IMG/VR virus record: IMGVR_UViG_3300042090_002485
Coordinates: 96,001-160,000 of that record
Origin: a virus
Length of the DNA stretch: 64,000 bases
Reading direction: 5' to 3' (one strand)
The notes beneath the pieces are model-generated. The model did not search any database. It was not told where the DNA came from and worked only from the letters and a program-made list of their open reading frames with translations. The position numbers and the translations under genes were made by a program. Below, piece by piece: positions 1 through 64,000 of this stretch; the first letter of the stretch is position 1, and every line of letters starts with the position of its first letter.

Positions 1-108
1 CTGGCGACGGATCGGCTTGCGTGTTCGGGCGTCGCGCACCACCATCTCGATGGTTCCGCGCATCGGGATTCCCATCGCGCGCTGCTGCTGTACTCGCTTC
101 TGGCGCAT
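1..108 (-). CDS. 5' part of a probable virion structural gene, running off the window edge
   Basis: GGAGG then ATG at 108; reads MRQKRVQQQRAMGIPMRGTIEMVVRDARTRKPIRRQ with no stop; follows the baseplate genes. Confidence 0.55.
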   Translation of the reverse strand, partial: MRQKRVQQQRAMGIPMRGTIEMVVRDARTRKPIRRQ

Positions 109-126
109 GTTCCGGGCCTCCGAATT

Positions 127-2526
127 CTAGGTCACGACGAGGATGAGCGGGCTCTCCACCATGCCGATGTCTCGCGGCGCGGTCACCCCCTCTATAGTAC
201 CGTCCCACCCCGTGGCGGAAGGGTCGAAGGCCGCTGTTGTCATGGCCGGATCGATCCCACCCGTCTGCAGCGCCATGTCGCCGACCGTAGGGTCGACCGA
301 GCTGGTGGAGATGTTGCCGATGTTGAGCTGGCGGAACGTGACGTTGACGGTGGTTGCGGTCCAGGCCGTCAGCCGGGTAACCGTGCAGTTGACGTAGTCC
401 ACAGAGTAGTCGACGTTCTCGACCAGCGCCAAGCCGCCGATCGACCCGGCGGACATGTCAACCTTGACCAATCGACGCCGGTGGGGCGCCGATGGAGCGT
501 CGGGCAGCGTCACGGGCACGCTGGGCGTCGGGAACGCCGTGGATGCCGTGAAGACCTCGTAGTGGAAGAAGTCCCCCGAGATCCAGCCGTTCACCCCGGA
601 CGTCGGTGGGTCGTCGGTGAAGATCACCTCGTCGGGGCCGTAGACCCGCGAGCCCACCAGTCGGTCAAACGAGATGTCGACCTCGTCGACCTCGACATCG
701 TCCGAGAGGTAGGTGCCGGGCACGGTGAACGCGAAGGTGTGCGCGGGCTTGGCCGACTGGACCAGCGTGTTCAGGTTGTCGAGGCTCTGCGCGAATGCAG
801 CGGCCGACGACGCGATGGCGGACAGCGCGATCGCGTCGAACGACACGGAGAACGTGTGGAACTTGAGGTACTGGTCCATCAGGACGAACGCGAGGCGGTG
901 ACGCAGGATGGGCAGCGTGACGCCGTCCTCGACGCGCGGGGTCGGGATGAAGCCGTTCTCGTCGGCGCCGCAGAACAGGCCGGGGTCACCGCACAGAGCG
1001 CCGTCGTCTGGGTTGCAGACGTGAGCCACGAACACCGAGCTGGCGGTGCGCCGGCTGATCGGAGGCGGCGTGCCACCGAACAGCTGCTTGGGGATGACTT
1101 GCCCGTACCACCAGTTGGGCGTCTGGACGTAGTCCGTCACCGTGACCGCCGTGGTCAGCACCTCGAACGCCATCAAGGTTGTGCCCTGCGTTAGGTCCGT
1201 GCGCAGCGGCGTGTTCGGCGGGAAGTCGTACGTGATGGTCTGGCCCGACGATGGCGACGTCGTGAAGATGCGCCACACCGTCGGGTCGCTGGTGTCCGTC
1301 GACTGGTAGATCTCGCCGTCGCCGTGCACGACCGGCAGGTTCATGACGACGTTGAGCGCGCTCTCGATGCGGTCGAGCACGGGCCCGAGGATGTAGAGCT
1401 GGAAAATGCCCTGCAGGAACGCGCGGTACGCTTCCGAGCTGGGCTGGACGAAGCCGATCAGCGAGCCGAAGTTGTTCGCCAGCGTCATCTTGTCGACGAG
1501 CGCGTCCGGGGCCCACGCGGCGATCTCCAGGGCGGTCGTCGTGGTTGCCTGCGCCTGGATGACGCCGGTCGAGACGAGCCGCGGCGAGCTGCCCGACGTT
1601 GGGTAGACCTCTTCTTGCCACGTGTAGCTCATCCCGTAGGGCCCCGGCAGGTACAGCCACGTCGTGAGCACGTAGATGATGCCGGCTTCGTAGTTGACCT
1701 CGTAGTCCACCCCCTCGACAACGTTCGCGCCCGTCGGTCCCGAGGCGAAGATCGTCAACGAGCCCTGGTCGATGCGCGTGTGGGCGAGCTGGATCTGGCC
1801 GCCAACGACGGCATCCGATTCTGAGATCACCTGAGCGTTCGCAGGCACGCGCAAGATGACGTAGTCCACGCCCGACGCGAGCGCGGGCAGCGCATTGGTA
1901 GCGGTCACGAACAGCGCCGGGGTCCGCACCAATGCGATCGGGTAGTCGCCGAGCTTGCGCTGCGCGCCGTTGGTGCCAACGGCGAGCAGTCGAATGGTGT
2001 CACCCTTCTCGACGGGGGTCGTTGTCCAGTCGGTGACGCCAGCGTCGGTAAACTGGCCACCAACCGCGACGTCGACGGTCCGGCGCGCGAAGCCATCGAG
2101 CGGTACGCCGTTGCCGGTGGGGTCGGTCGGGTCGGCGTGGAACAGCACCACGCCGGAGGCAACCTCGTAGTCGAGGTTGGGCTCGAGCGACGCGGTTGGC
2201 TCGACCACTTGGTTGTCGATCGATGCGAACGAGACGACGGGGCTCGGCAGCGTGAACGCCCAGCGATTCGCAGGGGACGTCGTACCCTCGATGAAGCTGA
2301 TCTCGTCCTCGCGGATCGTCAGCATCTGGAACAGCTCGCGGTCGAGCGCGACGCAGTCCTGCAGCGACACGCCGAGCATCGCGGAGAGGTAGTCGAGGTA
2401 GGCCTGGCCGATGAGGATGGCCGTGCCCTCGTAGAGCGAGCCGAGCTGGTCGGCATCGGCGAAGAAGCGATTCCAGAAATCGCTAAGGCCACTTATCAGA
2501 TTATAAGAATATCCAACGGCGGGCAT
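127..2526 (-). CDS. Large baseplate/virion structural protein (799 aa)
   Basis: Long ORF with GC3-rich codons, beta-rich Thr/Val/Asp composition, downstream of baseplate J-like and gp25-like genes. Confidence 0.65.
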   Translation of the reverse strand: MPAVGYSYNLISGLSDFWNRFFADADQLGSLYEGTAILIGQAYLDYLSAMLGVSLQDCVALDRELFQMLTIREDEISFIEGTTSPANRWAFTLPSPVVSFASIDNQVVEPTASLEPNLDYEVASGVVLFHADPTDPTGNGVPLDGFARRTVDVAVGGQFTDAGVTDWTTTPVEKGDTIRLLAVGTNGAQRKLGDYPIALVRTPALFVTATNALPALASGVDYVILRVPANAQVISESDAVVGGQIQLAHTRIDQGSLTIFASGPTGANVVEGVDYEVNYEAGIIYVLTTWLYLPGPYGMSYTWQEEVYPTSGSSPRLVSTGVIQAQATTTTALEIAAWAPDALVDKMTLANNFGSLIGFVQPSSEAYRAFLQGIFQLYILGPVLDRIESALNVVMNLPVVHGDGEIYQSTDTSDPTVWRIFTTSPSSGQTITYDFPPNTPLRTDLTQGTTLMAFEVLTTAVTVTDYVQTPNWWYGQVIPKQLFGGTPPPISRRTASSVFVAHVCNPDDGALCGDPGLFCGADENGFIPTPRVEDGVTLPILRHRLAFVLMDQYLKFHTFSVSFDAIALSAIASSAAAFAQSLDNLNTLVQSAKPAHTFAFTVPGTYLSDDVEVDEVDISFDRLVGSRVYGPDEVIFTDDPPTSGVNGWISGDFFHYEVFTASTAFPTPSVPVTLPDAPSAPHRRRLVKVDMSAGSIGGLALVENVDYSVDYVNCTVTRLTAWTATTVNVTFRQLNIGNISTSSVDPTVGDMALQTGGIDPAMTTAAFDPSATGWDGTIEGVTAPRDIGMVESPLILVVT

Positions 2527-3086
2527 TAGTGCTCCTGCGTGTGGTTATACACACGTCGAACCCACTCGATGAACACGTCGATAGTCATGTCCCGCTTCGC
2601 ACAGTTGCAGGTACGACAGCACGCGACGACGTTGACTGCAGTGTATCCACGGTTATTGTCGACCCGATCAATACCATTGTATTTGAACGGAATTGCGTGT
2701 TTGAACCTCAAATTAAGACTATTGGAAAAGGATGTGCCGCAGTAGTTACAGGGGGCCTTAAATAAGGTAATGCAGGTCTCCAGCGAGAGGCGCCAGGCTA
2801 GATTGCGTAGACGGGCCTCGCGCCGGTATGTCGCAATCACCGCGTTAATGGCGCAGCGTTGTGGATCATCGTATCGACGTCCTTGCATGCTCCCGCAGCT
2901 CTTGGTCTTTCCGTTGCGGAGATGTGCGCCCAAAACTTCAACCGTTTTCTCGCAACGGGGACTTGAACAGCGACATGCGCAAATCCAATACAAACCACCT
3001 CCAGAACTGCGACGTTGCGTGTGGCGCAACACGGTCAAGAATCCGTAAACATTTCCGCTTTCGTCAATCGCACGGAGGTCTAGCAT
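2526..3086 (-). CDS. HNH homing endonuclease (186 aa)
   Basis: N-terminal YGFLTVL...YWICACRC...LRNGKTKSCG; C-terminal CNYCG...YNGIDRVDNNRGYTAVNVVACCRTCNCAK; AT-richer than flanks; TGATG and TAATG overlaps at the two ends. Confidence 0.85.
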   Translation of the reverse strand: MLDLRAIDESGNVYGFLTVLRHTQRRSSGGGLYWICACRCSSPRCEKTVEVLGAHLRNGKTKSCGSMQGRRYDDPQRCAINAVIATYRREARLRNLAWRLSLETCITLFKAPCNYCGTSFSNSLNLRFKHAIPFKYNGIDRVDNNRGYTAVNVVACCRTCNCAKRDMTIDVFIEWVRRVYNHTQEH

Positions 3087-5086
3087 CAGGTCCCCACCGG
3101 CTTGACGATGACGTCGGTCGTGTTCGCGACGTAGCGTATCGTCCGGTCGGTCACGCCGTAGGCGGCGAGCGTGTAGCTGGACGGTCCGCTGACCAGCTTG
3201 GATGGGTCGACGGTCACGACGTCGGTCGTTGCGTAGGTCCACACGTCGCCCGTGGGTGCGCGCAGTGCGTAGTTGATGGTCAGGATCGGGTTGCCTGCGA
3301 GCGCCGGCACGATGTTGGCGATCGTCGGGTACTCGTCCTTGACCGCCTGGATGATCGTCGAGACGTCGAGGCTGGCGACGCTGGCGTCGAAGCCACTGAT
3401 GAAGTCGGCGATGAACTGCGCGACCGCGTCGTCGTCGAGCGTCGCCGTCGCGTTGGCCGCGAGCTTGTAGGTCAGCACCATGCCGACGTTGACGGGGTTG
3501 TGCGCGCGGGGCAATTGGTAGGCCGCGACGACGCGCTCGACCGGACCGCGCACGAACTGGTCGATCGCGTCGAACTGATCGATCGTCCGGTAGGTCACGC
3601 GTAGGTTGTAGCCGTCGAACCGCGCCTGGACGGCGTCAGTGCCAACGATGATCTCCATCCACTGTTGTGCGCTCTGCGCCATCCCCGGGTTGTGCACGAC
3701 GGTCTGGAACTGAAGGCCGGTCGCTGGCGTCGCGGCCTGCTGCGGCGTCTGGTTGACCTGGTTGGGGAAGTGCTCGAAGCCGTCCTGTGTCGACACGAAC
3801 GCCGACTCCGCAATTGGCGGGTTGATGATCGCGACGTCGAGGATGTCCATCACCGGGCCGCCGGGCATGGTGGCGCGGCCGGACATGCCGACCGATGCTG
3901 ACGTCGAACCCGTAGTGTAGGGCACCCCGCCGGTGTCCGCGACGACGTCGTTGAACAGCGGTGGCACACGCCCGATGGTGTAGCTCACCGTCGTCGGCGG
4001 GTCGCCCTGGTCGGTGGCCACAGGGAACGGCGCCTGCTCGCTGACCAGCAGCGCCGTGCCCAGGTTCTCGGTCACCAGGAACTGCAGCGGGACCGTCGGC
4101 AGGCCCTCTGTGATGCTGATGATGTCGCCCGGTAAGACGCCGGTGAGGTCGACGATGCCGTCGCGGAACGCATTGGCGACGCCGTCAGGGCGTTGGTACA
4201 GCGCGCCTACCGCGCCGGTGAACGTGGTCTCGACCAGCGCGGTGCGCAGATAGATATCGACGCAGCCCCCGACGTGGACCTTGAGGTACGGTGCGACCGT
4301 CGGCACGATGTCGCGGATCATCTCCGCGTCGCCCATGCCGATGACGAGCACGGCGTCGATGCCGTCGAAGTTCTGGTCGAGTGTTGCGGGAATCGACCGG
4401 TTGTTGATGAGGTTGCGGACCGAGATTGCAGTCGGCGCGCGCGCGATCAACGCAGCCGTGTCCTCAGGCGGGTTGCCGCCGGAGAACTGCGCCGTCACCT
4501 CGATCGATGTGACGTAGGGGTTGAACCGGTCGAACCCCGCGAACTGGCCGGGCGCGACGTTGTACTGGCTGCCCGTCGCGACCGCGACCAGTGGGATGCG
4601 GAACTCGTAGTCGGTGACGCTGCCGGTGGTGTCGATGATCGGCACGAGCTGCGCCGCGGGGATAAACAGCGTGTCCCCCGCGTTGTCGACCACGAACACC
4701 AGGCCCGCCGAGTACGTGAACGCGACGGTCGCGGGCACGAACACGTCGACCTGGGTGGTCGAGTGGCCGATCGCGTAGCCGCGCGAGAACGTGCCCGCGC
4801 CCGCAGTGACGAAGAAGTTGGACAGGATGCCCGTGACGGCGTCGGCGAGCGCCTCTGGGTCGCCGCCAGTCGCGGCTTGGACCGAGACCAGCGACTGGGT
4901 CTGCCGGATCTGCGCGGCGTCGGCGCGCAGGAACGCCACCACCGCGGCGAGCGCCTGCACGGTGAGGTCGCGCAGCGCCGTGCCCGAGGAGAAGTCGCCC
5001 TCGGGGTTCTGGTCGCTGAGAAACTGCTCGAGGAAGTTCGCCGCCGCGATGACGTCCGTGGGGCTGATGGTGACTTGGACGCTCAT
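3086..5086 (-). CDS. Baseplate J-like wedge protein (666 aa)
   Basis: DFSSGTALRDLTV near the N-terminus; FSGGNPPEDTAALIARAPTAISVR resembles the baseplate J GGxDxExDxxLxxR motif; adjacent to gp25-like gene. Confidence 0.75.
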   Translation of the reverse strand: MSVQVTISPTDVIAAANFLEQFLSDQNPEGDFSSGTALRDLTVQALAAVVAFLRADAAQIRQTQSLVSVQAATGGDPEALADAVTGILSNFFVTAGAGTFSRGYAIGHSTTQVDVFVPATVAFTYSAGLVFVVDNAGDTLFIPAAQLVPIIDTTGSVTDYEFRIPLVAVATGSQYNVAPGQFAGFDRFNPYVTSIEVTAQFSGGNPPEDTAALIARAPTAISVRNLINNRSIPATLDQNFDGIDAVLVIGMGDAEMIRDIVPTVAPYLKVHVGGCVDIYLRTALVETTFTGAVGALYQRPDGVANAFRDGIVDLTGVLPGDIISITEGLPTVPLQFLVTENLGTALLVSEQAPFPVATDQGDPPTTVSYTIGRVPPLFNDVVADTGGVPYTTGSTSASVGMSGRATMPGGPVMDILDVAIINPPIAESAFVSTQDGFEHFPNQVNQTPQQAATPATGLQFQTVVHNPGMAQSAQQWMEIIVGTDAVQARFDGYNLRVTYRTIDQFDAIDQFVRGPVERVVAAYQLPRAHNPVNVGMVLTYKLAANATATLDDDAVAQFIADFISGFDASVASLDVSTIIQAVKDEYPTIANIVPALAGNPILTINYALRAPTGDVWTYATTDVVTVDPSKLVSGPSSYTLAAYGVTDRTIRYVANTTDVIVKPVGT

Positions 5087-5532
5087 TGCCGCACCGCCAA
5101 GGTTGGGAGCAGGAACTGCAGCTGCTGGCCCGAGACATTCGTGATCAAGATCTGCGCGGCGAACCCGGGCCCGTCGGGGATCTCGATGTAGGCCGTCACG
5201 GCCAACGTCGCAAGCCGCTCGTCGTCGGGCACCGCCGTGTCGCCCGACTGCCAGCCCGTGATCGCTTCGGCTGTCGAGGTGACCGCGGCGTCGAGCACCT
5301 CTCGCGCGTCCTCGAGCGCGACGTTGGAGCCGAGGAGGTAGGTGAGGTTGGTGCCGTAGGTCGAGTCGAGTGGGTCTGTGCCAATTGGCGTGAGCAGGTA
5401 CTTCGCCGCCATGTTGACGAGCTTCTGGATGCCACGCACTCCAAGCGAGCGCGTCTGGCCGAACGAGTAGAACGCCATGCCGTTGTAGTCGGCAGCGGGA
5501 ACGATCTGGATGTTGATGTCGTAGGCGGGCAT
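5083..5532 (-). CDS. gp25/GPW-like baseplate wedge protein (149 aa)
   Basis: GIQKLVNMAAKYLLTPIGTDPLDSTYGTNLTYLLG matches the gp25-like pattern; size and position fit. Confidence 0.75.
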   Translation of the reverse strand: MPAYDINIQIVPAADYNGMAFYSFGQTRSLGVRGIQKLVNMAAKYLLTPIGTDPLDSTYGTNLTYLLGSNVALEDAREVLDAAVTSTAEAITGWQSGDTAVPDDERLATLAVTAYIEIPDGPGFAAQILITNVSGQQLQFLLPTLAVRQ

Positions 5533-6635
5533 CAGGTTGGCTTCCCGTCTGACCAGAGGCCGGTCGTGAAGTCGAACGTCATCGGTGTCTGGACCTGGGG
5601 GCTGGCGCCAGTGAACCCCGTCGTCGCCGCGGTGAGCGCGGAAGTCTCCACCGCGATGGTCAGGGCGACGAAGTTGGCGTGCGCGGACTGCAGCGCCTTA
5701 ACGGCAGCGACGTTGTTATTCTCAAGCGTCGTCGCGCGATCGACGGTGAGCGACAAGTTGGCCGCGCGCGCGGTCGCCATCTGACTGCCGACCGGCGCGA
5801 GCGGCGGTACGGCGACGGCCGCCGAGCTGCCCGCGATGGTCGAGTCGGGATGGCCGGGCCAGTAGTTCGGCACCAGCGATGTCGGGTTGACTAGCGCGCG
5901 CAGCGCCCCGGAGATCAGCGCGGCCTGGAACCGCATCACGATGCCTGTCGCGGCCTGCGTCGAGAATCCAGGCTTGGTCCATCCCGTGGCGCCGCCCGCC
6001 CCGCCGACGGTGCCGATCGCCTGACCGGCGCCGATGACCTGGCCGTTCTTCACCGAGACCTGGGAGAGCCGGTAGTACTCGGTCTGGTAGCCCTGGAAGT
6101 CGCCATTGTGCTGGATGACGACGTAGATTCCGCCGTAGCCGATGTTCCCCATCGCAGCGGACGCGACCACCGTATCCTGGAAGTCGAGGACGGTCTGCGC
6201 CTGCTCGTTCGCATGCACGTCCGCAACCTCGGCCGAGCCCTGGGTCAGCTGAACGCCGACGAAGCGCACGACGCCGTCGGCGGCGGCGAACACGCTCTCA
6301 CCGAGCGTCGCGGCGTACTCGAGCGCCTGGTTGTAGGTCGCCACGCTGCCTGGCGGCGTTGCGGCGAACGGCAGCGGGTCGCCCCAGCCGCTGGTGACCA
6401 ACCGCTCGTTGCCCGGACCCTGCGCGAGCCCGCCTTTCTCGGCGAGCGGAGAACCGAACTGCTGGCGCAGCGGCGCCGGCGCGGTCTCGTAGAAGTAGGT
6501 CTTCGTCACCGGGTCGAACTCGGGGAAGGCCGGCGCCTGGTTCAGGTCCGAGCCAACGCGAGCGCGCTGCGCGGCGACCGCGCGCATCAGGTTCTGCGCG
6601 ATCGCGTCCTGCGGGGAGGCGGGGCTACCGGCCAC
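5532..6635 (-). CDS. M23 peptidase-fold protein with degenerate catalytic motifs (367 aa)
   Basis: GESVFAAADGVVRFVG...GYGGIYVVIQH...YQTEYYRLSQVSVKNGQVIGAGQAIGTVG is M23-like, but HxxxD and HxH are absent. Confidence 0.7.
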   Translation of the reverse strand: MAGSPASPQDAIAQNLMRAVAAQRARVGSDLNQAPAFPEFDPVTKTYFYETAPAPLRQQFGSPLAEKGGLAQGPGNERLVTSGWGDPLPFAATPPGSVATYNQALEYAATLGESVFAAADGVVRFVGVQLTQGSAEVADVHANEQAQTVLDFQDTVVASAAMGNIGYGGIYVVIQHNGDFQGYQTEYYRLSQVSVKNGQVIGAGQAIGTVGGAGGATGWTKPGFSTQAATGIVMRFQAALISGALRALVNPTSLVPNYWPGHPDSTIAGSSAAVAVPPLAPVGSQMATARAANLSLTVDRATTLENNNVAAVKALQSAHANFVALTIAVETSALTAATTGFTGASPQVQTPMTFDFTTGLWSDGKPT

Positions 6636-7383
6636 GGTCTTTACCCTCAGTGACGGCCTGGACGCGCGCGACGAGCTTGCCCTTGAGGTGCGAGTACTGC
6701 CCCTGTGTCAAGCCGAGCTTCTTCTGGATGTCCTGGTTCGACAACACCTCGGAATTCGCATAGCCAGTGAGGTGCTCGAAGATCACCTTCTGCGGCGGCG
6801 GTAGGTCGTGGTGGATGAAGTCGACGATGTGGTCGCTCTCGTCGGCGTCGTAGAGCCCGGCGTCGCTGCCCTCGAACAGGCCGCCGCTCTCGAGCATCTC
6901 GCGGCGCCCAATCGAGCGCTGGTACTCCCCGACCTTGTCGATCGGCCACGCCAGGCGGTCCGCCAGCTCGTCTACCGTCGGCGCGCGTCCGAGCGCGTCG
7001 GACAGCTCAGCGTGGGCGACATTGTAGCCGTGATAGAGCAACATGCGATTTTCTGGAAGTCGAGCGACATTCTGGTTAGTGTAGGACAGCCGCGACATGC
7101 GCTGCAGCTGGTTGACGACATGCGTGCCCAGCGCCGCGCCCTTCGCCGGATCGTAGCTGTGGAACGCCTGCATCGCGAGGCGTTTGCCTTCCGTCTCTAG
7201 CAGCGGCCGCGCGAGCGTGCCCGACCACTTATTCGCCTCGCGGTGGATCAGCGGAGAAACCTGCGCGAGCAGCGCGCTCGCGTTGGCATCCGTCGGCGCT
7301 GCCTTCCACACGCGCCACGCGTCCATGTCCGACGTCTGTCGGGTGGTCGCAGCGAGCTTCGCGATGGCAGCGAGCTTGGTCAC
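6625..7383 (-). CDS. Phage-encoded sigma-70-family sigma factor (FliA/WhiG-like, 252 aa)
   Basis: Region 2 QAFHSYDPAKGAALGTHV; region 3 LSDALGRAPTVDELADRLAWPIDKV; region 4 LPPPQKVIFEHLTGY...LSNQDIQKKLGLTQGQYSHLK. Confidence 0.85.
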   Translation of the reverse strand: MTKLAAIAKLAATTRQTSDMDAWRVWKAAPTDANASALLAQVSPLIHREANKWSGTLARPLLETEGKRLAMQAFHSYDPAKGAALGTHVVNQLQRMSRLSYTNQNVARLPENRMLLYHGYNVAHAELSDALGRAPTVDELADRLAWPIDKVGEYQRSIGRREMLESGGLFEGSDAGLYDADESDHIVDFIHHDLPPPQKVIFEHLTGYANSEVLSNQDIQKKLGLTQGQYSHLKGKLVARVQAVTEGKDRGR

Positions 7384-10300
7384 GTACGCGGGGCCTTGGC
7401 GACGAGAACATTGTCGCGGTAGGCGAGCAGAGCGGAATCCCAGTTCGCGGCGATCTGCGGGAACGACTGGTTGAGGCCAGGCACTGCCGTTGTGGTCGTG
7501 CCGTCGGCGCCCGGCGGCGGCGCGAAGTTGTCCGGCGGCGGGATGAACGTACGAACGCGCTCGAAGAAGCGAGCCCCGACGGAGCGAGGATGACCGAACG
7601 CGGGGATCGCGCCGATGCCAGCAACGTCGTAGAAGATGATGTACTCATCGAGCGTGCAGATCGGCCGCCAGTTGTAGCGCATCGCAGCGTCACGGCTGTC
7701 GAACATCGCCTGCGCTGACGGCAGCGGCACGAGCACTCGGCTCGGGTCGAGGTTGTGCTGGACCTGGGCGATGCCCGCAACGCTCGAGGGCGCCTGCAGT
7801 ATCGCGAGCTGGATCGCGAGCTGCTTGTTGAGCGACGTGAGCACGGCAGACGACACGTTGAGCTGCGTCTGCAGGACGGAAGTGTTGGCCACTTGCTCGT
7901 TGTACTGGGCCTGCAGCACGGTCGACGGCGTGCCGTCCGAGATCGCCTGTGCAGTGGACGCCTCTGCCGCTTGCGCCGCCGCGACCTGCGAGGTCAGCAG
8001 CGCGACCTGCGCGCTGATCTCCTGCTGCTGCGCGGTCAACGCCAGGATCTTCTGTGCCGTGGTCGCATTCGCGGTTTGCGCGCCCGAGTCTGGGCCGTCG
8101 ATGAAGATCGGTTCCGGCGAGCCACCGACGACCTCGGACTCGTAGCCCACGACGGTGCGGAAATCGAACGACGCGGGGCGGCCGAACAGCTGCTGGCCGC
8201 CGCAGAACAGCTGCTGATAAAACGTCTCGGCCTGCGGGAACGACTGCAGCACGTCGCTGACCGCGTTGATCGGCTCCTGCGGCCCCGAGCCGCGCGCGAA
8301 CGCGTCGTTTTGCTGGAACTCCGTGATCAGCGCCTCGAACATCTCCTGGAACTGGCGACCGTAGAGGTACGACAGCGTCGTGGCGCGCTGCCCATCGTGC
8401 GACATGAACTGCTGAACCGTCGTGAGGTAGACCATCAGGTCAACGCGCGTGGCGCGCTGGTCGAAGATGACGCCAGGGAAGCCGGGCACGACGTAGGGAT
8501 TCCACGCCACGGTCGCCGAGCCTGAGCGGCGCGCGTAGCGCTCGCGGAAGTACTCATACTTCGCGTAGAGGTGGTAGACGTCCTCAGCAGAGGCAGCGAT
8601 GGTCGCCTGCGTTGCCGTGGCGATGACCGGCGCGGGCGGTGGCTCAGGCGTCGGCGCCTGCGTGGTCGCCGGGGTCGGCGCTGCGGGCGCGGGCGTCCCA
8701 GCCGACGCAGTGAACGGCTGCGTGTTGCCCGCCGTAAGCATGCTGCCAGACGCCGTCGAGACGACGCCGCCCACGCCCGTGGCGTTGTTGATGTAGGCCT
8801 GCTCGATCGGCGTTAGCGACGGCGCAATCGCGTTGAACATCTGGTCCCACGACGTGGGCGTGCCGCCGAGCGCTGTAGTCGCGCGCGGAATGAAACCCTT
8901 TGGACTGTTGAAGAAGAATCCAGGCCCGACGTGGATCGCTTTGGCGAGGCGCCACTTGTCGCCCTCGGACCAGCCGGTGAGGCCGAACTGCGGCGCGTAG
9001 CGGTTGTCGACCTGCGTACGGTAGTAGCGTGCAAGCTTGCAACCCGCGTCGAGCGAGACCGCCTTGTTGGTCGACAGCAGCGCAGTCGGGCTCGGGTCAG
9101 GGCCTAGCTGACGCGGTGCGATCAGCGACGGACCGTTGACGCCGGTGTCCGCGGTGGTCAGGCCGATGATGCCGGCCTCGACCTGCGCGAGCGAGCGACC
9201 GTTGTTCGGCCCCATGATTTGGAAGTAACCGCGCTCGTTGAGGTTGGTGAGGCTCCTGATGTTGCCGCCGGACTCGTGGTTGATCCACGCGAGCGCGAAC
9301 TCCTCGGGGATGCCGTACTTGGTGATCGCAGCCTTGAACGCAGGGTCGTTGCGCAGCGCCTCGACGGCAGGCAAGTACTTGCGCGGGCTCGTCGGGCCGA
9401 AGCCGACCTGCGCCGACGTGCAATTCATGCAATTCGACGGCACGCTCGCCTTCTGCGGCGGGGTCGTCGTGCCGGTGCGCGCGGGCGGCGCCTGGTTGGC
9501 CGGCGGCGCGCCGGGGTTGTCTTTTGGGACCGTGGTCTTCGTGTTCTCCTTCTGCTTGATCCCGAACAACCAGGGGGGCACCGGGCGGCGGTCCATGACC
9601 GGGCCCTTGAAGAACTCTTCGGGGTAGAGCAGGAAGTTCTTGTTGTTGAGGTTCGGCGTGGTCTTGCTGACCTGCAGATTCTTATCGGCCTGCGGCGGGT
9701 AGCCGATGGCGAGCGCGTTCATGATCGAGTCGCGCAGGCCGCTGGTCGGGACCTTGAGGATCTGCGCGATGACCTCGTCGTTGAAGTACAACCGCGTCGG
9801 CTGGGTCGCGTAGTTCTCCTCGTATGCGATCGTCTTGAGCTGCGAGGGGAAGATGACGTTGCACGCTGGCGGGATGCTGAACAGCATCTGCGGCTTGGGG
9901 AAGTAGTTCTGCATCCGCAGCGGTGCCTTGGCGCGGCTGGCATCGGATACGGCAGGCACCCACTGGCCAGACGCGCTCGCCGCCGACGCGGCCGCCGCCG
10001 GCGCATTGTCCGGCCCGGAGATGCCGGGACCCGACGTGAATACGTCGGAGAGCACGAGCTGGTGGCTTGCGAAGTCGGTGGCCAAGACGAGGCTTGACGC
10101 AAAGTCGACACTCACCAGCGGCATCGCCGGTAGCATCGCGACCTCCATCAGCATGGTCTGGAAGACCAGCTGCAACATGTCCCAGATGGACCCGGTGTTC
10201 TGGACCTGCTGCATCAGGTTCTTGCAGACGGTGTTGATGGCCGTCGTACTCTGCACCGCCTGCAGTACCGGAAAGATGCTCGCGTTACCAGCGTTCAAAT

Positions 10301-10979
10301 TGTCGAACGACGGGCAACCCACGAATCGATTGTGAAAGTTCGTCAGGCGCGCCCAACGCGTGAAAAAATTCGCGGCTGGAACAGTGCGCTGGTCGGCCGG
10401 AACGACCGCGTCCATCATGCCCCGGACGGCGTTGTACAGGAAGTCGAACGGCCGCGTAATGAGCGAACTGGCCTGTCCTTGGGCTGGCAGCAGGCCCTGC
10501 TGGAAAAGCGCGAACGGGTAGACGATCTGGCTGGTCGGATTAGCGAGCTGGTTGGTCGACGAGATGGGCGCGGAGTAGCCCACCATATCGTCGAGCGTGG
10601 TCATGAACTGGACGAACAGCTGCGAGAAGATCGCGATCTGGTTGACTACCGTGAAGATGATCGACCGGCCGCCTGAGACGTTGCGGTAGCCCCACCCAGT
10701 GATCTCACCCTCGCCAAACATACGGAACGTCGGCTTGACGCTGGGGTCGACATCACAGTCGTCGAGGTAGAACACCGCGACCTGGACGCGGTCTAGGTTG
10801 CCGAGCCGGATAAGCACTGGGTCCGCGACCATCTCGACCTGCATCTCGGGCACCTGCCACACGCCGTAGCGGATCGACGCGGACTTCGCCGGGACCTCGA
10901 GGCCGTTGATGTAGACGATGAACGGCGCGGGATGCGGGCTGCTCGCCGCGAACGTGCTGACGCTTGGCGGTGTGGTCAC
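7380..10979 (-). CDS. Baseplate hub/tail-associated protein with inserted lytic transglycosylase (SLT) domain (1199 aa)
   Basis: AITKYGIPEEFALAWINHESGG...RGYFQIM...LDAGCKLARYY flanked by Pro/Thr/Ala linkers; two genes downstream of the tape measure. Confidence 0.75.
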   Translation of the reverse strand: MTTPPSVSTFAASSPHPAPFIVYINGLEVPAKSASIRYGVWQVPEMQVEMVADPVLIRLGNLDRVQVAVFYLDDCDVDPSVKPTFRMFGEGEITGWGYRNVSGGRSIIFTVVNQIAIFSQLFVQFMTTLDDMVGYSAPISSTNQLANPTSQIVYPFALFQQGLLPAQGQASSLITRPFDFLYNAVRGMMDAVVPADQRTVPAANFFTRWARLTNFHNRFVGCPSFDNLNAGNASIFPVLQAVQSTTAINTVCKNLMQQVQNTGSIWDMLQLVFQTMLMEVAMLPAMPLVSVDFASSLVLATDFASHQLVLSDVFTSGPGISGPDNAPAAAASAASASGQWVPAVSDASRAKAPLRMQNYFPKPQMLFSIPPACNVIFPSQLKTIAYEENYATQPTRLYFNDEVIAQILKVPTSGLRDSIMNALAIGYPPQADKNLQVSKTTPNLNNKNFLLYPEEFFKGPVMDRRPVPPWLFGIKQKENTKTTVPKDNPGAPPANQAPPARTGTTTPPQKASVPSNCMNCTSAQVGFGPTSPRKYLPAVEALRNDPAFKAAITKYGIPEEFALAWINHESGGNIRSLTNLNERGYFQIMGPNNGRSLAQVEAGIIGLTTADTGVNGPSLIAPRQLGPDPSPTALLSTNKAVSLDAGCKLARYYRTQVDNRYAPQFGLTGWSEGDKWRLAKAIHVGPGFFFNSPKGFIPRATTALGGTPTSWDQMFNAIAPSLTPIEQAYINNATGVGGVVSTASGSMLTAGNTQPFTASAGTPAPAAPTPATTQAPTPEPPPAPVIATATQATIAASAEDVYHLYAKYEYFRERYARRSGSATVAWNPYVVPGFPGVIFDQRATRVDLMVYLTTVQQFMSHDGQRATTLSYLYGRQFQEMFEALITEFQQNDAFARGSGPQEPINAVSDVLQSFPQAETFYQQLFCGGQQLFGRPASFDFRTVVGYESEVVGGSPEPIFIDGPDSGAQTANATTAQKILALTAQQQEISAQVALLTSQVAAAQAAEASTAQAISDGTPSTVLQAQYNEQVANTSVLQTQLNVSSAVLTSLNKQLAIQLAILQAPSSVAGIAQVQHNLDPSRVLVPLPSAQAMFDSRDAAMRYNWRPICTLDEYIIFYDVAGIGAIPAFGHPRSVGARFFERVRTFIPPPDNFAPPPGADGTTTTAVPGLNQSFPQIAANWDSALLAYRDNVLVAKAPRT

Positions 10980-11416
10980 TGGAGTGCAACTCCGAGCAGG
11001 ACGGTCGAAGCCAGAGCGCTCATACGGTAGCGTGGGTAGTCCGCGGCAGCGTAGATCCGCAACAGATCGACGTATGGCGTCGGGATCTTCGAGTAGGTCG
11101 CGAGCGCGGTGAGCGCGGGGTTCACCAGGAACGACTGCAGACGCATGTCAGAGTCGACGTCGATGTAGTGCCGGCGCTCGCAGACGGTGACCGACTGCGT
11201 GCTGGGCGGGAACGCGACGACCTTGAGCAACGCGACGCTGATCTCGGTGTCGAGCACCATCTGCAGCAGCACGCGTGCCGACGTCGTGGGCGATCGCGAC
11301 GTGGTCAACGCGTAGAGGAACCGCTGGCGCAGCTGCTCGAGCGCATAGGACGGCAACGGCTGCAGGAGTTGCAGCTCGAGCGCCGACGACGGGCCGTACC
11401 AGCAGGCGGCGCTCAC
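10976..11416 (-). CDS. Hypothetical protein in the tail operon (146 aa)
   Basis: 4-nt start/stop overlaps with both neighbours. Confidence 0.65.
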   Translation of the reverse strand: MSAACWYGPSSALELQLLQPLPSYALEQLRQRFLYALTTSRSPTTSARVLLQMVLDTEISVALLKVVAFPPSTQSVTVCERRHYIDVDSDMRLQSFLVNPALTALATYSKIPTPYVDLLRIYAAADYPRYRMSALASTVLLGVALQ

Positions 11417-12414
11417 TCGAACCCCGTAGCAAACGATGGCGGCGGAACGGGCGCCCCCGGGTTGATGTTGCCGCGGATGTTGCTGGTCGGCGACGGTGGC
11501 TGGCTCGCCGCGTTCGCGGCCGCGACGGTCTGCTGCTGTGCAGTCTGCGACGCGTCAACCACGTTGGTGTTCTGCGCCGCGCCGGCGGTCGACGTAGCGG
11601 CTGGGATCGGCGGCGGCACCGCAACCGCGGTTACGCCCTTGGTCTGTACGGTGCCGATCGACGACAGGTTGGCGACCGCAAGGTCAGCCGCGAGCTGAAC
11701 GTACTGCGACTGGTTGACCTTGGCGAACGGCAGGTTGGTCTGGATAACGTAGTCCTTCACCAGGAAGGAGAACGAGAACGGTACCGCCAGCTCGTTGTCG
11801 GCGTTGAGCGTCTGCTGGTGTGCGAGCATCGTGCCCGACACGATCACCGAGTCATAGCGCAGGCGCGCGAGCGCGCCGCGGCGCGCCAGCTGGGTACCGC
11901 GCAGCAGCGCGCTGTATGCGCGCAGGAAGCCTGAGCGCTGGTCATCCTGCAGCGAGTTGAGCAGGAAGCCGGAGTACTCGAACCGCGGCGGCTCCTGGCC
12001 GAAGAAGAACGCGACGTAATCGTCCGACAGCACCTTGTCGAGCTGAACGACCTCCTGGAACCGCTCGCTGGCCTGACTCAGGAAGAAGTCAACGAAGCCG
12101 GTGCCGCCGCCTGGGCCAGCAATCATCACCTGCGCGAGCGCCTTTGTTGCGGGGTCGGACGGCAGGCTGTTCAGAAACGCGGTGCGCACCGCCGGGTCGA
12201 CCGAACCGTCGCCTAGAGTCGGCAGCGAAATGTAGAGCCGCGCCAGCGTGTCCTTGTACTCGGCGTCGCGCGGCTGCCACTTCGCGTACTTCGGCGTCAT
12301 CAGCGGATTCAGGCCGAAGACGCCCTGTTGCCCAGGGCTGGTACCGCCGTTGTTCGCGGCGACGAAAGGCAGCGCGAAGGGCGGGCCGCTACCGAAGGGT
12401 CCTGTGCTAGCCAC
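11413..12414 (-). CDS. Tail tube initiator/hub-like structural protein (333 aa)
   Basis: Directly after the tape measure; beta-rich core ...FFFGQEPPRFEYSGFLLN...VPFSFSFLVKDY and a low-complexity tail. Confidence 0.5.
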   Translation of the reverse strand: MASTGPFGSGPPFALPFVAANNGGTSPGQQGVFGLNPLMTPKYAKWQPRDAEYKDTLARLYISLPTLGDGSVDPAVRTAFLNSLPSDPATKALAQVMIAGPGGGTGFVDFFLSQASERFQEVVQLDKVLSDDYVAFFFGQEPPRFEYSGFLLNSLQDDQRSGFLRAYSALLRGTQLARRGALARLRYDSVIVSGTMLAHQQTLNADNELAVPFSFSFLVKDYVIQTNLPFAKVNQSQYVQLAADLAVANLSSIGTVQTKGVTAVAVPPPIPAATSTAGAAQNTNVVDASQTAQQQTVAAANAASQPPSPTSNIRGNINPGAPVPPPSFATGFE

Positions 12415-15400
12415 TTAGCCGCCTCCCTTCAAGGCCTGCTTCCACACGGCGGCCGCGTCCAGCTTCGCGTCATCGCCATGGCCGGCCATGATCTTGACCG
12501 CGTCGGCAAACAACCGCACAGAGTCGGAGAACATCTTCTGCGACGGGTCGGTCGCGGCCTGGCCGGTGTCGTCCTCCGCGCGGTCCGCCTCGTCGGAAAG
12601 CTTGGCGTAGTCCTTGTCCAGCTGATCAAACACCGAGCTGGCAGCGTCGGAGTGGCGCATCGTCCGGTTCGTCGGCCCGGCCGCGCCGACGACGTCCTGC
12701 AGCTTGGCAGTGTTCCCCGTCTTCTTGAACTCCATGATGGCGGCTTTCGTCTTGGGGTCGAGCGCGTCTAACTCGTCGCCCTCGCTGATCGACTTGGCCG
12801 CTTCTTCGACGGACATACCGGTGAGGTCTTTGCGTCCTGTCTTCGACGCGAGGTTCTGCAAGAACTCCTTTTCAGCGGCGATCTGCATCTTGCCGGTGAG
12901 TCCCTCCTCGGCCTTGCCTAGGCGCGTCAGCACACCCCCCGCGCCTCCTTCTTTGTACGCGGCCGTGGGTTGGAGTGTCGACATGAGCGCGCCCGCTGCG
13001 TCCTTCGAGAGCGACTGCGCGAGCGTCTTGGCCTCGCGCATCTTTTTCCCGTAGTCCTTGCCGAGCCGCTTCTGCATGTCGGCGTCAACGACCGCGGCGC
13101 CACGCTGTTCCTGGTAGGTCCCTGATGTGTTCGCTCGGATGGTGGCGGCCAGCGCCACGACGTCCTTGTCATGGCCGCCAAGCACCGCCTTCACCTCCTG
13201 GGCGGTCTTGTCGTTCATGTCGAACATCCACGACTCGTCGAGCTTGCTCTTGACGGCCTTCTCGGCTTCGTCGGTCGACTGCCCTATGTCGACAGCGCCT
13301 GCCCGCGCCGCGACTTCCTGCGCCTTGACGAGCGGCTCGGCGAGTTCCTTGTTGCCGCTGGCCTTGACGTCTTCAATGACGCTGGCCATGACCTGATTCT
13401 TGGTCTGCCGCCAAGCAGCACCGGCCTCCTGACGCGTCATGCCTTGGTTCGTTGCCTCCTGCATCCAGGACTCCTTGAAGTCGGACTCCGCGAACGCGGA
13501 TGCTGACTTGATGAGTCCCGCCTTCATGCCCTGGAGCTTGCGCACTACGTTCTGGGTGGTCGCGCCGAGGATCGCCCCGGCGTTGAACTTCTTTCCCGGA
13601 GTCTTGCTCGCGTCGGAGATGCGTTGGTACATCGTGTCGAGCTGATCGGCGGTCTGCGGGGCGGCTCCAGCGGCGCGCCCGACGCCCGTGACGTCTTGGA
13701 CGCGCCGCCGCGCGTCCTGCGCGTCGCCGAACGTCTCGCCGAAGCTCGTGAAGCGCCCCTGGCTGTAGTCCGCAATTGCGGCGATTCGGTTGTCATCGCT
13801 TTCGGAAGCGAGACCCAAGAAACTGCCGATGCGGTTGATGGACCGCCTGTTGATGGCGCCCACACCTCGGCCAAGATCATTGGATAAAGACGTGCCGCCG
13901 CCCTTGAGGAGGAATCCTCGCTGGAGCCCGCGCTTGAGCATCGCGCGCTCTGCCGCGTCGTGTGCGATGTCGACGTCGTCGTAGCGGCTGATCCGCTCGC
14001 CGGCGTCGGCCGCCGCCTCATCCTCGCCGACGCGATCGAGGCGCTCGGATAGGCTGCGGAACGGCGACGAGATCGCGTCGCCGGCGGCGCCGAGCTTGTC
14101 GCGAATGCCCCGGCCCATCCGCGTCATCAAGCCCGGCGTACGGAAGCTCTCGCGGTGCGCGCGCTCCTCCTCCATCAGCTCGCGCCGGCGCACACGGTTC
14201 TGCTGCATCATCCCCTGCCAGTAGCGCCGGCTGCCGAACTGGTGCTCGAGGACGCCGGCCTCCTCCGCGCTGATGCCCGCGGTCTGCTGTAGCGCGGAGC
14301 CGAGGTTCATCGTCGGCACGGCGGCCTGGAGCTGGCGCGCCTGCGCGAGCATCATCTGCTGCATCTCACCAGGCCGGAGCTGCTGCGCGATCTGGTCCTT
14401 CAGCTCCTGCTTGTGGGTGTTCCACTCGAAGATGCCCGTCTTCCCCATGTTGAGGAGCGAGTCGGCGGCAGCGCGCTGCACCTCCTGGAACGACATGTTC
14501 TGGGTCGCGCGATAGCGATCCATGTCGACCGTCATGTGGCCCTTGGAATCGCGGCCCATCGCGGCGAGCAGGTACTGCTCGTTCTGCATCGCGGCGAGTC
14601 CGCCGCGCGCGTTGAGCTGTCCCAAGCCGCTGACGCCGCCGACGCGTGCCAGGCCGATCTCGCCGACCGCGCCCGACGACGCCGCAACATTAGCGGAGCC
14701 CGCGCCGAACATCGCCGCGTTCGCACCGGTCGCGCCAACCAGGCCGTACTGCGCCGCAAGGTCTCCGCCCGCCATCATCGTGGCGGTCATTTGCGCCTGC
14801 GACTGTCCGGCCATGCGCGCGAACGTCGCGCGGTTCGCCACTGCACCTGCCTGCGCGGCGAGACCCTGGAAGCCGAGGTCACGCATCTGGCCAAGCGAAC
14901 GGATGGCATCGCGGACGTCGGGGTCGCCCGTGATCCTCATCAGCATCTTGACGGTCTTGGAGATCTCCTTGACCTTCTGGACGATCTGGTCGGGCGCCTG
15001 CGTGCCGGTGAGCAAGCCTTGCTCAGCGGACATCGACATGATGCGCATCGCATCTTGGGTGTTGAATCCAGTGCGCTCAAAGTCGTGGTCGCGGTTCAGG
15101 TGGCGGATGCCCGACGCGATGTCGCGCGCACCCTGCGCGGAGAACCCTTGACCCGTCGCCGAGTTCAGGTTCGCGCCGGTGACCATGAACGGCGCAGTCA
15201 TCTGCTGGATCTGGCGGCCGCGCGCGAAGTCCTGCGTGACCGGGTTGAAGATCGTGTTGGCGACGACGCCGCCGACCTTGTTGCCGAGCCAGCTGCCCGC
15301 CATCGTGCCAAGCGGACCGAACATCGAGCCAATGGCGCCGCCGAGCATCGACCCACCAATGCCGAGCGCGCCCTCGCCGACGCCCGCGATTGCACCCATC

Positions 15401-15876
15401 ATCTGCGCCTGATGGTGCCCGTGGAACTGCAGCCCTTGCATCGCGGGCGACATGAAGTGCGCGCCCGGCATCGTCGGTGCCATCGGGTTGAAGATCGACG
15501 GCATCGACGCGGCAGCAGATCCAAAGCCGCCACCGAACCCCGGTACGCCGCCACCGAACCCGCGTGGCCCCGGCATCGGGGAGTACGCCGCCATCGCGCT
15601 GAGCGCGGGCATCGGCGCCGACGGCGGCGGCATGTAGCGCGTCGCCTGCGCGGCGTGCAGCGTCTGCTGCATCATGGCCTGCTGTGCGGCCATCGCATCG
15701 GCAGCAGCCTCTGCTGGGTGGCGAATTGGTGGTGGCGGCGGTGCAACTTGGAACGGTGCTGGCGCGCCCGCCATCGACTGCGCCATGGGCATCGGAAGCA
15801 GCCCCAAGTTCTGCTGCATGGCCGAGAATCCGGCCATCATCTGGCGGATCGTCTCGTTCGACTGCTGATCGGCCAC
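12415..15876 (-). CDS. Tape measure protein (1153 aa)
   Basis: Long Ala/Gly/Met/Gln-rich helical protein directly downstream of a frameshifted chaperone pair; GGSMLGGAIGSMFGPLGTMAGSWLG segment typical of TMPs. Confidence 0.75.
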   Translation of the reverse strand: MADQQSNETIRQMMAGFSAMQQNLGLLPMPMAQSMAGAPAPFQVAPPPPPIRHPAEAAADAMAAQQAMMQQTLHAAQATRYMPPPSAPMPALSAMAAYSPMPGPRGFGGGVPGFGGGFGSAAASMPSIFNPMAPTMPGAHFMSPAMQGLQFHGHHQAQMMGAIAGVGEGALGIGGSMLGGAIGSMFGPLGTMAGSWLGNKVGGVVANTIFNPVTQDFARGRQIQQMTAPFMVTGANLNSATGQGFSAQGARDIASGIRHLNRDHDFERTGFNTQDAMRIMSMSAEQGLLTGTQAPDQIVQKVKEISKTVKMLMRITGDPDVRDAIRSLGQMRDLGFQGLAAQAGAVANRATFARMAGQSQAQMTATMMAGGDLAAQYGLVGATGANAAMFGAGSANVAASSGAVGEIGLARVGGVSGLGQLNARGGLAAMQNEQYLLAAMGRDSKGHMTVDMDRYRATQNMSFQEVQRAAADSLLNMGKTGIFEWNTHKQELKDQIAQQLRPGEMQQMMLAQARQLQAAVPTMNLGSALQQTAGISAEEAGVLEHQFGSRRYWQGMMQQNRVRRRELMEEERAHRESFRTPGLMTRMGRGIRDKLGAAGDAISSPFRSLSERLDRVGEDEAAADAGERISRYDDVDIAHDAAERAMLKRGLQRGFLLKGGGTSLSNDLGRGVGAINRRSINRIGSFLGLASESDDNRIAAIADYSQGRFTSFGETFGDAQDARRRVQDVTGVGRAAGAAPQTADQLDTMYQRISDASKTPGKKFNAGAILGATTQNVVRKLQGMKAGLIKSASAFAESDFKESWMQEATNQGMTRQEAGAAWRQTKNQVMASVIEDVKASGNKELAEPLVKAQEVAARAGAVDIGQSTDEAEKAVKSKLDESWMFDMNDKTAQEVKAVLGGHDKDVVALAATIRANTSGTYQEQRGAAVVDADMQKRLGKDYGKKMREAKTLAQSLSKDAAGALMSTLQPTAAYKEGGAGGVLTRLGKAEEGLTGKMQIAAEKEFLQNLASKTGRKDLTGMSVEEAAKSISEGDELDALDPKTKAAIMEFKKTGNTAKLQDVVGAAGPTNRTMRHSDAASSVFDQLDKDYAKLSDEADRAEDDTGQAATDPSQKMFSDSVRLFADAVKIMAGHGDDAKLDAAAVWKQALKGGG

Positions 15877-15906
15877 GGCGACCCTTATTGTAGGAGATCT
15901 GCTGAG

Positions 15907-16326
15907 TTACTTGTTCTGCTTGGGCTTTTTCGAGGCCTTCTCGGCGGCGATCTTCCTGTCGACATACTCCCCCATCTTGTCGAGCACGCGCAGCGCGTTT
16001 TCATCACGAAGTCGGCGGTCGCGTATCGCGGCCTGCGTCGCACGGCGATGGGCGACCTTGCGTCGCAAGAGGTCAGCATCGTAGGTCTCCTGGAACACCT
16101 CGGTCGCGTACTCCGCCACGATCGGGCCGAACGTTGTGTTGGCGTCGACGCCGAACACCCGCGCGATCATCTTGGCAATCGCGTCGACGTGGGCAACACG
16201 CTCCTGGCGTTCCCGGAAGACCATCTCGCGCATCAGGCGGTCCTCGACCGAGCCATAGGGCGCGAGCGGTACGCCACGTGCGAACAGGACCGCGCGCGCG
16301 TTGCCTCCCGGGTTACCTAGAAATTT
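15907..16326 (-). CDS. Tail assembly chaperone, -1 frame extension (gpT-like part of a G-T fusion)
   Basis: Frame is open from the slippery site at 16326 (..FLGNPGGNARAVLFARGVPLAPYGSVEDRL) into the ORF MREMVFRERQ... (ATG 16233, stop 15907). Confidence 0.7.
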   Translation of the reverse strand, partial: KFLGNPGGNARAVLFARGVPLAPYGSVEDRLMREMVFRERQERVAHVDAIAKMIARVFGVDANTTFGPIVAEYATEVFQETYDADLLRRKVAHRRATQAAIRDRRLRDENALRVLDKMGEYVDRKIAAEKASKKPKQNK

Positions 16327-16940
16327 TCGATGGTGCCCTCCTCGAGGGCGGTTGCGACCTGGTTGTCGAACGTGAAGAGCTTCTTGAACAGCAGGGGCAG
16401 CACCGGATCGGCGAGCCCATCGACGTAGGCAAGCCGCTCGGCATACGCCTTCTCGACGACATCGGCTGCCACCTTGCGCGTGTCGGGATACTCGAGCTTC
16501 TGCGAACCGAATTGCTCGAGCGATGCCGCGAGCAAGAGCCGGCTCTGTGCTTGATAGTAGTGCGCGTCGAGCGACCAGCGCTGCGCCTCGAGCATCTCGT
16601 TGGCCCGGCGCGAATCGCGCGCGCCACGGGTGCGCAACCGGATCTTGATCGTCCGGGTGAGCGGGATCTCCTCGGAGTAGAACCCACGCGACATGATCGC
16701 ATCGATGATCATGGCGGCCTTTTCCTTGGTGAGCTTGGCTGCCTTGAGCTTGTCCTCGTAGGACGCCATCGGCTTGAGCGCCGCTTCCGCGCGAGAGGCT
16801 TCCTCGCTGAGAACAGCCTCCGCCTGCACCAGCGCGTCGTGGGTTGCGCCGCTCGGCGCGGCGCCGGGCGCGGTCGACGTGGGCCGCGGCACCACGGGCT
16901 TGGAGAAGTCACCGATGCGAGGCTCGTCCGAGTTGGCCAT
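16317..16940 (-). CDS. Tail assembly chaperone (gpG-like, 207 aa)
   Basis: ATG 16940 MANSDEPRIG...EEGTIENF*; ends on a slippery heptamer upstream of the tape measure. Confidence 0.75.
   Translation of the reverse strand: MANSDEPRIGDFSKPVVPRPTSTAPGAAPSGATHDALVQAEAVLSEEASRAEAALKPMASYEDKLKAAKLTKEKAAMIIDAIMSRGFYSEEIPLTRTIKIRLRTRGARDSRRANEMLEAQRWSLDAHYYQAQSRLLLAASLEQFGSQKLEYPDTRKVAADVVEKAYAERLAYVDGLADPVLPLLFKKLFTFDNQVATALEEGTIENF
16320..16326 (-). other. Programmed -1 ribosomal frameshift heptamer A AAT TTC
   Basis: In-frame X XXY YYZ heptamer immediately before the TAG; the -1 frame continues to 15907. Confidence 0.75.
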
Positions 16941-16976
16941 CGTTATTTGGTACAAGGAAACGACGCCGGACACAAT

Positions 16977-16991
16977 GTTTACCGCACCAAC
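16977..16991. promoter_or_regulatory. GTT-N9-AAC element in the divergent intergenic region
   Basis: Minus strand GTTGGTGCGGTAAACATTG matches 17/19 nt of the copy at 32364 (GTTGGTGCGATAAACATGG); lies between the tail operon and DinG starts. Confidence 0.6.
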
Positions 16992-17012
16992 ATCATGGTA
17001 GAAGGGAGAACC

Positions 17013-19133
17013 GTGCCGACGCTCCAAGAACTGCTCTCCAACCCCGCTCACGGTCTCGTCAAGGAAGCGCGTCCCGCTCAGCTCGCGATGGCCGCAGCTG
17101 TCGAGCAGGTCTTGCGTGACGGTGGAGCTTACTTCGTCGAGGCGCCGGTTGCTACCGGCAAGACGTACGCGTACCTGCTGCCTGCGCTGCTCGCTCAAGG
17201 CAAGCGCGTTGTGGTGGCGACCGCCAAGAAGCAGCTGCAAGACCAGATCGTCGAGAAGGACTTCCCCGCGCTCAAGCGCATCCTCGGCATCCGCGCCGCT
17301 TCGATGGTGGCCACGCCGCTCAAGGGCAAGGGCACCTACGCTTGCCAGCTCGCGGCCAATGCGATCCTGGACCGCGGCGACGAAGACCGCACGGTGTTCG
17401 ACCGGTTCCTGGCGCGCTCGCTCTATGGCGACCGAGCCGACTACGGCGGCGCTGTGCCAGCGTGGTGGTCACAGGCCACCGCGGAAGACTGCGTCGGCAA
17501 GCGCTGCGCTTACTTTAGCGACTGCGGCTATATCCGCCTCAAGCAAGCCGTGCGCGAGTCCCAGCTCGTCGTCGTCAACCATCACGTCCTGGGTGCCGAC
17601 ATGTTCTTGGGCCTGGGCAAGATGGTGGGTGGCGCCTACGACGTCCTGGTCGTCGATGAGGCCCACACGCTCGCCGCCGGTATCCGCGCTGCGTTCTCGC
17701 ACAAGCTCGGCGAGGACTCGATCGGCCAGGTCTGGGAGCTGCTCAAGCGCACAGGCCTGGTGTTCCCGCAACTGCGAAAGCTGCTCGAGCCGTGGGGCGC
17801 GATGTTCGAGGCTGTCCCCGATCGCGGGTTCGAGTCGAAGTCGCGCGAGGCTCCGGTATTCCCCGGCGGCATGGCCGCCGCGATCATCGAGAACCTGCGG
17901 CTCGCCGCGGGTGAGCTGGCCAAGACGCTGACGACGTTCGGCGGCACCGCGTTCGAAGACGCGCCGGAGGAGATGCCAGAGGACATCTACGTCGACGGCG
18001 AGCCGATCGAGGCCATCGAGGTGGACAAGGCCGCGCACGCGATTGCGGTCGAGGAGGAGAATGCGCGCGTTCAGGGCGTGCTGACCCAAGCCCAGAAGCG
18101 CGTCGACCAGCTGCTCCGCGGTTTGTCGACAGCGCAGGGCGTGGTCGAGCCGGACACCACCATCACCGACCCCGAGCAGGTAGAGATGCGGCGCGCGCGC
18201 ATCTTGGCCAACACGGCGATCTACTCGACGGTCGATGACCGCGGGCGCTTCGCAGTCAAGTGCGAGCCCGTGAGCGTAGGTGGCATCGCTGGGCGCTACC
18301 TCGCCGCGCTCAAGACGGTCGTGGTGTGCAGCGCGACACTCGCGCACGACAGCAAGTTCGAGCACGTCGAGAACATGACCGGCCTATCTCCGGTCAAAGC
18401 CGAGGTCCTGCCGACGTCGTTCGACTACGACAAGCAGGGCTTCGTGTTCATCCCGCGGGGGCTGGCCATCCCCGGGCGCAAGGACCCGGAGTACGACGCC
18501 GTCATGCGCAAGCGCGTCGACATGGCGGTGCGCCTGGTCGAGCTGTCCGAGGGCGGCGCGTTCATCTTGACCACCGCAAACGACGAGCTGGATGCCTTCG
18601 CGACCGCACTCAAGCAGCGCTTCCCGGGCCGCACGTTCGCGCAGGGCCACCGCAAGAACCCATGGGACGGTGACCCCAACGCCGCGCTCGCCAAGTTCAA
18701 GACGACGCGCGACTCCGTGCTGGTCGGCTCGAAGTCGTTCTGGGAGGGTGTCGATGTACCCGGCGGCGACCTTCGCCTGGTGATCGTCGCGAAGCTGCCG
18801 TTCCCGCACTTCAACGACCCGATCATCAAGGCCCGCGAACGGCTCGCGGGCGACAACGCGTTCCGTGACGTCCAGCTCGTAGACATGTTGGTTGACCTGC
18901 GCCAAGGCGTCGGGCGGCTCATCCGTACGCGCGCGGACCGCGGCTGCGTCGCCATCCTAGATTCCCGGATCTGGGAGAAGGGCTACGGCGGGCTCGTGCG
19001 CCGCGCGTTGCCGTGGTCGAACAACCTGGTGACGTCGGACTTCGCGAACTGCGAGAAGATCCTGCCGCGCTACGTGGCGTACTTCCGGCGTCAAGCCCTC
19101 GCAGGTAGCTCCGCTCTGGCGTTTGTGGGATAA
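17013..19133 (+). CDS. dinG: DinG/YoaA-family ATP-dependent Fe-S helicase
   Basis: EAPVATGKT, ATAKKQLQDQ, LKGKGTYAC, CVGKRC...C, VVDEAH, CSATL, SFWEGVD, KLPFP, QGVGRLIR; GTG start after GGGAG (alternative ATG 16995). Confidence 0.93.
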   Translation: MPTLQELLSNPAHGLVKEARPAQLAMAAAVEQVLRDGGAYFVEAPVATGKTYAYLLPALLAQGKRVVVATAKKQLQDQIVEKDFPALKRILGIRAASMVATPLKGKGTYACQLAANAILDRGDEDRTVFDRFLARSLYGDRADYGGAVPAWWSQATAEDCVGKRCAYFSDCGYIRLKQAVRESQLVVVNHHVLGADMFLGLGKMVGGAYDVLVVDEAHTLAAGIRAAFSHKLGEDSIGQVWELLKRTGLVFPQLRKLLEPWGAMFEAVPDRGFESKSREAPVFPGGMAAAIIENLRLAAGELAKTLTTFGGTAFEDAPEEMPEDIYVDGEPIEAIEVDKAAHAIAVEEENARVQGVLTQAQKRVDQLLRGLSTAQGVVEPDTTITDPEQVEMRRARILANTAIYSTVDDRGRFAVKCEPVSVGGIAGRYLAALKTVVVCSATLAHDSKFEHVENMTGLSPVKAEVLPTSFDYDKQGFVFIPRGLAIPGRKDPEYDAVMRKRVDMAVRLVELSEGGAFILTTANDELDAFATALKQRFPGRTFAQGHRKNPWDGDPNAALAKFKTTRDSVLVGSKSFWEGVDVPGGDLRLVIVAKLPFPHFNDPIIKARERLAGDNAFRDVQLVDMLVDLRQGVGRLIRTRADRGCVAILDSRIWEKGYGGLVRRALPWSNNLVTSDFANCEKILPRYVAYFRRQALAGSSALAFVG

Positions 19134-19135
19134 AC
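19121..19135 (+). promoter_or_regulatory. GTT-N6-ATAAAC element
   Basis: GTTTGTGGGATAAAC, 26 nt upstream of the XRE gene ATG. Confidence 0.6.
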
Positions 19136-19161
19136 CTGCAACGACTATCATTCCGCTCGCA

Positions 19162-19368
19162 ATGCACGCCAAGGACTATGACGCCCTGCTCAAGGAACTG
19201 CGCGAGACGCGGGAAGCCCGCGGCATGACGCAGGCACAGGTTGCCCAGGGCATCAAGCTGTCGCGGGCGCAGTACACGGCAATCGAACGCGGCCGCTCCC
19301 TGCTCAACTGGACCCACCTGAAGCGCTTGGCCAAGGTCCTCAAGCGCAGCTGGGTCATCAAGGCATGA
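19162..19368 (+). CDS. XRE/Cro-C1 family HTH regulator (68 aa)
   Basis: LRETREARGMTQAQVAQGIKLSRAQYTAIERGR...LKRLAKVL. Confidence 0.9.
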   Translation: MHAKDYDALLKELRETREARGMTQAQVAQGIKLSRAQYTAIERGRSLLNWTHLKRLAKVLKRSWVIKA

Positions 19369-19514
19369 CTGCCGGCCGCCCCAAGGGCACGCGCGTCGTG
19401 GTGTGTCGCTGTGGGTGGCGCGTGACGGGCCATGGCGAGTCGGGCACGTGCACCACGTGCGGTGCGCGCGTCCGCTTCCCCAAGCGCAAGCGCAGGAAGG
19501 CCAAGAAGTCATGA
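19365..19514 (+). CDS. Small zinc-ribbon basic protein (49 aa)
   Basis: MTAGRPKGTRVVVCRCGW...CTTCGARVRFPKRKRRKAKKS; ATGA overlaps on both sides. Confidence 0.65.
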   Translation: MTAGRPKGTRVVVCRCGWRVTGHGESGTCTTCGARVRFPKRKRRKAKKS

Positions 19515-20173
19515 GGTACGTCATCGGCGTAGATGAGTCGGGCTGCGGCGCCCTTGTTGGGCCGCTCGTCGTGTGCGCAGCCGCGTTCGCCGAGGGAGCG
19601 GAGCGCGTCAGCGCGGCGTGGCATGGTGTCCGCGAGGACAAGATCTTGCTCGCTGGCGACTCCAAGGGATTCAAGCACGCTGAGCACCGCGCAGCGCTCG
19701 CCGAGGCGGTCCGCGCGGCGAGCCCGTCGCTCATCACCATCGAGCGTTCGAGCGCCGACATCGACCAGCACCTGCTCGGCGGCGTGTTCAGCGAAGCCCT
19801 CCAGCTCGCAGCACTGCGCTGCCTCGAGCGCCTGAAGACCCTTGACCCAAGCGTCACCAGCGGCGACATCACGGTGATGGTCGACGGCGACGTCCCGCAA
19901 CCAAACCTGCCGTGCGTCGTGCGCTGCATCCCCAATGGCGACAAGACCGACTGGCGCATCGGCGCCGCGTCGATCGTCGCGCGCGCGATCTGCGACCAAC
20001 GCATCGACGCGATTCACGCGGAGTACCCGCGCTGGGGCTTCGACAGGAGCAGAGGCTACCCAACACCCGAGCACAAGGCGCTGCTGCTCGAGCGCGGGCC
20101 GTTGCCCATCCACCGCAGGACGTTCAAGCCGGTGCGGGACGTGTTGCCGACGCCGATCGGGGTGGAAGAGTAG
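19511..20173 (+). CDS. rnhB: Ribonuclease HII
   Basis: IGVDESGCGALVGPLVVCAA, DSK, VDG, GDKTDWRIGAASIVAR, GYPTPEH, HRRTF. Confidence 0.93.
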   Translation: MRYVIGVDESGCGALVGPLVVCAAAFAEGAERVSAAWHGVREDKILLAGDSKGFKHAEHRAALAEAVRAASPSLITIERSSADIDQHLLGGVFSEALQLAALRCLERLKTLDPSVTSGDITVMVDGDVPQPNLPCVVRCIPNGDKTDWRIGAASIVARAICDQRIDAIHAEYPRWGFDRSRGYPTPEHKALLLERGPLPIHRRTFKPVRDVLPTPIGVEE

Positions 20174-20175
20174 CC

Positions 20176-20382
20176 GTGTCGCGTCGCATCACCGCAAAGG
20201 ACGAACGGGTTCGGATGATCGAGCAGATCGAGCGAATGCGCGCGCTGCTTGACGGCCTTGCCCTGACCGTCAACATGAACGTACCGTGTAGCGAGTCCGC
20301 GCAGGCGGTCGCCGATGCGAGCATCCGGCTCGTCGCTGCTGCCGCGCGTCACGACACCTACCAGCGTGTAGAGGAGCCGTAG
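20176..20382 (+). CDS. Hypothetical protein (68 aa)
   Basis: GTG start 2 nt after the rnhB stop; helical sequence. Confidence 0.6.
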   Translation: MSRRITAKDERVRMIEQIERMRALLDGLALTVNMNVPCSESAQAVADASIRLVAAAARHDTYQRVEEP

Positions 20383-20384
20383 CT

Positions 20385-20621
20385 ATGCCCGGTCTCGACA
20401 TCCTCAAGCAGCGCGTCTCGCACACTACCTGCGCGCGCTGTCGCAAGCCGTTCAAAGCCGGTGACCGCTGCCTGCCGGCTTACATCATCCTCAAGCCGAA
20501 CACGCGGAACCCGCAGACCAGGGAGCTGGCCGCGGAGATGTCCGGTGAGTTCGAGTTCGTCCACGCGTCGTGCGCGGACCCCTCGCTCGAGGGCATCACG
20601 TCGAGCATCATCACGTCGTGA
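20385..20621 (+). CDS. Small zinc-finger protein (CxxC...HxxC, 78 aa)
   Basis: CARCRKPF...FVHASC. Confidence 0.7.
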   Translation: MPGLDILKQRVSHTTCARCRKPFKAGDRCLPAYIILKPNTRNPQTRELAAEMSGEFEFVHASCADPSLEGITSSIITS

Positions 20622-21085
20622 CCAGCCCGAAGAAGCCTGGCATCGTCGATCCATGGCGCGTCGTCGACCCGATCGAGGCGCCCAAGCGTCCGCCGCCGAC
20701 GGGACTCGACCTCGACGCCGACCTGCGCGTGCCAGGACGTTACGTCATCCGGTCGGAGCACTGTAGCTTCGACGTCACCTCGCACAAGATCACCGAACCA
20801 GCCGACGCTGTCGATGTGTTGGTCGAGTGCCTGGCTGAGCTGCTAAAGCTCAGGATCATGGCTGCCGCGTTCGCGGCCGCGGGCATCGGTCTGCGAGTCG
20901 GAACGTGGGCGTGGAACGCCCCTGAAGGCGTCCGCGCTGCCAGCCTACACAACGAAAAGTCCACCGTGTGGTTCACCGGCAAGCCCTTCGCAGAAGGCAT
21001 GCTGGTGCTGGCGCGGCTGCTGCGTGAACCGGCATGCGCCCACGTCATGCGCCACTATGGCATCGTCGTCATGATCGCTGCGTAG
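20618..21085 (+). CDS. Hypothetical protein (155 aa)
   Basis: GTGA overlap with upstream gene; coding-like codon use. Confidence 0.65.
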   Translation: MTSPKKPGIVDPWRVVDPIEAPKRPPPTGLDLDADLRVPGRYVIRSEHCSFDVTSHKITEPADAVDVLVECLAELLKLRIMAAAFAAAGIGLRVGTWAWNAPEGVRAASLHNEKSTVWFTGKPFAEGMLVLARLLREPACAHVMRHYGIVVMIAA

Positions 21086-21098
21086 AGAGGAGTCAACC

Positions 21099-21401
21099 GT
21101 GGCTGAGAAACCCTGCAACCAGTGTCAGCACTACGACCCAATCATTCGAGGCAAGGACAAGCAAGGCAAGCACGGACGGTGCGCCGCCAAGTCGACCTAC
21201 CCCGCCACCGAGCAGAAGGGCCAGGTGTTCCCGCCCGGCGTCGCCCGCGCGCCGGACGGTGAACTGTGCAAGCCCGTCATCGTGATCGGAACGGAGATCG
21301 TCGCGACCTGCGACCTGTTCAAGATCAAGCCGACAGTCAAACCCATCCCCCGCGGCGCGCCCAAGCCCCTGCCGCCGAACCCGACCATCAGGAGGCGGTG
21401 A
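21099..21401 (+). CDS. Cys-rich hypothetical protein (100 aa)
   Basis: CNQCQHY...C...C...TCDLF; GAGGAG upstream. Confidence 0.7.
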   Translation: MAEKPCNQCQHYDPIIRGKDKQGKHGRCAAKSTYPATEQKGQVFPPGVARAPDGELCKPVIVIGTEIVATCDLFKIKPTVKPIPRGAPKPLPPNPTIRRR

Positions 21402-21715
21402 TGGCGAACCCCGAGAACAAGAAGTTCGCGGAAGGCGTCACGATGTCCGACGCTGCCCGTCAGGAAGTTCAGAAGCGCATCGACGCCCGCACTGCGAACG
21501 ATCACCTGCTCGAGGCTGCCAAGGAGGCCGAGGACTTGGTCCGCCTCATGGTCGGACGTTGGCAGGAGCGCGGGTTCACGTTCGAGCAGGGCACGTTTGC
21601 GCTCGCGCTTGCAACCATCAACTTCCGCGAGACCGCACCGGAGAAGAATGGCGGCAAAGAAGCGTTCGACCTCGTCGCGCACGAGGCCCACGTCTACTAC
21701 CACGCCAACAAGTAG
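21401..21715 (+). CDS. Hypothetical protein (104 aa)
   Basis: GGAGG RBS, TGATG overlap. Confidence 0.7.
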   Translation: MANPENKKFAEGVTMSDAARQEVQKRIDARTANDHLLEAAKEAEDLVRLMVGRWQERGFTFEQGTFALALATINFRETAPEKNGGKEAFDLVAHEAHVYYHANK

Positions 21716-21926
21716 CGGGCGGGTATACGGTACCGTCGTCGACGTCGAAGGCGTTCGCCATCACGCGTCAGCCATGTCTCACGCGGTTTTCGGCGGGGAC
21801 ACGATCACCTCGTGCAACCGGTATCTCAGCCTGCCGCCGCAACCCGGCGGCACGGTGACGTGCGTACGCTGCATCGCACGCACGCTGATCCCTGTGAAGG
21901 GGGAGGACATCCTCCGTGGCGACTAG
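21648..21926 (+). CDS. HCCC zinc-finger microprotein 1 (start uncertain)
   Basis: DVEGVRHH...SC...TVTCVRCIA. Confidence 0.6.
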   Translation: MAAKKRSTSSRTRPTSTTTPTSSGRVYGTVVDVEGVRHHASAMSHAVFGGDTITSCNRYLSLPPQPGGTVTCVRCIARTLIPVKGEDILRGD

Positions 21927-22194
21927 CAAGACCGACCCGGACGTCGCCTGGCGCGACGGCGATGCTGAGATCGGGATCGGTTGCGACGACCGCCCACGCA
22001 GCGAGATCATCCACTGGGTGCGTGCGATCGCTTACGGCACCTACGGCTGGTCGCTGAGCCTGGCCTGCGGGCCCGGCCAGGGCTACCGGAGCCGACTCGT
22101 TAAATGGCCGCAGTGGCTGACCCGCGCGCACGTCAACTGCGTGCAGTGCCTCGCAAGCGACCGCTTCGCGCGCTACGCCTACGCGACAAGTTGA
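21916..22194 (+). CDS. HCCC zinc-finger microprotein 2
   Basis: EIIHW...LAC...VNCVQCLA. Confidence 0.65.
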   Translation: MATSKTDPDVAWRDGDAEIGIGCDDRPRSEIIHWVRAIAYGTYGWSLSLACGPGQGYRSRLVKWPQWLTRAHVNCVQCLASDRFARYAYATS

Positions 22195-22219
22195 CGCGTT
22201 TTCACTAATCTTCTATGTT
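22191..22219 (+). promoter_or_regulatory. Sigma70-like promoter TTGACG-N17-TATGTT
   Basis: -35 at 22191-22196, -10 at 22214-22219, AT-rich spacer; same hexamers and spacing recur at 45285; followed by the variant element GTTGGTCTGACAAAC (22217-22231). Confidence 0.75.
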
Positions 22220-22251
22220 GGTCTGACAAACATCACAAGCAAGGAACCACC

Positions 22252-23217
22252 ATGTCTCTCAAGCTCATCAAGCCGACCACCGACGCGCAGCTAACCACGC
22301 ACACGACGACCGATACCCTCGAGGTCACCCCAGACGTCGTGCGGAGCTGGGAACTGCCGCCTTTCCAGCGCGACCTCAAGGTCACCGACCGCCTCATTGA
22401 CATCGCCAAGGAGATCAAGGCGAACTCCGGCGTCATCCCGGGCGTCATCACGCTCGGCGTGCTCGAAAACATCCGTTACAAGGTCGACGGGCAGCATCGC
22501 CTCGAGGCGTTCCTGCAATCGGAGTGTCTCGTCGGGTACTGCGACGTCCGCATCCTGTACTTCAAGACGATGGCCGAGATGGCCGCCGAGTACTACCGGC
22601 TGAACTCGCGCATCGTCAACATGAAGCCGGACGACTATCTCAAGGCGCTCGAGAGCGAGAACACAGCGCTCGCGAAGCTTCGCAAGCGGTGCCCGTTCAT
22701 CGGCTACGGCATGATCCGTCGCAACGACAAGGGTCCGATCTTGTCGATGTCTGCGGTTCTCCGTGGCTGGAACCTGGCGTCCAAGGACACCCCGAGCGGT
22801 GGCGGCTGCGCGACGACGGACATCGCCAAGACGCTTAGCGTCGACGACGTGGACCAGCTCGGCGCGTTCTTGACCGCGGCGATCACTGCGTGGGGGCGCG
22901 ACCGCGAGTACATGCGCCTGTGGGGCGGGCTCAACCTGACCCTGTGTATGTGGCTCTACCGCCGCCTCGTGATCGAGCAATACTCGACCAAGACGCCGAA
23001 GCTCACCAACGAGCAGTTCGGCAAGTGTCTGATGGCGGTGTCGGCGGACTCGCTGTACCTGAACTACTTGCAGGGGCGCCAGCTCTCGCACGAACATCGC
23101 AGCCCGACGTACAACAAGCTCAAGCAGATCTTCGCAGGTCGGATCGAGGTTGACACGGGGAAGAAGCCGCAGCTTCCGCAGCCGTCGTGGACGTCGTCGA
23201 TGCGTGGTCACCGGTAG
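22252..23217 (+). CDS. DGQHR-domain (ParB/DndB superfamily) protein (321 aa)
   Basis: PPFQR...IPGVITLG...VDGQHRLEAF; AAGGA RBS. Confidence 0.82.
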   Translation: MSLKLIKPTTDAQLTTHTTTDTLEVTPDVVRSWELPPFQRDLKVTDRLIDIAKEIKANSGVIPGVITLGVLENIRYKVDGQHRLEAFLQSECLVGYCDVRILYFKTMAEMAAEYYRLNSRIVNMKPDDYLKALESENTALAKLRKRCPFIGYGMIRRNDKGPILSMSAVLRGWNLASKDTPSGGGCATTDIAKTLSVDDVDQLGAFLTAAITAWGRDREYMRLWGGLNLTLCMWLYRRLVIEQYSTKTPKLTNEQFGKCLMAVSADSLYLNYLQGRQLSHEHRSPTYNKLKQIFAGRIEVDTGKKPQLPQPSWTSSMRGHR

Positions 23218-23244
23218 GCGAGGCGACGAACTCTGTCGCGCCTA
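23215..23244. terminator. Possible bidirectional hairpin between convergent genes
   Basis: GCGAC/GTCGC inner stem (7-nt loop) plus TAGGC/GCCTA outer stem containing both stop codons; no U-tract. Confidence 0.3.
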
Positions 23245-24018
23245 TTCGTGGCGCATTCGAAACGACTCGTATTGCTCGACCACGCGAGCGCGGAGCACCT
23301 CGAGCGTGGCGTCGTTCATGATGACGGCGTCGAACTCCGTGTCCGGGATGGTGTCCATCTCGGTTTCCGACTGGTGCTTGGCAAGTCCGGTCTGTCGGTT
23401 GTCGTACTCGGGACGACGCACGCGCCAGACCTCACCACCCGCTGCCTTGATCGCGGTCATCTCGCTCTTGAACCGGCAGTCGGTGATGGCGACGAAGAAG
23501 CAGCCCGGCGTGATCGTCGACGGCACGCTACCGTCAGTCGAGCCCAAGCCCATCGGCGTCATCAGACGCGTGATGGCCTTGAACGCGTGGCGCACCCACA
23601 CGTTTGCGTCGACCGCACGACCGAACTCGGTGCCAGCGAACTGGCAGATCTCGCGCCATTCCCAGAACGTCGAGAACGACTTGGTCTCGCCGAGCGCGTT
23701 GCATGACAGGCACTGGGTCTGACCGTCCCGCCCCGGCGACGCAACCTCGCACTTGATGGACTGGCACGCCGGACACTTGAGCAACGGGAAGCTCGTCTTC
23801 GACTTCTTGCCCTCCTCGGTGTAGAGCTGCTCATGTGTGGCGCCGAACAGGTCGGCGACCGCCATCTTGAGCTTGTCGGCGAAGGCGACGAGCCCGCCAC
23901 GCGGATCATGCGCAATGAGCATCTCGCCGACGGTGTCCTTGCCGCTCTTGCTCTTGCCCATGATGCCGATGACACGCTTCGGTTGCACGTCGTGGGTCTT
24001 TTCGGTGTTGCTGTTCAC
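23242..24018 (-). CDS. Deoxynucleoside monophosphate kinase (T4 gp1-like) with zinc-ribbon insertion
   Basis: IGIMGKSKSGKDT, AFADKLK, REICQFAGTEFGR...NVWV, ITDCRFKSE, HQSE; insert CPAC...CLSC; GTG start overlapping the upstream TGA. Confidence 0.88.
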   Translation of the reverse strand: MNSNTEKTHDVQPKRVIGIMGKSKSGKDTVGEMLIAHDPRGGLVAFADKLKMAVADLFGATHEQLYTEEGKKSKTSFPLLKCPACQSIKCEVASPGRDGQTQCLSCNALGETKSFSTFWEWREICQFAGTEFGRAVDANVWVRHAFKAITRLMTPMGLGSTDGSVPSTITPGCFFVAITDCRFKSEMTAIKAAGGEVWRVRRPEYDNRQTGLAKHQSETEMDTIPDTEFDAVIMNDATLEVLRARVVEQYESFRMRHE

Positions 24019-24425
24019 AGAACCTCCAAGTCTTCGATGTACATGACGCGCGTGGGCCAGAACGGCTGCGCGCCGACTCTCATCCCGCAGTCGTCGTCGT
24101 AGAGGTCGACGAACTGACGGACCAGCGTGAGGTGTTCGTCGTCGATGCGCCAGGCTGGACGCGGCGAACCAGACCAGAAGGCGTCGTACTCCGCCCGCCC
24201 GCACGCTTCGCCATCAAACACGATCGCCCGGACCTGCGGGTTGGCAAGGATGTCGCGTACGACGTCCCGCACGAACTTCGCCGAGTCGCCAACGGCCGCG
24301 CAGGCGCGGCCTTTCCACCGCTCAAGGACGCCCGGCCAACGCGGGCTGAGCGGGCAGCTGACGACCAAAATCTGACCCTTAGGCTCGAGGGGCGTGTAGT
24401 CCACCTTCGAGACGGGTCTCCACAT
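24015..24425 (-). CDS. MtrA-like domain protein (136 aa, tentative)
   Basis: VRDVVRDILANPQVRAIVFDG recalls the IxNxxSNPNIRFLILCG motif of MtrA-like domains. Confidence 0.4.
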   Translation of the reverse strand: MWRPVSKVDYTPLEPKGQILVVSCPLSPRWPGVLERWKGRACAAVGDSAKFVRDVVRDILANPQVRAIVFDGEACGRAEYDAFWSGSPRPAWRIDDEHLTLVRQFVDLYDDDCGMRVGAQPFWPTRVMYIEDLEVL

Positions 24426-24431
24426 CCCTAT

Positions 24432-24446
24432 GTTTTTGGCATAAGC
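24432..24446 (+). promoter_or_regulatory. GTT-N6-ATAAGC element
   Basis: TATGTT then GTTTTTGGCATAAGC, 20 nt upstream of the GHKL ATPase ATG. Confidence 0.55.
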
Positions 24447-24466
24447 ATCCGAAGGAACGCAACCTC

Positions 24467-25741
24467 ATGGCTAAGATCTCGCTCACTATCGACAAGAACT
24501 ACGCCGCGGACTGGAAGGTCTTCGCCGGCATCCGCGAGCTGTTGGCGAACGCCAAGGACGCCGACGAGGACGGGTTCAAGATGACCGTCCAGCACTTCCC
24601 CAAGACCGATCGCCTCGAGATCACCAGCGCAGGCATCTACGTCGACCCCGCCAAGCTCCTGATCTTGGGCAAGTCGGACAAGGGTGATGGGCGCCACCGC
24701 GGGCGGTTCGGTGAAGGCTTCATCATCGGAACCTTGGCGCTCGAGCGCGAAGGCTTGCCGGTGAGCTTCCGCAACGGTGATGCATCGTGGACCATCTCAT
24801 TCGAGGAGCCTGACGCAGGCCATCCGCTAGCAGGAAACTCGCTGATGACCTTCCGTTCGCGCAAGCTGTCGGTGCGGGAGGCCGACTTCGTCGTCACGGT
24901 CGGCAACATGCCCACCATCGTCTGGGACACGCTCAAGAAGCTGTTCTTGTTCATCGAGGAACCACCAGTGGACAGCGTGATCAGGGTTGACGGCTGCCGC
25001 GTACTACTCGAGGAGGAACGCAAGGGTCAGGTGTTTTCGCGCGGCGTGTTCGTGCGCAAGTTCGACGACTTGACGTGCGGCTACGACCTCGACAACCTGC
25101 CACTCGACCGCGATCGCCGGTTCGTCGACGAATGGGACCTGCACCACAAGCTCGGCGCCGCTTGGAAAACGGCCTGCGATGCCAATCCCGAGTTCGCTGC
25201 GCCCCGCATCTACAACATGGCGAAGACCGGCGGCGCTGAGGCGCAGCACTTCAAGTGGCACGCCGACGAAAAGCTGCTCAAGAACGTGCGTGAGCGGTTC
25301 ACCGGGGAGCACGGCAACGATGCTGTGCCGGTGGCAACGATGACCCAGGCCCGCGAGGTCGAGGCCGTCGGTGGCAAGCCGGCGATGGTCAGTGAGGTGC
25401 TGCGCGAGCTGCTCGAGAAAAGCGGGCTGTCTGCTGAGGGAGCGAAGAAAGCACTCGAAGGTCAGGTTGAGCAGCGGCATCTACCCTCGGACCTGACGGA
25501 CGTGGAGCGTGTCGTCGTCGATCACCTCGGCAACGTCGTCAAAGACATCGCCGTCGTGACGTTCAAGGGCGAGAAGGCGGCGTGCCGGTTGATCGACGGC
25601 GACAAGGTGGTCGGTGTCGACCGTAGAGCATTGCTCGGGTCCTACAAGACCCTGCTTCGCCAGGTGGTCGCAGCCGAGGCCAAGCGGCGCTCGGTCGAGC
25701 CGTTCGACCTGCTGTTGGAACACCTAGCCCAGCCGCTATAG
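24467..25741 (+). CDS. GHKL (HATPase_c/Hsp90-like) ATPase domain protein (424 aa)
   Basis: IRELLANAKDA (N box), LLILGKSDK...GRFGEGF (G boxes). Confidence 0.85.
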   Translation: MAKISLTIDKNYAADWKVFAGIRELLANAKDADEDGFKMTVQHFPKTDRLEITSAGIYVDPAKLLILGKSDKGDGRHRGRFGEGFIIGTLALEREGLPVSFRNGDASWTISFEEPDAGHPLAGNSLMTFRSRKLSVREADFVVTVGNMPTIVWDTLKKLFLFIEEPPVDSVIRVDGCRVLLEEERKGQVFSRGVFVRKFDDLTCGYDLDNLPLDRDRRFVDEWDLHHKLGAAWKTACDANPEFAAPRIYNMAKTGGAEAQHFKWHADEKLLKNVRERFTGEHGNDAVPVATMTQAREVEAVGGKPAMVSEVLRELLEKSGLSAEGAKKALEGQVEQRHLPSDLTDVERVVVDHLGNVVKDIAVVTFKGEKAACRLIDGDKVVGVDRRALLGSYKTLLRQVVAAEAKRRSVEPFDLLLEHLAQPL

Positions 25742-25755
25742 GCTGAGACGCAACA

Positions 25756-26127
25756 ATGCCCCGACGTCCTGAACTTGCCTGCCACCGCTGCGGCAACGAG
25801 GAAGACCTAGGACCTTGGCAAGACGGGTACTGGTACTGTCGCCCGTGCATGACGTGTCCGCACGTGCACTGGTGCAGCAGCGTGGCCGATGTATGCCTGA
25901 CCTGCGTGCGCGAGCTGCACACGGTGGTAGCCCCGTCTGGCCCGCGCATCACGGACCTGGAGACCTACGTGATCTGCGCGAGAGACGAGTACGACGTCGA
26001 CATCCACGAACTCAGGCTGTGGAGCTACGAAGAGGAAGGAGAGCTGCAGCGGCACGCGATGGTGTTGCTGATGTGTCCGCGAGTCATACAGGACCGCCCG
26101 GCCCCGCCACATCACCGGCTGGACTGA
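25756..26127 (+). CDS. Cys-rich hypothetical protein (123 aa)
   Basis: CHRCG...YCRPCMTC..HWC...CLTC; 3' end overlaps the ThyX-like gene by 44 nt. Confidence 0.6.
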   Translation: MPRRPELACHRCGNEEDLGPWQDGYWYCRPCMTCPHVHWCSSVADVCLTCVRELHTVVAPSGPRITDLETYVICARDEYDVDIHELRLWSYEEEGELQRHAMVLLMCPRVIQDRPAPPHHRLD

Positions 26128-27502
26128 CCGCCGCGCGCGCCTGGATGGTCTGCATCCCGCGCCGCACGGTCCAATCGTCATCGTCGGTGTCGGCGTGCAG
26201 TGCGATGTCCGGGTAGCGGCCACGGAACCATTCAGCCATCCGCAGCATCTTCTTGCGCAACGTCGGATGCACCGTCTTGCTGGTGCGCAGCTCGAGCACG
26301 TAGAGTAGCGCCGGCAGCGCGTACGTCAGATCGCACTGAACACGGAACCCGATGGGCACATAGTACTGCCGGAGCACTGGGTTGTTCGTGATCGCGTCGA
26401 GGCGGTTCTTCAGGCCGTAGACCAGATGGGTCGCCTCGGTGCGCAGACTGTCGTCGAGCTGCTCGAGGTACCAAGACTCGAACCCGTGCTCGGTCGTCAG
26501 CAGCGGCATCCGACACACGCCATTGCGCTGGCGCTGGATATCGCGGAACGAACCGAAATCGAGCATGAAGCTGAACCGCATCTGGCCGAAGTCGGTCATC
26601 CAGTGCGGCAGCACGCAGCCACGCGGACGCGTCGCGAGTACGCGTCCCCACGCCGCTGCGTCGAGCGAAAGCGTGCCGGTCGCGTGCAAGTCCAGGTACG
26701 TTTGCGGTCGGTCGACCTCGCGCGGGTACGCAAACGCCTCGGCGGTCGACGCCTCCCATGCAGCGCGCTCGGCCGCCCCGTCGCTCAGCGCGATGCCACT
26801 GACGCCCGCTCCGCCCTTGCCGAACCCGCTCGACGGGTAGCACGCGGCGAGGATGGTCTCGAGCCCTGCGGCGACCTCGGCGATCTCGGCTGACGGGTGC
26901 CGCGCGAGCCGCTGCAGATGGTCCCCTGCCTGGCGCAGGTTCGTGTGCCAGCTCAGCTGTGTCGAGATCCCCGCCGGCAGGAACCCGCGCATGATGTCGA
27001 ACGAGCGCGCAGCCACTGCGCGCTGGTAGGCGGCGTCGTTCTCTCCTTCACGCTTGGGGTGGCGCTCGGCGACGAGTCCGCGCACATGCTCCAGGTTGTT
27101 GGAGTAGAAGCGCATCAAGTCGGCGTGGATGGCGGCGGACTCCGTGCTGCCGATCGGATCGATGATGGCGCGTTTCGACATGTCGAGGTAACGCGTTGAC
27201 GTCTCCTGGCCGCTGTAGAGCGGATTATCCTGGACCGCCTTCGCCGCGAGCAGGCTGACACCCTCGATGAACGTCGTCGTGCTGCCGCAGTCGCCGATGC
27301 TCTTGTGGCCGTAGCCGACGTAGTGGCTCGCCATGAACTTACCCGAGCCCTGCGCCTTCACCTTCTCCAGGTGAATGGTGACGCTGTCGCCGCTGCGGCT
27401 GTAGAGCGCCTGCAGCATGGCTGCGTCCTCGGGGTGGAGGCCGTCCACCGCATACAAATTCGCGCCGCTCTTCGTCGTCCGCTCTTCAATCGTTGTTGTC
27501 AC
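26084..27502 (-). CDS. thyX: Flavin-dependent thymidylate synthase-like protein, double-domain ThyX form (472 aa)
   Basis: YVGYGHKSIGDC, QETSTRYLD, FDIMRGFLPAG...TNLRQ, second domain DFGSFRDIQRQR...LELRT; GTG start with GGAGG RBS. Confidence 0.85.
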   Translation of the reverse strand: MTTTIEERTTKSGANLYAVDGLHPEDAAMLQALYSRSGDSVTIHLEKVKAQGSGKFMASHYVGYGHKSIGDCGSTTTFIEGVSLLAAKAVQDNPLYSGQETSTRYLDMSKRAIIDPIGSTESAAIHADLMRFYSNNLEHVRGLVAERHPKREGENDAAYQRAVAARSFDIMRGFLPAGISTQLSWHTNLRQAGDHLQRLARHPSAEIAEVAAGLETILAACYPSSGFGKGGAGVSGIALSDGAAERAAWEASTAEAFAYPREVDRPQTYLDLHATGTLSLDAAAWGRVLATRPRGCVLPHWMTDFGQMRFSFMLDFGSFRDIQRQRNGVCRMPLLTTEHGFESWYLEQLDDSLRTEATHLVYGLKNRLDAITNNPVLRQYYVPIGFRVQCDLTYALPALLYVLELRTSKTVHPTLRKKMLRMAEWFRGRYPDIALHADTDDDDWTVRRGMQTIQARAAVSPAGDVAGPGGPV

Positions 27503-27526
27503 GCGCTCCTCCTGGAGGTTTATGGT

Positions 27527-28108
27527 ATGAGCAAGCAACCTATGCTCCCCGAAGACGTCGAGCAAGCCGTTCTTGCGGCGAAGTGGGGAGATGCCGAAGC
27601 CGACGCCACCGAGGCGATCGCCAAGATGCTCGACGCGCCGCGCGAGCTGGTCGTGCGGGTGCACGCGGCCTACGCAATCGCGGCGAACCTGCGCATGACC
27701 CTCGTCGAGCCCGCCGACGAGGAGGTTCCCGAGGATGTACAGAACGCCATGGCTGCGCACCTTCGGCGCGCACTCACCCGTGTGCGGGTACGCCAGGCCA
27801 TTCGCGATGGCGACGTCGTGTGGATCTCCGTCAACAAGCTGATCAAGAACCCCGCGCACGTGTGTCGTGGATGCGTACACTCGGTGCGATGCATCGCCGA
27901 GTTGTTGTCGACGGCCGAGAAGTGCTTCGCGCAAGGGCCGCCGCACGTGATCGAGGAACACCCCGTCGTAGGGCTACGACTCGTACGCCCCGGGAAGGCG
28001 AGCGTCGCTGCGGCCCCTGTGAAGATCCGCGGTGACACGGTCACGGTTACCTGCCTCCACCCCGTGGGCACCTACACCATCGACGTCGGAGACATCCACT
28101 CGTCATGA
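27527..28108 (+). CDS. Hypothetical protein (193 aa)
   Basis: ATG with GGAGG RBS; CRGC..S..C motif; divergent from the ThyX-like gene with 24 nt between starts. Confidence 0.75.
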   Translation: MSKQPMLPEDVEQAVLAAKWGDAEADATEAIAKMLDAPRELVVRVHAAYAIAANLRMTLVEPADEEVPEDVQNAMAAHLRRALTRVRVRQAIRDGDVVWISVNKLIKNPAHVCRGCVHSVRCIAELLSTAEKCFAQGPPHVIEEHPVVGLRLVRPGKASVAAAPVKIRGDTVTVTCLHPVGTYTIDVGDIHSS

Positions 28109-28557
28109 ACAAGCTCGGTTGGCTCATCCAAGAAGCCCTCGCTGCCCGCGTCCAGGACGTCGAGGCGTCGGCCGTCAACTGCGGCACCTGTCCGGTCAGC
28201 GTTCACTGCATGGCCAAGGCCACGGTGACGCAGGCGTGGGAGTACGCCTGCTGCAAGTCGCTCGTGCTCGAGCACGAGACCCTCGACGGCATGGGCATCT
28301 TCCTCATCCTCGACTGCGCGCGGCGCGACTTCGTGGTGCAGGCTACCCGCAAGCACCACAAGTGCACACTATGCTCGAGCGGCGCGCTCAATAGCGAACT
28401 GCGCGGCTGGACCGCCCAGCACCGCTGGCTGCCGACGGTCTACGCCGACCCATTACCACGAATACGTCTCGCGGCGTGGCGCACTGCTCTGCCGTCCATT
28501 CGCGAACGCATCAAGCGTGACGCGGAGATCAAAGCTCGTGGTAGCGTGAAACCGTGA
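28105..28557 (+). CDS. Cys-rich hypothetical protein (150 aa)
   Basis: CGTCPVSVHC...CC...C...CTLC; ATGA overlap. Confidence 0.7.
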   Translation: MNKLGWLIQEALAARVQDVEASAVNCGTCPVSVHCMAKATVTQAWEYACCKSLVLEHETLDGMGIFLILDCARRDFVVQATRKHHKCTLCSSGALNSELRGWTAQHRWLPTVYADPLPRIRLAAWRTALPSIRERIKRDAEIKARGSVKP

Positions 28558-28808
28558 CCTACCTCGAGTGGTACGTGGAACAGCTGAACGCGCAGCTCGA
28601 GGTCGGCGGTACTGAAGCTGAAGTCGAGCACGCGGTCACCGAGTTCAACAAACCCACGCGCGGTGGCTTCGAGAAGTACGCCGCCGACAAGGCCTTCAAC
28701 TGTGCGACCTGTGGCGACCTCCTCATCGCCGCTAGTCCCCTTCCCCCTCTAGACCAGGAGATCGCGTGCCCGAAGTGCGCACCACTGACGACGGCCAAGT
28801 CGTCGTGA
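28554..28808 (+). CDS. Zinc-ribbon protein (84 aa)
   Basis: CATCG...CPKC; GTGA overlap. Confidence 0.7.
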   Translation: MTYLEWYVEQLNAQLEVGGTEAEVEHAVTEFNKPTRGGFEKYAADKAFNCATCGDLLIAASPLPPLDQEIACPKCAPLTTAKSS

Positions 28809-28960
28809 AGACCAAGTCCAACGTTCTGCCGTTCCCGTCTCTGCAGCGCGCGCCCGCCGACGCGCCGCCCCCGCTGCCATTCGTCTTCGCCCTCATCGGC
28901 GTCGCGAGCGTCGTCGCCGGCGCATTGCTGGCGTGGTTGATGGTTCGAGCCTGGCTGTAG
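28766..28960 (+). CDS. Small membrane protein (about 64 aa)
   Basis: C-terminal hydrophobic stretch FVFALIGVASVVAGALLAWLMV. Confidence 0.55.
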   Translation: MPEVRTTDDGQVVVKTKSNVLPFPSLQRAPADAPPPLPFVFALIGVASVVAGALLAWLMVRAWL

Positions 28961-28965
28961 CTGCC

Positions 28966-29721
28966 ATGGGCGGACTCCAGGTCAACGTCCACGTCGACGC
29001 GCGCGCCGCAATCACCGCGGGCAAGACACGCGTGGGTTCGCAGGGCTTCACCGTGTCCGAGGAGGAACTCGCGGTGCTGCCTCTTGCGGAGCGCCTCGAG
29101 CTGGCCCTGGCTTACGAGGCTAACGAGGTGATCGGGACGACACCCGGAGAACCCGTCATCGTCGAGCCGACGCTCGAAGCTGTCAAGCCCGTCTTGGCTC
29201 GCCGTGCAGCGAAGCGCGCCGAGGTCGAGGCCGAGCGCGCCCGCGTGGAGGTCCGCCAGAAGGAAGAAGCGGCCGTGACCGCCCGGACAGCGACCGACCG
29301 CAACAACGCTCGCTCTCGCGCGCTGCGTGCGTGGGTCGACAAGCATGGTGACGACAACCAGAAGGCTCGGATGGCCGAGGGCTTCCTTCCCGAGGCGGAG
29401 ATCCTCGAAGACGTCTGCGACGAGCTGCTCGAGCTGACGGGTTTCTCCGCCTACGACCCGCTCAATCGTGGCCACGCATGCGAGTGCGCGTGCGCCGGCG
29501 ACGTTGTGATGTCCGTGCGAGCGCCGCAGTACCTCGACGACCGCCAGTTCTCTCGACTCCAGGCCGCGCGCGAGGATGCCCCCGAGGGCGCCGTCGTGAC
29601 GGTGCATGAACACAAGGCTGCCTGCCCGAGCTGCCCCTGCGTACCCATCGCGCGCCTCGAAGTGCGCCTGACGATGGAATGGCACGGCTTCGAGCTGGTG
29701 CGGCAATACAAGCTGGACTAG
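28966..29721 (+). CDS. Hypothetical protein with coiled coil and Cys/His cluster (251 aa)
   Basis: ATG 5 nt after upstream stop; HACECAC and CPSCPC. Confidence 0.75.
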   Translation: MGGLQVNVHVDARAAITAGKTRVGSQGFTVSEEELAVLPLAERLELALAYEANEVIGTTPGEPVIVEPTLEAVKPVLARRAAKRAEVEAERARVEVRQKEEAAVTARTATDRNNARSRALRAWVDKHGDDNQKARMAEGFLPEAEILEDVCDELLELTGFSAYDPLNRGHACECACAGDVVMSVRAPQYLDDRQFSRLQAAREDAPEGAVVTVHEHKAACPSCPCVPIARLEVRLTMEWHGFELVRQYKLD

Positions 29722-29746
29722 CGCCAGCACAAAGAAAGGCTCGGCA

Positions 29747-30247
29747 TTGCCGAAGCAACCATGGACCGTCATCGCCACGTACGACGAGGACGGTACGCAG
29801 TTCTATGCCGTGGTCGAGGCCAGAGGCGCTGCTGAAGCGCTTCGCCAGGCCAAGCTCAAAGCGGACGGTATCGTCCTCTGGAGCGCGGCGGCGATCTTTG
29901 AGGGCAAAGTCAAGCCTGTCGACCTGAGCAACATCGCTGATGTCGTGCCGCTACGCGGGCACGGCCACGAAATCGAGGTGACGCTCATCCGTGTTGCCCG
30001 TCGCAGAGTGGTGATCCCGGCGCGTTGTCCCAAGTGCAGGCGCGACTTGTCGCGAGCGCGCTCGATGATCGAGACCTACTTCACCGAGAACAGCTGGGCG
30101 GTGCACCTTGCGCACGACGGTAAGTCCGTCGAACACGACCGCGATGGCGGCACGCGCGGCGCAGCAAGCCCGGCGCACGAGCTGGTTCAGTTGGCGTGCA
30201 GCAGCTGCAGCAAGCTCATCTGGGAGGGCAAGCATGTCGAAGCGTAA
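29747..30247 (+). CDS. Hypothetical protein with zinc ribbon (166 aa)
   Basis: CPKC...CSSC; TTG start. Confidence 0.65.
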   Translation: MPKQPWTVIATYDEDGTQFYAVVEARGAAEALRQAKLKADGIVLWSAAAIFEGKVKPVDLSNIADVVPLRGHGHEIEVTLIRVARRRVVIPARCPKCRRDLSRARSMIETYFTENSWAVHLAHDGKSVEHDRDGGTRGAASPAHELVQLACSSCSKLIWEGKHVEA

Positions 30248-31013
30248 GCTCCAGGTCATCCGCGACGCGACGCCCGAGGTCGCTGACGATGACATCCCGG
30301 ACATGTTGTTCCTGTCGAACAACGACAAGACCGGCATCTCCATCAACGCGTCCATCGCCCGGTCGTGCCGACCAACGCCGGCGTGTGGCGTCTACTGCTA
30401 CGGCCTGGACGGCCGCATCGCGATGCCGGCGGCCCTCAAGCGCCAGGCCGAGAACTCGGCGATGTTCGGGATGGACCCCGAGAGCTGGGGCACGCTCGCG
30501 GACGAGGCGACCGACGTGTGCCACGTCGTGTCGCGCCAGCAGGACTTTCTGCGCATGTTCGGTGTGGGTGACCTGCAGTCGGGCTCCGTCTACTTCATCA
30601 ACCAGCTGTCGCTCTACGCCAAGCACGCCAAGCCCAAGTTCCGCATCTGGGTGTCGACACGCAAGTTCGACTTGGCGGCGAACCTCGTCGACCACGACAA
30701 CCTGCACGTCATGCTCAGCTTCGACTCGAGTACGCCCGCCCGGTGGCGGACCGAAGGGCTGAAGCTACTGGCACAGCGCCGCCCGCAGTTCTTCGCGGCG
30801 TGGGTGCGGCAGGAGAAGGGCGAGCGCGTGCCCCCGTGGGTCGACGTCGTGTTCGAGATGCACCGGCACGGGCACGGCCGCGCGAACCGTCCAGCGCACG
30901 CCAAGGCCTGCCCGGCGACCATCCACAAGAACCAACCGGGCTCGGTGGAGTTGACCGGCGCGTGCGCGAAGTGCAGGTTCTGCTTCGACACGAAGAAGCG
31001 AGGTCGCACATGA
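30234..31013 (+). CDS. Gp88-like (radical-SAM-related) phage protein (259 aa)
   Basis: SNNDKTG...CRPTPACGVYCY...FLRMFGVGDL...CPA...CAKCRFC recalls the phage gp88 family. Confidence 0.65.
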   Translation: MSKRKLQVIRDATPEVADDDIPDMLFLSNNDKTGISINASIARSCRPTPACGVYCYGLDGRIAMPAALKRQAENSAMFGMDPESWGTLADEATDVCHVVSRQQDFLRMFGVGDLQSGSVYFINQLSLYAKHAKPKFRIWVSTRKFDLAANLVDHDNLHVMLSFDSSTPARWRTEGLKLLAQRRPQFFAAWVRQEKGERVPPWVDVVFEMHRHGHGRANRPAHAKACPATIHKNQPGSVELTGACAKCRFCFDTKKRGRT

Positions 31014-31321
31014 AGATCAAGGTCTACAACCCCGTCGACGAGGTCGACAAGAAGCGGCCGCTGCTCGAGCACGACGACTTGAACGAGCTGCTCCGCGTGC
31101 GGCTCACGGTCAACGACGAGGTGTTCGAGTTGACCGGGGGCGGGGGCCTGCTGGCGCTGCGCTCGATCAGCGGCAAGCAGCTGGTCGTGCGCCCGCGCGC
31201 GTCGAACATGATCGAGTTCGATGTCGTGCCGTGGCAGACCGAGTCGTCGCTGCCGGAGTACGGCAGCCGGAAGCGCACGCCGAGCCGCGCGCCGCGCGCG
31301 AAACGACGCAGCCGTGACTAG
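31010..31321 (+). CDS. Hypothetical protein (103 aa)
   Basis: ATGA overlap. Confidence 0.7.
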   Translation: MKIKVYNPVDEVDKKRPLLEHDDLNELLRVRLTVNDEVFELTGGGGLLALRSISGKQLVVRPRASNMIEFDVVPWQTESSLPEYGSRKRTPSRAPRAKRRSRD

Positions 31322-31766
31322 GTTCCGGCGGCAAACGCGCGACAGCATCATCCCCGGCAACTTCCTGCCGCCCTACACCATCGACCGCATCATCATGCGC
31401 GTTACCGGCGTTGGCCACGGCGCGGCGCGCATCGAGGGCGCCTGTGCCATCACGACGTGCTGCGGCGGGTGCTTCAACCTGCCCAACCCGGCCAACGTCC
31501 TGGCAGGCATCGCGACGTGCGTGCTGTGCGTGAACTGCCGGGGCTGCCCGGCGTGTCGCGAGGGCTGGGTGCGTGAGGAGACGATGCGGCTCGGCAAGTG
31601 GGTGACCAAGGACGGGCGCATGCTCTACCCATTCGAGATGGACAGCGTCCACCTGACCAACTCGATCAGGAAGCTCAAGCGCGACAAGACGCACTTCAAG
31701 CAGGCCTGGGAGACGTGGGTCGAGATCCTCGAAGCCGAGGCCAAACAACGTGCCCTGGATTGGTAA
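31314..31766 (+). CDS. HCCC zinc-finger domain 3 fused to a C-terminal WxTKDGR domain (150 aa)
   Basis: TGVGH...TTCC...IATCVLC then KWVTKDGRMLYPFEMDSVHLTNSI. Confidence 0.7.
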   Translation: MTRFRRQTRDSIIPGNFLPPYTIDRIIMRVTGVGHGAARIEGACAITTCCGGCFNLPNPANVLAGIATCVLCVNCRGCPACREGWVREETMRLGKWVTKDGRMLYPFEMDSVHLTNSIRKLKRDKTHFKQAWETWVEILEAEAKQRALDW

Positions 31767-31774
31767 AAGAACAG

Positions 31775-32188
31775 GTGAAGACATCATCCAAACTCAAGCC
31801 GCTCGAGCCTGTTGACCACGCGCGCTGCCAAGCCGACATCAAGTCAGCGTACAACCCCTTCATCTTCGGCGGAGACGTCGGTGGGAAGTGGGGCCGCTGC
31901 AAGAACAAGCCGATCTGGTACGCCCGTGAGGTCGAGGTCGACGCTAATGGGCGCCGAGGCGCGATGTCACTCTGCGACGAGTGCAAGGTCGAGTGCGAGA
32001 AACGCGTGAAGCGGGCCATATCGTTCGAGCCGCTCGTCGACTGGAACGACAAGTTCCACCAGCTCTACGAGAACCCGAATTGCGTGCCGCGCGAGGAGGT
32101 CGCGCGAGTGCTGCAGGACGCTGGCGCCAACGCGGAGACGGCCGCGGCGTTCGAGCAGCTCATCTTGGGCCACTGGCCGCGCCGGTGA
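31775..32188 (+). CDS. Hypothetical Cys-containing protein (137 aa)
   Basis: RCQ...RC...LCDEC; start uncertain. Confidence 0.6.
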   Translation: MKTSSKLKPLEPVDHARCQADIKSAYNPFIFGGDVGGKWGRCKNKPIWYAREVEVDANGRRGAMSLCDECKVECEKRVKRAISFEPLVDWNDKFHQLYENPNCVPREEVARVLQDAGANAETAAAFEQLILGHWPRR

Positions 32189-32376
32189 CGCTGTCGTACT
32201 ACGCGAAGGGGCCTCTCGTCCATGTCATGTATCGCGGCAACCAGGACCTGGTCTACCACTGGCCGCCCCATCACGAATACCGGTCCCTATGGATGGCGTC
32301 CCGTATCGAGGACCAGCCGATCACCTGCGTCGAATGCCTGGCATTTGTTTGCGCACCGCCCACGTTGGTGCGATAA
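32185..32376 (+). CDS. HCCC zinc-finger microprotein 4 (central ligand may be His)
   Basis: GPLVH...YHWPPHH...PITCVECLA; GTGA overlap. Confidence 0.65.
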   Translation: MTLSYYAKGPLVHVMYRGNQDLVYHWPPHHEYRSLWMASRIEDQPITCVECLAFVCAPPTLVR

Positions 32377-32378
32377 AC
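32364..32378 (+). promoter_or_regulatory. GTT-N6-ATAAAC element
   Basis: GTTGGTGCGATAAAC, 7 nt upstream of the MazG-like ATG. Confidence 0.6.
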
Positions 32379-32385
32379 ATGGCCC

Positions 32386-32772
32386 ATGCACATCAACGAG
32401 TACCAGGTCCTCGCCGCCGTCACCGAGTTCACCCCCGACTTCGTCCGCCTAGGGCAGGGCCCCGAGCACGACATGATGGTCGCGCGCCTCCTGCACTCGA
32501 CCTTGGGCATGATGACTGAGGTCGGCGAGTTCGCCGACATGCTGAAGCGGCACATCTTCTACGGCAAGGCCCTCGACGAGGTCAACCTGCTGGAGGAAAA
32601 CGGCGATCTGGCTTGGTACCAAGCACTGGCCCTGAACGCGACGAAAAAGAACCTCGAGGAGTGCCTCGAGAAGAACATCGCCAAGCTCAAGGCCCGGTTC
32701 GGCGACAAGTTCACGCAGCACGCGGCGCTCAACCGCGACCTGGCCAAGGAGCGGGCTGAACTGGAGAAGTGA
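32386..32772 (+). CDS. mazG: MazG-like nucleotide pyrophosphohydrolase (128 aa)
   Basis: LGMMTEVGEFADMLKRHIFYGK...EENGDLAWY...NIAKLKARF. Confidence 0.88.
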   Translation: MHINEYQVLAAVTEFTPDFVRLGQGPEHDMMVARLLHSTLGMMTEVGEFADMLKRHIFYGKALDEVNLLEENGDLAWYQALALNATKKNLEECLEKNIAKLKARFGDKFTQHAALNRDLAKERAELEK

Positions 32773-32773
32773 C

Positions 32774-33052
32774 ATGAAGATCGAGGTGGACGGCGTCGAG
32801 CTGACAATTACGCGGACCGCGTCCATGCTTCGCGTAGCGCGCGTCGTTGGAAGAGACCGCAAGGCGAAGAAGGACATCATAAACCACGTGGACGTCGTTG
32901 ACGACGGCTTCTTGCTGCTCCGTGCCATGCGCCGTGTCGCCAAGTGGACGCCCGAGGGCTGTACGTGTACGTATGGCTACGGCTGGAGCGACCACGACGC
33001 CCACTGCAAGAGCATCTACAAGGCCCAGGAGTACGTCGACTTCGACGACTAA
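32774..33052 (+). CDS. Hypothetical protein (92 aa)
   Basis: ATG 1 nt after the mazG stop; CTC...H..HC. Confidence 0.7.
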   Translation: MKIEVDGVELTITRTASMLRVARVVGRDRKAKKDIINHVDVVDDGFLLLRAMRRVAKWTPEGCTCTYGYGWSDHDAHCKSIYKAQEYVDFDD

Positions 33053-33132
33053 CATTGGAGGATGAAGTTGCTGCGCGAGCACTGGGGAGCCATCGTCATC
33101 ATCGCGGCAATCGTTCTGGGAGCAGTCGGACA

Positions 33133-33474
33133 ATGCGGGCAAGAGCTAAAACCGTACCGAGCGACGGACGCGTGCGGCGGACCGGGCAGCCGCCCCGTGA
33201 CGATTGGTGGGATGCCCGTGGCCTGCCAGTAGTCGGCGACATCGTCCACTTCCACTACGAAAACGAGCGGCGACGCGGCAACTTCGTACGCGTTGTCGAG
33301 GTCTTGACGCCCGCCAAGATCTACAAGCCACCGTGGTTCATGGTTGTCCTGATCGAGAAGCTTTGGTGGATGGCGAGTGCCTCGCGAGCGCCGCTGGGCC
33401 AGCTTCGTCCCGTCGTGTGGACACCAGAGGGCCCGCGTTGCGTCGCATGTGAGCTGATCTACAACAAGAGGTGA
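33133..33474 (+). CDS. Hypothetical protein (about 113 aa, start uncertain)
   Basis: SH3-like LPVVGDIVHFHY...VRVVEV; ends CVAC; GTGA overlap with next gene. Confidence 0.5.
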   Translation: MRARAKTVPSDGRVRRTGQPPRDDWWDARGLPVVGDIVHFHYENERRRGNFVRVVEVLTPAKIYKPPWFMVVLIEKLWWMASASRAPLGQLRPVVWTPEGPRCVACELIYNKR

Positions 33475-34337
33475 CCATGTTCGGATTGTTCGGCTTCGGG
33501 ATGTCCCCGGAGATGGAGAAGCGCCAGCGCGAGCGTGAACGCGCCGAACGCGCTGAGCGTATGAAGGAGGCTGTGGCCTGGGACCCCAAGGTGAACTGGA
33601 CGCCCCGGCTGACGATCAAGGCCGAGACGTGGCCGTCGTGGGACCTGTTCTCGCCGCCCCCGTCAACTTGCCACGACGTCAACGACGAGACCGACGAATC
33701 CAAGCTCGTGTTCTCCCCATGCGGTCGGTTCGTGTTCTACCGCAAGACCCTCAAGAAGGGAGGCAAGCTGCTTACGCTGTCCGGGTCGCGTGAAGGCAAC
33801 GTGATGTTCGACGGCGACGTGTACATCCCGGCGCTGCACGAGAAGACCCGCAACGGTGAGCGCTGGCACGAGCACCCATGGATGAGCGTCACGCCGATGG
33901 AGCTGATGACACAGCGTCCAGGTGTACGCTTCGCTAAGGGCCACACCATCGTCGGCGGTCTCGGCATGGGGTGGGCACTCGTCCAGATCTTGCTCAAGAA
34001 GACGGTGACGCGGGTGACGCTCGTGGAGCGGTCGCAAGCGCTCGTCGACTGGTTGCTACCGCGCGTGAAGCAGCTGCACCTTTCGGCGTTCGACAAGCAG
34101 CTCGACATCGTCGTCGGCGATGCCTACGAAGTCATCCCGGCAATGACCGCCGATGTCGCGGTGATCGACATCTTCGACGGCTACGGCGGCAATGACTTCC
34201 TCGAGGGCGTCATGAACCGGATGCGCAACGCGCTGCCGTCAGGGCAGCGCTGGAAGACGGAGCTTGGACCGCCGTGTCCGAACATCGGACGCGTATGGTC
34301 GTGGGGGAAAGCAGAGGTCAGCGACGGCGGCTGGTGA
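33471..34337 (+). CDS. Class I SAM-dependent methyltransferase, spermidine-synthase-like (288 aa)
   Basis: WMSVTPME...IVGGLGMG...VTLVERS...IVVGDAY...IDIF. Confidence 0.8.
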   Translation: MTMFGLFGFGMSPEMEKRQRERERAERAERMKEAVAWDPKVNWTPRLTIKAETWPSWDLFSPPPSTCHDVNDETDESKLVFSPCGRFVFYRKTLKKGGKLLTLSGSREGNVMFDGDVYIPALHEKTRNGERWHEHPWMSVTPMELMTQRPGVRFAKGHTIVGGLGMGWALVQILLKKTVTRVTLVERSQALVDWLLPRVKQLHLSAFDKQLDIVVGDAYEVIPAMTADVAVIDIFDGYGGNDFLEGVMNRMRNALPSGQRWKTELGPPCPNIGRVWSWGKAEVSDGGW

Positions 34338-34561
34338 TGCTGTTCGCTGTCGTCCGCTGGAACAACGTCGTCCACGCTGCCATCGGCCTCAACGGTACGT
34401 GGGTTGAGGGCCGCGCGGTCGCTCACTGCGGTCAGAAGATGAAGCTGTACCGCGGCAGCAAGAACAAGGTAACGAAGCAACCCGTGACGTGCGTGCTGTG
34501 CGTCGCGAAGGAGATCGCCTGTGAACAAACGGAACCGAACCAGCAACAAGGCCCTGCGTGA
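34337..34561 (+). CDS. HCCC zinc-finger microprotein 5
   Basis: WNNVVH...AHCG...PVTCVLCVA; TGATG overlap. Confidence 0.7.
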   Translation: MLFAVVRWNNVVHAAIGLNGTWVEGRAVAHCGQKMKLYRGSKNKVTKQPVTCVLCVAKEIACEQTEPNQQQGPA

Positions 34562-34859
34562 CGCCATCGCCAAGACCGTCGGTGCGCGCGTCGCCCACGT
34601 CCTGGGCATCATGCGCGTCCAGGGCTGGAAGTTCCCGAACAGCTGTGACGTCGGCGTCAGCATTCTCGAAGATGGCCGACGAACCGCGCGCGTCGCCATG
34701 CGCATCGACGACGTGAGCACGCACGCGACGCTGGCTACCAGCACGCTGGGCGGCGGCGACGTCGACGAGGCGGTCGACAACGTGGTCGCGTTGTGGCTCA
34801 AGAAGCACGCGACGGTGCGGCCGGGTACGCGGCAGCGGCAGGTCCTGGTGCCGGCGTGA
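34521..34859 (+). CDS. Hypothetical basic protein (112 aa)
   Basis: GTG start after GGAG; coding-like. Confidence 0.65.
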   Translation: MNKRNRTSNKALRDAIAKTVGARVAHVLGIMRVQGWKFPNSCDVGVSILEDGRRTARVAMRIDDVSTHATLATSTLGGGDVDEAVDNVVALWLKKHATVRPGTRQRQVLVPA

Positions 34860-35155
34860 CCAACGCCGCCGACACATCGATGTACGGGCGTAGTGGTCGC
34901 CGAATGTCGACCGACCCACTCATCAGCTTGTTCTACTCGCTGCTACGCGATCACATCCAGCCCAGCGACCTCGAGGCGCTCGTGCGCGAGGCTTGCGACG
35001 CCCGCGGCGCACTCACGCACTTCACGAACGGCTGGCTCGCGGACTACGCCGAGGACCTAGCGTTGCGCCTTCGCCAAGCGCACCGCGGTAGCGTCGAAAA
35101 GGCCTCCAAGGAGGACGTTGTTGCCGAAGCGACTTCCCCATTGCCGTCTCGGTGA
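34856..35155 (+). CDS. Hypothetical protein (99 aa)
   Basis: LFYSLLRDHI...FTNGWLADYAEDLA; GTGA overlap. Confidence 0.65.
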   Translation: MTNAADTSMYGRSGRRMSTDPLISLFYSLLRDHIQPSDLEALVREACDARGALTHFTNGWLADYAEDLALRLRQAHRGSVEKASKEDVVAEATSPLPSR

Positions 35156-35357
35156 ACACGACTACCACCCGCTGCGCGGCGGCAAGTTCGAACGCTGCAC
35201 CAAGTGCAGCGACGTCTTCCCGTGCCGGCACGAGTGCTGGCACGCTGACTGCGCCTACGTGAAGGGCGTGCCCGTGCACCCAAAGACTGCGCCGTTCATC
35301 GGCAAGTTCGTCGACTTCTCGCGCGAGGGGCTCGTGCCCTGGAAGGACCGAAAGTGA
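35118..35357 (+). CDS. Cys/His-rich small protein (79 aa)
   Basis: C...H...CTKC...C.H.C.H.DC. Confidence 0.6.
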   Translation: MLPKRLPHCRLGEHDYHPLRGGKFERCTKCSDVFPCRHECWHADCAYVKGVPVHPKTAPFIGKFVDFSREGLVPWKDRK

Positions 35358-35587
35358 ACAACAAGAAGAAATCCCCGACGCCCGGCGCCCCGCTGTCGCC
35401 GCGCGAGCGACAGGTTCTCGATCTCGTCGTCGAGGGGTTGTCGAACAAGCTGATCGCAGATCGTCTGGGAATCAGCGAACACACGGCGAAGTTCTTCCTG
35501 CTTCGCGGGATGGCCAAGCTAAACGCGATCGGCAGCCGCACGCTCGCGGCCGTACGGTGGGACCGCCAGTGCCGCGCCCTGGTGTGA
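35354..35587 (+). CDS. LuxR/GerE-type HTH DNA-binding protein (77 aa)
   Basis: LSPRERQVLDLVVEGLSNKLIADRLGISEHTAK. Confidence 0.9.
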   Translation: MNNKKKSPTPGAPLSPRERQVLDLVVEGLSNKLIADRLGISEHTAKFFLLRGMAKLNAIGSRTLAAVRWDRQCRALV

Positions 35588-36057
35588 CGCTCGCTGACCT
35601 GCACGAACTTGCGATCGCATGGTGCCCGTTGGAAGCTCGTCGTGAAGACCTGCTTCGTATCGAGCGCGATTGGGCGCCCGCCCATGAACTAGCCCATGCG
35701 CTGATCGAACCACGGTGGCGCTGGGAGCGTGGCTACTACGCGCGCTGCTCGCTCGGGTTCTGTGAGTGCGGCGGGCATCGCGACGAATGCACCGTGTACG
35801 AAGCAGCCGCGATGATGATCTCGCATCGGCTCGTCCAAGCGGCAGGCGCGCCCGATCTCGCGGACAAGGAGGTCCAAAACACCAACGACTACGACATGAT
35901 CGATGACCACCACTGGGAGCAAGCCAAGGCACTGCTCAAGAGGAGGACGTTGTGGCCCGTGCCAAGGACGAGAAGAAGCCTCGAGCGCGCACTGAAGCGG
36001 CGCCTCAGAATACCGCGAGGCGGGCCACTACCGCCGCCCCTGAACATGAGACTCTGA
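35584..36057 (+). CDS. HExxH metallopeptidase, ImmA/IrrE-like (157 aa)
   Basis: AHELAHAL plus downstream YEAAA; GTGA overlap with the HTH gene. Confidence 0.6.
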   Translation: MTLADLHELAIAWCPLEARREDLLRIERDWAPAHELAHALIEPRWRWERGYYARCSLGFCECGGHRDECTVYEAAAMMISHRLVQAAGAPDLADKEVQNTNDYDMIDDHHWEQAKALLKRRTLWPVPRTRRSLERALKRRLRIPRGGPLPPPLNMRL

Positions 36058-36713
36058 CGATTCCGTCGATCCGTCGGTGTGTCGCCATCGCTGGACCTAC
36101 AGATGGCTGGCGAGGCAACTGCTATGCGGTGGCTTCGCAGCTGGTCGGAGCGAAGTTGATCCCCGGTTCAGCGGTGTACGGCCACTGGACCGGGCCGATC
36201 GCGAAGGACTCGTACTTCCACCGTCTCGGTGCCGGCGCCGGACCGTTCGTGCGGCACGGCTGGATCCTCCTGCCCGACGAACGCGTGTGCGACCCGACGC
36301 GCTGGGTGTTCGAGGACGTCGCGCCGTACCTGTACGTCGGCGAGGCCGACCACTACGATGAGGGCGGCGACAAGTTCCGCGTGGCGATGTACGGCGACCG
36401 TCCACCGCCCGCGCCGCAGGGCGAGTTGAAGCCATTCGAGCCCGAAGGCATCGCGCACGTGTGGGTCCGCAACCAGTTCCGCCCGTGGATGAAGACGCGC
36501 GAGACGCTGCTTGCCGACAACCAGGTGTTCCACCTGGCCAACATGCCGTACTCGTCGCTGAAGGAGGCGGTCGGGACCCGCGGCGTCAAGCACCTGTACG
36601 ATACGATCGCGCAGCGCACGCACACGGCGATCGCGTGGATCCCGGTGGACAACACGGAGCGCGCGCGGCGTGAGTGCGGGTTCAACCCGGACCCGTACTA
36701 CGAGGACAAGTAG
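35952..36713 (+). CDS. Hypothetical protein (up to 253 aa, start uncertain)
   Basis: GNCY...HG...HGWI...CDPT suggests a transglutaminase/papain-like Cys-His-Asp arrangement (inference). Confidence 0.6.
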   Translation: MARAKDEKKPRARTEAAPQNTARRATTAAPEHETLTIPSIRRCVAIAGPTDGWRGNCYAVASQLVGAKLIPGSAVYGHWTGPIAKDSYFHRLGAGAGPFVRHGWILLPDERVCDPTRWVFEDVAPYLYVGEADHYDEGGDKFRVAMYGDRPPPAPQGELKPFEPEGIAHVWVRNQFRPWMKTRETLLADNQVFHLANMPYSSLKEAVGTRGVKHLYDTIAQRTHTAIAWIPVDNTERARRECGFNPDPYYEDK

Positions 36714-36905
36714 ATGGGGTACAGCTACAAGGGGCCTCCGATCAAGAAGCGTCCTAAAGTCGTAACGGTCTCGAGGCCCGGTTCGCGCAACGGCTGGTGG
36801 ATGGGCAACTGCGCCAAGCACGGTCTGACCTCACATCAGACGCCGTTCGGCTGCGAGCAGTGCCAGCGTGAGCGCCTGGTGGCACAGGGGCTGGTGAAGC
36901 CGTGA
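36714..36905 (+). CDS. Small zinc-binding protein (63 aa)
   Basis: CAKHG...CEQC; starts immediately after the upstream stop. Confidence 0.65.
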   Translation: MGYSYKGPPIKKRPKVVTVSRPGSRNGWWMGNCAKHGLTSHQTPFGCEQCQRERLVAQGLVKP

Positions 36906-37075
36906 TCGCGGCCATCGCCATTTACATCGCCTCAGCGGGCGCCGTCGCGTGGCTGGTCCACGACCAGGCAGGCACGCCGGGACTTCGTGCTGTGGTCGCC
37001 GGGTTTACCTGGCCGACATGGCCGCTGTTGATCTTGGGCTCGTGGCTCCGCTACAAGTGGAAGCGGAGGCCCTGA
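36902..37075 (+). CDS. Small membrane protein (57 aa)
   Basis: MIAAIAIYIASAGAVAWLV...WPLLILGSWLRYKWKRRP; overlaps at both ends. Confidence 0.65.
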   Translation: MIAAIAIYIASAGAVAWLVHDQAGTPGLRAVVAGFTWPTWPLLILGSWLRYKWKRRP

Positions 37076-37590
37076 TGCTCGAGTGGCTGCTGAAGAAGAT
37101 CACCGCGAGGCTGCCCCACCGCACCATCTGCTCGCCGGATGGTCGGCCGTACCTGACCCGGTGGTACGTGTGGCCGCCGGGACCGCGCACCCAAGGTGAA
37201 GCTGACGAGGCGCATGTCGATGCGCCCTTCGCGGTGTTCCTGCACTTCTTCCACCGCAGCGACGAAGATCGTGCATGCCATTCGCATCCGTGGGACAAGA
37301 GCGCCGCGATCATCCTGTCGGGCGGCTACGTCGAGGAACGCGTGACCGAGGTCCACCTGGCCGGCACGCAGCACACGACCGTCGAGACCCGCACCAAGAC
37401 GTTTCGGCCTGGCGACGTCAACATCATCACCAAGGACGACTACCACCGCGTCGACCTGCTCTACCCCGACCGGGGCAGCTGGAGCCTCTTCGTCGCCGGC
37501 AAGAACGTCGGCAGCTGGGGCTTTCTCGACGCAACGTCGGGCAAGCATGTCGCGTGGCGGGATTACAACAAGACCGGGGACATGAAGTAG
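37075..37590 (+). CDS. Cupin-fold phage protein (171 aa)
   Basis: LHFFHRSDEDRACHSHPW...ILSGGYVEE...YHRVDL...SWSLF; GGAGG RBS. Confidence 0.75.
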   Translation: MLEWLLKKITARLPHRTICSPDGRPYLTRWYVWPPGPRTQGEADEAHVDAPFAVFLHFFHRSDEDRACHSHPWDKSAAIILSGGYVEERVTEVHLAGTQHTTVETRTKTFRPGDVNIITKDDYHRVDLLYPDRGSWSLFVAGKNVGSWGFLDATSGKHVAWRDYNKTGDMK

Positions 37591-37617
37591 CTCGCGCCCC
37601 ATATGGGCGCCTAGGAG

Positions 37618-38037
37618 GTGCCCATGAAAAAGAACACGTTCGACGAGATGGTCGAGCGCATCGCTGCAGCGACCGCAAAGCTTCGCCAAGCGCAGAAACT
37701 CTGGGACGAGGCCCGGCGCGAACTGGTGCTCGCTGTAGTCGGGGAAGACGTCAACGACGCCCCCAAGCCTGCGAAGAAGCCTGCGAAGAAGCCGACGAAG
37801 AAGCCCCCAACGCCGGTCGATTTCGCAGTCGATTCGCCGCCGCGCCTCGCCGCGCTCGACCAGCGCATCCTCACGTCCATCAAGGACAAGGGCCCGCTGA
37901 GTACAGCCGTCGTGATGGCGCTACACAAGATCGAGAGCCCGGTCGCGCACAAGGCGCTTCAGCGTCTGCTCGCGCGCGAACTCATCACCGCGACGGGCAA
38001 CACCGTCAACCGCAAGTGGAAGGTCCAAAGTAAATGA
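37618..38037 (+). CDS. Probable DNA-binding protein: coiled coil, Lys/Pro linker, C-terminal winged-helix-like domain (139 aa)
   Basis: KPAKKPAKKPTKKP linker; RILTSIKDKGPLSTAVV...HKALQRLLARELITATG. Confidence 0.65.
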   Translation: MPMKKNTFDEMVERIAAATAKLRQAQKLWDEARRELVLAVVGEDVNDAPKPAKKPAKKPTKKPPTPVDFAVDSPPRLAALDQRILTSIKDKGPLSTAVVMALHKIESPVAHKALQRLLARELITATGNTVNRKWKVQSK

Positions 38038-38381
38038 AACTCAGGCTCGTCAAGACCTGCTCGTTCCAGAAGAGCGAGCTGAACAACTTCCTCGACGTCG
38101 TCCGGGAGCGCCCTGAGCTGGGATCGAAGGACAGCAAGTACCGCCTGCAGCGCGAAGACGTCGTGCTGCTGGTGTCGAAGATGGAGAACCAGCTCGTCTT
38201 CCTGCACGGCTTCGACTTCACTGGCGGCACGCAGGTGCTGCGCAGCACGCGCTTTCGCATTTCAAACAGCAAGGCGCGCTGGAACCCGCTTTTACTCGCG
38301 AACTACGCGCGGACCGTCGGCATCCAGCTGAGCGGCCTGCAGGCGTACGAAGACCACATCAAGAGGGAACAGAAGCGATGA
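38034..38381 (+). CDS. Hypothetical protein (115 aa)
   Basis: ATGA-type overlap. Confidence 0.7.
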   Translation: MKLRLVKTCSFQKSELNNFLDVVRERPELGSKDSKYRLQREDVVLLVSKMENQLVFLHGFDFTGGTQVLRSTRFRISNSKARWNPLLLANYARTVGIQLSGLQAYEDHIKREQKR

Positions 38382-39160
38382 CGCTCAAGCTCAAGGACGT
38401 CCTGCCGCATGACTGCTGGCGGTTCCTGCCAAACCACATGGCACCGGACCTCAAGTCAACGGTCAACTACAACGATGACCTACAGGAAGAAGAGCCCAAG
38501 GATAAGCCCAAGGTCTGGAATGACTTCGCCTGGAAAGAAAACGACAAGTCGCAGTTCTGGGAAGACAACTGCGAGCGCCCGATCGAGCTGCTCGAACACT
38601 ACTCGACGCACCCAGAGCCAACACTGCTGAACCTGCTGCGCCGTGACCTCAAGGTCGGCGACTGCTTCAAGTACCTCGAGGACTACGATACCTATGCCGA
38701 CGTCATGCCCTACGTCGTCGTTGGTCCTGGCGAAAAGGAGCTGCCCGAGGGCTGGTTCAAGAGCGGCGACAAAAACAACCTGTACCGCGGCCACGAACAT
38801 GTGCGACTGGTCCGGCGTCTGGACGGGACGTACCCGAAGCGCAGAGCCGCACCGAAGATCGAGCCGATCATCCTGCCGTGTATCAGCCCGCTCGATGAGA
38901 TCCTGCGCAAGACGCTCGGCAAGGGCAAGGACGTCGTGACGGGCGCCGAGTGCCTGCGGCGCCTCGAAGGCGCGATGCGCACCGAATCGTTCGGCGGTCT
39001 CGACGACGCGCAGTACCGGCTTGGTCTGCAGGTCTGGGAGGCGAAGCTCCGCGAACTGCAGGCCCAGGCGCGTGCCGCCGAGGCCATCGACCGGGTCAGC
39101 CTCGTCTGCGACGACCAGGACGAGCTACCGAACATGGTCTACATTGGCGTCGATGACTAG
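38378..39160 (+). CDS. Hypothetical protein (260 aa)
   Basis: ATGA overlap; coding-like codon use. Confidence 0.75.
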   Translation: MTLKLKDVLPHDCWRFLPNHMAPDLKSTVNYNDDLQEEEPKDKPKVWNDFAWKENDKSQFWEDNCERPIELLEHYSTHPEPTLLNLLRRDLKVGDCFKYLEDYDTYADVMPYVVVGPGEKELPEGWFKSGDKNNLYRGHEHVRLVRRLDGTYPKRRAAPKIEPIILPCISPLDEILRKTLGKGKDVVTGAECLRRLEGAMRTESFGGLDDAQYRLGLQVWEAKLRELQAQARAAEAIDRVSLVCDDQDELPNMVYIGVDD

Positions 39161-39443
39161 ACGCAAGAAGCGCGTCTGGCGTGTGCGTGTCGATGTCACC
39201 CGTGAGGTCGAGGTGTTCGCATCTGACGCCGAAACCGCACAGAAATACGCAGCGGCGCTTGGCATCTACAAACTCAGACGCAAGACCCGCGAAACACGCA
39301 TCACTGACTCAGTGATGTGGGTCGACAGGATGAGCGTCGGACACGTTGAGGGCTGCCGCGGCAAGCACTGCAAGCACTTCAACTGCGACACGGAGACCGA
39401 CGCGCCGTACTACTGCACCACGTGCGATCCGGGGGCTCAGTGA
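39153..39443 (+). CDS. Hypothetical protein with C-terminal Cys cluster (96 aa)
   Basis: CRGKHC...YCTTC. Confidence 0.65.
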   Translation: MTRRKKRVWRVRVDVTREVEVFASDAETAQKYAAALGIYKLRRKTRETRITDSVMWVDRMSVGHVEGCRGKHCKHFNCDTETDAPYYCTTCDPGAQ

Positions 39444-39706
39444 CGCTCGCGGAGGTCCTCCAGCGCATCAAGACGCTGCCTCGAGTCGGTGACAGCGCGA
39501 TCGTTCTGGACAAGCACGGCGTCGCGCACGTTCTCGTCGTCACCGAGGTGAAGAACCGGGGTGCTCGCGCCAACGCGCTCAGTGCAGTGCTCGCCGGCGA
39601 GGTAACGTTCATGTGCGGATGCGAGGCGATGACCTACGAGTCGAAGCAGATCGAGCATCTCGAGATCGCGCCCATCATCACGTGCGTGGTGTGCAGGGCG
39701 CTGTGA
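39440..39706 (+). CDS. HCCC zinc-finger microprotein 6
   Basis: DKHGVAH...FMCG...IITCVVCRA. Confidence 0.72.
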   Translation: MTLAEVLQRIKTLPRVGDSAIVLDKHGVAHVLVVTEVKNRGARANALSAVLAGEVTFMCGCEAMTYESKQIEHLEIAPIITCVVCRAL

Positions 39707-39891
39707 ACAAGCCGAACATCGCCGATGGACATGGTGTCGTGCACCACAACGATGGCACGGACCACTTCGGGTGCGGCGCGTGCTGTACACGCATACCGAC
39801 GACGCGAGCGACCGCCGTTCGCACCACTCGCGAACCTGTCACATGCGTCAAGTGCCTCGCGTGGGCATTCGACCGAAAGTTGGAATCATGA
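39703..39891 (+). CDS. HCCC zinc-finger microprotein 7
   Basis: DGHGVVH...FGCG...PVTCVKCLA. Confidence 0.72.
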   Translation: MNKPNIADGHGVVHHNDGTDHFGCGACCTRIPTTRATAVRTTREPVTCVKCLAWAFDRKLES

Positions 39892-40328
39892 CCGAGTTGA
39901 AACGAGACCCTGTCAAGCTGGCCCAGATCTCCAAGGAACTGGACCGGCTCTCAGCGATGGTCGACCGCGTGACCAAGAACGACATCACCAACGCGGCCAT
40001 GGTCATCCTCGACTGCGCCAACGACATTCAAGACATGTTGCGCGGCAAGCTGCGCGGCTGCAAGTGCCAGCAGATCGACCGCGACGATGGTGGCAGCTAC
40101 CTCATCTACAACAACGACTGCGTTCACCATGGCTTCCTCGCACGCGAACGTGAGCGCGTCGAGAACTGGTTCAAGGACGAGCAGGCCAGGCTCGAGGACT
40201 CCCGGCTGTGGAAACTCGTCGAAGCGGCGATGGCTAGGCCAGATCTGGACGCACAGCAGGTGTGGAATTTTGCAAAGGCGGTTCTCGCCAATGCGCCCGC
40301 GGCGCCTGAAAAACGATCCAAGCCATGA
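39888..40328 (+). CDS. Hypothetical helical protein (146 aa)
   Basis: ATGA overlap; CKC...CVHHG. Confidence 0.7.
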   Translation: MTELKRDPVKLAQISKELDRLSAMVDRVTKNDITNAAMVILDCANDIQDMLRGKLRGCKCQQIDRDDGGSYLIYNNDCVHHGFLARERERVENWFKDEQARLEDSRLWKLVEAAMARPDLDAQQVWNFAKAVLANAPAAPEKRSKP

Positions 40329-40488
40329 GTTCTGTGAGCTGGAGTTCGGCGTGCATCCGCAAGCCAGCGGCGCGGTAAAGCGCCGCCATGCAGCAGGCGG
40401 TTCTTGGCGTCAAGTCCAGGTACGCTGCATCCATGACGGTGCGCGCAGTGCGAACGCCGAGCCAGCAGTCGAAAGTGAGGTTTGATGG

Positions 40489-40503
40489 GTTTACACGATA
40501 AAC
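40489..40503. promoter_or_regulatory. GTT-N6-ATAAAC element, palindromic form GTTTA-N5-TAAAC
   Basis: GTTTACACGATAAAC at the head of the first dense zinc-finger array. Confidence 0.6.
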
Positions 40504-40514
40504 ACAGAGCGCAG

Positions 40515-40736
40515 GTGCCACGTCGCGCAGGCGCGCTCGTCGACCCATCGGGCGTTGTCCATGACCGAATCCACGTCGATTCCGCCAGCACGCCAGAATT
40601 TCACGTCACGCGATGCGAAGACAGCGGACGAGGATTCATCGAAGCCGAGTGGTCAAACGAGGACCTTCGCCCCGCACCACGCTGGACCGCGACGACGTGT
40701 GTAGCGTGCTTGGCCGCGAGGAGGCGCGATGCCTAG
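40515..40736 (+). CDS. HCCC zinc-finger microprotein 8 (alternative start 40485)
   Basis: DPSGVVH...TRCE...ATTCVACLA. Confidence 0.72.
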   Translation: MPRRAGALVDPSGVVHDRIHVDSASTPEFHVTRCEDSGRGFIEAEWSNEDLRPAPRWTATTCVACLAARRRDA

Positions 40737-40920
40737 AGAAAAGGCGTGCAATTTTACAGGGCCTGACGTCTTGATTCACGCAGCGTGGCCTTACAACGGC
40801 ACGAACACAACGCTCTGCGAGTACATGAACTCCGACTACCGGTTCTCTTCAGAGAGCCTGCGTGCAACCAGCACCCCGGTCAACTGCGTGCGGTGCATCG
40901 CGGCGGAAGTTGATGTCTAG
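40729..40920 (+). CDS. HCCC zinc-finger microprotein 9
   Basis: DVLIH...TLCE...PVNCVRCIA. Confidence 0.72.
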   Translation: MPREKACNFTGPDVLIHAAWPYNGTNTTLCEYMNSDYRFSSESLRATSTPVNCVRCIAAEVDV

Positions 40921-41122
40921 GCGTTACCGTCATCGCGACGGCATCGTTCACCTCGCAGCCGACCTCGGCACCAAAACACACATCACGGTGTGCGAACGCG
41001 TCTACGACAAGGATGTCTTCATCAGCGAGGACCTGGCCGAAGTCGACGCGATTGTGACGTGCGCGCGGTGCCTCGGTGCGCCGCAACACATGCACGTCTT
41101 GCACGGGCACGGGCCAGCATGA
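40913..41122 (+). CDS. HCCC zinc-finger microprotein 10
   Basis: RDGIVH...TVCE...IVTCARCLG. Confidence 0.72.
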   Translation: MSRRYRHRDGIVHLAADLGTKTHITVCERVYDKDVFISEDLAEVDAIVTCARCLGAPQHMHVLHGHGPA

Positions 41123-41331
41123 AGTGGCGCTTCTGGCGCGGGTCCAATGGCGTCACGCACGAAACCTTCGGCATAGCCGGCCGCCGATCTATGACGCTGT
41201 GTGAGAACGTCGAGATGCGGATGTTGTACGACGCCGACACGCTCAAGCGTGGCAAGAAGCCCGTGACGTGCGTGATCTGCGTCGCTGAGGGCATCCGACG
41301 AAAGGCAAGGCGCGCCCATGAGCTGGCGTGA
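41119..41331 (+). CDS. HCCC zinc-finger microprotein 11
   Basis: WRGSNGVTH...TLCE...PVTCVICVA. Confidence 0.75.
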   Translation: MKWRFWRGSNGVTHETFGIAGRRSMTLCENVEMRMLYDADTLKRGKKPVTCVICVAEGIRRKARRAHELA

Positions 41332-41524
41332 CCCGACGGGCGTCGCCCACGAGACGGGCGGAAGCCACGGGGCCGCTTCGCTGATGCTATGCGAAGCGTC
41401 GAACGTCGCAACGATGTGGCCTTCAAACGCCCTGAAGGAACACGAGGGACCTACGACGTGCGTACGGTGTCTCGCGGAGCTGGCGCGGCTGCAGTCGCAG
41501 CATCCACGCTACGGTCGCCCCTGA
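41318..41524 (+). CDS. HCCC zinc-finger microprotein 12
   Basis: WRDPTGVAH...MLCE...PTTCVRCLA. Confidence 0.75.
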   Translation: MSWRDPTGVAHETGGSHGAASLMLCEASNVATMWPSNALKEHEGPTTCVRCLAELARLQSQHPRYGRP

Positions 41525-41663
41525 GCACCAACGCGCCGATCAGCTCCACAAACCACTGCCCTGCGTCGCTGTTGCGCTTTGCCGCGAGCGACAGCCCGAC
41601 CATCAGCGCCAGCGCCCGAGGGCACTGGTCGCGGGAGAACATGGAGTACTCGCGGCGGCACAT
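41451..41663 (-). CDS. Small opposite-strand ORF inside the array (70 aa)
   Basis: Fills the only gap in the plus-strand array; GC3-rich; ATG next to the quasi-palindromic element. Confidence 0.45.
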   Translation of the reverse strand: MCRREYSMFSRDQCPRALALMVGLSLAAKRNSDAGQWFVELIGALVLRGDRSVDAATAAAPAPRDTVRTS

Positions 41664-41664
41664 G

Positions 41665-41679
41665 GTTTACCTGATAAAC
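41665..41679. promoter_or_regulatory. GTT-N6-ATAAAC element, palindromic form, between divergent ORFs
   Basis: GTTTACCTGATAAAC. Confidence 0.6.
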
Positions 41680-41701
41680 GGCGCACGGAGGTTACGCGAT
41701 T

Positions 41702-41926
41702 ATGCTGCATGAGATGGGGCACCGCGTCAACGACAAAGAGGTGGTCGCGCACTGTTCGCTCGACGACCTGGCGCACCGGTTCACCCAAATTGTCGAGGTC
41801 TCAATATGGCGTTCCTGGTGCGGGGCTCACACCGTGTTGGCCTGGGGATACCTGCCGTTTACCCGCCTCGACGAGCCGGCGACAGCGACGTGTGTGCGGT
41901 GTCAGGCACGCGGCGGACCGCCGTGA
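41702..41926 (+). CDS. HCCC zinc-finger microprotein 13
   Basis: DDLAH...SWCG...TATCVRCQA; GGAGG RBS. Confidence 0.72.
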   Translation: MLHEMGHRVNDKEVVAHCSLDDLAHRFTQIVEVSIWRSWCGAHTVLAWGYLPFTRLDEPATATCVRCQARGGPP

Positions 41927-42132
41927 ACGTCGTCTTCAACTACCTCATCCACGAGGTGTCCCGGACCGAAACGCATTCTCGGTTCGGTCTGACGTTCTGC
42001 GGTTACGCATTCACGCTCGAGTTCTCAACCGGACGCACGTTCCTGCATGTGTTCAGCGCTGACGTGACACGCGCCCCGGTCAACTGCGCTGCCTGCATCG
42101 GTCTTGCTGACGAAAGGGACCCCACCACATGA
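41923..42132 (+). CDS. HCCC zinc-finger microprotein 14
   Basis: NYLIH...TFCG...PVNCAACIG. Confidence 0.72.
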   Translation: MNVVFNYLIHEVSRTETHSRFGLTFCGYAFTLEFSTGRTFLHVFSADVTRAPVNCAACIGLADERDPTT

Positions 42133-42677
42133 TCTTCAAGGCGACCCGTGGCCAGCTCTGGCACGTAGTCCACGAGACTCGCACCGCCAACTTCAAAGAC
42201 GTGACGTACGTGCTGTGCCGCTCAGAGTACCTCGGCGCGGGCATGCGCAAGCGAGGGTCGGTCACATCAACGTCCGCTGCGTGCTCCGTCTGTCTCAAGA
42301 TCGATAACCCGATGACGTTGTCGACGGCAGCTCGCGCGGCCCTCGAAGAGTCCGCGACCGTCAGGCCAGATGGCCTAGGCCTGCGCAACAGCCGCGGCTA
42401 CCGCGAGCTGCAGACCGCTGACCTCGTGGACGGGGACGAGGAACTGACCGCTCGTGGCCGTGTACTCGCACAGGACTTCACGGAGGGCCCGTCGCCCATG
42501 CCGGATGAACACGGTGTGGTGCACAAGCGAGACCCGTTCCAGTACAAGGCTCGGTGCGACGGCACGCCTCTCCAACCGTTCCGCGGTGTAGTGACGCTGG
42601 ACACCTATGTCAAGCTCCGGCAGGTCTACGCTGGGACTGTCGTGACGTGCGTGGCGTGCCTGTCCCTCAACCCATAG
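42129..42677 (+). CDS. Double HCCC zinc-finger protein 15 (182 aa)
   Basis: WHVVH...VLC...AACSVC, helical linker, DEHGVVH...ARC...VVTCVACL. Confidence 0.75.
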   Translation: MIFKATRGQLWHVVHETRTANFKDVTYVLCRSEYLGAGMRKRGSVTSTSAACSVCLKIDNPMTLSTAARAALEESATVRPDGLGLRNSRGYRELQTADLVDGDEELTARGRVLAQDFTEGPSPMPDEHGVVHKRDPFQYKARCDGTPLQPFRGVVTLDTYVKLRQVYAGTVVTCVACLSLNP

Positions 42678-42721
42678 GAGAACTTCCATGGCCAACAAAT
42701 CGCTTTCAGGAGAGGCCCGAC

Positions 42722-43132
42722 ATGTCGAAGTTCATCGTCCAGCACGTGGACACGCAGGATCGCTACGCCTACTTCGAGGTCGACGACTCTGTCGCGTTCC
42801 TTGTGCAGCGTGTGCTCGACGGCGTTATCAAGCCCAAGCACGTGCTTGAAGCGCGTGTCTGGGAGGTGCTCCTGTGCGTGACACCGAGCCAGCAAGCCGT
42901 CGAGCAGCTCGTCGCACAGGAGCGTCGCATCGCGCTGGCCCCGCGGTCTCCCACAACGATCGCACGAGACTACAAGAAGAAGCGAATTTCTGACACAGAA
43001 CTCGAGCAACTTCGCGGAGCGTTAATCGCACGAGCGACGACCGACGACGAACGCGAGAAATACGCGGCACCGTGGCCGCACAACACGGCCGACCCCGAGC
43101 CCAAGGACGAAGATCCAGGAGTGTCGATATGA
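42722..43132 (+). CDS. Hypothetical protein (136 aa)
   Basis: AGGAG/GAGG RBS, ATG 42722. Confidence 0.7.
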   Translation: MSKFIVQHVDTQDRYAYFEVDDSVAFLVQRVLDGVIKPKHVLEARVWEVLLCVTPSQQAVEQLVAQERRIALAPRSPTTIARDYKKKRISDTELEQLRGALIARATTDDEREKYAAPWPHNTADPEPKDEDPGVSI

Positions 43133-43140
43133 TAAACATC

Positions 43141-43242
43141 ATGCGCTGGACGCTGAAGATTCTCGGGTTCCTGGTCAAGGTCCGCGCTCATGTGCGTGCC
43201 GGCGGAACCGTGCCCGTGATGGCGTACTGGAGAAGCACGTGA
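43141..43242 (+). CDS. Small basic peptide (33 aa)
   Basis: MRWTLKILGFLVKVRAHVRAGGTVPVMAYWRST; stop overlaps the next GTG; preceded by GATAAACATC. Confidence 0.5.
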   Translation: MRWTLKILGFLVKVRAHVRAGGTVPVMAYWRST

Positions 43243-43472
43243 AAGGCAGCGCACCGTGCGAAGGCTCGCCGGTTCGTGACCACGCTCGCGATGATGGCGT
43301 CGTACATCGCTCGATGCGGGACCAGAGCCAGTACCGCCCGCACGAAGCCTACGTGCCGTGCATGGGCTGGCGCAAAGCACGCGAGCTGCTGTGGGTCGAC
43401 AAAGAAGCGCCTATCACGTGCGCAGCGTGCATCGGGACCGTTGTCACGAACATGCCGATGAGGCCGCGATGA
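43239..43472 (+). CDS. HCCC zinc-finger microprotein 16
   Basis: DDGVVH...VPCMGWR...PITCAACIG. Confidence 0.72.
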   Translation: MKGSAPCEGSPVRDHARDDGVVHRSMRDQSQYRPHEAYVPCMGWRKARELLWVDKEAPITCAACIGTVVTNMPMRPR

Positions 43473-43687
43473 CGATGCTCGAGGTGCTGCCGATCATCTT
43501 CGGCGACAAAATCGCGCACCGAGCACTTCGCAACAACACGACGCCCCACGACACACGAGTTTGGATTCCGTGTGCAGGCTGGCGTATCCCGCACGGGTAC
43601 CAACGGCTTGCCGCTGGTACGCCGGTCACGTGCGTGCTGTGCCTGGCAGCTGACGAGCGCGGAGCATTACGACGAGAGGGACCATGA
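43469..43687 (+). CDS. HCCC zinc-finger microprotein 17
   Basis: GDKIAH...IPCAGWR...PVTCVLCLA. Confidence 0.72.
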   Translation: MTMLEVLPIIFGDKIAHRALRNNTTPHDTRVWIPCAGWRIPHGYQRLAAGTPVTCVLCLAADERGALRREGP

Positions 43688-44940
43688 TCTTCAACGACAG
43701 CGACAGAGTGAACGCCCAGCGCATCTTCGAAAACATCGCGGCGCGCACCGCCGATCCCCAAGGCGGCATTGACCGCGCGTCCTATGGGCGCGGCGAGACG
43801 CGTGCGCTCGCGGAACTGTTGATGGAAGCGAACAAGCTCGGCGTCTACGCCGGCACCGACCACGCTGACAACCTGGTGATGTCGCTCGAGCAGTCGCTCG
43901 CAGTGACGCGCGACAAGGTCACCGTGATCGGGTCGCACCTCGACTCGGTGCCGCGCGGCGGGAACTACGACGGCCTCGCTGGCGTCGTCGCGGCGTTGCT
44001 CATCCTCGGCAAGGCGCGCGAGCGCGGCGTGACGAAGCCGCTCCGCGGCGTCGGCCTGCGCGGCGAGGAGTCAGCATGGTTCGGCGTGCCGCACCTAGGC
44101 GCCAAGGCGATGCTTGGCAAGCTCAGCCTGGCGGACCTCGCGCTGATCCGCCGTGGAGACCCCGAAGCAACGCTGGCGCGCTGCATGGGTTCGTGTGGCG
44201 CCGAGATCGGCAAGGTCGAGAGCGGCTATCGCTCGTTCGAGCCGGCGTCGATCGAGGAGTACTGGGAGCTGCACATCGAACAGGGCCCGGTACTGGCGGA
44301 GCGTCAGATTCCGGTTGGCATCGTCACCAACATCCGCGGCCACGCCCGCACGACGACGGCGCGGGTCATCGGCGAAGCCGCGCACTCTGGTACGACGCCG
44401 ATGGGGAACCGCAAGGACGCGGTGCGCCGGTTCTGTGCGCTCGTAACGATGCTTGCGCAAACACGCAAGCGCATGGCCGTTCGTGATGTCGACATCGTCT
44501 TCACTATCGGTACGGTCAACACCGACCCAGCCCGGCATTCGGTGACGACCGTCGCTGATGAAGTGAAGTTCTCGCTGGACGTACGCAGCGTTGACCCGAC
44601 GGTTCCTCAGCTCTTCCTCGAACAAGCGAAAGAGCATGGGATGGACACGGACGGCGAAGCGTGGCTCGATCTAGGATCGGTGCGCTACACCGCGCCGATC
44701 TCGCTGAGTCGGCGCCTGATGACGCGCGCGTCGATGGCAGCGCACAGCCTAGGCATTGTTCCGATGGAACTACCCAGTGGCGCCGGTCACGATGCAGGCG
44801 TGTTTGCCGACGCCGGCGTGCCGACTGGCATGATCTTCGTGCGCAACTACCACGGATCGCACAACCCGCAGGAAGAAATGCACATGGATGACTTCATGCG
44901 CGGCCTGGAAGTGCTGTGGGCTACGGTAATAGGTTCGTAG
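43684..44940 (+). CDS. M20-family Zn-dependent amidohydrolase (allantoate amidohydrolase/N-carbamoylase-like, 418 aa)
   Basis: IGSHLDSVPRGGNYDGLAGV, GEES, ELHIEQGPVL, AHSGTTPM..RKDA, SGAGHDA, SHNPQE. Confidence 0.93.
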   Translation: MIFNDSDRVNAQRIFENIAARTADPQGGIDRASYGRGETRALAELLMEANKLGVYAGTDHADNLVMSLEQSLAVTRDKVTVIGSHLDSVPRGGNYDGLAGVVAALLILGKARERGVTKPLRGVGLRGEESAWFGVPHLGAKAMLGKLSLADLALIRRGDPEATLARCMGSCGAEIGKVESGYRSFEPASIEEYWELHIEQGPVLAERQIPVGIVTNIRGHARTTTARVIGEAAHSGTTPMGNRKDAVRRFCALVTMLAQTRKRMAVRDVDIVFTIGTVNTDPARHSVTTVADEVKFSLDVRSVDPTVPQLFLEQAKEHGMDTDGEAWLDLGSVRYTAPISLSRRLMTRASMAAHSLGIVPMELPSGAGHDAGVFADAGVPTGMIFVRNYHGSHNPQEEMHMDDFMRGLEVLWATVIGS

Positions 44941-45155
44941 CGCGCAGCGGCACGCGCACGCGCAAGTACCGCCAAGACCCACTCGTGCACCACGTCATAG
45001 AGCACCTGACGCGCGGCGAGAAGAACTTGTTCATCGTCTGCACTGGACATTGGGTCGGTCGCACACAAATCAACCTGACGGACGAACCCATCATGTGCGT
45101 GCGGTGCTTGGCGTCGATTCAAACGTACCAACGACAGTACCCAAAGGGCCTATGA
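44916..45155 (+). CDS. HCCC zinc-finger microprotein 18 (start uncertain)
   Basis: QDPLVHH...IVC...PIMCVRCLA. Confidence 0.65.
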   Translation: MGYGNRFVARSGTRTRKYRQDPLVHHVIEHLTRGEKNLFIVCTGHWVGRTQINLTDEPIMCVRCLASIQTYQRQYPKGL

Positions 45156-45268
45156 CCATCGACGACATCATCGAGTTCGTGCACAGCGACAAGCCATTCA
45201 CCCCAGAGATCGTCGCGGCCGCCGCGGCCATGCTCAACGAACCGGAGAACTCGCGCGCGCGATCGTGA
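45152..45268 (+). CDS. Small hypothetical peptide (38 aa)
   Basis: ATGA overlap. Confidence 0.45.
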   Translation: MTIDDIIEFVHSDKPFTPEIVAAAAAMLNEPENSRARS

Positions 45269-45284
45269 TGCGGCGTAGGCCGCG

Positions 45285-45325
45285 TTGACGAGCCCTCAAC
45301 CTTAGCCTATGTTGGCCCCATAAAC
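45285..45325 (+). promoter_or_regulatory. Sigma70-like promoter TTGACG-N17-TATGTT overlapped by a GTT-N6-ATAAAC element
   Basis: -35 at 45285-45290, -10 at 45308-45313, element GTTGGCCCCATAAAC at 45311-45325; same layout as 22191-22231. Confidence 0.75.
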
Positions 45326-45346
45326 CTCTGCCTGAGGAACCACCAC

Positions 45347-47428
45347 ATGACCACCGACAAGTTCCCGCCGTTCGCGCGGATCGTAGCTGCGTCCTTCCAG
45401 GACATCGTCAAGGCCCCGCAGGCCTACATCACCAACATCGACGGCGACGAGCTGTACCGGCGTTACCTGGCCTCGTTCCCCGAGGGCACCAACCCCATCT
45501 TCAAGAAGGTGACCGAGCACGAGTGCTCGTGCTGCAGGCAGTTCATCCGCCGCGCCGGCAACGTTGTCTCCATCGGCGACCGCGGCGTCGTTCGCACCAT
45601 CTGGGACGAAGCCGAAGAGAAGGCGCCTCATCCGTACAACATCGTGGCTTCGTCACTTCGTGACGCCGTGCTCAACGCCGAGATCTCGGACCTCTTCCGG
45701 GTCGGCGCGAAGGAAGCCGGCTTTGGCGCCGCCACCACGCGATCGATGAACGCCGATGGCCAAGCGCTGACCTGGAACCACCTCTACACGAACGAGATCC
45801 CGCCCGTGCTGCGCATCGCGTCGCCCGACCAGGCCCGCGGCGACTACCGGACAACCGTGCAGGTGTTCACGCGCGGTCTCGCCGAGCTGGTGCCGGCGGC
45901 GCTGGACACGGTCCTGTCGCTCATCGAGGCCAACAACCTGTACCGCGGCGCCGAGCACAAGAACGCCGTCGTCGAGTTCATGAAGGCGCAGCGGGCGTTC
46001 TTGGCCTTGGCCGATAGCCCGCGCGCGCAGAACATCTTCGCGTGGACCCACGCAACCGGCCCGGCGTCGCGGTTCCGCAACACCGTGATCGGCACGCTCG
46101 TGCAGGACCTCAGCGAGGGGCGCGACGTCGAGAGCGCCGTCGCCAGCTTCGAGCAGAAGGTGGCGCCGACCAACTACAAGCGCACCACGGCGGTCATCAC
46201 GCCCGCCATGGTGAAGAAGGCGATGGAGACCATCGAGACGTTGGGCCTCGAGCCCGCGCTCGAGCGTCGCTTCGCCACCATCGGCGACATCTCGGTCCGC
46301 GACGTGAAGTGGGTCGACGGCACGGTCAAGCCCGCCATGAAGGGCGGGATCGGCGACGTGCTCATGAAGGCTGCTGTTGTGAACAACAGCAAGCATGACG
46401 CGGAGCGCGCCGAGGACATCGGACTCGAGGCCTTTGTCGAGCGCGTGTTGCCGGAGGCGACCGGCGTCGAGGTCTTCCTCAAGGGCGAGCACCTCGGCAA
46501 CCTGATGTCGCTGACGGCGCCCGTACACCCGGAGCCCAAGCAGCTGTTCCGCTGGAACAACGACTTCGCATGGAGCTACGGCGGCAACGTCACCGACTCG
46601 ATCGCCGAGCGCGTCAAGAAGGCCGGCGGCAAGGTCGAGGACGCGACCCTGCGTGTGTCCCTGTCGTGGTTCAACTACGATGACTTGGACTTGCACATCC
46701 ACGAGCCAGCTGGGCGCGGCGTCGGCGGTCTGCGCGACCATATCTTCTATGGCAACAAGCGCGGCGCGAGCGGCGGCGCCCTCGACGTCGACATGAACGC
46801 CGGCGGCAACAGGCAGTCGCGCGAGCCCGTCGAGAACGTCGTCTGGATGGACAAGATGCCGAGCGGCGCCTACAAGGTTGTCGTCAACAACTACGTCAAG
46901 ATCGAGTCCAGTGACGTCGGCTTCGTGATCGAGGTGGAGTGCGGCGGCAAGCTCTCGCACTACTCCTACAACAAGGCGGTGCGCGACAAGCAGGACATCC
47001 ACGTCGTCACCCTGCACATGACGGAAGGGCGCATCGAGAAGGTCGAAATGGGTGACCCGGCCATCACGGCGTCGAACATCACCCAGACGAAGTGGGGGCT
47101 CACGACCGAGCAGTACGTGAAGGTCGACGCCGTCACGCTGTCGCCCAACTACTGGGGCGACAACGCGATGGGCAACAAGCACACGTTCTTCGTCTTGCAC
47201 GGCTGCAAGAACGACGAGCCCACGCGTGGCATCTACAACGAGTTCCTGCACCCGCGTCTCGAGGCCCACCGCAAGGTGTTCGAGATCATCGGCGACAAGA
47301 CCAAGTGCCAGCCGACGGAGAACCAGCTCTCGGGGCTGGGCTTCTCGTCGACGAAGCGCGCGAGCGTCCTTGCGCGGGTCCAGCAGGGCAGCAAGCAGCG
47401 GCTGTTCAACATCCACGTCGGGACGTAG
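45347..47428 (+). CDS. Large conserved phage protein with C-terminal YfaP/DUF2135-like beta domain (693 aa)
   Basis: LRVSLSWFNYDDLDLHIHEP...LDVDMNAG...VENVVW...GAYKVVVNNY; N-terminal HECSCCRQF. Confidence 0.75.
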   Translation: MTTDKFPPFARIVAASFQDIVKAPQAYITNIDGDELYRRYLASFPEGTNPIFKKVTEHECSCCRQFIRRAGNVVSIGDRGVVRTIWDEAEEKAPHPYNIVASSLRDAVLNAEISDLFRVGAKEAGFGAATTRSMNADGQALTWNHLYTNEIPPVLRIASPDQARGDYRTTVQVFTRGLAELVPAALDTVLSLIEANNLYRGAEHKNAVVEFMKAQRAFLALADSPRAQNIFAWTHATGPASRFRNTVIGTLVQDLSEGRDVESAVASFEQKVAPTNYKRTTAVITPAMVKKAMETIETLGLEPALERRFATIGDISVRDVKWVDGTVKPAMKGGIGDVLMKAAVVNNSKHDAERAEDIGLEAFVERVLPEATGVEVFLKGEHLGNLMSLTAPVHPEPKQLFRWNNDFAWSYGGNVTDSIAERVKKAGGKVEDATLRVSLSWFNYDDLDLHIHEPAGRGVGGLRDHIFYGNKRGASGGALDVDMNAGGNRQSREPVENVVWMDKMPSGAYKVVVNNYVKIESSDVGFVIEVECGGKLSHYSYNKAVRDKQDIHVVTLHMTEGRIEKVEMGDPAITASNITQTKWGLTTEQYVKVDAVTLSPNYWGDNAMGNKHTFFVLHGCKNDEPTRGIYNEFLHPRLEAHRKVFEIIGDKTKCQPTENQLSGLGFSSTKRASVLARVQQGSKQRLFNIHVGT

Positions 47429-47451
47429 TCGTGCGGGATTACCTTATTCTC

Positions 47452-48387
47452 ATGACGACGACGACGACGACGCTCTCCATCCTCCGCCACGCTCGCTCGA
47501 CCGGCGAGATCATCGCCGCAGTCGATCACCTCCTGCAGCTCGGCTACTCGCCGGACCGCGCCGCCAAGGCCGTGGCGCCGTACGTCCTGCTCGATCTCGC
47601 GCTGGTCGCGGTCCGCCGTCAGGTCGACGCGGCACTCGCCTCGCTGTCGCTTGCCGACCAGGAGGCCGCGGAGTCGGCGGCGGCCAGCCTGCGCGGCTAC
47701 GGGCGCGGCGACCCGCGCCCCTACGAGTGGCAGTTGCTGCGCGCTGTGTGTATCCATGACGTCACCAGCGCCAACCTGGAGGCCGCGTGGGACGACCACG
47801 AGCACGAGGCCGGCGACGAGTCGCAGTGCGACTGCGCCAACGTCGATGATGCCATCGAGCAGGCGACCGCGACCGCCGCGGTGTGCGAGGCGACTGTCGA
47901 CGCCGCTCGCGCGGCGCTCCGCGACAGCGACGAGATCCGACGCTACGAGATCCGTGACGACAACGGTGCGTGGCACGTCGACTCGACGCCTGCCGATCTC
48001 GATGACGACGTGGCCGCGTCCGTCCGTGACGGCGACTGGGATGCAGAGGGCCGCTCGTGGACGTGGCATGGCCGGTCGAGCTGCGCCGCGACCGGCGAAG
48101 AGCACACGCACTCGGTCGAGATCGCCGCGGAGGTCCCGGACTGCGTCGACGACGAGCACGACTGGCAGAGCCCGCACTCGGTGCTCGGCGGTCTCCGGGA
48201 GAATCCCGGGGTGTGGGGCAAGGGCGGCGGCGTGATGATCCGCGAGGTCTGCGCGCACTGCGGGCGCTACCGGCTGATCGACACGTGGGCCGACGACGGC
48301 CGTGGCGGTCACGAGCGTCACGAGTCGTACGAGGACGCCGACGAGGATTCGCTCGCGTGGGTGCGCGAGCGCGCGGAGGCTGCCTAG
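47452..48387 (+). CDS. Hypothetical acidic protein (311 aa)
   Basis: ATG-(ACG)6 start; C-terminal LGGLRENPGVWGKGGG...CAHCG...DTW; more GC-rich than neighbours. Confidence 0.75.
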   Translation: MTTTTTTLSILRHARSTGEIIAAVDHLLQLGYSPDRAAKAVAPYVLLDLALVAVRRQVDAALASLSLADQEAAESAAASLRGYGRGDPRPYEWQLLRAVCIHDVTSANLEAAWDDHEHEAGDESQCDCANVDDAIEQATATAAVCEATVDAARAALRDSDEIRRYEIRDDNGAWHVDSTPADLDDDVAASVRDGDWDAEGRSWTWHGRSSCAATGEEHTHSVEIAAEVPDCVDDEHDWQSPHSVLGGLRENPGVWGKGGGVMIREVCAHCGRYRLIDTWADDGRGGHERHESYEDADEDSLAWVRERAEAA

Positions 48388-48477
48388 ATGCCGCGCGCGA
48401 CCGCGAACTTGAAATCGAAGTAGCCCGCGAACGTTGCGCGGCTGCGTTCAACAACCTGCACTGAAAGAGAAACGACC

Positions 48478-48885
48478 ATGAACAACAACATCTTCGAGTA
48501 CGCCACCCGTTCCAAGCTCCGCTTCGCCTCGCCGCGCGGGGAGCTGTCCGTCGAGCAGCTGTGGGACATCCCGCTCCGCTCCAAGGACGACTTCAACCTC
48601 AACACCCTCGCCAAGACCGCCAACAAGGCGCTCAAGGACATCACGGAGGAGAGCTTCGTCGAGTCGAAGAAGACCGCCGAGCACACGCGGCGCGAGATGG
48701 CCCTCGAGGTCGTCAAGTACATCATCGACATCAAGCTGACCGAGGAAAAGGCCGCTGAGACCCATGCGGCCCGGAAGCAAGAGAAGGAGAAGCTCCTCGA
48801 GATCCTCGCCGAGAAGCAGGCCGGCAAGCTCAGCGAGCTGTCGGAGAAGGAGCTGCAGCGCAAGATCGCGGCGCTGGAGGACTAG
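48478..48885 (+). CDS. Conserved phage coiled-coil protein (135 aa)
   Basis: IFEYATRSKLRFASPRGELSVEQLWDIPL...KEKLLEILAEKQ. Confidence 0.8.
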   Translation: MNNNIFEYATRSKLRFASPRGELSVEQLWDIPLRSKDDFNLNTLAKTANKALKDITEESFVESKKTAEHTRREMALEVVKYIIDIKLTEEKAAETHAARKQEKEKLLEILAEKQAGKLSELSEKELQRKIAALED

Positions 48886-48926
48886 CGCAAGAAGTTCTAC
48901 GCGACCAAGGAACACAGGAGGAGAGC

Positions 48927-49190
48927 ATGACAAGTCCCGAAGACTTGAAGAAGACCGAGGCACTGTTCTGGCAGGAACCGTTCGACGCAGAGGCTGTCAC
49001 CAGCGCAATGGAAGTGCTGGACCCGCCTGCCTTGTTGTCATTGTTCAACGTGTTGGTCGACGCGGCCAAGGACAACACCGAGCAGCGCACACGACTCACC
49101 AAGGCAAACCAGGCGTTGGCGGCCTTGCCTCGATACAACGAGCTGATGCTGCGGCTGCACGAGTGGCGTAAAACGAGAGGCCGCCAGTAA
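48927..49190 (+). CDS. Hypothetical helical protein (87 aa)
   Basis: AGGAGG RBS. Confidence 0.75.
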   Translation: MTSPEDLKKTEALFWQEPFDAEAVTSAMEVLDPPALLSLFNVLVDAAKDNTEQRTRLTKANQALAALPRYNELMLRLHEWRKTRGRQ

Positions 49191-49191
49191 G

Positions 49192-49389
49192 ATGCTCAAG
49201 CGCATCAAGCAGGACTTCGACATCGTCCCGCGTAACGAGTACATGAGCGGGGGTCTCGCACGCGACTGGACGCCTCGATCAAACACGAGCGTCATCGTGC
49301 GTGTGTTGCCGGGCTACCGTGCGCATTTCGAGGCGGAGTTCGATGGACAGGGGAAGCTCCTGTCCATCGGACAGTGGGAAGAGCTGTGA
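49192..49389 (+). CDS. Hypothetical protein (65 aa)
   Basis: ATG 1 nt after the upstream stop. Confidence 0.65.
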   Translation: MLKRIKQDFDIVPRNEYMSGGLARDWTPRSNTSVIVRVLPGYRAHFEAEFDGQGKLLSIGQWEEL

Positions 49390-49922
49390 CGCGCGAGACG
49401 GTTAAGCAGTGCAAGAGCTGCCCGTGGCGTGTCGATTGCGTGCCCGATCGTGACATCCCTAACTACGTCAGGAGTCTCCACAAGGGTCTCGACGGCACCA
49501 TCGCAGAGCCGGGAGACCTGCGCGGGTTGCGCGCGACCACGCTGCGCGTGATGGCCTGCCACTACTCCAAGCCCAGCGAAGAATTCCCGTGCGCGGGCTG
49601 GTTGTACAACCAGCTCGGTCCCGGCAACAACATCGCGGTGCGGCTCCGTGTGATGACCGGCAAGATGCCGGCACCGGAAGTTGATGGGCCGCAACACGAA
49701 ACTTTCGAGGAAACGTTATGCGCACCTTCGGATGGGCAGACGACCATGGAGTCGTGCACGACGTCGTCCCTCGCTCGAGCGACCTTTGGGGCACCATCGT
49801 CTACCAGTTGCGCTGCCGCCCCACCCAAAACATCCGCTACCTGGCCTACACCGAAAACACGACGACGTGCGTCCAGTGCATCGCCGACGCGGTCCGCGAC
49901 GAGAAGGGGACGTAAGCCGTGA
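49386..49922 (+). CDS. Cys-rich phage protein (DUF6283-like) with an apparently extended 3' end
   Basis: QCKSCPWR...MACH.S...CAGWL...NIAVRL; tail after FEETL is compositionally non-coding-like and overlaps gene 49718-49915. Confidence 0.6.
   Translation: MTRETVKQCKSCPWRVDCVPDRDIPNYVRSLHKGLDGTIAEPGDLRGLRATTLRVMACHYSKPSEEFPCAGWLYNQLGPGNNIAVRLRVMTGKMPAPEVDGPQHETFEETLCAPSDGQTTMESCTTSSLARATFGAPSSTSCAAAPPKTSATWPTPKTRRRASSASPTRSATRRGRKP
49718..49915 (+). CDS. HCCC zinc-finger microprotein 19
   Basis: WADDHGVVH...LRC...TTTCVQCIA. Confidence 0.75.
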   Translation: MRTFGWADDHGVVHDVVPRSSDLWGTIVYQLRCRPTQNIRYLAYTENTTTCVQCIADAVRDEKGT

Positions 49923-50344
49923 AGACCGAGGGCTTCAAGGTCGGCGACGTCGTCTTCTACGACGGGCGGCGCGCAAGGGTGACGACGGTACTCGCTGGTG
50001 AGTACGGTCAGCGCGTCGAGTTCCGTATTGACCAGGGCGGGGCCATCATCACGACAACGCCTGGCCTCGACCCAAGGTTCAGCGCAGAAGACACGTCGAC
50101 GCCTGACTTCATTGTAGCCGACGGTCACCCGGCCATCGACAGCTATGGTGTCGTTCACGCGTGCCACGACAACCTGCGCGGGCATCCGCAGGCAGTGTCA
50201 ATCTGCTCGTCGGTCAACGCCTTCCATCGGGTGATCCCATGCGAGAGTACAGTACTTACGTGCGTACGCTGCATCAACACCACCAAGGCCTGGACGGTGC
50301 CCATTTATGAACGAGCCTATGATCGGGACGTGGATCTGCTCTAA
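49919..50344 (+). CDS. SH3-like domain fused to HCCC zinc finger 20 (141 aa)
   Basis: FKVGDVVFYDGRRARV... then DSYGVVH...SIC...VLTCVRCI. Confidence 0.72.
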   Translation: MKTEGFKVGDVVFYDGRRARVTTVLAGEYGQRVEFRIDQGGAIITTTPGLDPRFSAEDTSTPDFIVADGHPAIDSYGVVHACHDNLRGHPQAVSICSSVNAFHRVIPCESTVLTCVRCINTTKAWTVPIYERAYDRDVDLL

Positions 50345-50519
50345 TGGACTTACACACAGTGTGGTGGTCGAGCAATCCTACGGGAACCGGCTCGAGACCT
50401 GTTGTGGCCTGAAGTTACCATGGCGAGCGGCTGACCACGTAGCGAAGCATATGGACAAACGTAGACTGGTGACGTGTGTGCTATGCGTCGGCTGTGATGA
50501 CGACGACCATAACGACTAA
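50307..50519 (+). CDS. HCCC zinc-finger microprotein 21
   Basis: SNGLTH...TCCG...LVTCVLCVG. Confidence 0.72.
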   Translation: MNEPMIGTWICSNGLTHSVVVEQSYGNRLETCCGLKLPWRAADHVAKHMDKRRLVTCVLCVGCDDDDHND

Positions 50520-50706
50520 ATGGGCACTCCGTGGTCCGCTGCAGGCCGTTCTTTTGGACGGCGTAATGCACTACGCGCTGTCGTCCGGGGTGTTAACCTG
50601 CGACACGTTTCCTATCGGACCTGAGTATCTCCACGAAGACAACGTACCGGACCAGGTTGCGACCTGCGTGTGGTGCTGCGTTCACAAGACCAAGAGGACC
50701 CCATGA
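50497..50706 (+). CDS. HCCC zinc-finger microprotein 22
   Basis: LDGVMH...LTCD...VATCVWCC. Confidence 0.7.
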   Translation: MTTTITTKWALRGPLQAVLLDGVMHYALSSGVLTCDTFPIGPEYLHEDNVPDQVATCVWCCVHKTKRTP

Positions 50707-51134
50707 AGCTTGCGCAAGCCCTGTATCACCTCTACTGCGACGACGCCGGTTGGAAGAACTTCCAAGGCAACAAGTGCCCGCAGTGGGACGAGCTGCCGGA
50801 GCCCATCCGCACCCACTGGACAGTGGTCGCGCAGATGTTCGAGAGCCTGACGTTCAACCGACTCGTCGCGATGCGTGACCGTCCCGAGATGTTCGCGTGC
50901 ACCTACGACGGGTTCCTCGGCCAGCTCGGCACGATCTTCGACTACGCGACGGTGTACCTCTCCCCTGGCACGCGCGACAAAGCGTCGCGCGAGCACATGA
51001 TGAAGCTCGTGCACGACGGCCCGAGCGGCGTGATTCAGGCCAATGCGCGCTTTGGTGACGACGAGGCCTCGCTCGAGTGGGCACGAGCCGCCGTCGACCA
51101 GACGAAGAAGCGCATCGAGGAGCTGACGGCATGA
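50703..51134 (+). CDS. Hypothetical protein (143 aa)
   Basis: LYHLYC...WKNFQG..CPQWDELP..IR.HW; GAGG RBS, ATGA overlap. Confidence 0.75.
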   Translation: MKLAQALYHLYCDDAGWKNFQGNKCPQWDELPEPIRTHWTVVAQMFESLTFNRLVAMRDRPEMFACTYDGFLGQLGTIFDYATVYLSPGTRDKASREHMMKLVHDGPSGVIQANARFGDDEASLEWARAAVDQTKKRIEELTA

Positions 51135-51439
51135 TCGTGGGCATGATCGAGGGCGTCGTCCAGGACGACATCGCCGAGCTGGAGGTGCCGGTCTTCCTGG
51201 CGTGGGACGCGCCTACCCTCGTCACCCACGCGGCAACGCTCTACCGCACGGGAAAGCCCTACATCTGGTGCTACGGCGAGGTCCAGGATATGAACGTCAC
51301 CCTTGCACACCGTAACCCAGTGACGTGCGTGCTATGCCGCGCGCGCGGTCCGCGCGGAGTGTGGATTGCCACCGGGAGCAGGCACGGACGTGTCGAAATG
51401 CGTCGCGGTGCGCCCAGTATCACGCTGGATACGGAATGA
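51131..51439 (+). CDS. HCCC zinc-finger protein 23
   Basis: TLVTH...IWC...PVTCVLCRA. Confidence 0.72.
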   Translation: MIVGMIEGVVQDDIAELEVPVFLAWDAPTLVTHAATLYRTGKPYIWCYGEVQDMNVTLAHRNPVTCVLCRARGPRGVWIATGSRHGRVEMRRGAPSITLDTE

Positions 51440-51672
51440 CCGAGCGGGCGTACGTGAAGGCGCTCTCGCCGTACGACACGCTCACGCACCTAGCGGAGGA
51501 AACCTTGGGAACATGGCGAGGTGACATTGCGTCGGTCCTCCAGCTGCCGTGCCGCCCGGGGACTACCGAAATTCTGCCCGCGTCGGTGTTCTTGGGTGAG
51601 GACGACGCGGTCGTGACGTGCGCGCTGTGCCTGGCCGCCATGGTTAACAACCCATCCAAGGAGCCGCCGTGA
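51436..51672 (+). CDS. HCCC zinc-finger microprotein 24
   Basis: DTLTH...LPC...VVTCALCLA. Confidence 0.72.
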   Translation: MTERAYVKALSPYDTLTHLAEETLGTWRGDIASVLQLPCRPGTTEILPASVFLGEDDAVVTCALCLAAMVNNPSKEPP

Positions 51673-52025
51673 GGGGCGCGCAGTTCGACGGCGACATTGC
51701 TACAGCGTCCGCCGAGAAGCTGCTCGAGGAGTTCGAGCGCCTCGAGGCCGAAGAGCGCGCGTTCATCACGGACAACCAGCACCACCTGCTGGCAGACATG
51801 GAGAACCCCTACGACGGCCTGCTCGAGCTGATCGGCAAAGCAAGCCAGGCGCGGTTTAAGTGCACAGTGCGCTTCCTGCGCGAAAACGGGGTCGTGCGCG
51901 CGTCGTGGACGCACGCGGGCGTCACTCACAACTACCTGGGCCGCGGTTGGTGCGCAGGCAAGGTGCGGCTCGACCGCCCGACGCAGCCAGTGACCTGCGT
52001 CGAGTGCTTGGCGAGGCATCCATGA
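51669..52025 (+). CDS. Acidic helical domain fused to HCCC zinc finger 25 (118 aa)
   Basis: WTHAGVTH...GWC...PVTCVECLA. Confidence 0.72.
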   Translation: MRGAQFDGDIATASAEKLLEEFERLEAEERAFITDNQHHLLADMENPYDGLLELIGKASQARFKCTVRFLRENGVVRASWTHAGVTHNYLGRGWCAGKVRLDRPTQPVTCVECLARHP

Positions 52026-52597
52026 GCAAGCGCATGACCCGCCCGCCGCGCGTGGTCTACGCGACCAAGCGCGAGCGCAACATCCTCGACGAAGTCCGCG
52101 TGCGTCCGTCGTTTGGCGCCATCGTCAAGCGGGCACGCGAAATCGGTGACTGGAACTTCGTTGCGTTCAAGGGTCGCCCGGCCCTGCGGTGCAAAGAAAC
52201 CGAGTTCGTGCTCGTTGGCGGGCATCCCGAGAACATCTGCGTGGTGTGGTGGGCTTGCCTCGACTACCTCAACAACTTCGAGAGCATGGTGCGAGCGCTG
52301 TTCGGCAGCCGCTCACAGGCCGACGGCGCGCACGTGCTGTGGGGCGGCAGCCATGGCGAGGGGACGGAGACCCGCCGCATGGTCGCCCGCGCGGCGCTCG
52401 CGCTCGCTGCCGACAAGGTTCTGGGCCGCGCAGCGCCCGATGAGCGCATCGTCCTGGTCGACACCACAGGCATCACGCACGACATGATTTGGATGGAGGC
52501 GATCGGCTGCGACGAGGAGGTATACGTCAAGTGCCCCGAACGTGGCGCCGCGCCAACGTGCGCGCGATGCATCGCGGCTCGCGTAGTGTCGCCATGA
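52022..52597 (+). CDS. Unknown N-terminal domain fused to HCCC zinc finger 26 (191 aa)
   Basis: DTTGITH...IGC...APTCARCIA. Confidence 0.72.
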   Translation: MSKRMTRPPRVVYATKRERNILDEVRVRPSFGAIVKRAREIGDWNFVAFKGRPALRCKETEFVLVGGHPENICVVWWACLDYLNNFESMVRALFGSRSQADGAHVLWGGSHGEGTETRRMVARAALALAADKVLGRAAPDERIVLVDTTGITHDMIWMEAIGCDEEVYVKCPERGAAPTCARCIAARVVSP

Positions 52598-52764
52598 CGA
52601 CGTGGACCGATGCGCATGGCGTCGTGCACATTTGCACGCAGTGGGTCGTCTCCAAGCGATGGACCCTAACGTGCGACGTCGACATGTACGTGACCCCTGA
52701 CAAAATCGCGAGGCCTCCGGTGTGTGTCCTGTGCCTCGCAACGTGGTTGGAAGGGCAATCATGA
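52594..52764 (+). CDS. HCCC zinc-finger microprotein 27 (56 aa)
   Basis: WTDAHGVVH...LTCD...PVCVLCLA. Confidence 0.75.
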   Translation: MTTWTDAHGVVHICTQWVVSKRWTLTCDVDMYVTPDKIARPPVCVLCLATWLEGQS

Positions 52765-52940
52765 CGTGGACCGACTTCAAAACGGGCATCACGCACGAGA
52801 TGACCGAGAACGACGAACATGGCGTCTGGTTCACGTCGTTGTGCTGCGGCTGCGATGTACGATGGCACTGGGCTGAAGCCCGCGGCACGCTCGTGACGTG
52901 CGTGGTGTGCATCGCGATCCTGATGAGGCGCACGTCATGA
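52761..52940 (+). CDS. HCCC zinc-finger microprotein 28 (59 aa)
   Basis: MTWTDFKTGITHEM...SLCC...LVTCVVCIA. Confidence 0.75.
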   Translation: MTWTDFKTGITHEMTENDEHGVWFTSLCCGCDVRWHWAEARGTLVTCVVCIAILMRRTS

Positions 52941-53128
52941 CGTGGACCGATCCCACCGGCATCACCCACGAGATGGTACGCACAGCGAACTTCAAGACGA
53001 CGTTCGGTTACGGCCTCAACTGCGAACCCGCGCTGTTGTTCGGCATGGGCGCGTCGAATTGGCCGACGCGTGTGGTGACGTGCGTGAAGTGCCGAGCGGC
53101 CGAGCCATGGCCGGGGCCGGGCCTATGA
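52937..53128 (+). CDS. HCCC zinc-finger microprotein 29 (63 aa)
   Basis: MTWTDPTGITHEM...LNCE...VVTCVKCRA. Confidence 0.75.
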   Translation: MTWTDPTGITHEMVRTANFKTTFGYGLNCEPALLFGMGASNWPTRVVTCVKCRAAEPWPGPGL

Positions 53129-53334
53129 CGTTGACCTGGCGCGACGCCGCGGGCGTTGTTCACCGCGTCTATGACGTGACGGGCTGGATGTTTATGTGTC
53201 CCTATGACCTCCGAATATGTAGGTTCTTTGGGTGCGACGTCCTAACGACGATCAGCGACGAGGCAATTCGAGTCGACGGCGTGGTGACGTGCGTGGAGTG
53301 CTTGGCCGTGCTGGCCATCACAGGAAAGGAGTAA
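53125..53334 (+). CDS. HCCC zinc-finger microprotein 30 (69 aa)
   Basis: WRDAAGVVH...C...VVTCVECLA. Confidence 0.75.
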   Translation: MTLTWRDAAGVVHRVYDVTGWMFMCPYDLRICRFFGCDVLTTISDEAIRVDGVVTCVECLAVLAITGKE

Positions 53335-53794
53335 CCATGCTTATCCGGTTGTCACCCAAGGAATGCGTAACTCATGAAACGTAAGAAGGTCACAGAGGCG
53401 TTCCAGTATTTGGACGTCGACTGGAATCGCACGTTCAAGCCGAAGTGGAGTGACTCGGCCGTCGAGTTGACCTTCTACAAAGGCAAGGTGCTCGTCAGCG
53501 TGCCGTACGGCACCGCGCGCGCGAAGGCACTCCAGGAGCAAACAGGGTTCGTCGTGGCGGGGTCCGCGTGGCTTCACGCCAAGGATATCGACGGCCTCAT
53601 CAAGCTCCTGCGTGAAGGACGCCGCGTCTATATGCAGCACCAGCGAGATGCTCTCAAGGTCGCCAACTGCGATGACTGTCGCAAGATTTTCGGCGGTGTC
53701 TGCGATCGTCACCGACCGCTGTTCAAGAAGTACGGCAAGAAGAAATCTCCGCCACGGGGACTCCGATGACTGGGTGTCAACCGGATAAGCATGG
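53335..53794. mobile_element. 460-bp non-autonomous element with 24-bp terminal inverted repeats and a 6-bp direct repeat, carrying one ORF
   Basis: Left CCATGCTTATCCGGTTGTCACCCA (53335-53358) vs right TGGGTGTCAACCGGATAAGCATGG (53771-53794): 23/24 complementary; GAGTAA at 53329-53334 and 53795-53800. Confidence 0.75.
53374..53769 (+). CDS. Basic cargo protein of the IR-bounded element (131 aa)
   Basis: Fills the space between the IRs; C-terminal CDDC...CDRH; no DDE or tyrosine-recombinase motif recognised. Confidence 0.75.
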   Translation: MKRKKVTEAFQYLDVDWNRTFKPKWSDSAVELTFYKGKVLVSVPYGTARAKALQEQTGFVVAGSAWLHAKDIDGLIKLLREGRRVYMQHQRDALKVANCDDCRKIFGGVCDRHRPLFKKYGKKKSPPRGLR

Positions 53795-53802
53795 GAGTAA
53801 CC

Positions 53803-53979
53803 ATGTTCCTGCCTGCTATGGAGGGCCGCTACGTCGACAACGACTACATCACGCACGTGTGCGTGCTGCAGACGATAGGTGTGCACCGATGGCGTACCCG
53901 CTGCAGTCTGACCCCAACGAACGCGCAGGTTGACCATATCCGAGTCACGGTCACCTGTGTGTTGTGCATCGCGCCGTGA
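53803..53979 (+). CDS. HCCC zinc-finger microprotein 31
   Basis: DYITH...TRC...TVTCVLCIA; GGAG RBS. Confidence 0.72.
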   Translation: MFLPAMEGRYVDNDYITHVCVLQTIGVHRWRTRCSLTPTNAQVDHIRVTVTCVLCIAP

Positions 53980-54164
53980 GCCGTCGCGATCGAGACCCGG
54001 TGTGGTCTGACGACAGCGGCATTGTGCATCGCCTCTACCCTGGGTCTTCATTACGCTTGCGCGTTGCTTGTAGCAGCTTCGACTACCAGAAACCCGACCG
54101 ACGCGGGCGCTACGTGCGGCGGATCGTCACATGTGTCCGCTGCCTCGCGACGTTCGCGCGATAA
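53976..54164 (+). CDS. HCCC zinc-finger microprotein 32
   Basis: WSDDSGIVH...VAC...IVTCVRCLA. Confidence 0.75.
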   Translation: MSRRDRDPVWSDDSGIVHRLYPGSSLRLRVACSSFDYQKPDRRGRYVRRIVTCVRCLATFAR

Positions 54165-54166
54165 AC
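54152..54166 (+). promoter_or_regulatory. GTT-N6-ATAAAC element
   Basis: GTTCGCGCGATAAAC followed by ATCA, 29 nt upstream of ATG 54196. Confidence 0.6.
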
Positions 54167-54195
54167 ATCATCACAACAGGAAGGAGGCAACGAAC

Positions 54196-54411
54196 ATGTC
54201 CAAGCAGCTCAAGAGCACCGCCCCGTCCCGCTCCGTCATCGACGTCGGCCCCGGCGACTACATCAAGATCGGCTCGCACTGGGAGAAGATCACCTCGAAC
54301 AGTGCCCAGGGCGCGGAGCACACGCCGCGGAGCTGGAGCGTGCGCACCGAGCGCGGGGAGTACGGGATGTTCGGCATCAACCGGTACGCCAAAGCGGAGG
54401 ACCTCGAATGA
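54196..54411 (+). CDS. Small SH3/KOW-like protein (71 aa)
   Basis: AAGGAGG RBS; DVGPGDYIKIG..WEKI. Confidence 0.75.
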   Translation: MSKQLKSTAPSRSVIDVGPGDYIKIGSHWEKITSNSAQGAEHTPRSWSVRTERGEYGMFGINRYAKAEDLE

Positions 54412-54572
54412 ACGGTTGCTGCATGGCCTCGTGCGACGGACGTAGCCACGACCTCGAGTGCCGCTGGTATTGGCCTTGCGGCTGTCCTAAAGAACGACCT
54501 GCAGGGGCAAAGCGCGCAAAGCCACACGTGCATCGCTACGAAGAACCCGATGACAACGAGGACCTCGAGTGA
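54408..54572 (+). CDS. Small Cys-rich peptide (54 aa)
   Basis: MNGCCMASCDGRSHDLEC...CGC...; overlaps at both ends. Confidence 0.6.
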   Translation: MNGCCMASCDGRSHDLECRWYWPCGCPKERPAGAKRAKPHVHRYEEPDDNEDLE

Positions 54573-54802
54573 CGTTCGACGAAGACGACACCCGCATCCG
54601 TGTTCGCGCGGGCAATCACGCAGTGGTGCGTCGAGTCCGCGACGACTTCGTTCACCTCATCATTCCACGCCGGCGCGGCCCTGACGATGTCGCACTAACC
54701 GCGGCGTGCCATGCACCATGGGCGATGTGGACGTACGCCCGTGTGGACGCGCCGCTGACCTGTGTGTTGTGCATCGCATACGATATTCAATGCCCGTCAT
54801 GA
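54569..54802 (+). CDS. HCCC zinc-finger microprotein 33
   Basis: DDFVH...AAC...PLTCVLCIA. Confidence 0.72.
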   Translation: MTFDEDDTRIRVRAGNHAVVRRVRDDFVHLIIPRRRGPDDVALTAACHAPWAMWTYARVDAPLTCVLCIAYDIQCPS

Positions 54803-54987
54803 ACGTGTCGCTGCCGTCTCTCGAGGGCGATCGCGCGGTCGCCCCTGACGGCGTCGTTCATGTCTGGGACAAGCTAGTCGACGGCACGATCTGCGGCTCG
54901 CAGGTCGAATGGTGGCGATTCCGGCTCGTCAACAGGGACACGCTCGTGACGTGCGTGGGATGTGTCGCTCGTGCGCCCGCGGACTAA
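54799..54987 (+). CDS. HCCC zinc-finger microprotein 34
   Basis: PDGVVH...TICG...LVTCVGCVA. Confidence 0.72.
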   Translation: MNVSLPSLEGDRAVAPDGVVHVWDKLVDGTICGSQVEWWRFRLVNRDTLVTCVGCVARAPAD

Positions 54988-55177
54988 CAAATACACGCGC
55001 CCTGGCGACACCGTCGTGGATAGCACAGGCATCACGCACGTCGTCATAGACACCGACGCGTACTGGATATGGTCGCACTGCCTCGTTCGCGGGATGCCCC
55101 CCGACTGGCGCGTGCGCGACGTCGCACCAACGTGCGTGCTCTGCATCGCAAAGAGGATTCAACTTGGCACCTATTAA
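54962..55177 (+). CDS. HCCC zinc-finger microprotein 35
   Basis: DSTGITH...SHC...APTCVLCIA. Confidence 0.72.
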   Translation: MSLVRPRTNKYTRPGDTVVDSTGITHVVIDTDAYWIWSHCLVRGMPPDWRVRDVAPTCVLCIAKRIQLGTY

Positions 55178-55382
55178 CTGCTTCTATGCGATCGGGGACG
55201 TCGTCCACATCGCGCGTTGCACGATGAGCACGTGGCGGTTGTTGTGCTGGGACGACGGAGACATCCCGCTCGGCGAGTACGGCCCCGAACCCATACACCC
55301 TGGCCCGCCCACGTGCGCGGCGTGCGTCGGGCGTGCACCTCGGGACCTCTACGACATGCTGCTCGAGCCGTCCCGTGCCTAA
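55164..55382 (+). CDS. HCCC zinc-finger microprotein 36
   Basis: GDVVH...LLC...PPTCAACVG. Confidence 0.7.
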   Translation: MAPINCFYAIGDVVHIARCTMSTWRLLCWDDGDIPLGEYGPEPIHPGPPTCAACVGRAPRDLYDMLLEPSRA

Positions 55383-55587
55383 GCTCCCCGCCGATCACGT
55401 CGCGCCGCACACCGACGCCAAGGGCATCACGCACGTCGCGATCGTCTTCGACGGCAGCTGGGTCGTGCGCTGCAACTGGGTATACCTGGCGAGCTGGCAG
55501 GTCCAGGCGTCCATCGGAGCCGTGGTCACATGCGCGACCTGCGTGGCGCTCGCGCCAGACGTGTTCTACGAGAAGGAGAGGTACTGA
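55375..55587 (+). CDS. HCCC zinc-finger microprotein 37
   Basis: DAKGITH...VRC...VVTCATCVA. Confidence 0.72.
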   Translation: MPKLPADHVAPHTDAKGITHVAIVFDGSWVVRCNWVYLASWQVQASIGAVVTCATCVALAPDVFYEKERY

Positions 55588-55811
55588 TGGCACGCGCGGG
55601 TAACTACGACGAAACCCAGGGTGCCGCGGCATGGCGCACCACCGACGGCCTCATTCACGTTGTGACCGCGATGCGACGAGACAAGGGGTGGCAGCAGTTG
55701 TGCCGTGTCCACGGGCTCGACGTCGGCAAGACGCTGCCTGGAGACCGTTCGGACCATCTAGTCACGTGCGTCCGCTGCATCGCACAGCTAATCTACCTGG
55801 CGGCGTTGTGA
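55587..55811 (+). CDS. HCCC zinc-finger microprotein 38
   Basis: WRTTDGLIH...QLC...LVTCVRCIA. Confidence 0.75.
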   Translation: MARAGNYDETQGAAAWRTTDGLIHVVTAMRRDKGWQQLCRVHGLDVGKTLPGDRSDHLVTCVRCIAQLIYLAAL

Positions 55812-56014
55812 GGCGTGTCCTGCCCGGGCACCGCGTCGCATGTCCCGATGGCTTGGTTCACCTTGTGTACGAGGTCGATATCAGCCCTCCACGGATCTAC
55901 GTGCACTGCCCAAACGACTTTCCGCGGAACCGCGTGCAGATCGTGCTGACGCAACCGCTGACGTGCGTGGTGTGCTTGACCTGCGAGCTGCGCGGAGATG
56001 CCGATGACCCGTGA
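55808..56014 (+). CDS. HCCC zinc-finger microprotein 39
   Basis: PDGLVH...VHC...PLTCVVCLT. Confidence 0.72.
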   Translation: MRRVLPGHRVACPDGLVHLVYEVDISPPRIYVHCPNDFPRNRVQIVLTQPLTCVVCLTCELRGDADDP

Positions 56015-56186
56015 TGGTGCAGGACGGCGTGTTGCCTCGTACGGTCTCATCCACATCGTGGATTTCTTTCTCTTCGGAGACGCTGTTACGTTGTGCAACG
56101 TCACCCCTCTCAACATCGACGAATGGGAGTACTCTCGTCGCCGTACCACATGCGTGCTGTGCATCGCACTGGAGAACAAACAATGA
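55998..56186 (+). CDS. HCCC zinc-finger microprotein 40
   Basis: SYGLIH...TLC...RTTCVLCIA. Confidence 0.72.
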   Translation: MPMTRDGAGRRVASYGLIHIVDFFLFGDAVTLCNVTPLNIDEWEYSRRRTTCVLCIALENKQ

Positions 56187-56662
56187 ACGAACACATGGAC
56201 GAACAAGAACATCAACGACTCCACCAAGAAGCCAACCAGATGATCTGCGACCTGCTCAACAGGTTCGCCGACGAAGCACAGCTGGCCATGCACGCGCGCT
56301 TCAACTGCCCGGAGTCGGATGAATCGCCCGAGGCGCGCCGGCGGCGCGACTGCATCTCGCAAGAGGTCCACGGCGCGCTTGCGCAGGCCACGGGCGCGAT
56401 GGAGGGGTTCCTCGTCGCACGCGGCGCCGAAGCGCTAGAGGCGTACCGGGATCGTGTCCGGTCGTTCATGAACGGCTACGTCACCGGGCTGCGCGCCGGC
56501 GGCGTACCCGCGGAGCAGATCCCGGCGGTGATCAACCAGATCGGTGCGACGATGGTCGAAGCGGGAACGCCAATGGCGCCCGCATCGCAGGAGCCGATAC
56601 GTCGGTCAGGGAGGCCACTGCGTGAGGTGATGGCGGGGCGGCGGCACCGGAGACGGCGATGA
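56183..56662 (+). CDS. Hypothetical helical protein (159 aa)
   Basis: GGAG RBS, ATGA overlap. Confidence 0.7.
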   Translation: MNEHMDEQEHQRLHQEANQMICDLLNRFADEAQLAMHARFNCPESDESPEARRRRDCISQEVHGALAQATGAMEGFLVARGAEALEAYRDRVRSFMNGYVTGLRAGGVPAEQIPAVINQIGATMVEAGTPMAPASQEPIRRSGRPLREVMAGRRHRRRR

Positions 56663-56844
56663 TGCGACCGTATCGCATACGCGACGGCTTCGGTGTCGTG
56701 CACATCGAAAGTCTTCTCGCCGGGTATCCGCTGTGCAACCGGGAGCGTCGCCTGTTCGACGCCGACATCATTGGTCGCGAGGCCCTTGTCACCTGCGCCA
56801 GCTGCATCGGCGCGGCCCTCAACACCACTAGGAACGCCACATGA
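56659..56844 (+). CDS. HCCC zinc-finger microprotein 41
   Basis: DGFGVVH...PLC...LVTCASCIG. Confidence 0.75.
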   Translation: MMRPYRIRDGFGVVHIESLLAGYPLCNRERRLFDADIIGREALVTCASCIGAALNTTRNAT

Positions 56845-57038
56845 AGATCCACATCGACCTAGCACTCGCCCTGCTCAACCTCATCCACAAACTCGTGTTC
56901 GCGCTGCTCAAGCTGTCCAACATGATCCTCGCTTGGACGCAAGCTGCGAATCAGCGTAAGCGCGAAGCGACGCGACCGGCGCCCGCCCCGCCTGCGTGGT
57001 TCGAGCCGCAGCGTGGCGCCCCGTTGCTCACCAATTAA
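56841..57038 (+). CDS. Small hydrophobic protein (65 aa)
   Basis: Leu-rich N-terminal helix; ATGA overlap. Confidence 0.6.
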   Translation: MKIHIDLALALLNLIHKLVFALLKLSNMILAWTQAANQRKREATRPAPAPPAWFEPQRGAPLLTN

Positions 57039-57056
57039 CCCCACAACTGGATTCCC

Positions 57057-57179
57057 ATGACCCAAGCGCTCATCATCGCGGCCACCTTCATCGCGACCTT
57101 CCTCGAAGCCATCCTCGCATTGCTACTGGGCGACGACCAACCAGTGGTCGTGCATAAACCGGCGGCCTTCTACGATTGA
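57057..57179 (+). CDS. Small membrane peptide (40 aa)
   Basis: MTQALIIAATFIATFLEAILALLLG...; its stop abuts the stop of the convergent gene. Confidence 0.55.
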   Translation: MTQALIIAATFIATFLEAILALLLGDDQPVVVHKPAAFYD

Positions 57180-59705
57180 TCACGTACGAGGTTTCGCCGT
57201 ACCTGTAACCATACCGCCAGGACGGACAGCGCCCGTGACCGTATCGGCTTCCAGGGCACGTGCTGTTCCAGCCACGCTAGTTTTTTGCGTTGACCCCGTA
57301 ACTGTCTCGGGTTGTGCCAGAACTGCAGTTCCCGCAACCGCAGCGGAACGCACCGCGGCGGCAATCACCGTCGCAGGTACATCAGGCGCAACGACGTAGC
57401 CCATCTGCGCCGTGACCGTGCCTTGGTGCGTGTGCACCTCGTTGACCTGGTCGCTCGGTGCCCGCAGCGCCTCGGCGACCGCACGGGCGCCGACGAATAC
57501 CCGCGCCACGGCGTCGGTGATGGTCGGCAGCGTCTCCGTTGGCGCGCGGAAGAACGCAGCCACGCCCGCAACGGCGTCGGACAAGGTCGGCAGCGTCTCG
57601 ACAATGGCGCGACGCGCTGCGGTCACTCGAGCGATGGCGTCGGTCGGCCTGGGCAGCGCCTCGGCAAGCGCGCGGGCGCCGATGAACGTGCGCGCGATGG
57701 CGTCGGACGGCGCGGGCAGTGTCTCAGCGACCGCGCGCGAAAATGCAGCAACAGCCGCAACCGCGTCGGTCAGCGTCGGCAGCGTTTCTGTCAGCGCTCG
57801 AACCACGCTCCCCGTGCTCGAAACGGCGTCGGACAGCGACGGCAGTGCCTCGGCGATCGCTCGAGCACCAACGAACGCTCGCGCGATGGCGTCGGTCGGC
57901 TTGGGCAACGCCTCGGCGATTGCCCGCGGGAACGTCGCAACAGCTGTGACGGCGTCGGTGACGGTTGGCAGAGTCTCGGCGATTGCCCGCGGGAACCTCG
58001 CGACCATCGCAACCGCGTCGCTCGGTGTTGGCAGGGTCTCCGTGATCGTGCGCGCGCCGACGAACACCCGCGCGACGGAGTCGGTGAGCGTCGGCAGCGT
58101 CTCGGCAACCGCGCGGGTGTAAGCTACGGCGCGCGCGAGCGCGTCGGTCACTGTTGGCAGTGTTTCTGCGAGGTTGCGCGTCCCGACGAAGACCCGTGCG
58201 ACGGCGTCGGTGACAGTCGGCAAGGTCTCCGCGACCGCGCGCGAACCGACGAACACCCGCGCGACGGCGTCGGTGAGCGTCGGCAACGTCTCGCCGATGC
58301 TGCGCGTGAAGCTCCCCGAAGACGATTCGCTCACGCTGTCGAATATGGTCGGCAGGGTTTCGGCGATCGCGCGCGCGCCAACGAACATGCGGGCCACCGC
58401 ATCAGTGGGCGTCGGCAGCGTCTCTGCAATGGCGCGTGCGAGGACTTGCTGGATGGCAACGGCGTCCGTCGGGGTCGGCAACGTCTCGGCCACGGCACGA
58501 TCAAACGCGGCGATCCGCGCAACCGCATCGGCGAGCGTCGGCAGCGTTTCGCTGATCGCTCGAGTCAGGGCTTGCTGCGCGGCGATCGCGTCGGTGAGCG
58601 TCGACAACGTCTCCGCGATCGCCCGTGTGAACACCACAACAGCAACGACAGCGTCGGTGAGCGTCGGCAGCGTCTCCGAGATCGCACGCGACAATCCTTG
58701 CGACGCTGTGACGGCGTCGGTGAGCGTCGGCAGCGTCTCAGCGATCGCTCGAGCACCGGCGAACACCCGCGCGACAGCGTCGGTCGGCGTCGGCAGCGTC
58801 TCGGCGATCGCTCGAGCGCCCACAAACATGCGGGCGACGGCGTCGGTGACGGTCGGCAGGGTCTCGCCGATGGTCGCAATGTTCTGCACCGCGCGCGACA
58901 CGGAGTCGCTGACGGTCGTCAAGGTCTCGCTGATGCCTCGAGTGCCGACGAAAACGCGCGCGATGGCGTCGGTCAAGGTCGGCAGGGTCTCAGCAATCGC
59001 TCGAGCACCGATGAATTGCCGCGCAACGGCATCGGTCGGCGTTGACAGGGTCTCAGCGAGGGCTCGTGCGAGGACTTGTTGGGTCGAAACGGCGTCTGTG
59101 ACCGTCGGCAGGGTCTCCGCGATGGCTCGCGCACCGATAAACTGCCGCGCAACGGCATCGGTCGGCGTTGACAGGGTCTCAGCGATGGCTCGTGCGAGGA
59201 CTTGTTGGATCGAAACGGCGTCTGTGACCGTCGGCAGGGTCTCAGCGATGGCTCGGCTGAAGGACGCCTGCCGAGCGACGGCGTCAGTCGGCGTCGGCAG
59301 GGTCTCCGCGATGGCTCGCGCACCGATGAACTGCCGCGCAACGGCGTCGGTCAGCGTCGGCAGCGTTTCAGCAATCGCTCGGACGCCGATGAACTGCCGC
59401 GCAACGGCGTCGGTTGGCGTCGGCAGGGTCTCCGCGAGCGCACGCGCGTAGACCACCTGCCGCGAAACCGTGTCGGTCAGGGTTGGCAGCGTCTCGGCGA
59501 TCGCTCGAGCACCGATGAACTGCCGCGCGATGGCGTCGGTTGGCGTCGGTACGGTCTCGGCGATCGCGCGCGCCAGGACCTGCTGGATCGCGACCGAATC
59601 GGTGAGCGTCGGTAGCGTCTCGGCGATCGACTCGACGTAGTTGTGCGCGCCGCCCGGGATCGCCGAGATGGGTGCTGAGGAGATTGGTCCAAAGCCAAGG
59701 GCCAT
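57180..59705 (-). CDS. Fibre/spike-like virion protein built from about 35 tandem 21-aa repeats (841 aa)
   Basis: Repeat consensus AIAETLPTxTDAVARxFxGAR; N-terminus MALGFGPISSAPISA is of a type seen in phage tail-associated proteins. Confidence 0.8.
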   Translation of the reverse strand: MALGFGPISSAPISAIPGGAHNYVESIAETLPTLTDSVAIQQVLARAIAETVPTPTDAIARQFIGARAIAETLPTLTDTVSRQVVYARALAETLPTPTDAVARQFIGVRAIAETLPTLTDAVARQFIGARAIAETLPTPTDAVARQASFSRAIAETLPTVTDAVSIQQVLARAIAETLSTPTDAVARQFIGARAIAETLPTVTDAVSTQQVLARALAETLSTPTDAVARQFIGARAIAETLPTLTDAIARVFVGTRGISETLTTVSDSVSRAVQNIATIGETLPTVTDAVARMFVGARAIAETLPTPTDAVARVFAGARAIAETLPTLTDAVTASQGLSRAISETLPTLTDAVVAVVVFTRAIAETLSTLTDAIAAQQALTRAISETLPTLADAVARIAAFDRAVAETLPTPTDAVAIQQVLARAIAETLPTPTDAVARMFVGARAIAETLPTIFDSVSESSSGSFTRSIGETLPTLTDAVARVFVGSRAVAETLPTVTDAVARVFVGTRNLAETLPTVTDALARAVAYTRAVAETLPTLTDSVARVFVGARTITETLPTPSDAVAMVARFPRAIAETLPTVTDAVTAVATFPRAIAEALPKPTDAIARAFVGARAIAEALPSLSDAVSSTGSVVRALTETLPTLTDAVAAVAAFSRAVAETLPAPSDAIARTFIGARALAEALPRPTDAIARVTAARRAIVETLPTLSDAVAGVAAFFRAPTETLPTITDAVARVFVGARAVAEALRAPSDQVNEVHTHQGTVTAQMGYVVAPDVPATVIAAAVRSAAVAGTAVLAQPETVTGSTQKTSVAGTARALEADTVTGAVRPGGMVTGTAKPRT
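58981..59232. repeat. Near-identical 126-bp tandem duplication within the repeat gene
   Basis: 58981-59106 vs 59107-59232 align with few substitutions (42-aa double unit). Confidence 0.8.
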
Positions 59706-59708
59706 CGT

Positions 59709-60677
59709 TCACCACCACATCAAGTAGATGAACCCTGGCCCGCCCGGCCCGCCCGCGCCACCCGTCCCGCCCGACGTGCCGCCGCCGCCGCCACCGCCGC
59801 CGCCGCCGCAACCCCACGCGCCTTGCCCGCCTGCGCCAGCAGCACCACTGACCTGCCCGCCGCCGCCGGTGCCGCCCATGCCCCCGAAGAGCTGTCCGGG
59901 AAAGTCAGCGTAGGTCCCCGCGAGCTGCGCGAGCGTGTTGACGTTGAACCCGGGATTACCGTTGTGCCCGACAGCGCCGCCAGCGATTTGCTGGACCAAG
60001 CCAAGCCCTGCCTGGTTGCCGCCGGCACCCGCAGTAGTCGACGAGCTGGCTCCGCCACCGCCCGTGCCTCCTGTGAAGGGCTGCCCGCCGCCACCCCAGC
60101 CGCCGTTGGCCCCTGCGGTACCTGTACTAGCACCACCCGACTTTCCGGTGTCACCGCTGATCGTGTTGTAGTAGAGCGCCCAGCCCAGATAGACCGGCAG
60201 CGGCGCGGTCATGACCCCGTTGGAGCCGCCCGTGCCCGCGGTCGTCGACGATCCACCGCCGCCGCCCGTGGCCGCTATTCCTGTCCAGAGGATAAGGTCT
60301 GCCGATGTTGTTGTGGGACCGTCGGAGAGATAGGACGCGATGCCGCTACTACCGGTCACGCCCGTGCTGCCCGCTGCGCCGCCGGCGCCGCCCGCGCCTG
60401 CGAGATAGTGGATCCGGCGCGGCAGAAAGCGCGTCGGTATACACATCGTCGCGAGACCGCCCGAGCCCCCACCGCCGCCGCCGCACGCCGCCGTCGCCGC
60501 GCCACTTGTAGCACCGCCGCCGCCACCGCCACCACCCGATGCGAGTGCTGCGAACAGCCATGACGCGTTGCGCGGAATCACCAACGTCCGCCAGCCCGAT
60601 GACGTCGCGGTCGCATAGCCTGGAACGAACAGGCTGTTCATTCGGCGCGGGCTGAACTTGTCGACGATGTCAAACAC
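59709..60677 (-). CDS. Glycine-rich virion protein, paralog C (322 aa)
   Basis: IPRNASW...GGGGGG...IPTRFLPR...GGPGFIYLMWW. Confidence 0.8.
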   Translation of the reverse strand: MFDIVDKFSPRRMNSLFVPGYATATSSGWRTLVIPRNASWLFAALASGGGGGGGGATSGAATAACGGGGGGSGGLATMCIPTRFLPRRIHYLAGAGGAGGAAGSTGVTGSSGIASYLSDGPTTTSADLILWTGIAATGGGGGSSTTAGTGGSNGVMTAPLPVYLGWALYYNTISGDTGKSGGASTGTAGANGGWGGGGQPFTGGTGGGGASSSTTAGAGGNQAGLGLVQQIAGGAVGHNGNPGFNVNTLAQLAGTYADFPGQLFGGMGGTGGGGQVSGAAGAGGQGAWGCGGGGGGGGGGTSGGTGGAGGPGGPGFIYLMWW

Positions 60678-60680
60678 CGA

Positions 60681-61652
60681 TCACCACCAACACACGTAGA
60701 TGAAGCCGGGGCCACCCGCGCCACTCTTGCCACCGGTGCCACCTGAGGTGCCGCCTGCGCCGCCGCCGCCTGCGCCGCCACAACCAAGCCCGCCTTGACC
60801 GCCAGCGCCACCGGTACCCGTCGCAACAGCGGCTCCGCCCGCGCCACCCGTGAAGGCGAACAGCTCCCATGGCCAATCGCCGATCTGGAGCCCCGCGCTG
60901 GCGGGGATGAACACGCCAGAATTGAACCCTTGGCTGCCTGCCTTGTTCACGTTCGAGATCAAGCCCGCCGCGACAGACGGGACTAGGCCCGCCCCTGTAA
61001 TCGCCCCGCCACTTCCTTGCGTTGTCGACGTGTTGGTGCCGCCGCCGCCCGCCCCGCCCGACACGATGAGGCCAGCGCCACCCCAGGTCACGCCGGTACC
61101 GTTGGTTCCTGACGTCGTGCCGCCGCTCCCGCCTGCCTGGCCCGCGATCGCAGTGAACACACCAAGCGTAGAGAACGCCGCGTTATTGCCTGTCGAGACG
61201 GTCTCAGCAACACCGGAGGAGCCTGCAGCGGTTCCGCCTCCAGCAGCTGCCGAACCGGAGACAAGCACGATGTCGCTCGCGTTCGGACTCGAGGCGGGCT
61301 CCGCCGAGATGAACGAGCGAACGCCTGCGCTACCATTCGCACCAGCCGTTGCGGCAACACCACCTGCGCCGGGCGAGAAGTACAACTCGCGCGGCAGGAA
61401 CCGCGCTGGGATGAGAAGCGATGCAGACGCGCCTGACCCGCCCCCGCCGCCGCCGGTAGCTGCGACACCCGCCCCTTTCGTTTGCCCGCCACCACCGCTG
61501 GCACCGCCACCCTGAGTGACCAAGAACACCATGCTGGCGTTGCGGGGGACCAACCACGGTTCCCAACCCGTGGCGTTGGTGACCATGCCGCCAACGATCC
61601 ACACCTGCTCGGTGACGCGCGGGTTGAAAGAAGGCTTGGCAGGAAATCCCAT
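60681..61652 (-). CDS. Glycine-rich virion protein, paralog B (323 aa)
   Basis: VPRNASM...GGGGGSG...IPARFLPR...GGPGFIYVCWW. Confidence 0.8.
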   Translation of the reverse strand: MGFPAKPSFNPRVTEQVWIVGGMVTNATGWEPWLVPRNASMVFLVTQGGGASGGGGQTKGAGVAATGGGGGGSGASASLLIPARFLPRELYFSPGAGGVAATAGANGSAGVRSFISAEPASSPNASDIVLVSGSAAAGGGTAAGSSGVAETVSTGNNAAFSTLGVFTAIAGQAGGSGGTTSGTNGTGVTWGGAGLIVSGGAGGGGTNTSTTQGSGGAITGAGLVPSVAAGLISNVNKAGSQGFNSGVFIPASAGLQIGDWPWELFAFTGGAGGAAVATGTGGAGGQGGLGCGGAGGGGAGGTSGGTGGKSGAGGPGFIYVCWW

Positions 61653-61655
61653 GGG

Positions 61656-62630
61656 TCACCAGAACCACACGATGACGAATCCAGGGCCACCAGCGCCACC
61701 CGCGCCACCCGTCCCGCCCGACGTTCCCCCGCCTCCGCCTCCGCCGCCTCCGCCGCAACCCCACGCGCCTTGCCCGCCACGCCCCGCGGTGCCGCTGGCT
61801 TTGCCTCCGCCGCCCGAACCGCCACTGAACGCAAAGATCTGATGCGGGAAGTCGCCGTGGAAGCTGGCCATGTCCATCTGGCAGTTCACGTTGAAGCCGG
61901 GGTTACCAGGGCTACCGCCCGCGGCGCCGCCCGCGATGGTGTTGACCAGACCTGCACCGGTGATCGCGCCGCCCGCGCCGTTGGTCGTCGACGCGTTGCT
62001 ACTGCCGCCCCCGGCGCCGCCGGAGAGCGGAGGCAGCGTCGTGCCTGAGCCGCCCCACACCTCTGCTGTTCCCGTACCACCCGACGTCGAACCTCCCGTG
62101 GTTCCTGATTGTCCAACGAGCGCCACCCAGAGGCCGAACTGGGAGAATGCGGTGAGTGCGCGCGTTGCCGCAGTCTCCGCGGCGCCACCGCTCGCCGAAG
62201 ACGTGCTGCCCTGCGTGCCGCCCACGGCTGCCGCGGTGCCCGACACCAAAATGAGGTCGCCTGCGACCGTCGAGCCATTCTCCGCCGATACGAACGAACG
62301 CACACCGGCGTTGCCCACCGTTGCAGCGGCCGGCGCCGCGCCACCCGCACCCGCACCGACGTAGACCGTGCGTGGCAAGAAGCGCGTCGGGATGAGCAGA
62401 TTTGCCACTGAGCCCGACCCACCGCCTCCAGCGCCCGTTCCGATCGTCGCAGCCGCGCTCGATGCTCCGCCGCCGCCGCTTGCGCCGCCGCCGACGCAGA
62501 GCCATTGGCTCATCGAGACGTTGCGAGGAATCTCCCACGGGATCCAACCGCCGGCACCGGTAGCGAACATGCCGGGCCAAACCATCACCCCGCAGTTGCG
62601 AGGGTTCGCCGCGGCGAGGGCGCTGAACAC
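61656..62630 (-). CDS. Glycine-rich virion protein, paralog A (324 aa)
   Basis: IPRNVSM...GGGGSG...IPTRFLPR...GGPGFVIVWFW. Confidence 0.8.
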   Translation of the reverse strand: MFSALAAANPRNCGVMVWPGMFATGAGGWIPWEIPRNVSMSQWLCVGGGASGGGGASSAAATIGTGAGGGGSGSVANLLIPTRFLPRTVYVGAGAGGAAPAAATVGNAGVRSFVSAENGSTVAGDLILVSGTAAAVGGTQGSTSSASGGAAETAATRALTAFSQFGLWVALVGQSGTTGGSTSGGTGTAEVWGGSGTTLPPLSGGAGGGSSNASTTNGAGGAITGAGLVNTIAGGAAGGSPGNPGFNVNCQMDMASFHGDFPHQIFAFSGGSGGGGKASGTAGRGGQGAWGCGGGGGGGGGGTSGGTGGAGGAGGPGFVIVWFW

Positions 62631-62631
62631 C

Positions 62632-63084
62632 TTAGTAGTTCGCGCCGAACGTGGTTGCGCGCAGGTTCGTGTTGGCGTTGTTGACGACGTGCGAGGAAGC
62701 CGCGAGGTATTGCCCTGTGCCCAAGCGGAATCCGAGCGGGATGTCGTACCAGTTCGTCGCCGTCGTGGTCTGGTCCGCAGTGATCGCGGGCAACGCGATC
62801 TCGGCGATGAGCCAGCAGTTCGACGTCGACGACGACCCGGTGTTCGTCGTGGCGATGTAGAGCCGGAACACGGTCGCCGCCGTCGCCGTCGCCGCCGCGC
62901 TCGCCACCGCCATGATGCGCACCGCTTCGACGTAGGAGTCGTTGGCGCCTGCCGTGAACAGCACGACCATCGACGTGCCGAACGTGCCGCCCGAGCCGTC
63001 GCTCGTGGTCAGCGCGGTGCCGCCGACCAACGCCGAGTTGATGTTCGACGCGACGCAGAACTGAGGCTGAACGTTCGCGGTCAT
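62632..63084 (-). CDS. Probable virion/tail-associated beta-rich protein (150 aa)
   Basis: AGGAG RBS; MTANVQPQF...LFTAGANDSYVEAVRI...YDIPLGFRLGTGQYLAAS. Confidence 0.7.
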   Translation of the reverse strand: MTANVQPQFCVASNINSALVGGTALTTSDGSGGTFGTSMVVLFTAGANDSYVEAVRIMAVASAAATATAATVFRLYIATTNTGSSSTSNCWLIAEIALPAITADQTTTATNWYDIPLGFRLGTGQYLAASSHVVNNANTNLRATTFGANY

Positions 63085-63091
63085 GAGGCTC

Positions 63092-63445
63092 CTACTGTGG
63101 CACCATCTTCATCGCGAACGCGATCGTCACGCCCTTGTCCGCGATGCTCGCGGCAGGAAAGTCGAGCGACACGGTGATCGTCGTCGAGAAGCTGACCGCC
63201 GAACCCGAGTTGCTCGACGACAGGATGACGTCACGCGACAGGGTCGTGCCGCTGTTGGTGAAGGTGCCGATGCCGACTTCCCAATCGCCGGCGGCATCGG
63301 TCAGCGTGTAGTAGACCGTCGCGTTCTGGGCCAGCGCGGATGTGAACGAGCGGAAGCCTGTCGTGGCGCCGGCGAGCGTCAGCGTCCCTGTACCCGCGGT
63401 GGATGAGGTCTCCTGAACACGGTCTGCATACATGAGCCCCGGCAC
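63092..63445 (-). CDS. Phage tail-associated protein (117 aa)
   Basis: YADRVQETSSTAGTGTLTLAGATTGFRSF...DWEVGIGTF...TLSR...SSNSGSAVSF is a recognisable phage tail-protein N-terminal domain. Confidence 0.75.
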   Translation of the reverse strand: MPGLMYADRVQETSSTAGTGTLTLAGATTGFRSFTSALAQNATVYYTLTDAAGDWEVGIGTFTNSGTTLSRDVILSSSNSGSAVSFSTTITVSLDFPAASIADKGVTIAFAMKMVPQ

Positions 63446-63454
63446 GCTCAGGAA

Positions 63455-64000
63455 TTATAGGGACGGCTGCTGGACGCACCGCGTACAGAGGCCGCCACCC
63501 TTGTGCGGCCGCGCGGTCTCACCGCATCGCGTGCAGGCGTCGTACTTCCGCGACCAGCGCCCCTGGGACGCGAGCGTCGGGTTGCCGCGCAGCTTCGCGG
63601 CGGCGGACTTGCGGGCGCGCGTCTCGTCGGAATCTTTCGAGCCAAGGCGCGAGGGCTTCGGTGCAGCGAGGTTGGCGAGGCTGTTCGGGTGCCGAGCGCG
63701 ACGACCGTCGACGTAGTCGGGCCCGCGCGCAGCGACTTCGGCGGCGCGCAGCTCCCGCGCGCGCTCGCGCGAGTAGCAACGCTCGCACTGCCCGTGGCCC
63801 TTGTGCGGCGAGTCGGTCTGCCCGCACTCGACGCAGTGCGCATGCTCGAGCGACCAGACGCCCATGGCTTCGCACGAGGTGGACTGGATCGGCGCGCGGC
63901 GGCCTTCGGCGTAGGCGCGCTTGAGGCCCTCGGAGATGGCAGTACGTTGTTCGTCGGGGAGGGGAGCGCCGCGGCGGGCGTCGGCGGAGGCGGCGATGGC
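63455..64000 (-). CDS. 3' part of a probable homing-endonuclease-type DNA-binding protein (NUMOD3-like segments and two Zn fingers); 5' end outside window
   Basis: Frame open from 64000; GAPLPDEQRTAISEGLK and GSKDSDETRARKSAAAK segments; two WS..H/Y..C..CG.T..PHKG.G.C..C fingers. Confidence 0.6.
   Translation of the reverse strand, partial: AIAASADARRGAPLPDEQRTAISEGLKRAYAEGRRAPIQSTSCEAMGVWSLEHAHCVECGQTDSPHKGHGQCERCYSRERARELRAAEVAARGPDYVDGRRARHPNSLANLAAPKPSRLGSKDSDETRARKSAAAKLRGNPTLASQGRWSRKYDACTRCGETARPHKGGGLCTRCVQQPSL

What the first reader, a model, noticed from the sequence alone, without database searches (positions are those of the whole stretch)
21648..56844. Expanded family of 41 hypervariable HCCC zinc-finger microproteins: candidate undescribed system
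Seen: 41 plus-strand ORFs (42 domains), mostly 55-90 aa, share the scaffold (W)-x-D-x-x-G-[VI]-[VT]-H ... C ... [VIT]-T-C-[VA]-x-C-[LIV]-A. The segments between the four putative ligands are largely unalignable and vary in length. They make up a large fraction of the genes in the 40-kb plus-strand block. Established knowledge: an H-C-C-C zinc finger of unknown function (Pfam zf-HC3) has a similar ligand order; identity with that family is untested. Inference: a fixed Zn-stabilised scaffold with hypervariable loops looks like a diversified binder repertoire, e.g. inhibitors of host defence or regulatory proteins. Zinc sequestration or redox sensing are alternatives. I know of no described phage system with this copy number.
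Basis: partly seen in the sequence, partly recalled or inferred. Interest (0 to 1): 0.92.

Follow-up and report, generated by a model that had tools for sequence, protein, structure and literature searches.

The report
Eighty-copy zinc-finger mini-protein family in phage
A 188-kb uncultured phage spends about 11% of its genome on some 80 tandem genes for tiny proteins that share only one histidine and three cysteines (a probable zinc clip) and differ almost everywhere else; this looks like a large repertoire of small binders aimed at the host, and no comparable phage case was found in the searches run here.

Summary
An unbiased six-frame HMM finds 40 family genes in 21648-56844 and 80 in the whole 187,862-bp genome (11.4% of bases). 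All lie on the + strand and none on the - strand. They look like real genes: they show coding-type GC3, 30 of 55 close junctions are 4-nt start/stop overlaps, and independent assemblies call them too.

Only His, three Cys and the T-C-V-x-C-[LI]-A flank are conserved; loop columns are near random. Two AlphaFold models (pLDDT 79 and 75) share strands at the His and a C-terminal helix capped by C-x-x-C. Neither matches a PDB or BFVD structure.

No member passes Pfam zf-HC3. A sub-threshold bridge ORF and ESM-Atlas shape matches suggest distant kinship.

The family is expanded (about 18-58 profile matches per record, some records incomplete) in related uncultured phages whose RNA polymerase is at least 74% identical. 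It was not found in more distant relatives or in phage Arash, and it is single-copy in one lambdoid phage. Paralogs are at most 45% identical and orthologs are barely traceable.

The function is untested. The best reading is a Zn-stapled binder repertoire for host takeover or counter-defence. First-stage notes of this scan had already flagged this family in overlapping windows of the same genome.

The parts
21648..21926 (+). HCCC family gene, 92 aa
   Evidence: family HMM hit; coordinates
21916..22194 (+). HCCC family gene, 92 aa
31221..31766 (+). HCCC family gene, 181 aa; start uncertain; long N-terminal extension
   Evidence: weak with the window-only model (E 0.16-0.44), significant with genome-trained models; no Pfam domain in the extension
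31981..32376 (+). HCCC family gene, 131 aa
34274..34561 (+). HCCC family gene, 95 aa
   Evidence: E 2.7e-17
39422..39706 (+). HCCC family gene, 94 aa
   Evidence: about 52% identical to a syntenic copy in sister record G012
39703..39891 (+). HCCC family gene, 62 aa; 4-nt overlap with the previous gene
40485..40736 (+). HCCC family gene, 83 aa
40729..40920 (+). HCCC family gene, 63 aa; AGGAGG ribosome-binding site
40910..41122 (+). HCCC family gene, 70 aa
41119..41331 (+). HCCC family gene, 70 aa
   Evidence: the adjacent gene is its best paralog at 42%
41318..41524 (+). HCCC family gene, 68 aa; query of the first AlphaFold model
41702..41926 (+). HCCC family gene, 74 aa; divergent
   Evidence: E 0.003 with the window model, 1.1e-6 with the genome model
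41923..42132 (+). HCCC family gene, 69 aa
42129..42677 (+). HCCC family gene, 182 aa; domain at the C-terminus; the claimed second N-terminal domain is not significant
43239..43472 (+). HCCC family gene, 77 aa
43469..43687 (+). HCCC family gene, 72 aa
44916..45155 (+). HCCC family gene, 79 aa; just after the M20 peptidase gene
49718..49915 (+). HCCC family gene, 65 aa; first gene of the densest array (22 genes in 7.1 kb)
   Evidence: also called in an independent assembly
49919..50344 (+). HCCC family gene, 141 aa
50307..50519 (+). HCCC family gene, 70 aa
51131..51439 (+). HCCC family gene, 102 aa
51436..51672 (+). HCCC family gene, 78 aa
51669..52025 (+). HCCC family gene, 118 aa; weakest hit in the span
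   Evidence: E 1.6e-4
52022..52597 (+). HCCC family gene, 191 aa; C-terminal domain
52594..52764 (+). HCCC family gene, 56 aa
52761..52940 (+). HCCC family gene, 59 aa; shares the M-T-W-T-D...G-I-T-H-E-M start with the next gene
52937..53128 (+). HCCC family gene, 63 aa
53125..53334 (+). HCCC family gene, 69 aa
53803..53979 (+). HCCC family gene, 58 aa
53976..54164 (+). HCCC family gene, 62 aa
54569..54802 (+). HCCC family gene, 77 aa
   Evidence: carries the only SNP among the near-identical strains
54799..54987 (+). HCCC family gene, 62 aa (protein P0009)
54962..55177 (+). HCCC family gene, 71 aa
55164..55382 (+). HCCC family gene, 72 aa
55375..55587 (+). HCCC family gene, 70 aa
55587..55811 (+). 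HCCC family gene, 74 aa
55808..56014 (+). HCCC family gene, 68 aa
56004..56186 (+). HCCC family gene, 60 aa
56659..56844 (+). HCCC family gene, 61 aa; last copy in the window

Best explanation
This is a lineage-specific multigene family of small (mostly 55-100 aa), soluble, single-domain proteins. In each, one His and three Cys most likely bind one Zn2+. SHOWN: there are 80 copies, all on the + strand, in tandem and mostly translationally coupled arrays that take up 11.4% of a complete 188-kb phage genome. Only the four ligands and the residues flanking C-x-x-C are conserved. The closest paralogs tend to be neighbours. Copies are old or fast-diverging, at 45% identity or less. Turnover between related phages is faster than for other genes. 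INFERRED from two AlphaFold models: the metal site ties the N-terminal strands that carry the His, and the mid-chain Cys, to the N-cap of a long C-terminal helix that begins at C-x-x-C. The two inter-ligand loops and both tails are then free to change in sequence, length and even secondary structure. INFERRED function: the copies form a repertoire of binders with different surfaces. They would be made in bulk from long polycistronic runs, and each would engage a different host protein or nucleic acid, for host takeover or for neutralising defence systems. The repertoire would grow by tandem duplication and be reshuffled quickly as hosts change. This resembles the terminal multigene families of large eukaryotic DNA viruses.
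For: Real, selected genes: GC by codon position is 0.61/0.50/0.77, and GC3 is highest in 70 of 79 ORFs. Thirty of 55 close junctions are 4-nt overlaps. Independent ENA and Logan assemblies call the same small ORFs. Ligand columns are invariant across paralogs about 30% identical and across 115 outside homologues. Scaffold: AF2 pLDDT 79.3 / pTM 0.62 and 74.7 / 0.60; in both models the His lies on or next to N-terminal strands and C-x-x-C caps a C-terminal helix, while the middle is a helix in one and a hairpin in the other. Diversity: pI 4.2-10.7, 3-4 Cys in 53 of 74, no TM segments. Duplication: the best paralog lies within 2 gene ranks in 24% of cases against 5% expected, and 0 of 2000 permutations reach this. 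Turnover: 11% of family genes have a hit in sister phage G002, against 43% of other small genes and about 70% of larger genes; median identity 39% against 55-57%. Clade restriction: 18-58 matches per record in relatives with RNAP >=74% identical (84-100% complete), 7 at 68%, 0 at 36-54% and 0 in Arash. No enzyme-sized domain and no fused known domain. Arash packages the homologous RNAP in its virion (PMC10585845), which fits host-independent early expression.
Against: Zn rather than Fe-S is assumed from the ligand set only. The models are of moderate confidence, I could not inspect coordinates, and site geometry is unverified. No hit in the defence-related library, and no anti-defence library was available. 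Expression timing is unknown: there is no promoter signal above shuffles, and the + strand also carries replication genes. Faster turnover would also fit weak selection on individual copies.
Confidence: 0.45

Rival explanations
1. The copies are nucleic-acid-binding regulators. As small Zn-finger proteins they would bind DNA or RNA and tune the phage's own transcription or translation programme, for example as accessory factors for the phage-encoded multisubunit RNA polymerase, with the paralogs recognising different sites.
For: Small Zn-stabilised domains often bind nucleic acids (general knowledge). The phage encodes its own RNAP. Thirty-four of 74 members are basic, with pI above 8. In the lambdoid contig L143 the single copy sits in the early regulatory/nin-type region next to NinB.
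Against: Nineteen of 74 members are acidic and 21 neutral. Eighty regulators for about 300 genes is implausible. No HTH or known DNA-binding fold was matched. Loop sequences show no conserved basic patch.
Confidence: 0.2
2. The expansion is weakly selected or selfish. The arrays would be a by-product of runaway tandem duplication, acting as a gene nursery: only the fold is kept, so that the products do no harm, and individual copies have little or no function.
For: Orthologs are almost untraceable between related phages, and retention is lower than for other small genes. Copy number varies widely among relatives.
Against: The four ligands and the flanking motif are invariant across hundreds of very divergent copies in several lineages, and frames are intact with no pseudogenes noticed. 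That implies purifying selection on each copy. A packaging-limited phage genome would not be expected to carry 21 kb of neutral DNA. The near-identical strains kept all copies.
Confidence: 0.12
3. The copies are iron-sulfur or redox/metal-sensing proteins. The 3Cys-1His set would bind a 2Fe-2S cluster, as in mitoNEET-type CDGSH proteins, or the proteins would buffer zinc or respond to oxidative stress.
For: A 3Cys-1His set is a known Fe-S ligand set (own knowledge). Weak Atlas shape rows to ferredoxin and radical-SAM fragments at TM 0.36-0.41.
Against: Those TM scores are below meaningful levels. There is no CDGSH-like spacing. With only 3-4 Cys per protein the family is not metallothionein-like. 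Sensing or buffering does not explain why 80 highly divergent copies would be needed.
Confidence: 0.07
4. The copies are virion-packaged, ejected proteins. They would be small internal proteins loaded into the capsid and injected with the DNA to act in the first minutes of infection.
For: The related phage Arash packages many non-structural proteins, RNAP included.
Against: The arrays lie outside the minus-strand structural blocks. No shared targeting peptide was seen: N-termini are variable. The Arash paper mentions no zinc or paralog family, and Arash lacks the family.
Confidence: 0.05

Closest known systems
Pfam PF16827 zf-HC3 (zinc finger of unknown function)
   Same: Same ligand order, H...C...C-x-x-C, and similar size. 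The best ESM-Atlas shape matches (TM 0.62-0.68 over 57-63 residues) are small bacterial hypothetical-protein clusters, and in one of them 23% of members carry zf-HC3. One sister-phage family ORF scores 20.5 bits over model positions 9-62 of 67.
   Different: No member reaches the 25-bit cut-off. The best in this genome is 7.5 bits, and 0 of 115 outside members score at E<=0.1. According to the Atlas rows, zf-HC3 is mainly in Actinomycetota. It was not found above cut-off in 401 sampled Pseudomonadota genomes. No massive expansion of it is known to me, and it has no known function.
Multigene families of large eukaryotic DNA viruses, such as the African swine fever virus MGFs and poxvirus ankyrin or host-range families (own knowledge)
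   Same: Tandem paralog arrays in accessory genome regions towards an end of a linear genome, growth by duplication, fast turnover between relatives, and a presumed host-interaction role.
   Different: Those are larger proteins of eukaryotic viruses with known folds and partly known immune-evasion functions. Here the proteins are 55-100 aa metal-clip domains in a bacteriophage, with no function shown.
Small early host-takeover proteins of lytic phages (T4, T7, SPO1, phiKZ) and paralogous anti-CRISPR families at the genome ends of archaeal viruses (own knowledge)
   Same: Many small genes in polycistronic runs, each thought to hit a different host factor.
   Different: Those sets are mostly unrelated in sequence, or have a few paralogs. 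Here about 80 share one scaffold.
Zn site of T4 gp32, formed by His64, Cys77, Cys87 and Cys90 (own knowledge)
   Same: Same ligand order and a structural Zn in a phage protein.
   Different: That site is a sub-domain of a 301-aa ssDNA-binding protein with different spacing. The PDB sequence-profile search returned no phage or zinc-binding protein.
Diversity-generating retroelements
   Same: A conserved scaffold with hypervariable binding surface in phage proteins.
   Different: No reverse transcriptase in the genome and no template/variable repeat pair: paralogs share only about 20-nt patches. Diversity here is spread across paralogs and is not written into one gene.

Membership tests
Pfam PF16827 zf-HC3 | Score at or above the curated 25-bit gathering threshold | tested here: not met
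   Best 7.5 bits (E 1.1) in this genome. One of 34 members at E 0.19. None of 115 outside members at E<=0.1. Best in five sister phages 20.5 bits.
Pfam PF16827 zf-HC3 | H-C-C-C ligand order in a domain of about 60-70 residues | tested here: met
   Invariant H, C and C-x-x-C columns.
Pfam PF16827 zf-HC3 | Distant homology shown by profile-profile or structure comparison | tested here: inconclusive
   Atlas shape TM 0.62-0.66 to a cluster in which 23% of members carry zf-HC3. The bridge ORF G002:1830-2087 scores about 20 bits on both models. No zf-HC3 alignment could be obtained for hhalign.
Pfam PF27025 DUF8336 (Atlas by-features row 3; 28% of that cluster) | HMM match | not testable with these tools
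   The model is not in the local Pfam copy. Precomputed Pfam labels on the small genes of related contigs are all '-'.
Diversity-generating retroelement target protein | A reverse transcriptase plus a template/variable repeat pair | tested here: not met
   No PF00078 match. No long nucleotide repeats among the paralogs.
Metallothionein-like metal store | High cysteine content with many C-x-C or C-C motifs | tested here: not met
   Three Cys in 30 of 74 members and four in 23 of 74.
Zinc-binding anti-sigma (ZAS) domain | H-x3-C-x2-C motif | tested here: not met
   The His lies a median of 17+1+20 residues upstream of C-x-x-C. No Pfam hit.
Classical zinc ribbon or treble-clef finger | Structural match to a solved zinc ribbon or treble clef | tested here: inconclusive
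   No solved zinc-ribbon or treble-clef chain appeared among the best rows: Foldseek E>=2.6, VIA best Z 2.7 and 4.0 to PWWP domains. C-x-x-C at a helix N-cap resembles half of a treble clef.
Viral multigene family (functional class, not a homology family) | Tandem paralog arrays, proximity-biased duplication, lineage-specific copy number | tested here: met

The most novel reading that the evidence does not exclude
A clade of phages of about 185-195 kb that carry their own RNA polymerase maintains a germline library of Zn-stapled mini-binders, 20-80 per genome. Each would neutralise a different host defence or housekeeping protein, so the repertoire as a whole, not any single gene, would set host range. 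This would be a phage counterpart of the multigene immune-evasion families of large eukaryotic viruses, and a natural minimal binder scaffold of about 60 aa.
Probability: 0.25. Interest if true: 0.9.

Novelty: new variant of a known kind. Interest (0 to 1): 0.72.

Why it matters
To my knowledge, phage genomes are compact and paralog families of more than a handful of members are unusual. Spending 11% of a complete genome on about 80 copies of one tiny metal-clip domain, in several related lineages, suggests strong selection for breadth. If the copies are binders of host factors, they offer a ready-made panel for finding new anti-defence or host-takeover activities. They would also provide a model for how phages diversify such functions by duplication, as opposed to horizontal acquisition. 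The scaffold itself, about 60 aa with four fixed residues, would interest protein engineers. The family also provides sequence and predicted-structure context for the orphan Pfam family zf-HC3.

Tried and rejected
- **Sequence libraries.** Pfam, PHROGs and PADLOC scans of members gave nothing.
- **Structure libraries.** PDB Foldseek, two PDB-wide VIA searches and BFVD gave nothing significant: best Z 2.7 and 4.0, both to PWWP domains, which only suggests a small strands-plus-helix layout.
- **PDB sequence profile.** The best hit was E 0.035 to a W-x-D-x-x-G-x-I-H hairpin in lectin propeller blades. I rejected it as a short-motif resemblance.
- **Cultured phages.** megablast of the window's main arrays (39,000-57,000) and tblastn of three members against GenBank phages found no match.
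- **Searches that failed or added nothing.** The search for related loci on the family alignment failed because no stretch was conserved enough. Word-indexed homologue searches added nothing.
- **Selection analysis.** The near-identical strains L057-L060 gave only 1 SNP in the arrays, so dN/dS could not be computed. Syntenic pairs with G012 are about 50% identical, which is too saturated.
- **'Conserved ends, replaced middles'.** This rests on one stretch of about 36 nt and there are no long nucleotide repeats, so it is not established.
- **Fusions and signals.** N-terminal extensions carry no Pfam domain above its curated cut-off; one sub-threshold Bbp19-like hit, 19.6 bits against 25. Sigma-70 promoter and terminator counts equal those of shuffles.
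- **Corrected misreading.** I first took contig L142 for an actinophage because of its GP88 domain. The window itself carries GP88, and L142 is syntenic with it.
- **zf-HC3 sequences.** An attempt to obtain them from 401 Pseudomonadota genomes found none above cut-off.

Full report
**Observation**

A strict regex for G-[VIL]-x-H...C...[TS]-C-x-x-C found 22 matches on the + strand and none on the - strand. An HMM seeded from these and iterated over every six-frame ORF of the window converged on 38 significant copies, again all on the + strand. A model retrained on the whole genome gives 40 ORFs inside 21648-56844, 39 of them at E<1e-5. The claimed extra domain in 42129-42677 is not significant.

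In a MAFFT alignment of 34 members the only invariant columns after Met1 are H, C, C and C. Over all copies, column identity is:
- H 100% and each C 99-100%;
- the T before the second Cys 89%, the V after it 80%, and the A after the last Cys 78%;
- loop columns at most about 30%.

Loop lengths range from 5 to 48 residues (H to C) and from 14 to 147 residues (C to C-x-x-C).

**Are they genes?**

- GC by codon position in the family frame is 0.61/0.50/0.77. This is the coding pattern of this 65%-GC genome, and GC3 is the highest position in 70 of 79 ORFs.
- Of 55 close junctions between consecutive family genes, 30 are 4-nt ATGA/GTGA overlaps and 20 are other short overlaps.
- Gene callers applied to independent ENA and Logan assemblies of near-identical strains list the same small ORFs.
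- The ligand columns remain invariant among 115 homologues from other samples that are only 20-40% identical.

**The genome**

The window is bases 96,001-160,000 of a 187,862-bp IMG/VR record with direct terminal repeats, rated 100% complete.

The family has 80 copies genome-wide, all on the + strand, and covers 21.5 kb or 11.4% of the genome. Clusters lie at 86 kb (3 copies), 117-153 kb and 166-183 kb. The densest block holds 22 genes in 7.1 kb.

The phage encodes a fused beta/beta-prime multisubunit RNA polymerase, a family A DNA polymerase, a primase and helicases. Its nearest cultured relatives by the RNAP are Salmonella phage Arash and Vibrio phages D181, D148 and D69, at only 34-36% identity. 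Arash was published as an orphan phage, and its RNAP beta subunit is the protein detected most in virions (PMC10585845).

The window's M20 peptidase is closest to proteins of Burkholderiales and Rhodospirillales at 40-44% identity, which is only a weak host hint.

**Structure**

| Model | Length | Alignment depth | pLDDT | pTM |
|---|---|---|---|---|
| First member | 68 aa | 34 sequences | 79.3 | 0.62 |
| Divergent member, distal cluster | 84 aa | 149 sequences | 74.7 (all five models 71-75) | 0.60 |

In both models the His lies on or next to N-terminal beta strands, and C-x-x-C sits at the N-cap of a long C-terminal helix.

The common outer frame and the variable middle match the sequence pattern. 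I could not inspect coordinates, so the four-ligand geometry is inferred.

Neither model has a meaningful PDB or BFVD match: Foldseek E was at least 0.7, and the best VIA Z was 2.7 and 4.0, in both cases to PWWP domains.

**Relation to known families**

Pfam, PHROGs and PADLOC give nothing. Four tests of zf-HC3 (PF16827) membership all fall short of its 25-bit cut-off:
- the best score in this genome is 7.5 bits;
- 1 of 34 members reaches E 0.19;
- 0 of 115 outside members score at E<=0.1;
- the best score in five sister phages is 20.5 bits.

Two results still point to distant kinship:
- The best ESM-Atlas shape matches (TM 0.62-0.68, 57-63 residues, rmsd 2.1-2.8) are small bacterial hypothetical-protein clusters, and in one of them 23% of members carry zf-HC3.
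- The sister-phage ORF that scores 20.5 bits on PF16827, over positions 9-62 of 67, scores about 20 bits on my family models and carries the full signature.

I conclude that the family is not a zf-HC3 member as Pfam defines it, but is probably a distant relative. zf-HC3 itself has no known function and almost no literature.

**Distribution**

An exhaustive profile search of 1.84 billion representatives found 151 proteins at E<=1e-3. Of the 150 listed, 26 are this genome's own and 124 come from elsewhere. All 124 carry the motif, all 20 looked up are metagenomic and carry no functional name, and a few have two domains.

Using the RNAP to define the lineage in IMG/VR, profile matches per record are as follows.

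| Relatives, by RNAP identity to this phage | Family matches per record |
|---|---|
| >=74% identical (records 84-100% complete) | 18-48 with the window profile; 58 in the complete 184,915-bp G002 with the genome-trained model |
| 68% (G004) | 7 |
| 36-54% (including a 95%-complete record) | 0 |
| Salmonella phage Arash | 0 |

Other contigs also carry dense arrays:
- L005, from an NCBI assembly: about 22 copies in 11.6 kb;
- L145: about 30 copies in 12 kb;
- L144, at 54% GC and with sister contigs up to 194 kb: about 36 copies in 20 kb.

A lambdoid temperate contig with CI/Cro, NinB, GcrA and Dam has a single copy just after NinB. No GenBank phage matched three members by tblastn.

**Evolution**

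- The best paralog is a median of 35% identical and never above 45%.
- Paralogs share only patches of about 20 nt at the DNA level, over the V-T-C-V-x-C codons, so there are no recent duplicates.
- The best paralog lies within two gene positions in 24% of cases against 5% expected, and 0 of 2000 permutations reach this. That indicates tandem duplication.
- Against sister phage G002, best cross-genome hits are no better than paralog hits. Only 11% of family genes have a hit at E<1e-3 and 60% coverage, against 43% of other small genes and about 70% of larger genes.
- The genome has no reverse transcriptase, so a DGR is excluded.

**Mechanism**

The following is shown:
- a real, selected family that carries a conserved four-residue metal-ligand set;
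- growth by tandem duplication;
- extreme divergence and fast turnover;
- expansion restricted to one clade.

The rest is inferred. A structural Zn would clip strands to a helix, leaving the loops and tails free, and the copies would act as a repertoire of binders for different host targets. I rate this at about 0.45.

The wide pI spread and low Cys content argue against a uniform DNA-binding role or a metal store. Rivals are regulators (0.2), weakly selected duplicates (0.12), Fe-S or redox proteins (0.07) and ejected virion proteins (0.05).

**Novelty and limits**

Literature searches found no described phage family of this scale; these searches cover open-access text only. The kind of system, a viral multigene family, is known from large eukaryotic viruses. 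The scaffold, the copy number and the phage setting are new.

Everything about function rests on inference from sequence and predicted structure. The host is unknown.

Noticed in passing
window 53335-53794: An insert of about 460 bp, bounded by 24-nt inverted repeats (96% complementary), sits between two family genes. It holds one 131-aa ORF (53374-53769) with no Pfam hit and is single-copy in this genome. Its layout recalls the mini mobile elements of mycobacteriophages (own knowledge).
   Followed up: partly
window 32373, 40498, 43132 and 54161; genome 6567, 12638, 18100, 23273 and 74930: The motif ATAAACA occurs 10 times on the + strand and twice on the - strand, against about 1.6 expected per strand. 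It is often part of a near-palindrome TGTTTAY-N3-4-ATAAACA lying 13-27 nt before + strand start codons, including that of the DNA polymerase gene. It is a candidate phage promoter or operator and is not specific to the arrays.
   Followed up: partly
window about 59017-59190, within the minus-strand 841-aa gene 57180-59705: Otherwise near-identical strains differ by a 126-bp indel inside an internally repetitive tape-measure-like tail gene.
   Followed up: partly
window 45347-47428: A 693-aa protein of unknown function (phrog_1735; labelled DUF8224 in precomputed Pfam) is 42-46% identical to proteins in hundreds of large phages of Salmonella, Klebsiella, Pseudomonas, Caulobacter and others.
   Followed up: partly
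window 30108-31013 and 43684-44940: A GP88-domain protein (PF17338) and an M20 peptidase sit among the arrays. The peptidase is closest to Burkholderiales and Rhodospirillales proteins at 40-44% identity, a weak hint to the host phylum.
   Followed up: partly
genome 54348-59762 (L008:14348-19762, minus strand), outside the window: An 1804-aa ORF fuses RNAP beta with the N-terminal part of beta-prime, and a separate 592-aa ORF carries further beta-prime-like regions. The homologue in phage Arash is the protein detected most in virions.
   Followed up: partly
G002:C1:1830-2087 (L042): A sister-phage ORF scores about 20 bits on both the phage family model and Pfam zf-HC3. It is the best bridge between the two families.
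   Followed up: yes
proteins P0011, P0032, P0035, P0041, P0050, P0054, P0073, P0123, P0149: Metagenomic homologues with two HCCC domains in one chain, probably fusions of adjacent array genes. One other homologue, P0144, has an N-terminal hydrophobic segment.
   Followed up: no

Follow-up and report, generated by a model that had tools for sequence, protein, structure and literature searches.

The window, which here designates the whole stretch of 64,000 nucleotides analyzed, covers bases 96001-160000 of a 187,862-bp IMG/VR record with direct terminal repeats and a G+C content of ~65%. At the locus of interest, where all genes lie on the + strand, an intact small "finger" gene (finger 30, 53125-53334, 69 aa, as called on the identical contig L007) precedes a second intact small "finger" gene (finger 31, 53803-53979, 58 aa, from the sequence and its ORF list), and the two are separated by a 458-bp element bounded by terminal inverted repeats. 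The element encloses a single ORF of 131 aa on the + strand (53374-53769), referred to below as the cargo, whose start codon lies 14 nt inward of the left repeat and whose stop codon ends 1 nt before the right one. The cargo thus fills the interior nearly end to end, and the element is reduced to bare ends plus one gene. Its G+C content is 58%, compared with 63% in the flanks.

The left terminal inverted repeat (24 nt, 53336-53359, + strand, starting with CATGCTTATCC) agrees at every conserved position with the consensus of the family described below, and the right one (24 nt, 53770-53793, - strand) begins one base past the cargo stop codon. A preliminary description of this DNA had reported 24-bp arms at 53335-53358 and 53771-53794, complementary at 23 of 24 positions, and this observation holds: the window contains no further copy of the 24-nt arm, two matches were reached in 0 of 100 shuffles, and in the whole phage genome the arm is present as these two ends only. 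A one-base shift in register nevertheless places the element proper at 53336-53793. Several family members whose duplication has no initial G or no final C still carry perfect 8-mers (GTTCGTTT, ACTTGTTC, CCTTCTTC, ATTGCGAA, GATCTATG, and others); hence, the outer C/G pair of the arm as first drawn belongs to the duplication. With the register set by family members in this way, the flanking GAGTAA noted earlier is indeed seen on both sides, but the target-site duplication is 8 bp long and not 6, with the sequence GGAGTAAC at 53328-53335 on the left and at 53794-53801 on the right.

The position of this 8-mer accounts for the integrity of both neighbors, since it holds the upstream stop codon (TAA, 53332-53334, within the left copy) beside a Shine-Dalgarno-like GGAG, which in the right copy serves finger 31 as its ribosome-binding site. 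Deleting the element with one copy of the repeat gives the junction ...AAAGGAGTAACCATGTTC..., in which the finger 30 stop is again joined to the ribosome-binding site and start codon (ATG, 53803) of finger 31, as had been proposed. The left GGAG now stands 5 nt ahead of an ATG inside the left repeat and opens a leader frame of 15 codons, read directly from the sequence (53337-53384, + strand), which ends at TAA 53382-53384 and overlaps the cargo start (ATG, 53374). A weak AAGGA site also precedes the cargo at 53358-53362. Judging from this arrangement, the leader frame and the AAGGA site could serve cargo translation, perhaps by translational coupling. Scanning the element and its surroundings for sigma-70 promoters and for terminators revealed no promoter-like or terminator-like site inside it and, all genes here being on the + strand, read-through transcription is the simplest assumption. 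For this phage, the insertion is a neutral, recent-looking gain of one gene with no function assigned.

The same ends are widespread. Exact matching of a 22-nt arm pattern against IMG/VR returned 15 other viral stretches, a second pattern with the flank left unconstrained returned 36, and the arm pattern was found in 52 bacterial contigs from many phyla and classes, including Alpha- and Betaproteobacteria, Acidobacteriota, Verrucomicrobiota, Actinomycetes, Myxococcota, and Planctomycetota. When copies are aligned at their termini, conservation is near complete over 23 to 24 nt and stops abruptly at the outer base, giving the end consensus C-R-TGCTTATCCGGTTG-W-CACCCA. Inverted partner ends were found at most loci, and perfect 8-bp direct repeats flank 25 viral elements (this one counted) and 20 bacterial elements. 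Many of the bacterial matches lie ~120 to 150 nt from contig ends, as expected of a multicopy insertion sequence. In one metagenome-assembled genome labeled Bordetella parapertussis, eleven contigs (L038, L039, L041, L045, L047, L052, L056 to L058, L061, and L074) carry such an end ~120 to 150 nt from the contig end, a pattern that is the signature of a highly multiplied, assembly-breaking insertion sequence.

These elements range from 101 to 2587 bp and fall into four forms: MITEs of 101 to 300 bp with no ORF, cassettes of 341 to 810 bp with one or two small ORFs, plain insertion sequence copies of ~1168 bp (~1.17 kb) with a single 335- to 346-aa ORF, and copies of 1.5 to 2.6 kb in which the 335- to 346-aa ORF is accompanied by passenger genes. 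The long ORF of the full-length members is an IS1595-family DDE transposase, as it matches PF12762 (the IS1595 DDE domain, E values of 1e-28 to 3e-35), PF12760 (a zinc ribbon), and NCBIfam NF033547 (185 to 191 bits). In L008, L019, L028, L032, and others, the same 23-nt ends enclose such a transposase, and the family transposases are 55 to 94% identical to one another among viral and bacterial copies. Among annotated plasmids, the closest relative that bears a name is the Acidiphilium element ISAcr1, which NCBI labels IS1595-like; its ends agree with the family consensus at 20 of 23 positions, and the 8-mer ATATATTG is present on either side. The IS1595 family is characterized by a duplication of 8 bp, one transposase gene, and a zinc finger at the N terminus (PMC8101967), and it is the family in which transporter insertion sequences were first described (Siguier, Gagnevin & Chandler 2009, as cited in PMC3129680). 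The authors of ISfinder defined these as insertion sequences with passengers, and mobile insertion cassettes (MICs) as transposase-less derivatives with passenger genes (PMC3129680). The element in the window shares its ends with transposase-encoding members, is flanked by the 8-bp duplication, and has between its repeats a passenger gene only and no transposase. We therefore conclude with high confidence that this 458-bp unit is a mobile insertion cassette, derived from an ISAcr1-like insertion sequence of the IS1595 family but devoid of a transposase. The preliminary description had already suspected a MITE-like or cassette-like unit carrying a gene, and the dozens of same-ended elements with duplications and different cargo, together with the IS1595 transposase of the full-length members, bear it out.

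An alternative would be the insertion of a gene by illegitimate or microhomology-mediated recombination, i.e., ordinary phage mosaicism, with the inverted repeats being incidental. A 12-bp direct repeat, GGAGTAACCATG, which includes the GAGTAA, does flank the unit, and the homology to a related gene on the contig L004 (79% identical to the cargo) is limited to the ORF, as mosaicism would have it. However, the 12-mer decomposes into the 8-bp duplication plus CATG, which is on the left the first four bases of the element and on the right native sequence including the start codon, and at least 44 further elements with 8-bp duplications have the very same 23-nt ends. We consider recombination at the 12-mer highly improbable.

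The inverted-repeat arrangement taken alone would also suit an invertible segment, an alternative raised from the outset, or a pair of operators bracketing a regulated gene. The phage contains a quasi-palindromic motif, GTT-N6-ATAARC, with 7 exact copies in the window (19121, 24432, 32364, 40489, 41665, 45311, and 54152), all on the + strand, compared with 0.14 expected. This motif probably serves the phage as an operator or promoter element and is unrelated to the transposon ends. The right arm is one mismatch away from it, and the preliminary description had read the right repeat as holding a variant of a window-wide element and possibly a regulatory site. GTC-N6-ATAAGC, the form considered at first, is not enriched as a window-wide motif (13 occurrences with one mismatch, compared with 6.8 expected). 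Since unrelated bacteria also conserve the arm sequence, the resemblance between the right arm and the phage motif is most likely due to chance, and a phage regulatory site in the repeat is not supported. Neither is a role of the repeats as paired operators only, the same arms being found in bacteria of many phyla and in only two copies in this genome. As for inversion, neither PF00239 (resolvase/invertase) nor PF00589 (tyrosine recombinase) was detected in the phage genome, with controls positive in 13 to 14 of 14 genomes, the element has one orientation in all three independent assemblies, and the direct target duplication in its flanks is a transposition signature. An invertible segment or operator pair is, of the readings weighed here, the one to which we give the least credit, with a probability close to nil.

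With a mobile insertion cassette as the preferred reading, the source of its mobility has to lie outside this phage. No IS1595 transposase was detected in the 188-kb genome by protein search and by the family model, the latter with a control that matched in 2 of 14 control genomes; the transposase or recombinase that might have been encoded elsewhere in the genome was thus not found. As the genome contains neither transposase, resolvase, nor integrase, any mobilization must be in trans; the lack of serine and tyrosine recombinases also fits a nonintegrating lifestyle. Further copies of the repeat and an empty-site allele in relatives had both been named as decisive for the proposal of a mobile unit. 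The former are abundant; the latter was not found, an exact 23-mer over the predicted empty junction (...AAAGGAGTAACCATGTTCC...) being absent from the viral and metagenome contig collections. This is explained by the nature of the other cassette-bearing contigs, L006 and L007, which are the same phage (99.98 to 100% identity), and no diverged relative of the region is available for comparison. The searches likewise showed this particular cassette at no second site. The 191-aa neighbor gene had no relatives in our searches, the 71-aa neighbor gene was found on one contig (L075) that is not syntenic, and a large structural ORF gave remote matches only, to Vibrio and Salmonella phages.

The cargo protein itself belongs to no Pfam or PHROG family, and, as the preliminary description had noted, it carries no recognizable transposase motif; it is unlike the family transposase. 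Neither the element DNA nor the protein matched anything in 50,697 GenBank phage records, the related-locus search of viral contigs with the protein or its alignments returned no cargo relatives, and no significant match emerged from comparisons with PDB sequence profiles, Foldseek (PDB and BFVD), VIA-align wide, and the ESM Atlas. An exhaustive profile-free search recovered 20 cargo-family representatives at an E value of <1e-3. The sequence reads as four strands and a long helix, followed by a C-x2-C...C-x2-H motif and a basic tail; this motif near the C terminus is invariant in the closer homologues and absent from more distant ones. The AlphaFold2 model (mean pLDDT of 82) likewise predicts four strands and then a long helix, with no RNase-H fold. 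PC4/Pur-alpha folds are weakly matched by the model (Foldseek probability of 0.44 to 0.60; Z of 4.4 to 4.5), the ESM Atlas structure search pointed to PC4/YdbC and DUF3276 clusters (TM of 0.41 to 0.58), and BFVD returned uncharacterized small phage proteins only. We take from these models a possible role in nucleic acid binding for this small protein, strictly as a lead.

Among the closer homologues, that on L005 (76% identical to the cargo) is a normal operon member, translationally coupled to its neighbor and free of nearby repeats. On L004, where the homologue lies outside the element, a family end with its subterminal sequence (L004:108-175) is found 4 nt upstream of its start codon. The rare family repeat therefore adjoins two of the three close cargo homologues, a proximity that simple passenger status does not explain. 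This could suggest that the 131-aa ORF is itself the mobility protein, i.e., an unconventional transposase of a self-mobilizing ultra-small element comparable to the mycobacteriophage MPME1 and MPME2. These are likewise found in phage genomes and share with our element a length of ~440 to 460 bp, boundaries made of inverted repeats, and a single ORF of ~125 to 130 aa, and the Cys/His motif and basic tail of the cargo would not be out of place in such a protein. Sampson et al. 2009 reportedly described MPME repeats of 11 bp. MPME1 measures 439 bp (PMC3029335), close to the 458 bp observed here. The MPME ORF is regarded as the mobility protein. MPME insertion, however, leaves the target unduplicated and brings 6 extra bp at the left repeat (PMC3029335), in contrast to the clean 8-bp duplication of the present element. 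The two also have no sequence similarity, and the features by which MPMEs are recognized (no duplication, 6 extra bp, conserved ORF) were not found here; neither the ORF nor the element is matched in GenBank phages. Other same-ended cassettes carry unrelated ORFs, the full-length members encode a DDE transposase, and the L005 homologue is free of repeats, which argues that the cargo is not transposition machinery. A self-mobilizing element of the MPME kind is, in our opinion, very unlikely.

Diversity of content is indeed the rule for the mobile insertion cassettes of this family: the ORFs of the short cassettes are mutually unrelated and share nothing in sequence. On viral contigs, transposase-less forms predominate: five copies are MITE-sized, about ten are cassettes of 341 to 783 bp with one gene each, and two 1191-bp forms contain three small ORFs (L021) or a 343-aa nontransposase ORF (L079/L083). 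The transposase-bearing viral copies (1712 to 2563 bp) are every one longer than the plain bacterial insertion sequence, so that each has room for passenger genes, and passenger ORFs were found in L008, L019, L082, and L091. Among the accessory genes typical of phages are DNA methyltransferases, which act against restriction by the host. The passengers at L091:3216-4619 include an N6/N4 DNA methyltransferase, and the passenger at L082:4802-5449 gave a weak C5 DNA methyltransferase match, barely above the Pfam cutoff. A tandem arrangement is seen at L020:3538-4588, where a 442-bp and a 592-bp cassette, each with a different single gene, follow one another head to tail. The 8-mer GAAAGAAC occurs there in three identical copies, one on each outer side and one at the boundary, which suggests repeated insertion into the duplicated target. 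Family members also accumulate on a 117-kb viral contig (L097, IMGVR_UViG_3300050119_000104, positions 29-9280), where at least 12 family ends occur within ~10 kb, some of them belonging to 235-bp MITE copies flanked by perfect duplications; L080, L092, and L094 lie on the same contig.

Many members have in addition a subterminal palindrome, ~CCCACTA-N4-TAGTGGG, at positions ~25 to 45 from each terminus, and many show TTGACA, inside the repeat, followed by N17-TAGnnT and reading inward (features seen in L025:2567-2667, L024, L031, L010, L020, and L021). From their sequence, these may correspond to a transposase promoter plus a hairpin; the 458-bp cassette has neither. The target 8-mers are AT-richer than their surroundings and weakly palindromic. 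A preference for sites just upstream of start codons was considered and dropped, as a crude test gave no enrichment (4 of 27 viral ends, compared with 16% of control positions).

The element thus belongs to a known kind; what is notable is its location in a large phage genome and its membership of a family whose cassettes ferry many different genes in uncultured phages. Like the MICs described so far, it has insertion-sequence-type ends around passenger gene(s), no transposase, and a target duplication, and such elements are presumed to be mobilized in trans by the cognate insertion sequence. Known examples are MIC231 of IS231 in Bacillus cereus (De Palmenaer et al. 2004, as cited in PMC3129680) and the qnrS2 MIC on Aeromonas plasmids (PMC5444012). 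The parent of MIC231 is of the IS4/IS231 type, whereas that of our element is IS1595/ISAcr1-like; furthermore, the present cassette was found in the genome of a large phage that has direct terminal repeats, and a small phage-type ORF fills nearly the whole interior of the cassette. ISAcr1, from plasmids of Acidiphilium cryptum and A. multivorum and as named by NCBI, resembles it by the terminal repeat (20 of 23 positions) and the 8-bp duplication but encodes its own transposase, the gene of which is ~67% identical in DNA to that of the plain insertion sequence of the family. ISAcr1 also has the subterminal palindrome of many family members, unlike the window element. The transporter insertion sequences of the IS1595 family similarly have IS1595-type ends enclosing passenger genes, and viral copies of this type are found here (L008, L019, L082, L085, L089, and L091, some with DNA methyltransferases); they keep their transposase, whereas the window element lost it or never had it. 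Finally, the family cassettes recall integron gene cassettes in being single promoterless ORFs with a short recognition sequence and an enzyme encoded elsewhere, and in their tandem stacking (L020). The likeness is functional only, since integrons rely on site-specific recombination by a tyrosine recombinase at attC/attI and not on DDE transposition with target duplication.

We propose a model in which a cognate IS1595-family DDE transposase, provided in trans by a host copy or by a coinfecting element, would have bound both ends of the cassette and inserted it at the 8-bp target GGAGTAAC between the two small genes. The 8-mer would have been duplicated when the staggered cut was repaired, so that finger 30 kept its stop codon, finger 31 kept its ribosome-binding site, and the insertion did no harm. 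The cargo would then probably be transcribed by read-through in the shared + orientation, and its translation would probably depend either on the weak AAGGA site or on coupling to the 15-codon leader.

To our knowledge, phage genomes of the lytic type seldom contain insertion sequences, and the movement of small accessory genes between unrelated phages is mostly unexplained. The elements described here offer an explicit mechanism for such gene transfer, with a defined 23- to 24-nt end, an 8-bp duplication, and a known transposase family, and with more than 20 natural viral cassettes carrying different cargo. None of these occurs in the 50,697 GenBank phage records, from which the family ends and close relatives of the family transposase are absent. 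Annotators thereby gain a motif for finding such cassettes, and the idea is open to a simple transposition assay. Beyond this locus, a tentative hypothesis, which we hold as possible but not as the probable outcome, could be that ISAcr1-like ends serve as a trans-mobilized gene shuttle for phage accessory genes. Diverse single-ORF cassettes and larger, methyltransferase-carrying forms would move between uncultured phages, land in AT-richer spacers without gene breakage, and stack in tandem by reusing the duplicated target. If so, the ends found beside two of the three close cargo homologues would reflect cargo capture, and the family would constitute a transposon-based counterpart of integron cassettes and a concrete route for the phage "morons."
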